In this document: piece after piece, positions 1-32,000 of the stretch | How the letters are laid out: each line of letters begins with the position of its first letter | Numbering within the stretch: position 1 is the first letter of the stretch | Assembly (NCBI RefSeq): GCF_000091665.1 | Contig: NC_000909.1 | Coordinates: 1,342,117-1,374,116 of the forward strand | Direction: 5' to 3' | Length of the DNA stretch: 32,000 nucleotides | Origin: Methanocaldococcus jannaschii DSM 2661 | GTDB lineage: Archaea > AGJL01 > Methanococci > Methanococcales > Methanocaldococcaceae | Translations under genes and position numbers: made by a program | Notes under the pieces: generated by a model | Seen by the model: the letters and a program-made list of their open reading frames with translations, nothing else | Told to the model about the DNA's origin: nothing | Databases searched by the model: none

Positions 1-1
1 A

Positions 2-1684
2 TCTTCAACAATAGAAAGTATAACTGGATATATTGTAATTAACAACACTGGGACTACAATAAATGATACTTTATACGATGTTTGGGTGGCAGTTAATATA
101 TCCAACAACATAACTGGACCAGAAGTTTATGTAAATGGAACTCCAAAAGGGGTTTTTATTGAGAGTTCAGCTCCTGCATATACAAACTTACCAAATGCAA
201 ACACATACATACACATCCCAATACTACCAAATAACAGCTATGTTATAATTAAATTTGCTATAGATAAATCAATAACTGGAGTTCCATTGATAATCAACGA
301 AACATATAGTGATACTAAAATTCCATCAGAAAGATTATCAAATTGGAGTGTCTATTTAAACATAAGCAGAAATGTTTCAGCACTACCGGCAACAGATACA
401 CCAGTTTCTGTTATTATGACAAAATATCTAAGTAACGACCCAAATAATTATGGAAGTGACACTTGGAATTTCTTAAATATAACAGGTGCTATAGCCAACG
501 AAGGTTCAATAACACTCTGGGATGGTCCTTACTTCTTACCAGGATACAACGATTCATTAACCTGGACAGGAGTCGTAATAAATACTACTAAAAATGCAAC
601 CATTACAATCAACATAACAGGAAACAACACTTACACAAATAGAACAGGAACCTTAATGAAATATGGTTTTGCTGTTATCTTCTTTGAATTCAATGGAACT
701 AAATCAGGAACAAAAATTGAAGGGATTTATGCAACAGGATATGGTGGAGTAAGTGCAACCAAGGAAGGACCATTCTTAAATGCATCAAGCGGTAAGTATG
801 AAATATGGTACGAAAGTGCTAATGTATCAAACAAGGCATCAAGTTACTACTTTAACTTAACTCATGTGACAATATGGGCTGTAAATGGTAGTAATCCAGT
901 AATATTAGACCCATTTAATATAACATTATTAATCCCTAATTCAAAACAGACGTCCTCACCTAATGAAATATTATCTCCAGGAAGCGTTTGGAGTTCAACT
1001 AAATATGCCTTCACATTTGATGGAATTCCAGTTGTCTGGGCAAACTGTACATTTAAGGTAGCAGACGAGAACATAACATTAATAAATAGAAGTATTAATG
1101 AATACTCAACAAAGTACGGAAGTTCCTATGTTGTTGTTGAGGAGATTTATGTTGTGGGTAGTTATTTGATTAAGGTGACTAAGCATATTGTTCCGGATGC
1201 GGATGGGACTTATGATATTTATATAGTTGTGGAGAATATTGGTAGTGTGAAGACTCCTGAGTATGTGTATGTTTATGATTTGATTCCTAAGAACTTCACC
1301 GTCTCAGATGAGTGGGTTAATCAATCAAGTATGTTGATTGCTGAAGGAAATCACACCATTACAACAAATCCAAGGTATAATTTAAGCATGTGGTGGGCGT
1401 TACATGCAATATATCCAGGAGCAGATGGGGACGGTAACTGGAACGACACTGCTGAAATACTTGCAAATAAAACAGTAGTCATACACTACAAACTAAACGG
1501 AACTGGCGAATTCTACCCAAGCGACGCATTTATCGTTGGTATCGACCCTACAAACTCACTACTACCAACAACCTCACCAAAAATAACAACAGTAGCCGGA
1601 ACAGTAGAAAACAACTCAGAACCATTCCTTGCATTATTGACCCTACTTGTAGGGTTGGGAATCATAATAAGAAGGGTAATGTAA
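2..1684 (+). CDS. Surface glycoprotein paralog; its 5' end lies upstream of the window. C-terminal beta-sandwich module, Thr/Pro linker and a single TM anchor.
   Basis: The frame of ORF 86..1684 stays open back to nt 2 (SSTIESITGYIVINNTGTTINDTLYDVWVAVNI). That extension aligns with ...GLTGHIIIENTAPYKEDTLNDVWVAVDI of the next protein, so the listed Met is internal. About 30 N-x-S/T sequons by eye. It ends in the hydrophobic helix LALLTLLVGLGIII followed by RR. Confidence 0.8.
   Translation, partial: SSTIESITGYIVINNTGTTINDTLYDVWVAVNISNNITGPEVYVNGTPKGVFIESSAPAYTNLPNANTYIHIPILPNNSYVIIKFAIDKSITGVPLIINETYSDTKIPSERLSNWSVYLNISRNVSALPATDTPVSVIMTKYLSNDPNNYGSDTWNFLNITGAIANEGSITLWDGPYFLPGYNDSLTWTGVVINTTKNATITINITGNNTYTNRTGTLMKYGFAVIFFEFNGTKSGTKIEGIYATGYGGVSATKEGPFLNASSGKYEIWYESANVSNKASSYYFNLTHVTIWAVNGSNPVILDPFNITLLIPNSKQTSSPNEILSPGSVWSSTKYAFTFDGIPVVWANCTFKVADENITLINRSINEYSTKYGSSYVVVEEIYVVGSYLIKVTKHIVPDADGTYDIYIVVENIGSVKTPEYVYVYDLIPKNFTVSDEWVNQSSMLIAEGNHTITTNPRYNLSMWWALHAIYPGADGDGNWNDTAEILANKTVVIHYKLNGTGEFYPSDAFIVGIDPTNSLLPTTSPKITTVAGTVENNSEPFLALLTLLVGLGIIIRRVM
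134..243 (+). repeat. 110-bp block, 108/110 identical to 2626-2735
   Basis: AATGGAACTCCAAAAGGGGTTTTTATTGAGAGTTC[A/T]GCTCCTGC[A/T]TATACAAACTTACCAAATGCAAACACATACATACACATCCCAATACTACCAAATAACAGCTATGT encodes NGTPKGVFIESSAPAYTNLPNANTYIHIPILPNNSYV in both genes. Confidence 0.9.
1118..1616 (+). repeat. 499-bp block identical to 4156-4654 (C-terminal module of the two paralogous surface proteins)
   Basis: Checked line by line at an offset of 3038 nt with no mismatch seen. Identity starts at GGAAGTTCC and ends at ...GAAAACAACT, after which the two tails diverge completely. Confidence 0.9.
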
Positions 1685-1690
1685 AACTAA

Positions 1691-1717
1691 TTTTCTTTAT
1701 TTTTTATAATTCTTTTT
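1691..1717 (+). terminator. Oligo-T terminator candidate after the first surface-protein gene
   Basis: TTTTCTTTATTTTTTATAATTCTTTTT starts 7 nt after the stop. Confidence 0.4.
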
Positions 1718-1782
1718 CTAAATTCAAATATGATTTTTGACATTAAGTTAATTTTATCGATATTATATGGGTGATGTGGGGC

Positions 1783-4734
1783 ATGCCAAATATAAAATTA
1801 AAATTCATATATTTATGTATTTTACTGTTCGTATTTATGGCATCAATGTTAAACAGTGTTTCTGGATTAAAAACAATATTCTACGATGATTTTGAAAATT
1901 GGAGTGGGTGGTATAACTACAGTAGTGGGGCTGTAGAGCAATCTTCTAATTATGCACATTCAGGAATATATTCCCTTAGAAAGTTTCTAAATGATGACCC
2001 AAATGGTGGATACAAACTAATTGGGAAGGAAATTGGAAGGGATATTGTAATGGAAGGTTGGATTTATAGACCTTTGCCATATGTTAGCGGAAGATGGGAT
2101 AGAATAGGTATTGAGGACGAGAATTTCAACGGATACTCTATAAGAATAGAGCACGACTATAACAAAATTGCAATAGAAACTCGAGAAAATGGTATTGCTG
2201 TAAATACTTTAGTAATAACTAACTGGAATCCTCCAGAAAATCAGTGGTATTATTTTAAGTTTTATATCTACTCAAATGGAACTTTAAGATTAGAAGTTTA
2301 TTATGAGAATGGTTCATTAGGAGCTACTGTCTCAGCAATAGATAACATCTATACTAAGTTCGATAGAGTTGTTGTGCATGGAGGACAAGATTACTATGTT
2401 GATGATTTGAGGATTTCAGATTTATATCCTCCACTAAGGGTAAGATATATTGAAGAGTACAACGCAACTGCTACTGTGGATGGAACAGGAAAAACAAACT
2501 ATTCCTATGGTTTAACGGGACATATCATTATTGAAAATACTGCCCCTTATAAAGAAGATACTTTAAACGATGTGTGGGTAGCAGTGGATATAAAAAATAA
2601 TGCAAGTGGTTTGAGATTAGTTTATAATGGAACTCCAAAAGGGGTTTTTATTGAGAGTTCTGCTCCTGCTTATACAAACTTACCAAATGCAAACACATAC
2701 ATACACATCCCAATACTACCAAATAACAGCTATGTGGAATATGAGTTTGATATCGATGCATCTCAAACCCTACCAATATTAGTAAATGAAACTTACGATG
2801 TTACAAAAATACCAGCAAATAAAATGTCAGAATGGACTGTAAATTTAATTGTATATTTAAACAAAAATCTCGTTCCTAATGGAGAAAATGTCAATGTTAA
2901 TGTTATAAAATATCTAAGTAATGGGCAGTTTTATGATAACTTTGAAAATTGGACTGGTTGGAATCAGTATAAGAACGGGATAGTTCAATGGTCATCTATT
3001 CAATCTCATTCTGGAAATTACTCTTTAGAAAAATATGGGATTTCAACAAGTTTAAACAACGATCCAAATGGAGGGTACAAATTACTTCCAAAAGAAATTG
3101 GAAGGGATGTAGTTATAAGTGGATGGGTATATAGACCGAGCAACTGGGGAGGAGGCCCTATAGACAGGATTGGTTTGGAGGATGAGAATTTTGATGGATA
3201 TTCATTTGAGGTAAATCACTACAGTAATTACATATCAATTGATAGAAGAACTAATGGAAATCCTACAGAAATTAGTCCTGAAGTTTATTGGAATCCTCCA
3301 GAGGATGAATGGTATTACTTCGAACTAAAAATTTATTCAAATGGAACAATAACATTCTCAACTTATTATCAAAATGGTTCCTTAGCCGCAACTGTCTCAA
3401 CAATAGACAATACCTATACAAAGTTTGATAGGGTTGTTATTCATGGAGGTTATGTTTATTATGTTGATGATTTGGAAGTGAATTCAAAAAACTTCGACTT
3501 TTATGGAGATAAAAACTGGAAGTATCTTGAAATAACATCTGCAAATTCAAGTGAAGGAACAGCAGTTTTATTTGATGGGGACTATTTCAAAAAAGATTAC
3601 AATACCTCAAATCTAAATGCAATAAATTGGACAAATATTACCTTAAATTGGAGTAATGATAGTGCAACTTTGGTATTTAATGTATTGGGAAATTATTCAT
3701 ATAGTGAAAGGGATAATATTTTAGCAAAGTATGGATTTGCTAAAATACTATTTAATTACAATGGGACCAATACAAACACATCTATAAAAGGTGTTTATGC
3801 ATCTGGAAGTTATAGTATTTCAACAGATCATGGAACTACGGGAGAAATAAACATTTGGATAGAAAATGTAACATTTAAAAATGATGCAAAATCATATTCC
3901 TTTAATTTAACGAATCTTAATATATGGGCAGTAAATAAATCTGCTTATGAGTTGTATTGGAATCCATTTAACAAATCTATCTGGATAGATGGGAGTAATT
4001 ACACTATAACTCCAAATATTGACATACCTCCAGGAGAAGTATGGAACTCTAAAACCTACAACTTCACATTTAGTGGAGTTCCAATCGTTTGGGCAAACTG
4101 CTCATTTACACTGTCAAAAAAAGATTATATCCTTTTAAATGAAGTAAGTCAAATAGGAAGTTCCTATGTTGTTGTTGAGGAGATTTATGTTGTGGGTAGT
4201 TATTTGATTAAGGTGACTAAGCATATTGTTCCGGATGCGGATGGGACTTATGATATTTATATAGTTGTGGAGAATATTGGTAGTGTGAAGACTCCTGAGT
4301 ATGTGTATGTTTATGATTTGATTCCTAAGAACTTCACCGTCTCAGATGAGTGGGTTAATCAATCAAGTATGTTGATTGCTGAAGGAAATCACACCATTAC
4401 AACAAATCCAAGGTATAATTTAAGCATGTGGTGGGCGTTACATGCAATATATCCAGGAGCAGATGGGGACGGTAACTGGAACGACACTGCTGAAATACTT
4501 GCAAATAAAACAGTAGTCATACACTACAAACTAAACGGAACTGGCGAATTCTACCCAAGCGACGCATTTATCGTTGGTATCGACCCTACAAACTCACTAC
4601 TACCAACAACCTCACCAAAAATAACAACAGTAGCCGGAACAGTAGAAAACAACTTTGAGATATTTTTAATACTGATAAACGTTATCTTTGGATTAGGTAT
4701 ATTAACAAAGAGGAATATAAGGAATAATAAATAA
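1783..4734 (+). CDS. Large secreted, TM-anchored surface glycoprotein with two ConA/LamG-like jelly-roll domains and the same C-terminal module as the upstream paralog
   Basis: ORF 1771..4734. GGGTGAT at 1769-1775 favours ATG 1783 (MPNIKLKFIYLCILLFVFMASMLNSVSG, a signal peptide); GTG 1771 and ATG 1774 are alternatives. An internally duplicated ~185-aa domain is present. The C-terminal 166 aa are identical to the upstream gene. The tail is hydrophobic then basic (IFLILINVIFGLGIL-KRNIRNNK). Confidence 0.85.
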   Translation: MPNIKLKFIYLCILLFVFMASMLNSVSGLKTIFYDDFENWSGWYNYSSGAVEQSSNYAHSGIYSLRKFLNDDPNGGYKLIGKEIGRDIVMEGWIYRPLPYVSGRWDRIGIEDENFNGYSIRIEHDYNKIAIETRENGIAVNTLVITNWNPPENQWYYFKFYIYSNGTLRLEVYYENGSLGATVSAIDNIYTKFDRVVVHGGQDYYVDDLRISDLYPPLRVRYIEEYNATATVDGTGKTNYSYGLTGHIIIENTAPYKEDTLNDVWVAVDIKNNASGLRLVYNGTPKGVFIESSAPAYTNLPNANTYIHIPILPNNSYVEYEFDIDASQTLPILVNETYDVTKIPANKMSEWTVNLIVYLNKNLVPNGENVNVNVIKYLSNGQFYDNFENWTGWNQYKNGIVQWSSIQSHSGNYSLEKYGISTSLNNDPNGGYKLLPKEIGRDVVISGWVYRPSNWGGGPIDRIGLEDENFDGYSFEVNHYSNYISIDRRTNGNPTEISPEVYWNPPEDEWYYFELKIYSNGTITFSTYYQNGSLAATVSTIDNTYTKFDRVVIHGGYVYYVDDLEVNSKNFDFYGDKNWKYLEITSANSSEGTAVLFDGDYFKKDYNTSNLNAINWTNITLNWSNDSATLVFNVLGNYSYSERDNILAKYGFAKILFNYNGTNTNTSIKGVYASGSYSISTDHGTTGEINIWIENVTFKNDAKSYSFNLTNLNIWAVNKSAYELYWNPFNKSIWIDGSNYTITPNIDIPPGEVWNSKTYNFTFSGVPIVWANCSFTLSKKDYILLNEVSQIGSSYVVVEEIYVVGSYLIKVTKHIVPDADGTYDIYIVVENIGSVKTPEYVYVYDLIPKNFTVSDEWVNQSSMLIAEGNHTITTNPRYNLSMWWALHAIYPGADGDGNWNDTAEILANKTVVIHYKLNGTGEFYPSDAFIVGIDPTNSLLPTTSPKITTVAGTVENNFEIFLILINVIFGLGILTKRNIRNNK
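4156..4654 (+). repeat. Second copy of the 499-bp identical block
   Basis: See 1118-1616. Confidence 0.9.
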
Positions 4735-4743
4735 AGTTGGGGG

Positions 4744-5453
4744 ATGATGATGAAGAGATTTGCATTACTCTTTATTTTCCTTGCATTTATAACACCAACT
4801 TTTGCAGATGTTGAGGAAATAACAAACTATAATATGACCGTTGATTTAACAAAAAATCCTGCACATATAACAAATGTTATAACTATTCAAAATCTTGTTA
4901 AGTATCCTCTTGTTCCAGGAATTGGGGAGTTAAGATTACAAAAAGAAGAGTCAAAGAAAATACTGATTATTCCAATACCATTTACAAAAGAAAAAAACCT
5001 GTAAAGATTGAGAATTTAAGGGGTTATTATATAATTGGGGATAAAAAATATCCAATGGATGTAAATGTCTCTTATAAAGATACCTATTCAGTTATAACAT
5101 ATCAAGTATGGGAGCCAATAGATGGTGGAAAAAATATAACTCTAATAATTGAATATGATGCTGATATTGTTGATAATGGAATATTGTTTAAAACTGTCTC
5201 AATTCCTATTGGAGGGGATTTGAATATAAAAAACTTCCATATAAACTTTGTCTCTCCTTATTATCTAACCTACCAAGAACCAGATGGAAATAATTTCCAA
5301 ATCCCTAAAAAAACTTTGCTTATTATAAATGCTGAGTTTTCAATATTGCCATTACCGAAACTTCCAGTTCATGGATATGTGGTGTTTTGGTTAAGCATAT
5401 TGTGTATATTAATAATAATATTTGTCTATACTGAGTTGAGAAGAAAAAAATAA
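4744..5453 (+). pseudogene. Small signal-peptide plus C-terminal-TM surface protein, split into ORFs 4744..5004 and 5055..5453 by a frameshift at an A7 tract
   Basis: The first ORF carries the signal peptide (MMMKRFALLFIFLAFITPTFA). The second carries the TM anchor (VVFWLSILCILIIIFVYT-ELRRKK). The frame of the second ORF is open upstream through 4980-5054. One extra A in the A7 run at 4991-4997 would join them: ...FTKEKKPVKIENLRGYYIIGDKKYPMDVNV... Confidence 0.55.
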
Positions 5454-5510
5454 AGAAAATAAGGAAGATAAGAAGAATAAAAACTAATAATCTCAATAAT
5501 TGTCTAATAT

Positions 5511-5533
5511 TTGTTCTATAAATTTTATATACT
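5511..5533 (+). promoter_or_regulatory. Promoter-region motif shared with 14283-14305 (TTGTTCTATAAATyTTAwATACT), including a TATA-like core
   Basis: TTGTTCTATAAATTTTATATACT lies upstream of the giant gene and TTGTTCTATAAATCTTAAATACT upstream of the next gene; 21/23 positions are identical. Each lies about 30-55 nt before its start codon. Confidence 0.5.
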
Positions 5534-5585
5534 ACCTATACATTACTTTACTTTTGAACAGTGTTAAAAATTTCAATGGGATAAT

Positions 5586-8500
5586 ATGAAATCCTATTTA
5601 AAGAATATTTCAATATTTGTATTCACTATTTTATTGCTTTCAAACGTGAGTTTAGGTTTAAATGTATCAACAACAAACAACAACAGTAATTTTGAATTAA
5701 ATAATTCATTGATATATAAGTTAAACAATTCCTTAACAAACACCACTAATAATAGTGGTAGCATAATAATCAATAATACAACAGATACAAACAAAGAAAA
5801 AAATGAGTGTTATTTAAACATTACTATTAATGGTTATAGAGTTATAGTAAAAACTAATGGAGAAGTTTTTGGATTTGCAAATAAAACGCCCTTAAAGTTT
5901 ATCAAAATAGGTGATAACGAATATATAATCTCTCCAATAGTTTTAAATGTTCCAATAGAAATTTACTCAAAATTCAATGATAAAATATTACATAGAACAG
6001 TTATTTTAAATTACACAAAACCAGAAAAAGAAAAAAAAGAAACAAACATAAAAAAAGAAGAATTACATTATCTAAATGTCTCATTCAACAATTTTAAGTT
6101 GATTGTTAAAACAAATGGGAAACCCTATGCTAAATATTTAGACCTCAATATAAAAGTTAAGACTAAAAAAATAAAAAAACATGAATACTTGGTATATCCT
6201 CTAATTCTAAATAAAACAATCATTATTTATGCAAAATTCAAAAATGAGACATTGAATAGAACAATATTTTTAAATTACTCTATCGAGGAAAATACGACAA
6301 CGAATAAAACCGTTATATTGAAAAACGTTTATTTCCCATCAGAAAAAATAGTTATAAAAACAAATTTTAAGCCACATACTGCATATATTGTAACCCCTAA
6401 CAATAAAATAATACATCTAAAAGTTCATAAAAAAGGGAAGTTTTATATCTTATCCACAAAACTAAAAAAGAATGTTATATTAGGAAATTACTCAGTAGTT
6501 GTTGATGGGATTAAAAAAACCTTTGCTGTAGATTATTACAAAATTAATGCAAAATTGATAGATAATAGATTTATCGTTGGAAACGTATCCTACTATGTTA
6601 AAGAACCGAAGTTTATAACTTGCATTGTAGATAAAAAAGAAATTAATATTTCACTAATAAATGGGGCCTTTGAAATTCCTTTAGATTATTTAATACCCAA
6701 GTTAAATATCTCAAAACCAGAAAAAATTAAAAAAATAATTTTAATTTGTGGAAATGCAAAAGAAAAGATAAAAGTTAAATTCAAAAATAAAGAAGAAATT
6801 AAAAAGCTAATTTCCTATGACCCAGTCAATAAGGAGATAATTATTAAACTTGAAGGTAGTGAAAAAGAGATTAAGAAGTTATTGAAAAGATACGAAAAAA
6901 GAAAAAAATACAAGATTTCAAAAATAGTAAAGATTTACAATTATAGTATTGTAGAAATCAAACTTAAAGCAGATAAAGAAATTCTAAAAGATTACAACTT
7001 ACCTGAAAATATTCTAAATACAACTGAGATAGTGAAAAAAATAAGCAGTAATAAAATTAGAGTTGAAGTTAATAATAAAGTAGATGGGGTTTGGTATAGA
7101 TTCAGCTGTAAGATTCCAAAAGGTTATAGGGTTAAAGAAATTGTTGGAGATGATGGAAGAGTAATAAGAAATAACATTTCAATAAATAGATTAACAGGAG
7201 AGGTTATTGGAGAAGTAAGATGGTATATTGAAAATAACACACTATACTTCTACGACGATCCTATTTATGGATATGATATATCTTTAATTCCTCCAGCTCC
7301 AAATCATTCAATAGCTGTTGAATTATCTTATAATGGGCAAGATTATGGTGGTTGTGGGCAGATTTCAGCAATTGTCTTTCCATATAATAAGGAGGATGAT
7401 GAAACTACCGTGGCTACTTATGACCATGCAGGGAGGACTGGAGATTACAATTATGCAAATAATATTGATGCTTACGCTGGTTCAAAAATAGCGATAAAAT
7501 ATACAAGTGGAGCATTAACAAGACAGTATGGGGTTTTAGGAACTGCAGGTAGTTTGGGATGGTGGACATATTATTACCTATCTGAAATAAATAGGACAGA
7601 TATTCCTTTAAATACCGTTCCAAATGGGATTTTAGAGAGTGTAATTATAACAGATATGTATGCTCCTTGGAATAATAATGAGCTAAATATTACTCAAAAG
7701 GTTATTATTAGAGGAAATAATAAATGGTTTGCTACCATATACTACATAAAAAATCCAACCACAAAAACATATACAAATTTAAAGTTTTTCCAAGGGATGG
7801 ATTGGAATTTTAGAGGAAGCTGGTGGGGAGATGATGCATACTATAATAGTATTGATGATGTTGTGTATGGCTACGATTCTAACGCACCTGTTGGGGATAT
7901 ACAATACGGAGGTTTTAAATCAAATATCCCAAGTTACGAACATGATGTTAATTTGTACTGGAGTACGTGGTCTGATATTAGATATGATAATTTAAATAAT
8001 GATTCATCATATGAGGGTGATGCAGGGACAGCATTAGCATGGACTAAAGATTCATTAAAACCTGGCGAAATTTGGGTAGTGCCAATAATTTGGGGGTTAG
8101 GTTATAACTATACAGACATGATGAACGAAATAAATATGGGTTTAAGCCAGTTATATGATACTGGAGTTAAAAGTATAGATTACCCAAACAATGGAGACAG
8201 CTTTAACCCAAATATTGGCCCAATAATATACATAAATTCAACAATTGCCTTATATGGATTGGTAGATGCATACAACTTGAATGTGTCAATTAATATAACA
8301 CAGATAAATGGAACTTATATTTATACAAACTCAACTTTAATAAACCTCTCAGTTCCTTATGAAGAAGAAAAACTCGTGAGCTTTCCAGTAAACATCTCAA
8401 ATATGCCTTATGGAGCCTACAATATAACAATAAAGACAAATCTTCCAAATGACCAGAATACATCAAACGATGAAAAAAGCATTATAATCTATATAACATC

Positions 8501-11500
8501 ATTTTCAGTCCAACCAAATTATCAGGAAAAGACTGGAAATGTTGGAGAAGAGATATTTTACAATATAACATTATATAACTTTGGAGTTGGAGGAAGATTT
8601 GATATAAATATAACCTACTTAACGAAAGGATGGACAACGAAAATATACAACAACTCCATTTTAATAGCTGAAGATGCCAATGGGGATGGAATCTGGGATT
8701 ATATAAACCCAAATTATGATTTAAACTCAAATAATTTGCCAGATATCTATGTGCCAACTGGAGAGATAAATTTAACTGTCTCAAAGACAATTCCTTCAAC
8801 AGCCCCATTAGGAGAGATTGATACAACTACATTAAAATTTGTTAATATAAATAATCCATCAATATTTGGAAAAACAACATTCCAGACATCAACACCATAT
8901 CCTCCTTCAGTTCAAAAAACTTTCTATTTACATGGAGATACTTTAAGAACTCTAAATACTTCAATACCTACAACAATTAACAACTACACAACAATTAATA
9001 GCAATTCATTAGCTTCATGGATACAATATCCAAGATTCGCAGACAACTTTACAGTTGTAGGAAAAATTCCAATTTTGCTTTATATAAATGACCCAAACGT
9101 TATATTTGGAACTGAAATGCATAAAATTGTTGTTTCGTTAATGGCCACAAATGGAATTGATTCCTTTACTTTAGGAAGTGATGTTGAGTATCTATACTTA
9201 GATGATACTATAAAATCTTACATTTTCAATATAACCTTAGATTCAATAATTACAATACCCAAAAACTACTATTTGGTTTTGAGAGTGGAAAATCAAATAT
9301 CTTCTAACTCAATAAACATCTATCATAATTCAACATATCCATCCAATATAACGCTAAACACTACGACTTATGTTAATGTTTATAACATATTTTCAGATAA
9401 AAACGTTTATCTTCCAAATGAAAATGTTACAATATTTGCAAATATTACAGACCCTATTGGTTCTTACGATATAAGCGGGGCAAATATAACTGTGTATTAT
9501 CCAAACGGTAGTGTATATATCAACTCTTCAATGCTACTACAGGAAATAGATAAAAACTCCCCATCACTTTGGAAGCTCTATAATTACTCATTTAGCCTCC
9601 CAGAGTCAGGAAAATATCTTATTACAATAACTGGAATCGAATCTAATGGTGTAATTTCGAAGAAAAACTATACCATATACTGCGGATATGAAATTCAGGG
9701 CTATGTAAAAGAGGACTTTGGAACCCTTGGAAAAGAAGATAGTGAAGATAAAGGAATTTATGGGGTTAATGTATCTCTACTTGAAGACAGCAATAATGAT
9801 GGTATTCCAGATATTGGAGATACCATAGTAAATTCAACAACAACAGATATTTTTGGTCATTATTCCTTCTTAGTTTATAACTCCTCAAAAACTTACTTTG
9901 TGGTAGTGAATTCAAGAACTGTAGGAACTACAAGAGGTTTAAACCCTCAATATAGCAAAAATGACATCTGGGCTGAAGAAACATATCAAACAGTATATAC
10001 TCCAATAAACTCTTCTCAATGGATTGCCAACGGAAATGCTTCAATATTCCCAGATAAGCTTCTATTAACAACAGATGATTATGGTGAAGCAGGTAGTGTT
10101 TGGTATTACAAGCCGGTTAATCTATCTGAGGATTTGGTTGTTGAGTTTTATGCGTATTTGGGAGACAATCCTGATGGAGCAGATGGTATAACCTTTACCT
10201 TGCAATCGTTGGGAACTAACGAATTAGGTGGAACTGGAGGAGATTTGGGTTATGGTGGAATTTCTCCGAGTGTAGCGGTTGAAGTTGATACTTGGCTCAA
10301 CGATTTTGATGCTCCAGCAACAACCGACCATATTGCAATAGATGTTAACGGCAACATAAACCACACTTACAACTCCTTAACTTACCCAACACCAAACCCT
10401 TACGATTTAGGTAATGTTGAGGATGGAAGAGAACACTTAATAAAAATCGTATGGAATGCAACAACAAAAACACTCCAAGTATATTTCGATGGCAATTTAT
10501 CATTAACATGGAATAAGGATATAACCCAAATTATAGGAAACTCAGCTTACTTCGGATTCACAGGAGGAACGGGAGGAGCAAAAAATCTCCAGTATGTTAA
10601 GCCAATATACGTAAAAAATGGGGATGGGTATATAATAAATCCAACTTATGGAGTAGTTGAGATGTTTGGAGGAAGAGACCCTAATGAAGAAGATAATTGG
10701 GAAGATGGAAAATATGAACACTACTGTTTGATAAATCTAAATTCATATAGTGGGAAAAATATAACATTTGGATTCAGCTTTGATGTAATAACAAATACGA
10801 AATCTACGGGGCAGGGTAGTTTTTCCCAATTTATAAAAAATGCAAATGCAATTTATGGGAAAGATGAGAGTTATTTCAGAATACCAAATATCGACGCAAA
10901 GAATGGAAATCACTACATTTATACAAGTGGAAATAAAATATTAGACAATTTGACTATTGTCAATGGTTCAACTCAGATTAATGGAACCATCATTTTATCA
11001 GGATTACAATGGATAGCTAACGGTAACGCATACATAAATAATTCAAATAATCTAACTTTGATACTAACGCCTGATGACTACAACCAAAAAGGTAGTGTTT
11101 GGTATTACAAGCCGGTTAATCTATCTGAGGATTTGGTTGTTGAGTTTTATGCGTATTTGGGAGACAATCCTGATGGAGCAGATGGTATAACCTTTACCTT
11201 GCAATCGTTGGGGACTAACGAATTAGGTGGAACTGGAGGAGATTTGGGTTATGGTGGAATTTCTCCGAGTGTAGCGGTGGAGGTTGATACTTGGCTTAAC
11301 GATTTTGACAGCCCAGCAACAACCGACCATATTGCAATAGATGTTGATGGGAACTTAAATCACACTTACAACTCCTTAACTTACTCAACACCAAACCCAT
11401 ACGATTTAGGTAATGTTGAGGATGGAAGAGAACACTTAATAAAAATCGTATGGAATGCAACAACAAAAACACTCCAAGTATATTTCGATGGCAATTTAGC

Positions 11501-14270
11501 ATTAACATGGAATAAAGACATAACCCAAATTATAGGAAACTCAACTTATTTCGGATTCACAGGAGGAACAGGAGGAGCAAAAAACCTACAATACGTTAAG
11601 CCAACATATGTGAAAAATGGGGATAATGTTTTAAATCTCGAAGAAATATCTCCAAATCCAATTATTGACAATGTGGGGGCTGATACATACATTGGAAATA
11701 TATTCTTTGAAAATGTCAGTGTTGGAATATTAGGAAATGAAACTGGGCTAAATAATTTAACATTAAAGAGTTGTGGAATTTATGGAAAAATATTAAATGC
11801 AGGGGTTAAGTTAGTTGATTATGATTGGAGTTTGCAGAATTATCCATTGTATATTGACAATTTAACAATAAACGCCTCTGGAGGATATGGAATTTCAATG
11901 TTGAACAAAATATGGGCTATGTTGTATAACTCTCAAATATCTTTAAAAAACGGTGTAGGGATTTATTGGGCAAACTGGGCTGGTGGTTTTGGAAACATAA
12001 CAATCTATAATATAACTATAAGCTCATGTAATCAAGGATTGGTTTTATATAAAGATGGAAATGGAATAAAACTAATAAACTCTCAGATTAAGAATTCCGT
12101 TTATGAGGGAGTGTATTCAAAGAACTCAACTTTAGAAATACTTAACTCTTCAATAATTAATAACTCTATTGGAATCTATGCAAATATATCAAGCATATTG
12201 GTGAATAATTCCCTTATATATAAAAATAGATATGAAGGTTTATTATTAGAGAATTCATCCTCCTCAATATTGAATTCAAATATAATGAACAATAGCATAG
12301 GAATATATTTAAAAGAAAACTACATCTCAAAAATTCAAAAATCGAATATTTCATATAATGCCTATGGAATTGAAATAGTTAATTCATCTAACGTATATAT
12401 AAATTCATCAAATATATTTAATGCAAGCACAGATGGAATTGCAATATTTAATGGAGAAAATGTAAGTGTTGAAAACTCTCTATTGTATAATAACAATTAC
12501 TCAATACTCTCTTATGGTAATTTATCAAACCTCAGTGTGTTGAATTCATTATTAAGAGATTCAATAAACAACAGTATTGATATTGAAGTCCCTTCTGATG
12601 GATTTTTGAATAATTTAAAACTTTATAACTCAAGTGTATTAAACAGCGGAAGCTATGGGTTGTTTATCTATTCGTTGGGAAGTGCTTCAAATGTAAATAT
12701 ATCCAAATCACTAATAAACGGCTCCTACAAAGATGGAATTTACATCTATGGAGTAAATGCTATAAACATAGTTAATAATAACATAACCAATAACGGTTTG
12801 ATTGGAGGAGACCCAGCAGGAAGTGGAATAAAAATCAGTGGAAACTATACCAAGGGAGTTTTAATTTTAAATAACAATATATCTCACAACTTGGGTAATG
12901 GTATTTCTTTAGAAGGGTTGTGGAGCAGAACATTATGTGATGTTAAAGTTGAAAACAACATAATTTCAAATAATGGTATTGAAGAAAATAGCGGTAATGG
13001 AATATACATAGGAGGAAGAGTTGAGAATGTCTCTATATTTAATAACACGATTCAATACAGCGATGCTCAGGCAATTTTAATTCAAGAGGCAAATGGATGG
13101 AATTCTTGGGATTGGATTGGAACAAATATATCCATTATAAACAACACAATTCAATACAATGGATTAACTGTCACAATAGGAAATATAACCGCAGGAATAA
13201 CTGTTGGGGCTTATGGAGTTTATAATCAAGATAATGGATATATAATAATAGAGGGTAATAAAATAATAAACAACAATCTCTGTCCAAATCCAACTTATGG
13301 TGGAAAAGTTGGAGGAATTGAGGTTTATGGGTTAAATGAGAGTTGGATTAGCTTAGAATTTAATATCTCAAAGAATATCATAGCAAACAACTCTGCCTAT
13401 GGAATTTTAATAGGGGCAAGCAAAGACATCAACATAATTAATAACACAATCTTCAACAATGAAAAGGGAATTACAATTCCAAACTGGGATTTTGTTCCTT
13501 ACAATATAATAATCTCCAAAAACTCAATTTACAACAACTCTCTACTCGGAATTGACTTAGATGATGATAATGTAACTCTAAATGATGGGCTATTGAACTA
13601 TAATGAAGCAAATCATGGTATTGACTATCCAATAATTACCTATGCTGAGTTAAACGGAGATAACTTAACAGTTAAAGGATACATTGGAAATGGAACTGGC
13701 AGTTCAAACTTTGCAAATGCGGTAGTTGAGATTTATTTAGTTAAAAATTTAAGTGGCGGAGATAATTTAATAGGAAATAATATTTCTTCAGATGGCACTG
13801 TATTGAATGATACCTATGGAGAAAGTTGGATTTATTTGGGAAGTTTGATTGCTGATAGTAATGGATTTTTCAGTGGAACAATAAATGTTTCTGGAAAAGG
13901 GGTTGGAGATGAATCTTTACTAACTGCAACAGCAACGATAAAAGGTATTGGAACATCAGAATTTGGAAGAAACTATCTCTTAATTAAAAAGTTCTTCAAC
14001 ATAACTGGAACTATAGTAATGCTTCCAAACGGCTACAACATAACAATAAAATCATATAATACAACAAGAGATGTTTATGTTTATTGGTATAAGCCAGATA
14101 ATATTGAAGTAATCAATATTTCAGGGGATTATGATGAAAATGGAACCTATGGAAACACCTACTGGTTTAAATTTAATGTGATAAATGCAAATGAGACAAT
14201 GAACATATCAATAACAACCAATATAACAACAGTTGAGGGACTTATTATCGGTATTGACCCAAAAAAATAA
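5586..14270 (+). CDS. Giant (2894 aa) secreted multidomain adhesin-like protein: signal peptide, tandem ~80-aa repeats, Cna-B/SdrD-like domain, two L-type lectin domains, long parallel beta-helix, no TM anchor
   Basis: Single uninterrupted ORF with an N-terminal hydrophobic signal (ISIFVFTILLLSNVSLG). Lectin signature: GADGITF...GGDLGYGG...AVEVDTW...FGFTGGTGG, present twice. Repeated NNSIGIY / N-x-I-x-x-N beta-helix turns span aa ~2030-2660. Very high N-x-S/T density. Confidence 0.9.
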   Translation: MKSYLKNISIFVFTILLLSNVSLGLNVSTTNNNSNFELNNSLIYKLNNSLTNTTNNSGSIIINNTTDTNKEKNECYLNITINGYRVIVKTNGEVFGFANKTPLKFIKIGDNEYIISPIVLNVPIEIYSKFNDKILHRTVILNYTKPEKEKKETNIKKEELHYLNVSFNNFKLIVKTNGKPYAKYLDLNIKVKTKKIKKHEYLVYPLILNKTIIIYAKFKNETLNRTIFLNYSIEENTTTNKTVILKNVYFPSEKIVIKTNFKPHTAYIVTPNNKIIHLKVHKKGKFYILSTKLKKNVILGNYSVVVDGIKKTFAVDYYKINAKLIDNRFIVGNVSYYVKEPKFITCIVDKKEINISLINGAFEIPLDYLIPKLNISKPEKIKKIILICGNAKEKIKVKFKNKEEIKKLISYDPVNKEIIIKLEGSEKEIKKLLKRYEKRKKYKISKIVKIYNYSIVEIKLKADKEILKDYNLPENILNTTEIVKKISSNKIRVEVNNKVDGVWYRFSCKIPKGYRVKEIVGDDGRVIRNNISINRLTGEVIGEVRWYIENNTLYFYDDPIYGYDISLIPPAPNHSIAVELSYNGQDYGGCGQISAIVFPYNKEDDETTVATYDHAGRTGDYNYANNIDAYAGSKIAIKYTSGALTRQYGVLGTAGSLGWWTYYYLSEINRTDIPLNTVPNGILESVIITDMYAPWNNNELNITQKVIIRGNNKWFATIYYIKNPTTKTYTNLKFFQGMDWNFRGSWWGDDAYYNSIDDVVYGYDSNAPVGDIQYGGFKSNIPSYEHDVNLYWSTWSDIRYDNLNNDSSYEGDAGTALAWTKDSLKPGEIWVVPIIWGLGYNYTDMMNEINMGLSQLYDTGVKSIDYPNNGDSFNPNIGPIIYINSTIALYGLVDAYNLNVSINITQINGTYIYTNSTLINLSVPYEEEKLVSFPVNISNMPYGAYNITIKTNLPNDQNTSNDEKSIIIYITSFSVQPNYQEKTGNVGEEIFYNITLYNFGVGGRFDINITYLTKGWTTKIYNNSILIAEDANGDGIWDYINPNYDLNSNNLPDIYVPTGEINLTVSKTIPSTAPLGEIDTTTLKFVNINNPSIFGKTTFQTSTPYPPSVQKTFYLHGDTLRTLNTSIPTTINNYTTINSNSLASWIQYPRFADNFTVVGKIPILLYINDPNVIFGTEMHKIVVSLMATNGIDSFTLGSDVEYLYLDDTIKSYIFNITLDSIITIPKNYYLVLRVENQISSNSINIYHNSTYPSNITLNTTTYVNVYNIFSDKNVYLPNENVTIFANITDPIGSYDISGANITVYYPNGSVYINSSMLLQEIDKNSPSLWKLYNYSFSLPESGKYLITITGIESNGVISKKNYTIYCGYEIQGYVKEDFGTLGKEDSEDKGIYGVNVSLLEDSNNDGIPDIGDTIVNSTTTDIFGHYSFLVYNSSKTYFVVVNSRTVGTTRGLNPQYSKNDIWAEETYQTVYTPINSSQWIANGNASIFPDKLLLTTDDYGEAGSVWYYKPVNLSEDLVVEFYAYLGDNPDGADGITFTLQSLGTNELGGTGGDLGYGGISPSVAVEVDTWLNDFDAPATTDHIAIDVNGNINHTYNSLTYPTPNPYDLGNVEDGREHLIKIVWNATTKTLQVYFDGNLSLTWNKDITQIIGNSAYFGFTGGTGGAKNLQYVKPIYVKNGDGYIINPTYGVVEMFGGRDPNEEDNWEDGKYEHYCLINLNSYSGKNITFGFSFDVITNTKSTGQGSFSQFIKNANAIYGKDESYFRIPNIDAKNGNHYIYTSGNKILDNLTIVNGSTQINGTIILSGLQWIANGNAYINNSNNLTLILTPDDYNQKGSVWYYKPVNLSEDLVVEFYAYLGDNPDGADGITFTLQSLGTNELGGTGGDLGYGGISPSVAVEVDTWLNDFDSPATTDHIAIDVDGNLNHTYNSLTYSTPNPYDLGNVEDGREHLIKIVWNATTKTLQVYFDGNLALTWNKDITQIIGNSTYFGFTGGTGGAKNLQYVKPTYVKNGDNVLNLEEISPNPIIDNVGADTYIGNIFFENVSVGILGNETGLNNLTLKSCGIYGKILNAGVKLVDYDWSLQNYPLYIDNLTINASGGYGISMLNKIWAMLYNSQISLKNGVGIYWANWAGGFGNITIYNITISSCNQGLVLYKDGNGIKLINSQIKNSVYEGVYSKNSTLEILNSSIINNSIGIYANISSILVNNSLIYKNRYEGLLLENSSSSILNSNIMNNSIGIYLKENYISKIQKSNISYNAYGIEIVNSSNVYINSSNIFNASTDGIAIFNGENVSVENSLLYNNNYSILSYGNLSNLSVLNSLLRDSINNSIDIEVPSDGFLNNLKLYNSSVLNSGSYGLFIYSLGSASNVNISKSLINGSYKDGIYIYGVNAINIVNNNITNNGLIGGDPAGSGIKISGNYTKGVLILNNNISHNLGNGISLEGLWSRTLCDVKVENNIISNNGIEENSGNGIYIGGRVENVSIFNNTIQYSDAQAILIQEANGWNSWDWIGTNISIINNTIQYNGLTVTIGNITAGITVGAYGVYNQDNGYIIIEGNKIINNNLCPNPTYGGKVGGIEVYGLNESWISLEFNISKNIIANNSAYGILIGASKDINIINNTIFNNEKGITIPNWDFVPYNIIISKNSIYNNSLLGIDLDDDNVTLNDGLLNYNEANHGIDYPIITYAELNGDNLTVKGYIGNGTGSSNFANAVVEIYLVKNLSGGDNLIGNNISSDGTVLNDTYGESWIYLGSLIADSNGFFSGTINVSGKGVGDESLLTATATIKGIGTSEFGRNYLLIKKFFNITGTIVMLPNGYNITIKSYNTTRDVYVYWYKPDNIEVINISGDYDENGTYGNTYWFKFNVINANETMNISITTNITTVEGLIIGIDPKK
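5808..6290 (+). repeat. Two tandem ~80-aa protein repeats near the N-terminus of the giant protein (5808-6062 and 6063-6290)
   Basis: CYLNITINGYRVIVKTNGEVFGF...EYIISPIVLNVPIEIYSKFNDKILHRTVILNYT aligns with HYLNVSFNNFKLIVKTNGKPYAK...EYLVYPLILNKTIIIYAKFKNETLNRTIFLNYS. The similarity is at protein level only. Confidence 0.7.
10017..10625 (+). repeat. L-type (legume-like) lectin domain, copy 1, inside the giant ORF
   Basis: SQWIANGNA...GSVWYYKPVNLSEDLVVEFYAYLGDNPDGADGITFTLQS...GGDLGYGGISPSVAVEVDTWLNDFD...DHIAIDVNG...EDGREHLIKIVWNATTKTLQVYFDG...AYFGFTGGTGGAKNLQYV. Highly similar at DNA level to 11007-11624. Confidence 0.85.
11007..11624 (+). repeat. L-type lectin domain, copy 2, inside the giant ORF
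   Basis: Same domain about 999 nt downstream of copy 1. Nt 11090-11212 are identical to 10091-10213 by eye. The rest has scattered substitutions, many of them synonymous. Confidence 0.85.
11670..13565 (+). other. Right-handed parallel beta-helix region (PbH1/NosD-like repeats) of the giant protein
   Basis: Dozens of ~22-25-aa turns such as NSxIxNNSIGIYxxxSS, NNITNNGL, ISHNLGNGISLEG and IISNNGIEENSGNGIYIGG. They end in IYNNSLLGIDLDDDNVTLND, the typical exit of such helices. Confidence 0.75.
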
Positions 14271-14282
14271 TTCGTCAAAAAA

Positions 14283-14305
14283 TTGTTCTATAAATCTTAA
14301 ATACT
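14283..14305 (+). promoter_or_regulatory. Second copy of the shared promoter-region motif
   Basis: See 5511-5533. It sits in the 56-65-nt gap after the giant ORF, which has no T-run terminator. Confidence 0.5.
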
Positions 14306-14335
14306 TTAAAAAATAAAACCTAATAATTGGGGACC

Positions 14336-15787
14336 ATGAGATCGGTATATTTAATTATTATTATTATACTATTTTTTGCATTTATTTCTTTAAGTTTTGG
14401 GGAAATATATGAGTATAGGGGGGTTGTATTTTATCCAAATGGTTCTCAAACAGTTGATGTATCTAAGTTACATATAGATTATGAAAATCCCGATGCTTTT
14501 AGCATCTATATATCTTATAGAAACTCCTCCTTTTATCTTCCATATTCAAAAAATATAACTCTTAATCTCCCCCCAAAAAAATTTAACATATCCATAACTA
14601 TATCTGCAAGTAGAATCAGCAGAGATGAATGGAGGGTATATTATAAAATAATCAATAACTATCCCTACAGTATCTTATTTAACATATCTTTTCCAGGAGG
14701 ATTTAACATTAAAAATGCATCAGTCTTAGTTCCTGCCAAGTCCTATAAAATAATAACTTTATCAAAAATACAAAATTCAAATATTTTATATTTCGGAGAT
14801 AGCAATATAAGTTTTGAAGTACCCGCTAAATTGATGATAAGATATTCTCTGCCAATACCATTTTCCATAATAAAGTCAAATAAAATTTTAAGTAATGGTT
14901 CTATTGAATGGACAGCTATTTATATAATAAAAAATGATAAGAATGTCTCTTTAAATGTAAATGCAAGCTATTGGGCTGTTGTTAATAATACAAAAATAGA
15001 TTTTGGTAATTATTCCTATATTATAGAACCTAATGAGAATGTATCACAGTCATTTAATATCACTTCAGATTATGTTCCTATTTTTTATCTTAAATTTTAT
15101 GCATGGCGAGATGTTTATGAAACTATAAAAATAAAACCAGCAATTAAGGTTGATAATTCATACATTATTGGAATAGGAAAAGTTGAAGGTTTAAGTTTTA
15201 ACATTCCATATTATAACTATATGGAAAGAGAAATAAAAAAGAAAAAAGAAGAAAAGGAAAACGAAGAGTCATCTAAAACTATAAACCAAATGCAGAGACA
15301 TAAAAAAGAAGAGAAGTCACAGACTCAGGAGACAAAAAAACCTTCTAAAAATGAGATGAATAAACAAGAGAAAGAAAGAAAGTACCCACTAATAATTGAA
15401 GAAAAATTTAAAAAAGTAGCTGCTGCTATAGCCACAGTTACAACTACTTCAATAACTGCTATGTTGATTCCTCCAATATTTAGGAGACGTTCATATATTG
15501 TTGATAAAGGGATTTTCTCAATTAAAGACCTTGAACTACTAAGTGGCACAGTATATGTTCCAGAGGGTTGTAAGTTAGGAAATATATTACCTGGAGGTAT
15601 AACTATTATTAAACTTACTGATGTAGAAAAAGACCTTGCAAGGGACTTACATGAAATTTATGATATTCCTCTAAATTCAGCAAAAGCCATTATACTGGGT
15701 GTTAAGTATGGAGGTAGAGTATTTTTAAGTGATAAAAAGGCGTATGATGTGGCAGTTGAAATAGGACTTGAAGCATATCTTTTTTAA
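14336..15787 (+). CDS. Type I membrane protein: signal peptide, ~290-aa ectodomain, Lys/Glu-rich linker, TM helix, ~95-aa cytoplasmic domain
   Basis: ORF 14327..15787 starts at TTG; ATG 14336 (MRSVYLIIIIILFFAFISLSFG) is the first ATG. Low-complexity KKKKEEKENEE...KQEKERK segment, then TM VAAAIATVTTTSITAMLIPPIF followed by RRR. I recognise no family. Confidence 0.75.
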   Translation: MRSVYLIIIIILFFAFISLSFGEIYEYRGVVFYPNGSQTVDVSKLHIDYENPDAFSIYISYRNSSFYLPYSKNITLNLPPKKFNISITISASRISRDEWRVYYKIINNYPYSILFNISFPGGFNIKNASVLVPAKSYKIITLSKIQNSNILYFGDSNISFEVPAKLMIRYSLPIPFSIIKSNKILSNGSIEWTAIYIIKNDKNVSLNVNASYWAVVNNTKIDFGNYSYIIEPNENVSQSFNITSDYVPIFYLKFYAWRDVYETIKIKPAIKVDNSYIIGIGKVEGLSFNIPYYNYMEREIKKKKEEKENEESSKTINQMQRHKKEEKSQTQETKKPSKNEMNKQEKERKYPLIIEEKFKKVAAAIATVTTTSITAMLIPPIFRRRSYIVDKGIFSIKDLELLSGTVYVPEGCKLGNILPGGITIIKLTDVEKDLARDLHEIYDIPLNSAKAIILGVKYGGRVFLSDKKAYDVAVEIGLEAYLF

Positions 15788-15802
15788 ATAGAGGTGAAGT
15801 AT

Positions 15803-16054
15803 GTGGTAGAAGAAAACAATAAAGAAATATTAATAAAATTGAAGAAAATTAGAAAAATGCAAAGGAGAAGAACGCTCATTGGTTCATTTTTAGTCTCAAC
15901 ATCCATAATAATTTCTGAAATTTCAGTGTTTATATTTGTTGGTGTTTTTAATATAGACATAAGCTTTGGATTGTTATTATTGTTTATTTCGTTAATTTTT
16001 TTATCGTTAGGGCTCTATTTAATCATGTATCCTCCACCTATAGTCATAGATTAG
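15803..16054 (+). CDS. Small two-TM membrane protein
   Basis: ORF 15794..16054. GAGGTGA at 15791-15797 contains GTG 15794, so the in-frame GTG 15803 (5 nt after the SD) is the more plausible start. A basic stretch KKIRKMQRRR is followed by two hydrophobic helices. It sits 6 nt after the upstream gene and 7 nt before the downstream gene. Confidence 0.55.
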   Translation: MVEENNKEILIKLKKIRKMQRRRTLIGSFLVSTSIIISEISVFIFVGVFNIDISFGLLLLFISLIFLSLGLYLIMYPPPIVID

Positions 16055-16061
16055 TGAAATC

Positions 16062-17237
16062 ATGAAAAAGGACACTTTATTACTTATAATTTTAATCTTA
16101 TTTTGCATCGTTCATGTTTATGGTATTTATGTACATATTTATGGTATTAATGTTAGCTTAGAAAATGTTAGTCAATACCTTTACAACACTACGGTTTATC
16201 TTTCTTATGAGAATGGAACTCCATGTTTTTATATTGGAGAGAAAAAAGAATTCGTGATTATTCCTCCATATATAAAAGTTGATAGAGACATAGCTCCTTT
16301 AATTAAAAAACTAAGATTTAAAATAGAGAATAAAAGTTATAACCTTATCATTACAAAGAAAAATGTAAATACAAACAAGATGGCTATTATTTTTACTTCA
16401 ATAAATGGTTCGAGAGAAGTTAATGGCAATAAGACAATTATCTGGATAAAAGACCCACTCAAATTAAAACAATCAGAGGTTGAGGCATTATATGAATTAC
16501 CAGAAAAAGGAGAGGTTATAGCAAGATATAAAGACGGAAAACCAGCGGCGATAAAGATAAATAATAAAATATATGTTGGTTTTAAGCCAGATGAGGATGT
16601 TTTAGCTAATCTTATTTATATACATATAGTTAAGAAAACATCAAATCCTCTGCCCTATATACTTTTTACTGTTTTCTTAACTCTTGCATCTTTAATGCTA
16701 ACTTTTCAAGAAACCCTAAAAAAGAAGTTTTTGGAGCTAATATCTGCACTAGCATCAGTAAAAGTATTTATCCTCTCTCGTATAAATCTTCTTGATGAAG
16801 AAAAAGTCCTTCTAAATGACACAAGAAGAGAAATTTACAATTATATTTTAGACAATCCTGGATGTCATTTAAGAGAACTTTCTAAAAACCTAAATAAACC
16901 AGTATCAACACTTACGTGGCATTTAAGAATATTAGAAAAAGCAAATCTAATTAAAAGTAAAAAATTTGGTAATCGATTAATTTACTATCCAGCAGATATG
17001 GATATGAGGGATTTGCCACTGTTATATTTAAAAAATGAAACGCAAAAAAGCATATTTGAATATTTATTAAAAAGTCCTGCTCATTTAAGAAAGATTGCTA
17101 AAGATTTGAATTTGAATGTTGAAACTGTAAGGTATAATTTAAAAAAACTGGAAAATCTTGGAATTGTAAAATCTAAAGAAGAGGGAAACAGAATAGTATA
17201 TTATATAAATGAATCTATCTTAAAGTTTCATAAATAA
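16062..17237 (+). CDS. Membrane-tethered transcription regulator: N-terminal signal/anchor, ~165-aa ectodomain, TM helix, two tandem ArsR-like winged helix-turn-helix domains
   Basis: Hydrophobic N-terminus [16 protein letters not shown] and second [21 protein letters not shown]. wHTH 1: [56 protein letters not shown]. wHTH 2: [55 protein letters not shown]. Confidence 0.8.
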
Positions 17238-17808
17238 AGTTATATTTCTTATATTTTTCCAAGTTATTTAAAATTTCCTGTAAAATGTTGTCTAATTGAT
17301 TTAAACAATCTTCAAAGCTTTTTTCATTAACTACTACAAAATCAGCCAATGCAATAGCATGTCCAATACTAAATCCTAACTCCCTCAAGTCCCTCTCTAC
17401 AAATACTTCCCAGTTTGCTGAATCATCTTCCCTTCCTCTTTTTTTCAATCTCTCAAATCTTGTTAATGGAGAAGAGTGAATGGCTATTAAAACCAAAGGT
17501 TTATGTTTTCTAAAATAATTAACCTCATATAAGCTCCTTATACCTTCAACAATAACTATTTCTTTATCTTTTAAATTTTCTTCTATATATTTTAGACATG
17601 CAACTGCAATTGCCTCATTTCCAAACTCCTCTCTTAGCTTTATAGCTGTATTTCCAACATTTTCTGGAGTTAATTCTAAGCCTCTTTTTTTTGTTTCATA
17701 TCTAACAACGTCTCCCATGGAAACTATTGGTAGATTATATTTTTTAGCAATTTCATAAGCTGAGCTTTTTCCCGCTCCTGGCATTCCTGTAATACCTATC
17801 AACAGCAT
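17215..17808 (-). CDS. P-loop nucleotide kinase-like protein (dephospho-CoA kinase / adenylate kinase-like fold; UPF0200-type)
   Basis: Walker A motif [12 protein letters not shown] at the N-terminus, ~197 aa, small-kinase layout. GTGAAACC lies before the ATG. Its 3' end overlaps the convergent upstream gene by 23 nt. Confidence 0.7.
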
Positions 17809-17817
17809 GGTTTCACA

Positions 17818-18021
17818 CTACGTTACATTGCTTAAGGATTTTTCAGCAACATTGGAACTTTGATTTATAACATCCATATTTGCATTTCTTGTTTCGATAG
17901 CTGTCTTTATCAAATAGTATGAAACAATTATTGCTGAGAGAACAACAACCATAACTAACAAAGAAAATTCTAAAGAAATTTGTCCTTTATTGGATTTTAT
18001 AAATTTCATTATAAATTTCAT
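17818..18021 (-). CDS. Small archaeal type IV pilin-like protein with a class III signal peptide (KGQ-type, Epd-like)
   Basis: MKFI-MKFIKSNKG/QISLEFSLLVMVVVLSAIIVSYYLI: a short basic leader, then KG|Q, then a hydrophobic helix with E at +5. This is the pattern of prepilins cut by EppA-type peptidases in methanococci. GGGGAT lies 3 nt before the first ATG; the second ATG is at 18009. Confidence 0.8.
   Translation of the reverse strand: MKFIMKFIKSNKGQISLEFSLLVMVVVLSAIIVSYYLIKTAIETRNANMDVINQSSNVAEKSLSNVT
17998..18021 (-). repeat. Perfect 12-bp tandem duplication covering the pilin start codon (ATGAAATTTATA x2 on the coding strand)
   Basis: The + strand reads tataaatttcat at 17998-18009 and again at 18010-18021, giving MKFI-MKFI. 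Confidence 0.9.
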
Positions 18022-18137
18022 AATATCCCCAAAAAAGTTTTACTAAATTTACTAATAAGTTATTATAAAGTTATAATTATTTATAACTTATTTTATTCAT
18101 AGCTTTATTTGAATGTTTATTTGAACGGTGATTTATA

Positions 18138-20564
18138 ATGCTTATTGTTAGGAAGCCAAAAAAGAAAAAAGATGAGATAGAAATTGTTAAAGTAGGTGGA
18201 AAAATAGAAGATGGGATAGAAGTTAAAAATAATCAGAAGATATTTGCAAATTACAAAAAAGTTGGAGATAAATACAAATTATACAGATGTAGAGTAGGAG
18301 ATAAGTTAATTCAGCCGTCTAAGGTTTTGGAGTTGTTAAAATCTGACAAAATATTTATATTAAAAGAAAATGAGGAAGAAATAGAAGAAGTTTTAAAATC
18401 ATACAATTTAAAGTTTGATTATATAGAACTCTGCCCATTCTGTTTATTAAAAAATATCTACAAAAGATTGACAAGAAATAATAGATGTAGATATGGAAAT
18501 TTAGAAATATGTATAAACTGCGGGATTAATGAAATCAAAGAGGAAGTAAAAATTAGCGAAGAATTTATAGAGAAATTTTTAAAGAGATTTAAAGATGTTG
18601 ATAAAGTTCTATCTTTGTTGAGAATAAGAAATCCATTGGATAAGCCGGAATTAACAAGATATGATATTATAACAGGTAGTGAAGAAGATAAGATTGAAAA
18701 TTATAAGATAGATGAGTTAGATATTCCAGAAGAACTTAAAGAGATAATAAAGAGTAGGGGGATTGAAGAGCTTTTGCCTGTTCAAACACTATCCGTTAAA
18801 GCTGGTTTGTTAAACGGAGATGATTTATTAATTATTTCAGCAACTTCATCTGGAAAAACTTTAATTGGTGAGTTAGCAGGAATTAAAAATTTAATTAAAA
18901 CTGGAAAAAAGTTTCTATTTTTAGTTCCTTTAGTTGCCTTAGCAAATCAAAAATACTTAGAATTTAAAGAAAGATATGAAAAATTAGGTTTTAAAGTTAG
19001 TTTAAGAGTTGGATTAGGTAGGATTGGAAAGAAAGTTGATGTTGAGACATCGTTAGATGCTGATATTATCGTTGGGACTTACGAAGGAATTGATTATTTA
19101 ATTAGAACTAAAAGATTAAAAGATATTGGAACAGTGGTTATTGATGAAATCCACTCTTTGAATTTAGAGGAGAGAGGAGCAAGATTGGATGGTTTAATTG
19201 GTAGGCTGAGGTTTTTATTTAAAGAGGCACAAAAAATATATTTATCAGCAACAATTGGAAATCCAAAGGAATTGGCTAAACAACTAAATGCCAAATTAGT
19301 TTTATATAATGGAAGGCCAGTTCCTTTAGAGAGACATATAATTTTCTGCAAAAATGACTTTGCCAAACTAAATATTATCAAAGAAATTGTTAAAAGAGAA
19401 TGGCAGAACATTTCAAAATTTGGATATAGAGGGCAGTGCTTAATATTTACTTACTCAAGAAAGAGAGCAGAGTATTTAGCTAAAGCTTTAAAATCTAAAG
19501 GAATTAAAGCAGAGTTCTATCATGGAGGTATGGAATATATAAAAAGAAGGAAAGTTGAAGATGATTTCGCAAATCAAAAAATTCAGTGCGTTGTTACAAC
19601 TGCCGCTTTATCTGCAGGGGTTGATTTTCCAGCATCAACTGTTATCTTAGAGAGTTTAGCTATGGGGGCTGATTGGTTAAATCCTGCTGAATTCCAGCAA
19701 ATGTGTGGGAGGGCTGGAAGAAAGGGGATGCATGAAATTGGGAAGGTCTATCTTTTGGTGGAAATAGGGAAGAAATATCATGCAAAGATGGAAAATACTG
19801 AGGATGAAGTGGCATTTAAATTATTAAACGCAGTTCCTGAAGATGTTAAAGTTGAATATAATGAGGATGAGGAGGAAGAGCAGATATTAGCTACAATCTC
19901 AGCTGGAATAACTAACAGATACGATATAGATAGAGTTCCTTATATTGGAAGGGCATTTTCTTTGAACAAAATTTTGAGTAATTTAGAGAGTTATGGAATG
20001 ATAAAAGCTAATAATGATGTGAAATTAACAAATTATGGAAGTGCAGTTGCTATTTCATTTTTATATCCAAAGGTTGCTGAAAAAATTAAAGAGGGGATTA
20101 TTGAGAATAAAGAGATTATAAAACTAATTACTGAAATTATGCCCTTTGAAAACGTCTATTTATCAAACAATTTAAAAATAAAGCTTTCAAAAATTTTGAA
20201 TATAAATGTTCCTTCAAGGTTTTTTGATGCTTTGGAAGTTATTAGGGAGGGGATGGAAAAAATTAAGGATAAGAAGTTAAAGGAGGATTTAACTTTAATT
20301 ATTATGGAATTTGAGGGAGTTGAAGTTGAAGAAAAAATTTTAGAGATGATTATTAATCTAAGGATTTCTGGAAAAACTCCTGGACAGATATCAAAGACAT
20401 TATATGAAGAGTTTAAAATACAAACGTACTCTGGAGATATTTACTATTACTTAGAGCAGTTATTAAATCTTTTAGACGCTACAGAGAGAATAGCGAGGAT
20501 ATTTAACAAGAGATATGCCGAGAAAGTTAAAGAACTAAAAGAGAAAATTGAAAATCCAAAATAG
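18138..20564 (+). CDS. Superfamily 2 (Ski2/DEAD-like) ATP-dependent helicase with an N-terminal Cys4 zinc ribbon
   Basis: Motif I ISATSSGKT, motif II VIDEIH, motif III LSAT, motif VI QMCGRAGRKG. CPFC...C...CINC lies upstream of the core. SD GGTGAT is 5 nt before the ATG. Confidence 0.9.
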   Translation: MLIVRKPKKKKDEIEIVKVGGKIEDGIEVKNNQKIFANYKKVGDKYKLYRCRVGDKLIQPSKVLELLKSDKIFILKENEEEIEEVLKSYNLKFDYIELCPFCLLKNIYKRLTRNNRCRYGNLEICINCGINEIKEEVKISEEFIEKFLKRFKDVDKVLSLLRIRNPLDKPELTRYDIITGSEEDKIENYKIDELDIPEELKEIIKSRGIEELLPVQTLSVKAGLLNGDDLLIISATSSGKTLIGELAGIKNLIKTGKKFLFLVPLVALANQKYLEFKERYEKLGFKVSLRVGLGRIGKKVDVETSLDADIIVGTYEGIDYLIRTKRLKDIGTVVIDEIHSLNLEERGARLDGLIGRLRFLFKEAQKIYLSATIGNPKELAKQLNAKLVLYNGRPVPLERHIIFCKNDFAKLNIIKEIVKREWQNISKFGYRGQCLIFTYSRKRAEYLAKALKSKGIKAEFYHGGMEYIKRRKVEDDFANQKIQCVVTTAALSAGVDFPASTVILESLAMGADWLNPAEFQQMCGRAGRKGMHEIGKVYLLVEIGKKYHAKMENTEDEVAFKLLNAVPEDVKVEYNEDEEEEQILATISAGITNRYDIDRVPYIGRAFSLNKILSNLESYGMIKANNDVKLTNYGSAVAISFLYPKVAEKIKEGIIENKEIIKLITEIMPFENVYLSNNLKIKLSKILNINVPSRFFDALEVIREGMEKIKDKKLKEDLTLIIMEFEGVEVEEKILEMIINLRISGKTPGQISKTLYEEFKIQTYSGDIYYYLEQLLNLLDATERIARIFNKRYAEKVKELKEKIENPK

Positions 20565-20606
20565 ATAATATTTGGATACATGATTTTATAATAACACATA
20601 TAAAAA

Positions 20607-20619
20607 TTTTTTATTTTTT
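20607..20619 (+). terminator. Oligo-T terminator candidate after the helicase gene
   Basis: TTTTTTATTTTTT about 43 nt past the stop. Archaeal RNA polymerase terminates at T-runs. Confidence 0.4.
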
Positions 20620-20639
20620 AATAAAAATGTTTATTTAGC

Positions 20640-20965
20640 TTTTATTTTTGATTTAGAGGTTGTTAAATCAGCGATTTCACCCAATTATAGAACATTATGA
20701 AGCTTTTTACTCAACTAACAACCGTATCGAATTTACCATTACTTGGAAATCTATTTAAAACCTCTTTAATCTTATGATAATAAATTCTAATCGATTCGTG
20801 ACTTATATCTTCGAATTTGGAGGGGGATAAACCACTTTCCTCAATGATAATCCGAGGTAGTATAAAAGCCCTGCTAAGATTTTAACCTCTATCGATTCCT
20901 ATTCCTTTTAAAAAGCTTCCTCTCTACGATTCTCTCCTTTATAACTTCTATCATGAGCCTCATAT
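20640..20965 (-). pseudogene. Decayed ORF remnant, possibly the N-terminal HTH part of a transposase-like gene
   Basis: The minus strand reads [24 protein letters not shown], then in the next frame [31 protein letters not shown], then [15 protein letters not shown] and [15 protein letters not shown]. These pieces chain across frames and stops. No intact ORF is present. Confidence 0.3.
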
Positions 20966-21166
20966 TTTATTATTTTTTATCAATATTTAATAAAAACTTA
21001 ACTTGACAATCTCTTCTATCACCTTTAGAAAAAGTAATATAATTTTAAGGTTGTTTTGAAATTCTAATTATTTTTTAATCCAAAAAGAAATATTTTATTG
21101 CATATATTTTATTACATATTAGCAGTTAAAGGTTATTTTATATTTAAATCTTTAAAACTATTTAGA

Positions 21167-21187
21167 TAAAAAAAAGAAAGAAAAAAG
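21167..21187 (-). terminator. Oligo-T terminator candidate downstream of the 346-aa pilin-domain gene
   Basis: The coding strand reads TTTTTTTCTTTCTTTTTTTT immediately after the stop. Confidence 0.45.
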
Positions 21188-21195
21188 GTGAGAAT

Positions 21196-22236
21196 TTATA
21201 ACCTATCTTTTAATACAATATTGACATCAACTTGTTTATATACTCCTTGGTCGGAAACAACTTTTACAGGGATTTTAACAGTTGTTTCTCCACTTGGCTC
21301 TTCTTGGAAACCCATACTTGAACCAAAGAAGAAGAATATTTCTTTTGAAACTTTTTCTCCTTTATGTAATGTTCCAACATCCCATTCTGAAGTATAGAAC
21401 TTAGCATCGATTGGTGTTTTGTATTTGTAAAATGCTTGAGCAGTGTTCCATCCAATGAATTTTGTAGCTGTTAATGTATTTGTCCAGCTTGAATATGAAC
21501 CATTAACCGCACATGCATACCACATATTGTTGAATCCTCCTGCATACAACCTCATACTTTGGACATCATTTTGTGAATATGGCCATTTCTTAGCAGTTGT
21601 AACTGATAAATCTTTACTACCATCTACTGCTGCAACTCCAGTAACTGAGTTTGGAGCTAATATGTAGTATACACTTGTATAGTTGTTTCCATCATCTCCA
21701 GTCCATGTAGCATCTGGGTATATTCCAGTTCTATTTAATATACCTTTAAATGGAGTCCCATCATTTGTGCATAATAAATATGCATCATAGTTTTGTCCGT
21801 TGTAGTTTAATGTAATCTTTTTGAGTGTTAAACCAGCAACTTCTGTGGCTCCGTCACTTTCTATTTTTACATTTGTTAATGTCGAATCATAGTAGTTTTC
21901 TAAAGTTAATGGAACTGGAACGATTAATCTTTCATCATATGAGCCATAATCTGTTGTAGTCAAGTGAGAGAGTTTGTAATCTGGAGTAGGATATGTTAAA
22001 TCCAAATCTCCTTCAACATCAATTTCTTTTGGAACTCCAACACCTATGGCTCCTGCAGCGTAGGTTATTGTGGATGTTGTTCCTTCTAATGCTGACTGAG
22101 TACTTTGCTGGCTGTTATTAAATAATCCACTTCCCCATGCGTAGAATACTGCTCCTACGACTATTGTAACTCCTAACACGATTAATAAGGCTAAGATTGG
22201 AGAGATTGCTTTTTTGTTCTTCATCCATTCAAACAT
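21196..22236 (-). CDS. Large secreted protein with an archaeal type IV pilin N-terminal domain (class III signal peptide, KKA|ISP type)
   Basis: MFEWMKNKKAISPILALLIVLGVTIVVGAVFYAWGS is the K-K-A-I-S-P-I-[LI]-A motif plus hydrophobic helix typical of the archaeal pilin N-terminal domain. It is followed by a ~310-aa globular region. GAGGTGAT lies 5 nt before the ATG. Confidence 0.85.
   Translation of the reverse strand: MFEWMKNKKAISPILALLIVLGVTIVVGAVFYAWGSGLFNNSQQSTQSALEGTTSTITYAAGAIGVGVPKEIDVEGDLDLTYPTPDYKLSHLTTTDYGSYDERLIVPVPLTLENYYDSTLTNVKIESDGATEVAGLTLKKITLNYNGQNYDAYLLCTNDGTPFKGILNRTGIYPDATWTGDDGNNYTSVYYILAPNSVTGVAAVDGSKDLSVTTAKKWPYSQNDVQSMRLYAGGFNNMWYACAVNGSYSSWTNTLTATKFIGWNTAQAFYKYKTPIDAKFYTSEWDVGTLHKGEKVSKEIFFFFGSSMGFQEEPSGETTVKIPVKVVSDQGVYKQVDVNIVLKDRL
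22129..22215 (-). repeat. 87-bp block identical to 23515-23601 (pilin-type signal peptide and hydrophobic core)
   Basis: ACTTCCCCATGCGTAGAATACTGCTCCTACGACTATTGTAACTCCTAACACGATTAATAAGGCTAAGATTGGAGAGATTGCTTTTTT occurs in both genes at an offset of 1386 nt and encodes KKAISPILALLIVLGVTIVVGAVFYAWGS. Confidence 0.9.
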
Positions 22237-22303
22237 ATTACATCACCTCGTTCTTTCCTCGGGTATCCTATTACAGGAGACCGTCATTGGAATTAAATAT
22301 TAC

Positions 22304-22313
22304 TTTATATATT
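22304..22313 (-). promoter_or_regulatory. TATA box candidate for the 346-aa pilin-domain gene
   Basis: The coding strand reads AATATATAAA, ~17 nt upstream of the conserved leader block ATGACGGTCTCC. An equivalent box is upstream of the paralog. Confidence 0.5.
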
Positions 22314-22524
22314 ATTAAACTTTCTTTAATGTAGGTGGTTATGTATATACGAATTTCGTCTATATAAAATTTTCTATATAATTCATAAAGAAAATTTTAA
22401 ATATGAAAATTTAACTAACAGTATGATTTTTATATGAAAAAATATTTATTTTTCATAAATTTTATTTTTTTCAGAATTTGAAAAGAGATTTTTATATTAA
22501 ATTTGAATTTATGGATGTATATAA

Positions 22525-22548
22525 ATAAAAAAGAAAAAATTAGAAAAT
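22525..22548 (-). terminator. Oligo-T terminator candidate downstream of the 357/374-aa pilin-domain gene
   Basis: The coding strand reads TAGATTTTCTAATTTTTTCTTTTTTATTTAT directly after the stop. Confidence 0.4.
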
Positions 22549-23622
22549 CTACTCATCATCATAGACCGTAAATTTAACTTTAACTTCTTTAGTTACTCCT
22601 TCGTTAGATACAACTTTTAACGGAACTTCAAATGTCACATATCCATCATTTGTAGATCCTTTGTAGTTTGGCAAGTATAATGTATTGAAGAATAAGTAGG
22701 TTTTTACAGTTTTTTCTGAGTTCTTTGGTAATGTTCCTACAACATATTCTGGGTTGTTGAATAGTTTATCTAAGTATGTTGCAGAACTGCAGAACCATTG
22801 TGCAACCAATGTTCCACTTCCAAATCCTGGTTTTAATTCTTCTCCAGTAGCTGTGTATAACTTAACATTACTACAGTATGTTCCATAATATGGCCATGAA
22901 GTCTCTACAAGTGGAGCTACTCCAGTTGTTGTATTAACTGCATCCCAGCTGGAGTCTGATGTTGCACCAACTGAAGAAGCCAATTTTCCATAGGTGTCTC
23001 TTGTCTGATTCCATGCAATTACATACCCATTACTAACTTCAAACATTCCTGATTTATTTACGTATCCAACGAACAATGTTCCATCTTTCTTCAACAATTG
23101 ATAGTTGTCATTTAGGTGTAACCAGAATGCATAGAACTTTGCAGATATATCTTCAAAGGCATTTGTGTAAGTTCCACCCATATCAACTATTTTTGGGATT
23201 CCTCCTACAACTTTAACTCCAGTTAATTTATAATCTTGTGTGTCAATAGTTACTGGAATTTCCACAATAAATCTTTCGTCATAGAATACTGTGCCGTATG
23301 TTGAATTATAACATCCATTTGAAGTAGATGGCTTTGCAATTTTTCCGTTACCATTTGGATAGCCTAACCATGAATCACTATCATCAGCATCTTGGTATCT
23401 TATTTTGTCAATACATGTTGCTGCAACCCTAATTGCCCCAGCATCATAAAACATATTTGTTGCAGTCCCTTCAACTGCTGCCTGTGTCTTTTCTTGGCTG
23501 TTTCCGAATAAATTACTTCCCCATGCGTAGAATACTGCTCCTACGACTATTGTAACTCCTAACACGATTAATAAGGCTAAGATTGGAGAGATTGCTTTTT
23601 TATTCTTTAACCAGTCCATCAT
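22549..23622 (-). CDS. Large secreted protein with an archaeal type IV pilin N-terminal domain (paralog of 21196..22236)
   Basis: MMDWLKNKKAISPILALLIVLGVTIVVGAVFYAWGS. GAGGTGGGAAG precedes ATG 23622. The ORF track's longer start at 23673 adds MTVSHGGILEGSSRGGK, which I interpret as leader sequence (see findings). The C-terminal end ...EVPLKVVSNEGVTKEVKVKF resembles ...KIPVKVVSDQGVYKQVDVNI of the paralog. Confidence 0.8.
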   Translation of the reverse strand: MMDWLKNKKAISPILALLIVLGVTIVVGAVFYAWGSNLFGNSQEKTQAAVEGTATNMFYDAGAIRVAATCIDKIRYQDADDSDSWLGYPNGNGKIAKPSTSNGCYNSTYGTVFYDERFIVEIPVTIDTQDYKLTGVKVVGGIPKIVDMGGTYTNAFEDISAKFYAFWLHLNDNYQLLKKDGTLFVGYVNKSGMFEVSNGYVIAWNQTRDTYGKLASSVGATSDSSWDAVNTTTGVAPLVETSWPYYGTYCSNVKLYTATGEELKPGFGSGTLVAQWFCSSATYLDKLFNNPEYVVGTLPKNSEKTVKTYLFFNTLYLPNYKGSTNDGYVTFEVPLKVVSNEGVTKEVKVKFTVYDDE

Positions 23623-23686
23623 CTTCCCACCTCTACTACTTCCCTCAAGTATCCCACCATGGGAGACCGTCATCGGGAGTAATAAT

Positions 23687-23696
23687 TTTATATATT
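23687..23696 (-). promoter_or_regulatory. TATA box candidate for the 357/374-aa pilin-domain gene
   Basis: The coding strand reads ATATATAAAA, ~14 nt upstream of the conserved ATGACGGTCTCC block. Confidence 0.5.
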
Positions 23697-23989
23697 TTTT
23701 ATTAATTTGTGTAGGTTATTATGTATATTATATTACTTATGCAGTATATCATGCCAAAATAATATATAAATCTTACGATTTTTTAAAAAATATTATTACT
23801 CAAATATTAATTTTTAAACAAATAATGATAAAAGATATTTTAAAATATTTTAAAGTTTTCTTTAATATTGTTAGGAAAATAGAGCCAAATTAAACATTCA
23901 CATTTCTTAATACGTAACTGCTGTTAAACTTTAAATATTAAATGTGATATAATATCAATCATCAAAATTTCTGTTAAAAGGTGAGATTA

Positions 23990-32000: not shown

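What the first reader, a model, noticed from the sequence alone, without database searches (positions are those of the whole stretch)
1..14270. Accessory cell-surface island: three very large, sequon-rich, lectin-bearing proteins in one orientation
About 14 kb is devoted to secreted proteins with carbohydrate-binding-type folds:
- Two ConA/LamG-like domains in the 987-aa protein.
- Two L-type lectin domains, a parallel beta-helix and a Cna-B/SdrD-like domain in the 2894-aa protein.
- DxDxDG-like Ca-binding motifs throughout (PGADGDGNWND, NGDGIWD, NNDGIPDIGD).

Two of the proteins have C-terminal membrane anchors; the giant one has none.

This is the architecture of bacterial giant adhesins, but in a hyperthermophilic methanogen-like genome. 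None of these proteins has, to my knowledge, an assigned function. Cell-cell, cell-mineral or syntrophic-partner adhesion is a reasonable hypothesis.
Basis: partly seen in the sequence, partly recalled or inferred. Interest (0 to 1): 0.68.

Follow-up and report, generated by a model that had tools for sequence, protein, structure and literature searches.

The report
Conserved archaeal lectin-bearing surface gene cluster
The region is the Methanocaldococcus jannaschii genes MJ1393 to MJ1398, a cell-surface gene cluster shared by several archaeal orders, whose giant secreted glycoprotein has gained two mannose-binding lectin domains in this genus and probably acts as a sugar-directed adhesin held on the cell by membrane-anchored partner proteins.

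Summary
The window is M. jannaschii DSM 2661, genes MJ1393 to MJ1398.

**Confirmed**
- The ORFs, signal peptides and C-terminal anchors are as described, and the giant has no anchor.
- N-glycosylation sequons are 2.4 to 3.4 times enriched.
- MJ1396 has two L-type lectin domains and a beta-helix. The SdrD-like hit is below threshold.
- The two MJ1394 modules miss every Pfam model but are predicted to have a ConA/CBM66-like fold.

**Corrections**
- MJ1393 is only 608 aa and has no lectin-type domain.
- Ca-type motifs number three or four, not "throughout".
- Lectin domain 1 is already solved (PDB 7ELV, and 7EXO with mannose).
- This is not a strain-specific island.

**New**
- The genes form a conserved neighbourhood: an AF2028-type anchor protein, an MJ1395-like anchor, the giant, an MJ1397-like transmembrane protein, a small membrane protein and a membrane-bound wHTH. 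It occurs in Methanococcales, Archaeoglobales, Ca. Pyrohabitans, Thermoproteota MAGs and Methanocellaceae.
- MJ1396 is a conserved scaffold with a roughly 1430-aa "head" inserted. Other lineages carry other heads.
- The lectin repeats and the MJ1393/94 C-termini evolve in concert, with a perfect 499-bp tract.
- Two poly-A tracts, in MJ1395 and MJ1396, vary in length between independent assemblies.
- A 23-nt promoter box is shared within the cluster.

The function, a glycan-directed adhesin complex, is inferred and not shown.

The parts
2..1684 (+). MJ1393, the last 560 of 608 aa. It is an AF2028-type surface protein with domains B, C and D, then a linker and a C-terminal TM anchor. It has no lectin-type module.
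   Evidence: Precomputed Pfam PF27409 AF2028_3rd and PF27408 AF2028_C. Hydrophobic tail at residues 541-560 of the visible part.
1118..1616 (+). A 499-bp tract identical to 4156-4654 in MJ1394. It encodes the D domain and linker up to the anchor motif. This is a gene-conversion tract.
   Evidence: The same within-genome homogenisation is seen in M. vulcanius and M. aeolicus.
1771..4734 (+). MJ1394 (987 aa): signal peptide, A1, B, A2, C, D, linker and TM anchor. This is the MJ1393 layout with two extra A modules.
1879..2490 (+). A1 module (residues 37-240). Predicted ConA-like jelly-roll that resembles CBM66 and galectins.
   Evidence: AF2 pLDDT about 80-92. Foldseek against CBM66 (4azz, 4b1l) gives TM 0.72-0.74 and prob 1.0. 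No Pfam hit. 421 family representatives.
2929..3564 (+). A2 module (residues 387-598), 50-60% identical to A1. It sits between domains B and C.
4156..4654 (+). The copy in MJ1394 of the 499-bp identical tract.
4750..5453 (+). MJ1395. The real gene encodes 234 aa (signal peptide, beta-rich ectodomain, C-terminal TM). In this sequence it is split into 84-aa and 132-aa ORFs by a frameshift.
4991..4997 (+). Poly-A tract 1, A7 here (out of frame). It is A8 (intact gene) in 4 independent assemblies, A7 in 7, and A9 in 1.
5511..5533 (+). Promoter box TTGTTCTATAAATTTTATATACT, which includes a TATA element, 53 nt upstream of the MJ1396 ATG.
5586..14270 (+). MJ1396 (2894 aa), the giant secreted protein. 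It has a signal peptide and no anchor.
6031..6038 (+). Poly-A tract 2, around codon 150 of MJ1396. It is A8 here (in frame) and A9 (frameshift) in two assemblies.
7026..9695 (+). Conserved scaffold core (residues 481-1370). It is all-beta, a chain of MG/Ig/CARDB-like sandwiches plus a highly conserved domain of about 270 aa with unknown function. It contains the Ca-type motif DANGDGIWD.
9696..9995 (+). SdrD-B/Cna-B-like domain (residues 1371-1470), which starts the inserted head. It contains DSNNDGIPDIGD.
   Evidence: (26.7 bits against a cut-off of 29.7)
9996..10625 (+). L-type lectin domain 1 (residues 1471-1680). Residues 1471-1679 are the PDB 7ELV / 7EXO construct (7EXO is the mannose complex).
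11007..11624 (+). L-type lectin domain 2 (residues 1808-2013), about 92% identical to domain 1.
11988..13625 (+). Right-handed parallel beta-helix (about residues 2135-2680), with weak NosD-like hits.
13977..14270 (+). C-terminal domain (residues 2798-2894), conserved in the whole giant family and homologous to the D domain of MJ1393/94. It ends in GIDPKK.
   Evidence: hhalign prob 94.5%, E 7.7e-8
14283..14305 (+). Second copy of the promoter box, TTGTTCTATAAATCTTAAATACT, upstream of MJ1397.
14327..15787 (+). MJ1397 (486 aa): signal peptide, ectodomain carrying all 14 sequons, charged stalk, TM at 363-385, and a cytoplasmic domain of about 100 aa that may be PIN-like.
15794..16054 (+). An 86-aa ORF encoding a small hydrophobic membrane protein. 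It is conserved at this position in other Methanococcales clusters.
16062..17237 (+). MJ1398: N-terminal signal or anchor, extracytoplasmic domain with 7 sequons, TM at 195-219, and two cytoplasmic winged-helix domains. It is a membrane-bound regulator.

Best explanation
MJ1393 to MJ1398 encode one conserved archaeal cell-surface assembly.

**The giant.** MJ1396 is exported by a Sec-type signal peptide and heavily N-glycosylated. It is built as a long stalk of beta-sandwich domains. Having no anchor of its own, it is probably held on the cell through its conserved C-terminal domain. That domain is homologous to the membrane-proximal D domain of the anchored MJ1393/94 proteins. The type-I membrane proteins MJ1395 and MJ1397 probably take part as well.

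**The head.** Between the conserved scaffold and that C-terminal domain sits an exchangeable head. In Methanocaldococcus the head is an SdrD-like domain, two mannose-binding L-type lectin domains and a beta-helix. MJ1394 has likewise gained two ConA-like modules. The assembly therefore most likely binds glycans on other cells, on extracellular polymer or on the cell's own envelope, so it would be a lectin-type adhesin complex.

**Regulation.** Expression appears to be coordinated by a cluster-specific promoter box, and MJ1398 is the obvious candidate regulator. Slippage in two coding poly-A tracts may switch genes on and off.

**Shown:** the gene content, domains, homologies, conservation of the neighbourhood, the solved lectin structure with mannose, the concerted evolution and the tract polymorphism.

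**Inferred:** glycosylation, tethering through the D-like domains, adhesion as the function, regulation by MJ1398 and phase variation.
For: - **Identity of the genes:**
- **Extracellular glycoprotein signature:** signal peptides and anchors. Sequon enrichment, shared by the archaeal homologues but not by the bacterial ones.
- **Lectins:** Pfam E 1.2e-99. PDB 7ELV/7EXO matches residues 1471-1679, 208 of 209 residues identical. 7EXO is listed with mannose for UniProt Q58791.
- **MJ1394 modules:** ConA-like fold.
- **Exchangeable head:** homologues in Methanothermococcus and Archaeoglobus cover MJ1396 residues 1-1370 and 2798-2894 but lack 1371-2797. Other lineages carry an MJ1394-type A module at that place (P0034, L008, L015) or a beta-helix alone.
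- **Conserved neighbourhood:** MJ1393-like, MJ1395-like, giant and MJ1397-like genes lie together in Methanococcales, Archaeoglobales, Ca. Pyrohabitans, Thermoproteota and Methanocellaceae.
- **Shared terminal domain:** hhalign prob 94.5%.
- **Homogenised D domain:** the D domains of the two anchored paralogues are homogenised in three species, with a 499-bp perfect tract here.
- **Shared promoter box:** present twice in the window against 0 expected by chance. Its core also lies upstream of cluster genes in four other genomes.
- **Poly-A polymorphism:** length differences in DNA that is otherwise 100% identical.
Against: - There is no expression, localisation, glycosylation or binding-partner data for the full proteins. 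No paper in the searched library names these genes.
- Only one monosaccharide complex of one isolated domain is known, and the natural ligand is unknown.
- N-glycans described for Methanococcales are, as far as I know, not mannose-rich. A self-glycan ligand is therefore not obvious.
- The tethering model rests on domain homology and gene neighbourhood only.
- The beta-helix could be catalytic.
- The most conserved domain of the scaffold, about residues 590-850, has no recognisable fold match. It could carry the real function.
- Poly-A differences could in part be assembly errors.
Confidence: 0.5

Rival explanations
1. The giant is an extracellular polysaccharide-processing enzyme. The beta-helix would be the catalytic module (a lyase, hydrolase or epimerase, as in pectate lyases and phage depolymerases). 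The lectins and ConA-like modules would target it to the substrate, and the cluster would remodel the cell's own exopolymer.
For: The beta-helix is strong and long. It is the most widespread element of the 'long' giants, also in Thermoproteota, Pyrohabitans and Methanotorris. The layout of CBM-like modules plus a beta-helix is typical of such enzymes (established knowledge). The A module is closest in fold to CBM66.
Against: Many family members have no beta-helix at all (Methanothermococcus and Archaeoglobus, 1300-1650 aa) yet keep the partner genes. No catalytic family model was hit, only the generic Beta_helix model and a sub-threshold to borderline NosD hit. M. jannaschii is an autotroph with no known polysaccharide use (established knowledge).
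Confidence: 0.17
2. The cluster builds a structural envelope layer or scaffold, an outer canopy on the S-layer, rather than an adhesin. The lectin domains would bind the cell's own S-layer glycans simply to fix the giant to the surface.
For: The giant has no anchor. The scaffold and its anchored partners are conserved across phyla whatever the head. The proteins are all-beta, heavily sequon-rich chains typical of envelope proteins.
Against: The distribution within Methanococcales looks patchy. In one search the named isolates with MJ1393/94 homologues were M. jannaschii, FS406-22, M. vulcanius, sp. 16A, M. aeolicus and Methanotorris igneus, which argues against an essential wall layer. Frameshift alleles of MJ1395 and MJ1396 occur in sequenced cultures. 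Variable heads suggest changing external ligands.
Confidence: 0.15
3. One reading: a strain-specific, horizontally acquired accessory island of three bacterial-type giant lectin adhesins.
For: The nearest relatives of the lectin domain outside Methanocaldococcus are bacterial, at 47% identity or less (Bacteroidota, OmpA-fused and PEP-CTERM proteins). The flanking genes differ between species. Scaffold homologues exist in bacterial candidate phyla.
Against: The gene order is conserved across genera and orders. GC content is ordinary for the window. Only the head modules look acquired. No RTX, T1SS or LPXTG features were found. The bacterial homologues have different partner genes.
Confidence: 0.08
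4. The giant is an alpha-2-macroglobulin / complement-like protease trap on the cell surface.
For: The best Foldseek matches of the core model are C5, C3, A2M, A2ML1 and CD109 (E down to 1e-12). There are weak MG2 hits.
Against: TM-scores are only 0.1-0.17, so the match is to generic MG/Ig strings. The model has almost no helices, so there is no thioester domain. The GCGQ at residues 589-592 is not conserved in homologues. Viral-library matches are generic FN3/Ig/DUF11 strings.
Confidence: 0.03

Closest known systems
Legume (L-type) lectin domains, Pfam PF18483; PDB 7ELV / 7EXO
   Same: Both MJ1396 lectin repeats match the family model far above threshold. Repeat 1 is itself the crystallised construct, and one entry holds mannose.
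   Different: Here the domains are duplicated inside a 2894-aa archaeal surface protein. The second is inserted next to or within a beta-helix. The two are kept about 92% identical by gene conversion. The biological ligand is unknown.
Bacterial giant modular adhesins (RTX adhesins such as LapA, MpIBP and SiiE; Gram-positive SdrD/Cna MSCRAMMs)
   Same: They share a very long chain of beta-sandwich extender domains, a few Ca-type motifs, and ligand-binding (including sugar-binding) modules grouped near one end. There is also an SdrD-B-like domain.
   Different: MJ1396 has a Sec-type signal peptide rather than a T1SS signal. It has no RTX nonapeptides, LPXTG or outer-membrane retention module. 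It is very rich in sequons, and it has dedicated archaeal partner genes (MJ1393/94, 95, 97, 98).
CBM66 and other ConA-like lectin/glucanase modules (galectins, laminin G)
   Same: The predicted fold of the two MJ1394 A modules matches (TM 0.72-0.74 to CBM66).
   Different: Sequence identity is only 14-15%, and no Pfam or NCBIfam model is hit. Binding activity is untested. The A module is a separate, unannotated family of at least 421 representative proteins.
Alpha-2-macroglobulin / complement MG-domain proteins
   Same: The scaffold core is a string of MG/Ig-like sandwiches.
   Different: There is no thioester domain, no conserved CxEQ motif and no global superposition.
Archaeosortase / exosortase substrates (PGF-CTERM, PEF-CTERM, PEP-CTERM)
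   Same: The tails of MJ1393/94 and their homologues are tripartite. A conserved motif N-[YFLM]-E-x-[LFMV] is followed by a hydrophobic helix and then basic residues.
   Different: No CTERM model reaches its threshold. The motif differs from all named ones. Only one or two proteins per cluster carry it. Whether it is processed is unknown.
Homopolymer-tract contingency (phase-variable) surface genes of bacteria
   Same: Coding poly-A tracts in two adjacent surface genes differ in length by one base between independent data sets, switching the reading frame.
   Different: Switching within a clone has not been shown. Such loci are hardly documented in archaea (my own knowledge).

Membership tests
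L-type (legume) lectin domain, PF18483 | Match to the family HMM above the gathering score | tested here: met
   333 bits against a cut-off of 78.3, two stretches
L-type (legume) lectin domain, PF18483 | Legume-lectin fold shown experimentally | tested here: met
   PDB 7ELV/7EXO 'legume lectin' aligns to residues 1471-1679 with 208 of 209 residues identical
L-type (legume) lectin domain, PF18483 | Carbohydrate binding | tested here: met
   7EXO is listed as 'Putative L-type lectin, Q58791, ligand Man' in PMC12424684. This covers repeat 1 and a monosaccharide only. Repeat 2 is inferred from its 92% identity.
Right-handed parallel beta-helix, PF13229 | Match to the family HMM above the gathering score, with several coils | tested here: met
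   125.9 bits against 25.9, five stretches. The pieces cover about residues 2135-2680.
Right-handed parallel beta-helix, PF13229 | Catalytic residues of a lyase or hydrolase subfamily | not tested
   No catalytic subfamily model was hit. NosD scores 22-24.7 bits against a cut-off of 23.6.
SdrD B-like / Cna-B domain, PF17210 | Match to the family HMM above the gathering score | tested here: inconclusive
   19.8 bits in the whole protein and 26.7 bits for the isolated segment, against a cut-off of 29.7
Laminin G / ConA-like Pfam families (PF13385, DUF2341) | HMM match over the MJ1394 A modules | tested here: not met
   No family at E up to 1 for A1 or A2. In homologues the Laminin_G_3 and DUF2341 hits lie outside the A module.
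ConA-like lectin/glucanase fold (superfamily level) | Jelly-roll beta-sandwich that superposes on known members | tested here: met
   AF2 model pLDDT is 80-94 in the A modules. Foldseek matches CBM66 at TM 0.72-0.74, and also galectins and laminin LG, all with prob 1.0. This rests on a predicted structure only.
RTX / T1SS giant adhesins | C-terminal RTX nonapeptide repeats and a T1SS signal | tested here: not met
   No RTX family appears among the Pfam hits. The protein starts with a Sec-type signal peptide and ends in a beta-sandwich domain.
Sortase-anchored MSCRAMMs | LPXTG motif followed by a TM segment and a basic tail | tested here: not met
   MJ1396 has no C-terminal hydrophobic segment. 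Of the four MJ1393/94-family tails scanned, the two M. jannaschii tails hit nothing, and only one homologue's tail (P0028, a metagenome sequence) reached 12.4 bits against the LPXTG cut-off of 15.9.
Archaeosortase / exosortase substrates | Match to a named CTERM sorting-signal model | tested here: not met
   The best scores are JDVT-CTERM 14.6 against 27 and Heimdall-CTERM 14 against 24, in one homologue only.
Archaeosortase / exosortase substrates | A cognate sortase gene in the genome | not testable with these tools
   Only the 32-kb window can be read.
Alpha-2-macroglobulin / TEP | Thioester domain with a conserved CxEQ motif | tested here: not met
   The model is all-beta. C590 is not conserved. 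Global TM is 0.1-0.17.
Phase-variable contingency locus | A homopolymer tract inside the ORF whose length differs between isolates and changes the frame | tested here: met
   Tract 1 occurs as A7, A8 and A9. Tract 2 occurs as A8 and A9. This is across 12 independent assemblies that are otherwise 100% identical.
Phase-variable contingency locus | Reversible switching within a clonal population, with a change in phenotype | not testable with these tools
   Needs deep sequencing of clonal cultures.
Known anti-phage defence systems (PADLOC) | Match of any cluster protein to a defence model | tested here: not met
   Only generic winged-helix similarity of MJ1398 to Csa3/CasR.

The most novel reading that the evidence does not exclude
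MJ1393 to MJ1398 are the M. jannaschii copy of a previously undescribed archaeal surface apparatus that spans several phyla. It would consist of a giant glycoprotein stalk with swappable ligand-binding heads, docked through AF2028_C-type domains onto a set of type-I membrane proteins. It would be wired to the cytoplasm by a transmembrane protein with a PIN-like tail and by a membrane-bound winged-helix regulator that recognises a cluster-specific promoter box. It would be switched on and off by poly-A slippage. That would make it the first contingency-type adhesin locus in a hyperthermophilic archaeon.
Probability: 0.3. Interest if true: 0.8.

Novelty: new variant of a known kind. Interest (0 to 1): 0.55.

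Why it matters
How archaea recognise and stick to surfaces and to each other is poorly understood, apart from pili and archaella. This work does four things.
- It turns a set of 'hypothetical proteins' from the first sequenced archaeon into a defined, conserved gene module with testable parts.
- It gives the already crystallised M. jannaschii lectin domain a biological context, as the head of a giant anchored surface protein.
- It shows that carbohydrate-binding modules were grafted repeatedly onto the same scaffold.
- It points to two mechanisms seldom documented in archaea: concerted evolution of surface-protein domains, and homopolymer-tract on/off variation.

M. jannaschii is, to my knowledge, now genetically tractable, so the predictions can be tested directly.

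Tried and rejected
- **Alpha-2-macroglobulin reading of the core.** Rejected: no thioester domain, a non-conserved Cys and TM of only 0.1-0.17.
- **Known C-terminal sorting signals for the MJ1393/94 tails.** All below threshold.
- **Ribophorin I relationship of MJ1395.** Only 3 of 18 family members hit, with best E 0.008, and the profile found nothing in PDB sequences. Left as a weak lead.
- **PIN identity of the MJ1397 cytoplasmic domain.** The support is weak: VapC6 at E 0.03, and one member hits Pfam PIN at 4.6e-5. Kept only as 'possibly'.
- **Profile searches of the scaffold and of the AF2028 family against PDB sequences.** Nothing found.
- **Viral fold library.** Only generic FN3/Ig/DUF11 strings.
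- **PADLOC.** No defence system.
- **Bacterial sigma-70 promoter and terminator scan.** No more hits than in shuffles, and irrelevant for an archaeon.
- **Literature searches.** No paper in the held library for MJ1393-98, AF2028, or archaeal or jannaschii lectins, except a benchmark table that lists 7EXO.
- **Species-genome scan.** It did not return M. jannaschii, M. vulcanius or M. aeolicus, although they carry the genes. Absences in that scan therefore cannot be read as gene absence.
Full report
**What the sequence is**

Exact look-up identifies the window as Methanocaldococcus jannaschii DSM 2661. The ORFs in the flagged region are as follows.

| ORF | Coordinates | Size | Note |
|---|---|---|---|
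| MJ1393 | 2..1684 | 608 aa in full | Runs off the left end, so 48 residues are missing |
| MJ1394 | 1771..4734 | 987 aa | |
| MJ1395 | annotated 5055..5453 | 132 aa | See below |
| MJ1396 | 5586..14270 | 2894 aa | |
| MJ1397 | 14327..15787 | 486 aa | |

All are on the + strand. GC content over the region is 23-36% and does not stand out from the rest of the window.

**Checking the observation**

- *Sequons.* Enrichment is real and strong: 34, 37 and 133 N-x-S/T sites against 10.1, 15.4 and 53.3 expected from shuffles. The cytoplasmic genes of the window have 0-1.2 per 100 aa.
- *Signals and anchors.* All five proteins start with a hydrophobic signal-like segment. MJ1393, MJ1394 and MJ1395 end with a hydrophobic helix plus basic residues. 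MJ1396 has no second hydrophobic segment.
- *MJ1396 domains.* Pfam gives two L-type lectin domains (E 1.2e-99) and a right-handed beta-helix (E 1.4e-36, about residues 2135-2680). The SdrD_B match is below threshold.
- *Other proteins.* MJ1393, 94, 95 and 97 hit nothing in Pfam or NCBIfam.
- *Ca-type motifs.* The strict form occurs twice in MJ1396, and a variant sits in the domain shared by MJ1393/94. These sites are conserved in the families, but they are not 'throughout'.

**What was already known**

Residues 1471-1679 of MJ1396 match the chain of PDB entries 7ELV and 7EXO ('legume lectin'), with 208 of 209 residues identical. A benchmark paper lists 7EXO as 'Putative L-type lectin, Q58791' with mannose bound (PMC12424684). 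One domain therefore has a solved structure and a demonstrated sugar ligand. I found no paper in the held library on the whole protein or its neighbours.

**MJ1393 and MJ1394**

Tiled BLAST shows the layout of MJ1394. It runs signal peptide, A1 (37-240), B (247-386), A2 (387-598), C, D (789-945), linker and anchor. MJ1393 is B-C-D-linker-anchor without the A modules.

An AlphaFold2 model built on nine family members has pLDDT 80-94 in A1 and A2. Foldseek matches these modules to CBM66 (TM 0.72-0.74), galectins, laminin G domains and Cip1, all with probability 1.0. The ConA-like fold is therefore supported, though only from a predicted structure.

The A module is not covered by the Pfam copy. 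In homologues, the Laminin_G_3 and DUF2341 hits lie elsewhere in the protein. A full HMMER scan of 1.84 billion representatives finds 421 proteins with this module, 108 of them at E up to 1e-30. Many are short proteins, and some are giants of 2400-6800 aa.

**MJ1396 is a conserved scaffold with an inserted head**

Residues 481-1470 have relatives at 48-60% identity in Methanothermococcus (1444 aa) and Archaeoglobus (about 1600 aa). Those proteins align to MJ1396 residues 1-1370 and again to 2798-2894. They lack 1371-2797, which holds the SdrD-like domain, both lectins and the beta-helix.

Other lineages have something different at that place.
- An MJ1394-type A module: P0034, Methanothermococcus MAG L008 and Archaeoglobus L015.
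- A beta-helix alone: Methanotorris, Ca. Pyrohabitans and a Thermoproteota MAG.

The AlphaFold2 model of residues 481-1470 has mean pLDDT 80 and pLDDT about 90 over residues 590-1370. It is all-beta, a chain of sandwich domains. Its best matches are complement C3/C5 and alpha-2-macroglobulins, but at TM 0.1-0.17. This reflects generic strings of MG/Ig-like domains. There is no thioester domain, and Cys590 is not conserved.

The most conserved part, about residues 590-850, holds many invariant polar residues and remains unidentified.

The scaffold family also occurs in bacterial candidate phyla at 35-39% identity. There it has different neighbours (PorV-like, T9SS-type and MerR-type genes) and no sequon enrichment.

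**A conserved gene neighbourhood, not a strain island**

The same order of genes recurs in other Methanococcales.

| Genome | Gene products in order (aa) |
|---|---|
| M. vulcanius | 608, 980, 243, 2895, 501 |
| M. aeolicus | 612, 980, 243, 2064, 512, 82, 385 (HTH) |
| Methanotorris igneus | 619, 246, 385 (HTH), 1716, 506, 79 |
| Methanothermococcus | 255, 1444, then 117 and 527 on the other strand |

tblastn of the window proteins against 53 fetched loci finds MJ1393-like, MJ1395-like and giant genes side by side in several further groups.
- Archaeoglobales (L025 and L046; L009 shows only MJ1395-like and MJ1397-like genes next to the giant), Ca. Pyrohabitans (L010) and a Methanobacteriota MAG (L012), where an MJ1397-like gene is also present.
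- Thermoproteota MAGs (all three genes in L017 and L018; MJ1395-like and giant only in L016 and L024) and Methanocellaceae (L028, L045, L048).

In all the archaeal loci the cluster genes carry 1.3-5.1 sequons per 100 aa, against 0.04-1.1 in their neighbours.

- *MJ1395.* It is really a 234-aa protein with a signal peptide, a beta-rich ectodomain and a C-terminal anchor. Here it is split by a frameshift.
- *An 86-aa ORF at 15794..16054.* It encodes a small membrane protein found at the same place in other clusters.
- *MJ1398.* It has an extracytoplasmic domain with seven sequons, a membrane helix at 195-219 and two cytoplasmic winged-helix domains. It is part of the cluster in M. aeolicus, Methanotorris and MAG L007.
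- *MJ1397.* All 14 sequons lie in the ectodomain. After it come a charged stalk, a membrane helix and a cytoplasmic domain of about 100 aa. Support for a PIN-like fold in that domain is weak.

**How the giant may be held**

The last roughly 100 residues of the giant family and the D domain of the MJ1393/94 family are homologous. hhalign gives probability 94.5% and E 7.7e-8, and both end in (I/V)G(I/V)DP. In MJ1393/94 a linker and an anchor follow that domain. The giant stops there.

The anchor region of the MJ1393 family carries a conserved N-[YFLM]-E-x-[LFMV] motif just before the helix, in all orders sampled. It matches no named sorting signal. Docking of the giant through these homologous domains is my inference and has not been shown.

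**Concerted evolution**

- *Lectin repeats.* The two repeats are 92% identical within each of M. jannaschii, M. vulcanius and MAG L007. Between species they are only 78-88% identical. Their first roughly 25 residues keep a position-specific signature, so the duplication is old and the repeats are being homogenised.
- *MJ1393/94 C-termini.* The last 200 residues of the two paralogues are 91-97% identical within each of three genomes but 59-77% identical between genomes. The preceding 220 residues follow orthology, with paralogues at about 40% and orthologues at about 65%.
- *In this window.* This shows as a perfect 499-bp tract, 1118-1616 equal to 4156-4654, with abrupt divergence on both sides.
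- *Missing MJ1394.* Three metagenome contigs join MJ1393 directly to MJ1395 across this repeat. That is either a deletion of MJ1394 or an assembly collapse.

**Poly-A tracts**

Twelve independent assemblies are 100% identical to the window apart from two tracts.
- The tract in MJ1395 (4991-4997) is A7 here and in seven assemblies, A8 in four (intact gene), and A9 in one.
- The tract at codon 150 of MJ1396 (6031-6038) is A8 in most assemblies that cover it and A9, out of frame, in two.

This is the pattern of slipped-strand on/off variation. Switching within a clone has not been shown, and some assembly error cannot be excluded.

**Shared promoter box**

The 23-nt sequence TTGTTCTATAAATNTTAWATACT occurs upstream of MJ1396 (5511-5533) and of MJ1397 (14283-14305) and nowhere else in the 32 kb. 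None is expected by chance.

Its core lies at three kinds of site.
- Upstream of the giant gene in M. vulcanius, two MAGs and M. aeolicus.
- Upstream of the first cluster gene in M. vulcanius, M. aeolicus and Methanotorris.
- Upstream of the regulator gene in Methanotorris.

MJ1394 and MJ1395 are 9-15 nt apart (depending on which of three tandem ATGs starts MJ1395), with a GGGGG ribosome-binding-type run between them, so they are probably co-transcribed.

**Origin of the head**

Outside Methanocaldococcus, the nearest relatives of the lectin domain are bacterial at 47% identity or less. They include Bacteroidota proteins, OmpA fusions and PEP-CTERM proteins. This fits acquisition of the head module by transfer onto an old archaeal scaffold.

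**Verdict**

The best-supported explanation is a conserved archaeal surface assembly. Its giant stalk protein carries lineage-specific glycan-binding heads, which here are mannose-binding lectins. Adhesion is the likely function.

The rivals cannot be excluded without experiments. They are an exopolymer-processing enzyme, a structural canopy and a macroglobulin-like trap.

The lectin domain itself is known. The cluster, its modular logic, the concerted evolution, the tract variation and the promoter box appear, to my knowledge, to be undescribed.

Noticed in passing
window 4991-4997 and 6031-6038: Two coding poly-A tracts, in MJ1395 and at codon ~150 of MJ1396, differ by one base between independent assemblies of DNA that is otherwise identical. 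This switches the reading frames. The reference MJ1395 annotation (132 aa) is the tail of a frameshifted 234-aa gene.
   Followed up: yes
window 15794-16054 (+): An 86-aa ORF for a small hydrophobic membrane protein lies between MJ1397 and MJ1398. Homologues of 79-117 aa occupy the same position in other Methanococcales clusters.
   Followed up: partly
window 5511-5533 and 14283-14305: A shared 23-nt box containing a TATA element lies upstream of MJ1396 and MJ1397. Its core is conserved upstream of cluster genes in M. vulcanius, M. aeolicus, Methanotorris and two MAGs. It is a candidate operator for MJ1398.
   Followed up: partly
window 16062-17237 (MJ1398): The annotated 'HTH-type regulator' has an N-terminal signal or anchor, a sequon-rich extracytoplasmic domain and a membrane helix ahead of its two winged-helix domains. 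It is therefore a membrane-bound one-component regulator.
   Followed up: partly
L058, L062, L065 (metagenome contigs matching window 517-1616 joined to 4150 onward): These contigs pass from MJ1393 through the 499-bp repeat straight into MJ1395 and skip MJ1394. This is either a recombinational deletion variant or an assembly collapse over the repeat.
   Followed up: no
window 15365-15784 (MJ1397 cytoplasmic tail) and homologues (alignment A3): The cytoplasmic domain of about 100 aa gives weak PIN-like signals. The profile hits VapC6 (2LCQ) at E 0.03, and one member hits Pfam PIN at 4.6e-5. A membrane-tethered PIN-like domain would be unusual.
   Followed up: partly
MJ1395 family (alignment A4): Three of 18 members give weak Ribophorin_I (OST1) hits over the ectodomain, with best E 0.008. 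The topology is the same as ribophorin I. This is not significant, but it is curious next to heavily glycosylated proteins.
   Followed up: partly
window 7353-8135 (MJ1396 residues ~590-850): This is the most conserved part of the whole giant family, with many invariant polar residues. It is a beta-rich domain of about 270 aa and has no sequence or fold match I could isolate.
   Followed up: partly
L026-L044 and other bacterial loci: Scaffold homologues of 2800-3150 aa occur in FCPU426, Goldbacteria, Firestonebacteria, Spirochaetia and others. They sit next to a PorV-like/TPR protein, a protein with a T9SS-type C-terminal domain, a MerR-type regulator and a ComFB-like protein. This looks like a separate, bacterial version of the system.
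   Followed up: partly
window 21196-22236 (-) and 22549-23673 (-): Two adjacent paralogous ORFs of 346 and 374 aa are 34% identical, Ser/Thr-rich (about 17%) and have no Pfam match.
   Followed up: no
window 8482-8826 (-): A 114-aa antisense ORF lies inside MJ1396. It is almost certainly spurious.
   Followed up: no
L004 (M. aeolicus) 1-7276: In M. aeolicus the cluster lies directly downstream of a type I CRISPR-Cas operon. The flanks differ in every species examined, so the cluster moves or the genomes rearrange around it.
   Followed up: no

Follow-up and report, generated by a model that had tools for sequence, protein, structure and literature searches.

The genes MJ1397, ORF2 and MJ1398 of Methanocaldococcus jannaschii DSM 2661 appear, on balance, to encode a conserved membrane module whose output element would be MJ1398, a transmembrane regulator of transcription devoted to the surface-protein island around it. 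We analysed them within a 32,000-nt stretch of contig NC_000909.1 (the window; positions in Table 1 are counted from its first nucleotide). Genome censuses indicate ~4 membrane-bound transcription regulators per archaeal genome, and to our knowledge only one pair, ArnR/ArnR1, has been studied experimentally. The MJ1398 family brings a candidate operator of two TATA-fused half-sites, a small candidate regulon in the form of its own island, and two conserved membrane partners, in an organism for which in-vitro transcription and a genetic system are available.

A conserved triad within a surface-protein island

Exact look-up identified ORF1 as MJ1397 (Q58792), ORF3 as MJ1398 (Q58793, labelled 'Uncharacterized HTH-type transcriptional regulator' in the database) and the giant gene directly 5' of this triad as MJ1396 (Q58791), whose product contains two L-type lectin modules (Lectin_L-type_dom, E=1.2e-99) and right-handed beta-helix repeats (Beta_helix, E=1.4e-36). 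The mechanical ORF list gives gaps of 6 and 7 nt between the three ORFs, the tight packing that a preliminary description had reported. Farther upstream lie two AF2028-like anchored surface proteins, the second of them (w_1771) MJ1394-like, and an anchored protein of ~250 aa that is split in the M. jannaschii window. The MJ1396 product stops at ..GIDPKK and has no membrane anchor; in the AF2028-like proteins nearby, GIDP recurs and leads through a linker into a TM helix.

The preliminary description had placed the triad in a surface-adhesin island and looked to other genomes for conserved linkage, and a survey of gene neighbourhoods bore this out. All 12 comparable loci, which come from Methanococcales and Archaeoglobus-like archaea, have the complete triad, ORF1-, ORF2- and ORF3-like genes staying together wherever the region can be seen (L001-L006 and L009-L015). 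Giant-protein homologues, AF2028-like genes or both adjoin it in 10 of the 12 loci with a visible neighbourhood. M. igneus keeps the three genes together in permuted order, and in four loci (L009, L010, L013 and L014) the giant gene's stop codon and the ORF1 start share 4 nt. Two loci, L002 and L015, hold the triad with no neighbouring giant gene; there the MJ1398 homologue may have a different target set, or one located elsewhere in the genome. Across the loci examined, MJ1398 homologues are the sole DNA-binding proteins with constant linkage to the island.

Table 1. Features of the triad and its island, with positions in the window
Feature	Position	Strand	Evidence or remark
Island, upstream part	1..5453	+	two AF2028-like anchored surface proteins, then ~250-aa anchored protein
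AF2028-like anchored surface proteins	partial ORF to 1684; 1771-4734	+	upstream island
~250-aa anchored protein, split	4744-5004 + 5055-5453	+	upstream island
Box 5' of MJ1396	5502..5532	+	GTC at 5502; TTGTTCTATAAAT 5511-5523
Consensus TATA box of MJ1396 box, TTTATATA	5524-5531	+	sequence
MJ1396, giant secreted protein, 2894 aa	5586..14270	+	profile matches, exact look-up
Box 5' of triad	14274..14304	+	GTC 14274-14276; proximal half-site in TTGTTCTATAAAT 14283-14295
TATA-like element of triad box, CTTAAATA/C	14296-14304	+	alignment A5
MJ1397 (ORF1), type I membrane protein	14327..15787	+	ORF list, hydropathy, AF2, exact look-up
MJ1397 cytoplasmic alpha/beta domain, conserved (residues 386-486)	15482-15784	+	invariant IPLNSAKA motif
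ORF2, two-TM hairpin miniprotein	15794..16054	+	ORF list, hydropathy, orthologue alignment
MJ1398 (ORF3), transmembrane transcription regulator, whole gene, 391 aa	16062..17237	+	profiles, alignment, AF2, look-up
MJ1398 signal peptide (residues 1-28)	16062..16145	+	hydropathy, alignment A1
MJ1398 extracytoplasmic alpha/beta domain (residues 29-196, ~165 aa)	16146..16649	+	AF2, alignment, database search
MJ1398 TM helix (residues 197-215)	16650..16706	+	hydropathy, Hessa, AF2; then KKK
MJ1398 juxtamembrane amphipathic helix (residues 218-242)	16713..16787	+	Eisenberg, Hessa, AF2
MJ1398 wHTH domain 1 (residues 246-318)	16797..17015	+	recognition helix invariant S282 W286 H287
MJ1398 wHTH domain 2 (residues 319-391)	17016..17234	+	recognition helix invariant E354 T355 R357

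MJ1398 carries a duplicated ArsR-type DNA-binding domain

Profiles, hydropathy and the AF2 model agree with the design given for MJ1398 in the preliminary description, namely an extracytoplasmic domain, a membrane anchor and two ArsR-like winged helix-turn-helix (wHTH) domains. The HTH_24 profile matched two stretches (E=1.6e-18), and both HTH_5 (PF01022; 55.9 bits, cutoff 22) and NF033788 (72.1, cutoff 55) scored above their curated cutoffs, which places the protein with ArsR/SmtB by profile. The Pfam matches listed (25 of the 33 at E<=0.1) are all to ArsR/MarR/TrmB-type or similar HTH families, with Trans_reg_C absent among them, and Foldseek matched the wHTH domains to CzrA/SmtB/ArsR repressors (TM about 0.65-0.7). 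The two domains share 43% identity over 60 aa (E=5e-17), from which we infer an internal duplication, and the residues of their recognition helices do not vary among 17 homologues.

Each domain thus has the fold and sequence signature of ArsR/SmtB proteins such as CzrA, SmtB and CadC of pI258. Those proteins are soluble homodimers with metal sites, whereas MJ1398 is membrane-anchored, duplicated within one chain and devoid of conserved Cys/His ligands. When we looked for the metal ligands (alpha3 CXC, alpha5 His/Asp/Glu) in the 17-homologue alignment, we found no conserved Cys pair and no alpha5 helix after either wHTH domain; the only Cys, in NPGCHLRE, becomes V, I, T or S in homologues. A soluble alpha1/alpha5 homodimer of the ArsR/SmtB type would not fit a membrane-anchored protein with two wHTH copies per chain. 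A BlaI/MecI regulator with a BlaR1-type system was rejected: the Penicillinase_R match is marginal (28.8 bits, cutoff 22.6) and ranks beneath stronger ArsR-type matches, and a search for a linked M56 sensor protease found no protease gene in any locus examined. Two consecutive winged-helix domains also occur in P. furiosus PF0095, ScpB, the SelB C-terminus and RPC34, which Foldseek aligned over 140-219 columns at TM-scores (0.2-0.35) too low to imply a common domain arrangement; none of these is membrane-anchored.

Membrane topology of MJ1398

The N-terminus of MJ1398, previously called a signal/anchor, is indeed hydrophobic, with an MKK n-region, a hydrophobic core (residues 6-24) and conserved small residues (YG/SA) before the mature N-terminus; these last make a signal peptide that is probably cleaved likelier than a plain anchor. 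The domain that follows is confidently folded in the AF2 model (pLDDT 85-96) and has 13 listed invariant positions (Y41, Y49, P54, F56, W128, P132, L133, G150, A154, G159, A162, G173 and N183). A search of 1.84 billion representatives returned 15 matches and showed the domain to be restricted to the MJ1398 family; 11 of these matches are full-length (352-523 aa), and in all 11 the domain is N-terminal, as in MJ1398. Relatives were sought both for this fold and for the cytoplasmic domain of MJ1397, and since none was recognisable in either case, no ligand can be proposed.

The TM helix scores 1.99 on the Kyte-Doolittle scale, sums to 0.1 kcal/mol by Hessa and is hydrophobic in 17/17 homologues. 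We also observed a third, weakly hydrophobic helix (residues ~218-242), absent from the preliminary description, that bears on the topology. Its Eisenberg mean hydrophobicity is 0.2-0.3 with a moment of 0.3-0.5, compared to 0.7-0.9 for the TM helix, and AF2 assigns it a pLDDT of 43-57, with the linker likewise poorly ordered. Were this helix to span the membrane, the wHTH domains would be outside the cell together with the N-domain, and MJ1398 would not be a transcription factor. Kyte-Doolittle analysis does pick out a segment here (residues 223-244), and in Archaeoglobus-like homologues it holds 14-19 hydrophobic residues with borderline Hessa sums of 2.4-3.3 kcal/mol. However, K, R, E and S occur in the Methanococcales helix, whose Hessa sums (>4 kcal/mol) lie beyond the threshold, and the helix is amphipathic, with just 11 hydrophobic residues in homologue P0064. 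The KKK-rich loop ahead of it fits the cytoplasmic side, and N-glycosylation sequons are enriched in the N-domain (87 observed versus 31 expected), not in the wHTH part (29 versus 18). We know of no extracellular role for ArsR-type wHTH domains whose recognition helices are conserved, and consider a spanning third helix highly improbable. Judged from these sequence features, the helix is probably not membrane-spanning, and we infer that the N-domain faces outward, that a single TM helix together with the amphipathic one keeps the protein at the membrane, and that the tandem wHTH lies in the cytoplasm, where the preliminary description had put it.

The poorly ordered linker and juxtamembrane helix would also suit regulated proteolysis, which the preliminary description had suggested: a signal would trigger a cut within the TM helix or close to it, freeing a soluble tandem wHTH to act on promoters. 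Site-2 protease substrates have an orientation other than the type I orientation of MJ1398, and no linked protease gene was found in 13 loci; the MJ1398 sequence itself is neutral and gives no argument either way. Regulated proteolysis is described as common among membrane-tethered bacterial regulators (PMC7593790), and a heading in PMC12107092 refers to cleavage, apparently of ArnR, but ToxR, CadC and similar regulators work while membrane-bound (PMC10269533). We think release by proteolysis quite unlikely for MJ1398.

Two conserved membrane proteins as proposed partners

For MJ1397, hydropathy and AF2 agree on the type I protein described earlier, with an ectodomain, a Lys/Glu-rich spacer, a TM helix and a cytoplasmic domain. 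A start at TTG 14327 gives 486 aa and the RefSeq start at ATG 14336 gives 483 aa, the ATG being the more likely. The hydrophobic N-terminus (residues 7-25) belongs to a signal peptide of residues 1-25. In the AF2 model the ectodomain is all-beta, comprising two beta-sandwich (Ig-like) domains (residues about 26-290), residues 291-384 are disordered, and the C-terminal domain is alpha/beta. All of the sequons (14/14) fall between residues 38 and 244. The disordered stretch comprises a Lys/Glu-rich stalk (residues 291-360) that runs into a poorly modelled TM region, where a marginal, Thr-rich TM helix (residues 364-382, about 361-385) precedes an RRR motif.

Hydropathy likewise gives ORF2 the two TM helices of the two-TM miniprotein first described (residues 33-51 and 60-78), preceded by a very basic N-terminus that is predicted to be cytoplasmic. 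GTG at 15803 is the more likely start, because a strong Shine-Dalgarno match, GAGGTGA (15790-15796), takes in the alternative GTG at 15794. The M. jannaschii gene is poorly annotated, with one public annotation giving only 65 aa; conservation of the N-terminal basic helix among orthologues supports a predicted length of about 83-86 aa. Conserved features include a Glu within TM1, GLYL in TM2 and PPIV(D/E) at the C-terminus.

These architectures could also describe a mainly structural platform for the giant adhesin, with MJ1397 as its stalk and membrane anchor in trans and MJ1398 tethering island DNA or the nucleoid to the membrane, so that transcription, translation and export of the 2894-aa protein would be coupled (transertion), without any signal switch. 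The anchor-less end of MJ1396 beside neighbours that continue from GIDP into a TM helix points this way, as do the Ig-like ectodomains of MJ1397 atop a long disordered stalk; the stop/start overlap in four lineages suggests translational coupling. Transertion has been proposed for one bacterial transmembrane regulator system (PMC9977878). Yet the triad, along with the promoter box described below, occurs without an adjacent giant gene (L002, L015), and a conserved extracytoplasmic domain would be superfluous for a mere DNA tether. A platform is compatible with regulation rather than exclusive of it, and as a purely structural account of the triad we find it unlikely.

Comparison with known membrane-bound regulators

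That transmembrane transcription regulators (TTRs) abound in archaea is established, and the MJ1398 system adds a new version of them. A census by domain count (Demey et al. 2023, PMC10269533) listed 1,384 archaeal TTRs, spread over 367 of 404 species. By domain content MJ1398 falls in this class, joining a recognised DNA-binding domain to at least one predicted TM helix in one chain, single-pass proteins being the commonest in the class. The searchable literature yielded no description of the MJ1398-family N-domain, tandem wHTH, partner genes, target island or operator.

The preliminary description called the design ToxR/CadC-like in logic, an analogy that holds as far as the logic goes. ToxR/ToxS, TcpP/TcpH, VtrA/VtrC and CadC likewise rely on a regulator that is anchored in the membrane and has an extracytoplasmic domain, and such regulators control surface or virulence genes while membrane-bound (PMC9214523, PMC7496328, PMC5430869). 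In ToxR-like systems the regulator shares an operon with one or more small membrane partners, such as ToxS, TcpH or VtrC, that modulate it. The operon of MJ1398 encodes two conserved candidate partners, of which MJ1397, unlike the partners in those systems, has a conserved cytoplasmic domain. The likeness does not extend to structure: ToxR-like regulators are type II proteins with an N-terminal OmpR/PhoB-type wHTH, a single TM helix and a C-terminal periplasmic sensor, whereas MJ1398 runs from signal peptide through ectodomain and TM helix to a C-terminal tandem ArsR-type wHTH, a type I topology inverse to that of ToxR, and lacks Trans_reg_C. There is no sequence homology between MJ1398 and these regulators, nor between MJ1397 or ORF2 and ToxS or VtrC.

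That such proteins are poorly characterised in archaea, as also stated, is partly true, given that a census exists (PMC10269533) and ArnR/ArnR1 have been studied (PMC6396743, PMC12107092). ArnR/ArnR1 of Sulfolobus acidocaldarius are membrane-bound one-component regulators of surface structures, namely the archaellum and type IV pili (PMC6396743; Lassak et al. 2013, cited in PMC13286277). ArnR belongs to another family and another phylum than MJ1398, and differs in order and content: it has an N-terminal wHTH, a HAMP-like region, two C-terminal TM helices and essentially no ectodomain (PMC12107092).

A conserved two-half-site box upstream of island genes

The promoter motif reported earlier as common to the triad and the giant gene emerged strengthened, as part of a conserved box that at least five genera or lineages have in their island promoters. 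Its consensus, tGTC-N6-7-TGTyCTAyAAA, consists of a pair of direct half-sites lying 10-11 bp apart, and the TATA box adjoins it directly. Exactly two copies of TTGTTCTATAAAT are present in the window (5511 and 14283), and the two copies agree at 21/23 positions; in the MJ1396 copy the distal half-site is 1 nt farther off and the spacer is an A/T-variant. Within the window alone the degenerate motif is not significant (two or more matches in 14 of 100 shuffles), and it is conservation across genomes that makes it so. The regular expression GTC.{5,8}TGT..TA.AA found 14 matches in 232 kb on both strands, 11 of them within ~205 nt upstream of island genes, and alignment A5 of 12 promoters has 14 invariant columns (T8, C9, A12, T17, G18, T19, T22, A23, A25, A26 and TATA positions). 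Three promoters carry the box in M. okinawensis, the lone triad of L015 retains it, and L009 and L013 have diverged variants 5' of the first island gene. L014 has it upstream of a TFB paralogue adjoining the MJ1398 homologue, and a search of the region upstream of w_1771 found no box.

The box lies immediately upstream of the BRE or overlaps it; its proximal part coincides with the place expected for the BRE, and its conservation could partly reflect a basal promoter signal. It might then be a lineage-specific strong BRE/TATA variant, or be read by another factor, with MJ1398 acting on other genes or non-transcriptionally; the box at the L014 TFB paralogue hints at a dedicated TFB as reader. 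We give these possibilities little credence. Against them stand a distal GTC element ~20 nt upstream of the TATA box, beyond the BRE, the confinement of the box to island promoters (11 of the 14 matches in 232 kb), its retention at a triad that stands alone and the want of any other consistently linked DNA-binding gene in the loci examined. Should MJ1398 nevertheless not bind the box, a six-gene conserved surface island would still merit description, and the finding would be an ordinary one.

On the preferred reading, MJ1398 would be exported through a cleaved signal peptide with its family-specific N-domain facing outward, and its tandem wHTH would bind the box from the membrane, with one half-site (tGTC..., TGTyCTA) per wHTH domain. 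Predicted targets are the triad's own promoter (autoregulation), the giant adhesin and AF2028-like promoters. A co-sensing or modulating role, like that of ToxS towards ToxR or VtrC towards VtrA, may fall to MJ1397 and the two-TM ORF2, which could inform MJ1398 about the state of the surface or of the giant protein. More tentatively, activation by recruitment of TBP/TFB is favoured over repression, since the archaeal activators Ptr2, EarA and TFB-RF1 also have their sites 5' of the TATA box, where the conserved box is found. The system could reveal how cell-surface events are coupled to expression of a giant adhesin in archaea, and could show a regulator acting on the TBP/TFB machinery while staying in the membrane.

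A more elaborate and doubtful extension is a self-contained trans-envelope feedback circuit, in which MJ1397 would hold the anchor-less adhesin at the surface, and the adhesin's occupancy or load would be signalled to MJ1398 by way of the cytoplasmic part of MJ1397 and of ORF2 as a two-TM adaptor. Membrane-held MJ1398 would then read the TATA-fused direct-repeat operator through its two non-identical wHTH domains and recruit the basal machinery, so that the adhesin locus would be transcribed at the membrane and its product secreted co-translationally. Such a circuit, if real, would give the archaea their first 'co-component' counterpart of ToxRS, with type I topology and an operator architecture that fits an intramolecular wHTH dimer.

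A conserved, probable membrane-regulator unit within a surface-protein island

The preliminary description had read three ORFs separated by 6 and 7 nt as a membrane unit ending in a tethered double winged-helix (wHTH) regulator and lying in a surface-protein island. We confirmed the three-ORF unit and its mechanical gaps in Methanocaldococcus jannaschii, the source of the window, and sequence and locus analysis supported both the architecture and the island context. The unit (the triad ORF1, ORF2 and ORF3) follows MJ1396, a giant ORF of 2894 aa in which beta-helix repeats accompany two L-type lectin modules. Two starts depart from the mechanical ORF list: RefSeq places that of MJ1397 at the ATG at 14336, and the GTG at 15803 is the probable start of ORF2. 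The upstream GTG at 15794 sits within a seven-base Shine-Dalgarno match (GAGGTGA); one public annotation gives ORF2 only 65 aa, and orthologues lacking that internal Met keep its basic N-terminal helix.

Comparing by BLAST the loci recovered via MJ1398 homologues, we found ORF1-, ORF2- and ORF3-like genes together in every locus showing the region: Methanocaldococcus (L001, L002, L005), Methanothermococcus (L003, L004, L012), Methanotorris igneus (L011) and Archaeoglobus-like or unassigned contigs (L006, L009, L010, L013, L014, L015). A larger set, comprising an anchored AF2028-like surface protein, an anchored protein of ~240 aa, the giant beta-helix protein and the triad, recurs in the window, L004, L009, L011 (in permuted order), L012, L013 and L014, so that linkage to surface-protein genes is conserved across loci. 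The giant gene and triad are visible in L005, L006 and L010, where the remainder is cut off, and the triad stands alone in L002 and L015. In L009, L010, L013 and L014 there is a 4-nt overlap between the stop of the giant gene and the start of ORF1. This conserved six-gene island, together with a two-half-site promoter box, extends the earlier interpretation.

Three further observations concern the ends and surroundings of the unit. MJ1398 overlaps a convergent kinase-like gene at its 3' end. In L004, an ORF that looked transposase-like by eye lies within the unit. The lone triad of L015 follows genes for SecY, the STT3/AglB oligosaccharyltransferase and Sec61-beta, a neighbourhood of secretion and glycosylation functions in which its presence may be coincidental.

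Coordinates of features, as window positions unless a comparison locus is named
Feature	Position	Strand	Details
ORF1 (MJ1397)	14327-15787	+	Exact database match, Q58792
ORF2	15794-16054	+	Two-TM miniprotein ORF
ORF3 (MJ1398)	16062-17237	+	Exact database match, Q58793, 'Uncharacterized HTH-type transcriptional regulator'
MJ1398 signal-peptide region with seven extra residues	16110-16150		Residues 17-30
AAA_17 kinase-like gene	17215-17808	-	Convergent; 23-nt overlap (17215-17237) retained in other Methanocaldococcus loci
AF2028-like gene, partial	ends at 1684	+	Runs off the window's left end
AF2028-like gene	1771-4734	+	
Identical segments of AF2028-like genes	1118-1417 and 4156-4455	+	C-terminal halves; at least 300 nt, 100% identical
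AF2028-like protein ends	1560-1684 and 4610-4734		
86- and 132-aa ORFs	4744-5004 and 5055-5453	+	Adjacent, different frames
MJ1396 direct repeat	10063-10362 and 11062-11361	+	92% identical, 999 nt apart
MJ1396 end	14250-14270		..LIIGIDPKK
Repeat in two minus-strand genes	22035-22301 and 23421-23687		267 nt, 76% identical
CRISPR direct repeat	29391-29420	-	Rfam CRISPR-DR13, 50.7 bits
Palindromic element, L004 (Methanothermococcus sp. Ax23)	~1035-1060	+	
Palindromic element, L011 (Methanotorris igneus)	~6905-6930	+	
195-aa ORF, L004	9120-9707	+	Between ORF2 homologue (132 aa, 8565-8963) and MJ1398 homologue
Island box copy, L014	11081-11110	+	GTCCAGAAGATGTACTATAAAG; upstream of genes 11131-11989
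Lone-triad region, L015	1-7659		

MJ1398 domains and topology

Both wHTH domains of MJ1398 score far above curated cut-offs and resemble CzrA and SmtB in structure; they are 43% identical to one another, indicating an internal duplication. The alignment shows no conserved metal ligands, so MJ1398 is not a metal-sensing ArsR protein. Thirteen residues are invariant in its N-domain (residues 29-196), which was modelled at pLDDT 85-96. When 1.84 billion cluster representatives were searched with a profile, this domain turned up in 15 proteins only, 11 of them full-length (352-523 aa) with the domain N-terminal as in MJ1398; the four new ones inspected also have the TM segment and wHTH motifs.

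The proposed regulator requires intracellular wHTH domains, an orientation that a third hydrophobic stretch (~218-242) could in principle invert. This helix fails the Hessa-scale threshold in Methanococcales, while the TM helix at 197-215 passes in every homologue; its mean hydrophobicity is 0.2-0.3 with a high hydrophobic moment, against 0.7-0.9 for the TM helix. It is preceded by a Lys-rich loop and has only 11 hydrophobic residues in one homologue, P0064. The N-domain has 2.8 times as many glycosylation sequons as expected (87 observed versus 31 expected) and the wHTH part 1.6 times as many (29 versus 18). Small residues conserved just behind the hydrophobic core of the N-terminus suggest a cleaved signal peptide. 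Hydrophobicity, the length of the P0064 helix, the Lys-rich loop, sequons and signal-peptide evidence thus favour a type I topology, in which the ectodomain faces outward and the wHTH domains lie within the cell, the Archaeoglobus-like homologues being borderline. The signal peptide of MJ1398 has seven residues more than that of the FS406-22 orthologue, apparently the product of a short in-frame duplication around the point of predicted cleavage.

By the operational definition of Demey et al. (PMC10269533), MJ1398 counts as a transmembrane transcription regulator. Such a design is not in itself new, because that class was reported in 367 of 404 archaeal species (PMC10269533). MJ1398 is not a member of the ToxR/CadC family, as it lacks an OmpR-type domain and its domain order is inverted, nor is it ArnR-like (PMC12107092). 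MJ1398 resembles ToxR/ToxS and VtrA/VtrC in its co-encoded membrane partners (PMC9214523), although it has no homology to them. We found no mention of MJ1396-1398 in the searchable literature; searches for MJ1395-MJ1398 and AF2028 returned nothing relevant (all AF2028 matches were reagent catalogue numbers), and HVO_0163 turned up once, in passing. Sensing and DNA binding by MJ1398, and its proteolytic release, are putative.

A promoter box shared by the triad and other island genes

The motif first described as common to the triad and the giant gene holds up, with a 13-mer exact at both promoters (5511 and 14283) and the two copies matching at 21 of 23 positions; the corresponding transcription start sites are predicted at about 5553 and about 14326. 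Within the window alone the box is not significant. Across genomes it reads tGTC-N6-7-TGTyCTAyAAA, with the TATA box immediately after it; a regular expression for it gave 14 matches in 232 kb (both strands), 11 of which lie within ~205 nt upstream of island genes. Alignment of 12 promoters gave 14 invariant columns, with divergence past the TATA box on its downstream side. Boxed promoters number three in M. okinawensis (those of a 1510-aa gene, an AF2028-like gene and the triad) and two in L004, and M. igneus has one box ahead of its ORF3-led operon; the lone triad of L015 retains the box, and L009 and L013 carry diverged versions before the first island gene. Conservation appeared only with degenerate patterns, the exact 13-mer TTGTTCTATAAAT being absent from the first eight loci.

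The half-sites are direct, not inverted, and one helical turn apart, as would be expected of the target of a head-to-tail, non-identical wHTH pair in one chain. Located upstream of TATA, the box overlaps the BRE position, where known archaeal activators (Ptr2, EarA and TFB-RF1) bind. Such a placement would suit activation, with repression as a possible alternative.

A scan of metagenome contigs with the pattern GTCNNAAAAWTGTNCTANAAA matched at least 120 unrelated contigs, none with island homologues among the matches listed; it was uninformative, so degenerate a pattern being unsuited to such a large collection. In L014, a box copy where the MJ1398 homologue ends (3') lies just upstream of a TFIIB/TFB paralogue, which is split into two gene calls (173 and 119 aa) and followed by a small HTH_20 protein; such a dedicated TFB beside the regulator could be relevant to the reading of box promoters. 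A different conserved element with the palindrome TCCACAGA(y)(r)TGTGGATTAT precedes the first of the AF2028-like genes in L004 and L011, where the island box is absent.

MJ1397 and ORF2

The N-terminus of MJ1397 resembles a signal peptide, all 14 of its N-glycosylation sequons fall within residues 38-244, and a marginal Thr-rich TM helix is followed by RRR. In its AF2 model (mean pLDDT 66.6) the ectodomain is all-beta, residues 291-384 (the Lys/Glu-rich stalk and a poorly modelled TM region) are disordered, and the C-terminal domain is alpha/beta (pLDDT 75-90). Ectodomain matches were generic tandem beta-sandwiches only (transglutaminase C-terminal barrels, RbmA, the AglB C-terminal domain), so no specific function is assignable. 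Conservation is highest in the C-terminal domain, where the IPLNSAKA motif is invariant, and Pfam and PDB searches found no relatives for this domain; a match to TM0160 was not significant (E=1.2), and similarity to designed repeat proteins was an artefact of a 15-residue helix. A PIN-like nuclease, an idea drawn from the D/E pattern of this cytoplasmic domain, was rejected: its acidic positions vary among homologues, only P, N, A, K, A and G being invariant, and the Pfam and PDB searches gave no hits. ORF2 is a hairpin of two TM helices; its N-terminus is basic, a Glu within TM1 is conserved and PPIV(D/E) stands at the C-terminus.

Neighbouring surface-protein genes and other features

MJ1396 ends without an anchor, and the two AF2028-like proteins carry the same motif (..VGIDP..) ahead of a Ser/Thr/Pro linker and TM anchor, which suggests that the giant protein's anchor is supplied in trans, perhaps by MJ1397. 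The direct repeat within MJ1396 corresponds to its two L-type lectin modules and therefore reflects a recent internal tandem duplication. Identity between the two AF2028-like genes suggests recent duplication or gene conversion. The 86- and 132-aa ORFs jointly match a single anchored protein of 243-264 aa in L003, L004 and L009, and the M. jannaschii copy looks frameshifted, as a pseudogene or through sequencing error.

No Rfam or tRNA hit fell in the region of the triad. Elsewhere in the window, a single CRISPR direct repeat was detected with no array called around it, and two adjacent genes on the minus strand (346 and 374 aa), which share a repeat in their 5' parts and have no Pfam match, are probably paralogues.

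Follow-up and report, generated by a model that had tools for sequence, protein, structure and literature searches.

The locus considered here raises the question of what two large proteins that begin like type IV pilins contribute to Methanocaldococcus jannaschii, and why the DNA encoding the start of each is identical. M. jannaschii and related species serve as model hyperthermophilic methanogens and, to our knowledge, their surface filaments other than the archaellum are essentially undescribed. The two genes, here called A and B, lie on the minus strand of the window (the whole 32,000-nt stretch of DNA that was analysed), and a literature search for MJ1400, MJ1402, MJ1403 and MJ1282-1289 found no relevant paper. 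Our preferred answer, to which we attach a rough probability of 0.72, is that the paralogs A and B encode type IV pilin subunits of a third pilus system, lineage-restricted and present in some Methanocaldococcus species, which is separate from both the archaellum and the EppA/Epd pilus.

Gene A (21196..22236, minus strand, probably MJ1402) encodes a 346-aa prepilin according to the list of open reading frames, with a 10-residue signal (MFEWMKNKKA), a predicted cleavage site KKA/ISP (the slash marks the point of cleavage), a hydrophobic alpha-1 helix and an all-beta globular part of about 290 aa. Gene B (22549..23622, minus strand, probably MJ1403) encodes its 357-aa paralog. The open frame of gene B runs on upstream to 23673 (ORF 22549-23673) and its start is the ATG at 23622, placed 4 nt after a Shine–Dalgarno sequence, AGAGGTGG, at 23634-23626, so that the end coordinate given in the preliminary description coincides with the start supported by this signal. 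Judged from the sequence, the part of the frame between 23622 and 23673 is the conserved leader read in frame and is non-coding; in gene A and the orthologs, the counterpart of gene B's upstream ATG either is in another frame or runs into a stop. A shared upstream mini-ORF (MTVS) was also considered as a coding feature and was rejected because its frame and length vary from gene to gene and between species: a stop interrupts it in gene A, gene B has it as an in-frame fusion, and in FS406-22 it overlaps the ATG.

The Shine–Dalgarno sequence of gene A, GAGGTGAT, was read from the sequence at 22242..22249 (minus strand), 5 nt before the ATG, and has a GAGGTGA equivalent in all orthologs. Further upstream, a TATA-like box, TTTAATAA (22312..22319, minus strand), was recognized from the sequence and from its conservation in the ortholog alignment; it is preceded by an A-rich BRE-like stretch and can be assigned as a putative promoter of gene A's own, its end lying 21 nt short of where pairing starts in the leader helix discussed below. 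An oligo-T stretch directly follows the gene A stop codon (21165..21195, minus strand) and is likely to be an archaeal terminator, and gene B is also trailed by one (22519-22548), the two forming a direct repeat (D12) of 76% identity. As an oligo-T stretch follows each gene, A and B look like separate transcription units. The proteins had been described as alike only at the N-terminus and in the last strand, but in BLASTP their alignment extends over the full length of both (34% identity in 375 columns, E = 8e-45), and the internal motifs common to both include YDER[LF]IV.[VI]P[LV]T.

The N-termini of both proteins match the NCBIfam model for the archaellin/type IV pilin N-terminal domain (TIGR02537) at 27.8 bits (A) and 27.2 bits (B) against a cut-off of 20, and matches at both genes were also obtained in a scan of the whole genome. 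The class III (prepilin-type) signal and pilin helix that the preliminary description ascribed to both proteins are borne out by this model, whereas the Pfam model Pilin_N (PF07790) gives 14.2 and 16.8 bits and stays below its gathering cut-off of 25.2; this sub-threshold match begins where it should, at residue 9, and residues 8-49 can be aligned with the UpsA pilin model. Archaeal signals of this kind carry G, A or S at position -1 and a charge at -2, ahead of a hydrophobic domain (PMC4371748). The A/B leader, MFEWMKNKK-A/ISPILALLIVLGVTIVVGAVFYAW, with K at -2 and A at -1, follows this rule, being short and charged and followed by at least about 20 hydrophobic residues. The alpha-1 helix is invariant across all subtypes of the family.

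A and B fit neither the EppA-type pilins nor the archaellins. They give no match to PF04021 and have Ile at +1, unlike substrates of the EppA type; as to archaellins, only the N-terminal domain model matches and the genes are not in an arl/fla operon, the three archaellin genes being at C1:821-824 kb beside FlaI and FlaK. By contrast, a 67-aa protein encoded at 17818..18021 (minus strand) with a KG/Q class III signal has both EppA-type features, a match to PF04021 (43.5 bits, cut-off 23.7) and glutamine at +1, and its identification as a genuine Class_IIIsignal protein and small pilin stands. So does the expectation that different signal types are handled by different prepilin peptidases, the genome encoding equivalogs of FlaK and EppA and, in the pilus locus described below, a third A24 peptidase that is divergent. 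The KG/Q pilin is, however, part of another system (EppA/Epd type), and its proximity is specific to M. jannaschii, the Hel308 gene that adjoins it in the window being 86-490 kb from the A/B pair in relatives. The Epd pilins of Methanococcus maripaludis (EppA-processed, Class_IIIsignal/DUF361, Q at +1) are likewise type IV pilins of a methanococcal archaeon with a dedicated peptidase apart from FlaK, and they have a counterpart in M. jannaschii in the EppA equivalog and the small KG/Q pilin of the window. A and B differ from them in having I at +1, in being about five times larger and in being linked to another set of ATPase, platform and peptidase genes.

That set is a pilus locus at C1:1229746-1238445. 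The operon there opens with the gene for a 240-aa pilin, which hhalign relates to A and B as a paralog of smaller size (probability 98.2%, E = 3e-14); the locus further encodes a T2SSE ATPase, a T2SSF platform, small pilin-like proteins and an A24 peptidase in which both catalytic Asp motifs are present. Membership of the pair in a defined pilus locus had escaped the preliminary description. In FS406-22, M. lauensis and M. fervens genes A and B lie immediately next to the locus, on its peptidase side, and the same adjacency is found again in two metagenome contigs. Genes A and B are present in six of 17 Methanocaldococcus genomes, and the peptidase, platform and 240-aa pilin have orthologs in precisely those six; as these may represent a single clade they do not count as six independent observations. 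A search for related loci over the genome contigs returned one MAG only. Remote homologs of the globular domain (390-395 aa) are encoded in Methanosarcinales MAGs directly after a T2SSE gene and two T2SSF genes, where they have their own promoter region and are the only large pilin of the locus. A genomic association with ATPase, platform and prepilin peptidase genes was thus found for A and B. The neighbouring surface-protein genes MJ1393-1398 were considered as members of the system and excluded because they have Sec-type signals and come without pilus machinery.

In M. jannaschii the pair and the locus have probably been parted by a 134-kb inversion between inverted copies of a repeat of about 360 bp. 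One copy, a probable inversion breakpoint, lies at 20656..21013 (plus strand) and belongs to a decayed IS or MITE-like family with at least 10 copies at 91-97% identity; an inverted copy is found at G000:C1:1228344-1228701, 9 bp from a transglutaminase-like gene on the peptidase side of the locus. Inverted copies are thus present at both junctions, and reversing the inversion yields the gene order of M. fervens. As assembled, the M. jannaschii genome has the gene for the locus ATPase divided between two frames and one minor-pilin gene also split, and from the sequence the pilus machine may be inactive in this strain. Table S3 of PMC4858521 lists one clade-2 ATPase each for M. fervens and FS406-22 and none for M. 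infernus and M. jannaschii, counts that fit a locus whose ATPase gene is split in M. jannaschii. These counts, together with the closest match of the locus ATPase in NCBIfam (FlaI, below the cut-off), suggest that it is the clade-2 enzyme.

Gene A orthologs in five other Methanocaldococcus genomes are 61-86% identical to it. The overall dN/dS of 0.10-0.34 (0.17-0.28 for gene A and 0.10 for gene B against its FS406-22 ortholog) indicates that function has been retained. By codon adaptation index, a crude proxy for expression that was built on five reference genes, gene A is at the 90th percentile and gene B at the 65th, two archaellin genes at the 87th and 62nd, the in-operon 240-aa pilin at the 13th and the platform at the 3rd, placing the codon bias of gene A level with that of the best-adapted archaellin gene.

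The globular part of protein A was modelled confidently by AF2 (pLDDT 86.7, pTM 0.87) as an all-beta, two-lobed structure; confidence was low for the N-terminal 54 residues. This domain of about 290 aa carries N-glycosylation sequons. Neither Pfam nor NCBIfam identified a catalytic or solute-binding domain in A or B, a profile search against PDB sequences yielded nothing meaningful, and Foldseek against the PDB found no significant fold match with either the full-length or the globular-only models. The best Foldseek match of the full-length model, and the sole one to a filament in the PDB, was a weak one to Iho670 of Ignicoccus hospitalis (5kyh; E = 5.7e-4, TM-score 0.15-0.19), falling to E = 0.014 after removal of the helix. 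Iho670, which forms the main filament of its cell, resembles A and B in being a large archaeal type IV pilin-like protein with an N-terminal helix and a beta-sandwich; there is no sequence similarity between them, however. It had been proposed that proteins of this size are too large for structural pilins and might be surface enzymes. Neither idea is supported, given a confident all-beta fold with no enzyme match. As to size, the ATPase/platform operons of Methanosarcinales end in just one large pilin gene, whose product is a remote homolog with 390-395 aa, and the codon adaptation of gene A equals that of the best-adapted archaellin gene.

On the preferred reading, each prepilin would be inserted into the membrane and its 10-residue leader cut after Ala10, most likely, to judge from gene content, by the A24 peptidase of the pilus locus itself and not by FlaK or EppA. 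The invariant hydrophobic alpha-1 helices would then pack as the core of the filament through the action of the locus ATPase and platform, leaving the glycosylatable all-beta domain as the exposed surface. The gene A product is probably a major subunit; gene B, together with a third type in some genomes, would supply an alternative surface.

The strongest competing explanation, which we regard as unlikely but deserving of consideration, is that A and B serve this pilus as minor pilins or tip adhesins and that the shaft is built from another subunit, for example the 240-aa paralog. Large (250-550 aa) Ig-like pilins of euryarchaeal systems, a family to which A and B may belong, have been proposed as minor pilins by Makarova et al. 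(PMC4858521); major archaeal pilins are typically encoded by stand-alone or tandem genes outside the operon (PMC4858521). The position of the 240-aa paralog at the head of the operon speaks for this reading, but its gene is at the 13th percentile of codon adaptation while gene A equals the best-adapted archaellin gene, and both A and B, each with its own putative promoter and terminator and a strong Shine–Dalgarno sequence outside the operon, have the pattern of the major pilins just mentioned. The globular domains diverge strongly both between the paralogs and between B-type orthologs, as binding modules should, and large beta-sandwich domains would make adhesive modules, the weak structural matches being to beta-sandwich adhesins and fimbrial subunits (Bbp, ClfA, RbmA, FaeG and EcpA); these matches are, however, all non-significant (E > 1e-3, TM-score ≤ 0.25). 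In the Methanosarcinales loci, too, a single large pilin follows the machinery, which argues against this reading.

Archaeal prepilin-type signals also occur on proteins that do not form filaments, such as the sugar-binding proteins of the Sulfolobus bindosome. On that precedent the class III signal of A and B might serve merely to process and anchor non-filament surface proteins, whether binding proteins or enzymes, and such a role would accommodate the finding that A and B are under purifying selection in spite of the split ATPase of the M. jannaschii assembly. We nevertheless consider it improbable, the proteins having no recognizable solute-binding or catalytic domain in Pfam or NCBIfam and no significant enzyme-like fold match, while their linkage and co-occurrence with the ATPase/platform/minor-pilin set is strict and their alpha-1 helix is invariant in all subtypes, as a polymerization interface would be.

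There remains the identity of the 5' ends. Codons 8-36 of gene A (22129..22215, minus strand) and the corresponding segment of gene B (23515..23601, minus strand) both encode KKAISPILALLIVLGVTIVVGAVFYAWGS in 87 bp that agree letter for letter, and the identity at the DNA level is confined to the region of the signal peptide and pilin helix; on both points the preliminary description was accurate, while it missed that recurrent gene conversion is what has left this identity behind. With the protein held fixed and codons drawn from the window's own codon usage, the probability of 29 identical codons arising by chance under protein constraint only is about 10^-10.9. Within five genomes the A and B copies of this segment differ at 0, 0, 0, 5 and 17 sites, the last being M. 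fervens, whereas between species it shows 6-21 differences, mostly at synonymous sites. The longest run of A/B identity is 87 bp in M. jannaschii, 220 bp in FS406-22 and 170 bp in M. lauensis, and both the lengths of the tracts (87, 220, 170 and 41 bp) and their boundaries vary by genome. Past codon 55 the relationship is reversed, A and B of one genome being 39-50% identical and A orthologs 59-79%, from which it follows that the duplication preceded speciation; dS between orthologs is 0.6-1.3. The pattern recurs in complete genomes that were assembled independently. These comparisons show directly that the 5' ends of A and B are held identical within genomes by recurrent gene conversion and not by nucleotide constraint. 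The converted tract consists of the signal peptide and alpha-1 helix, plus the whole leader in some species, and the globular domains diverge freely; both paralogs therefore retain the same processing site, assembly interface and leader. Selection on the nucleotide sequence (for mRNA structure or a targeting signal, given that the stretch encodes the signal peptide and helix and that mRNA features could affect co-translational targeting) or an assembly artefact is highly improbable as the source of the 87-bp identity, being contradicted already by the between-species comparison and also by the genome-specific tracts, the 17 differences in M. fervens and the independent assemblies.

In Neisseria, conversion of pilE from silent pilS copies diversifies the variable region of a single expressed gene. 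Genes A and B share with pilE/pilS recombination between pilin paralogs that have a conserved N-terminal part and variable exposed parts, but here it is the constant 5' region, in two genes presumed to be expressed, that conversion homogenizes, the variable part being spared. A parallel in organization is offered by the adhesion pilins PilA1-PilA6 of Haloferax volcanii (clade-2 euryarchaeal type IV pili), which are also paralogs with a near-identical N-terminal hydrophobic domain and different exposed domains. The H-domain of these six major pilins is almost identical (PMC4371748), and their genes lie outside the ATPase/platform genes and are not co-regulated with them, each paralog being able to serve as major pilin (PMC4371748; PMC4858521). 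A and B also sit outside the ATPase/platform genes. They differ from PilA in their size (about 350 aa) and in a two-lobed beta domain with no sequence relation to PilA, in a system that has a dedicated A24 peptidase, in an N-terminal identity that is traced at the DNA level to recurrent gene conversion, and in being accompanied by a structured leader RNA.

This leader contains a stem–loop resembling a k-turn in both genes: UCC-AAU-GA-C-[GGUCUCCU GUAAU AGGAUACC]-C-GA-GGA in gene A (22253..22292, minus strand; 58.9 bits with covariance model R1) and CCC-GAU-GA-C-[GGUCUCCC AUGGU GGGAUACU]-U-GA-GGG in gene B (23639..23678, minus strand; 56.5 bits with the same model). Taking as criteria a Watson–Crick C helix, a 3-nt bulge, tandem trans sheared G:A and A:G pairs and an NC helix, the k-turn sequence pattern is present in all 14 leaders found, with a GAU bulge (AAU in gene A) and invariant GA/GA. 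In the two helices 99% of cells are paired and there are compensatory changes at five pairs, values reached by 0-1 of 500 shuffles, and the L052 leader has a wholly different, compensated stem. Thermodynamic folding gave z-scores near 0, so that it is covariation and not stability that supports an RNA structure. A scan of 20500-24000 against Rfam (E ≤ 1) matched no family. With their pattern CCC-GAU-GA-C-[hairpin]-C-GA-GGG, the A and B leaders resemble the k-turn stem–loops in the 5' UTRs of archaeal l7ae mRNAs (Daume et al. 2017, PMC5539422; Huang et al. 2019, PMC6298567); in contrast to these, the A/B element is on pilin genes and the Shine–Dalgarno sequence lies about 9-12 nt downstream of the helix and not inside it. 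Because the predicted TATA box ends just 21 nt before the C helix, the position of the transcription start is critical for the k-turn.

From its sequence pattern the stem–loop is a candidate binding site for L7Ae. Going beyond this, we tentatively suggest that the leader might be a functional k-turn for L7Ae or an L7Ae-family protein, setting the translation or stability of the pilin mRNAs as a single post-transcriptional switch that is co-homogenized by conversion with the signal peptide and assembly helix; we hold this proposal to be possible rather than probable. If it were true, paralogous pilins would share one switch while their exposed domains diversify, and the L7Ae regulon would extend to cell-surface filaments in a methanogen. 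Binding of L7Ae to the leader would likewise carry its translational control beyond its own mRNA to genes for surface structures.

On the preferred reading, two long-standing ‘hypothetical proteins’ are placed in a complete third type IV pilus system, and a likely dedicated prepilin peptidase can be named for it, which would permit a specificity test with three peptidases and three substrate classes in one organism. The pair also provides a clean natural case of region-limited concerted evolution, in which the module for pilin processing and assembly is repeatedly homogenized and the exposed module diverges.

The window corresponds to positions 1342117-1374116 of C1, the main contig among the three pieces (1,664,970, 58,407 and 16,550 bp) of the 1,739,927 bp M. 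jannaschii genome. Both large prepilin genes lie on its minus strand: gene A (21196-22236) encodes 346 aa, and the open frame of gene B extends over 22549-23673, with a start at the ATG at 23622 (357 aa) that has Shine-Dalgarno support. Judging by position and neighbours we take them to be, probably, MJ1402 and MJ1403 respectively. The DNA identity noted for their 5′ parts in the preliminary description is exact to the letter: 87 bp are shared (22129-22215 = 23515-23601), the product being KKAISPILALLIVLGVTIVVGAVFYAWGS, and the probability of 29 matching codons, given a common protein sequence and local codon usage, is about 10^-10.9. The suggestion that the likeness is restricted to both ends did not hold up, as the proteins are homologous over their full length (34% identity, E = 8e-45).

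Homologues of the pair were found in only six of 17 Methanocaldococcus genomes, which besides M. jannaschii include M. fervens, M. lauensis, FS406-22 and M. vulcanius. Five carry one A-type and one B-type gene each (orthologues of A and B); three matches turned up in the sixth, which is an incomplete MAG. Within a genome the 87-bp segments of A and B differ at no position in M. jannaschii, FS406-22 and M. lauensis, at five in M. vulcanius (where the genes are unlinked) and at 17 in M. fervens; between any two genomes the segment shows 6-21 differences, nearly all synonymous. The longest identical A/B runs in three genomes are 87, 220 and 170 bp, the 220-bp run spanning -54 to +166 relative to the ATG. 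Past codon 55 the relationship is reversed, A and B of the same genome being 39-50% identical whereas A orthologues are 59-79% identical, so that the duplication predates the species and the homogenisation is recurrent and confined to the 5′ end. Selection on the nucleotide sequence as the cause of the identity is ruled out by the dS between orthologues (0.6-1.3), and dN/dS values of 0.10-0.34 indicate that both genes are maintained. The comparisons identify gene conversion as the source of the 87-bp identity, in a region-limited form of concerted evolution in which the 5′ end of the pair has been homogenised again and again.

The assignment of both genes as pilins was upheld and could be sharpened. 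A search for the archaeal pilin N-terminal domain placed the A/B N-terminus above the TIGR02537 cut-off, and the residues at -2 (K) and -1 (A) ahead of the hydrophobic stretch fit the archaeal prepilin rule given in PMC4371748. The expectation that different prepilin peptidases are involved also gained in precision, the A24 peptidases of the genome being three in number, equivalogs of FlaK and EppA plus a divergent third. This third peptidase is encoded in a pilus locus (C1:1229746-1238445) whose other products are a T2SSF platform, a T2SSE ATPase, small pilin-like proteins and a 240-aa pilin; the 240-aa pilin is a shorter paralogue of the A/B family (hhalign 98.2%, E = 3e-14) with an N-terminus like those of A and B. 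Orthologues of platform, 240-aa pilin and peptidase occur in precisely the six A/B-bearing genomes, although these are closely related and so not independent. The pair directly adjoins the peptidase end of the locus in FS406-22, M. lauensis and M. fervens, an arrangement seen again on two metagenome contigs that carry A-type genes. When 1.84 billion proteins were searched with a globular-domain profile, just 15 cluster representatives matched; the farther homologues carry typical TEA|ISPI prepilin signals, and in Methanosarcinales MAGs the homologue follows, across a 300-bp intergenic region, an operon that comprises two pilin-like genes, one gene for a T2SSE ATPase and two for T2SSF proteins. 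The best-scoring model for the locus ATPase is FlaI, below its cut-off. Makarova et al. (2016; PMC4858521, Table S3) list one clade-2 (euryarchaeal) ATPase each for M. fervens and FS406-22 and none for M. infernus, counts that agree with the pilus locus; clade 2 is sister to the archaellum clade (PMC4858521). From signal, linkage and co-occurrence, A and B are very probably pilins that belong to a third, defined pilus system.

Some Methanocaldococcus MAGs (loci L015/L018 and L052; proteins P0013 and P0015) encode a third subtype of about 335 aa, the C-type, with the same invariant alpha-1 helix and leader element as A and B, so that some genomes have three large paralogues. The final beta-hairpin motif of the family (profile positions 274-301, ...P.KV.S.EGV.K.V.V...) matches 25 stretches in P0019 (2979 aa) and six in P0028 (1038 aa) in the representative library, and this strand-pair module may serve as a repeat unit of large surface proteins.

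Upstream of the Shine-Dalgarno sequence gene A, gene B and their orthologues share a conserved element, CCC-GAU-GA-C-[GGUCUCCC-loop-GGGAUACU]-C-GA-GGG, in which a three-nucleotide GAU bulge is followed by tandem G:A and A:G pairs. Pairing holds in 98.8% of cells across eight leaders, with compensatory changes at five pairs, values reached in 0 of 500 shuffles. A covariance model found two sites genome-wide, both of them the A/B leaders, and within the family only A/B-type leaders; it also recovered leaders from three contigs outside its building set, one with a perfect GGUCUCC/GGAGACC stem and another with a wholly different, fully compensated AGUGUC/GACGCU stem. The folding z-score is near 0 (low intrinsic stability), and both this and the layout match what Huang et al. 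(PMC6298567) describe for the k-turns that L7Ae binds in the 5′ UTRs of l7ae; an Rfam scan of the leader region gave no family match. The leader is thus a candidate k-turn, and as a TATA-like box ends 21 nt before its first helix, whether the mRNA includes the k-turn hinges on the transcription start. The AUG within GAUGA opens a variable mini-ORF (MTVS...; 22285-22243 and 23673-23623, and also in leaders of a further locus, L042), which in gene A soon meets a stop, in gene B runs in frame into the pilin gene and in FS406-22 terminates at a UGA that overlaps the AUG of the pilin. With its frame varying between genes and species, the mini-ORF is probably non-coding, and it accounts for the over-long annotated N-termini of some orthologues (P0007, P0009).

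Beside gene A, M. jannaschii has a 630-bp gap that contains a copy (20656-21013) of a repeat of about 360 bp present in at least 10 copies (91-97% identity). An inverted copy, 97% identical, lies at C1:1228344-1228701, 9 bp from a transglutaminase-like gene at the peptidase end of the pilus locus, and the two copies bound a 134-kb segment at both ends. With these 134 kb re-inverted, the elements run CBS gene, B, A, repeat, transglutaminase-like gene, peptidase ... 240-aa pilin, an order that is that of M. fervens with all gene orientations right; recombination between the inverted repeats would have split the pair from its locus. The Hel308 gene adjoins gene A in M. jannaschii only, which makes the small KG|Q pilin (17818-18021) an accidental neighbour. 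The argument from two signal classes in one region finds no support. The transglutaminase-like gene (C1:1228711-1229769; 2712-3770 in L041, the stretch with the locus) encodes a secreted protein with DUF553/Transglut_core and an S-layer-like domain. It lies between peptidase and pilin pair in FS406-22 and one metagenome contig, and at the locus end in M. jannaschii; transglutaminase-family peptidases have been tied to methanococcal pilus loci (Makarova et al., 2016, PMC4858521). The locus ATPase is represented in the M. jannaschii assembly by ORFs of 252 and 270 aa in different frames (C1:1234313-1235907; L041 8314-9908, minus strand), its orthologues in FS406-22, M. lauensis and M. fervens being unbroken (520-539 aa), and a pilin-like gene of 385 aa in relatives is broken into 220 and 179 aa. 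This strain may have a defective pilus machine, or there may be errors in the old genome sequence.

AlphaFold gave a confident, all-beta, two-lobed model of the globular part (pLDDT 86.7, pTM 0.87; 47 sequences). Foldseek found no significant match to it in the PDB, the weak ones being fimbrial subunits and adhesins of beta-sandwich type; the Iho670 filament was matched (E = 5.7e-4) only with the helix in the model. Each protein has four N-glycosylation sequons. With EF1A, EF2, two McrA genes and the thermosome as reference set, the codon adaptation index (CAI) of gene A is at the 90th percentile and that of gene B at the 65th, compared with the 87th, 62nd and 2.5th for the archaellins, the 13th for the in-operon 240-aa pilin and the 3rd for the platform. 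A promoter-like box, a Shine-Dalgarno sequence and an oligo-T tail of its own accompany each gene, and the typical setting of major archaeal pilin genes is outside the operon, alone or in tandem (Makarova et al., PMC4858521). A minor or tip role is possible for A and B. The view that they are too large for pilins finds no support, gene A being level with the best-adapted archaellin gene in codon adaptation, nor does that of a surface enzyme, since domain-model searches found no catalytic domain. Fold, lack of a catalytic domain, CAI, expression signals and stand-alone layout together make a structural, probably major, pilus subunit the best reading for gene A, with gene B as an alternative or co-assembling subunit. 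A and B probably represent an uncharacterised large-pilin family of a lineage-restricted pilus system.
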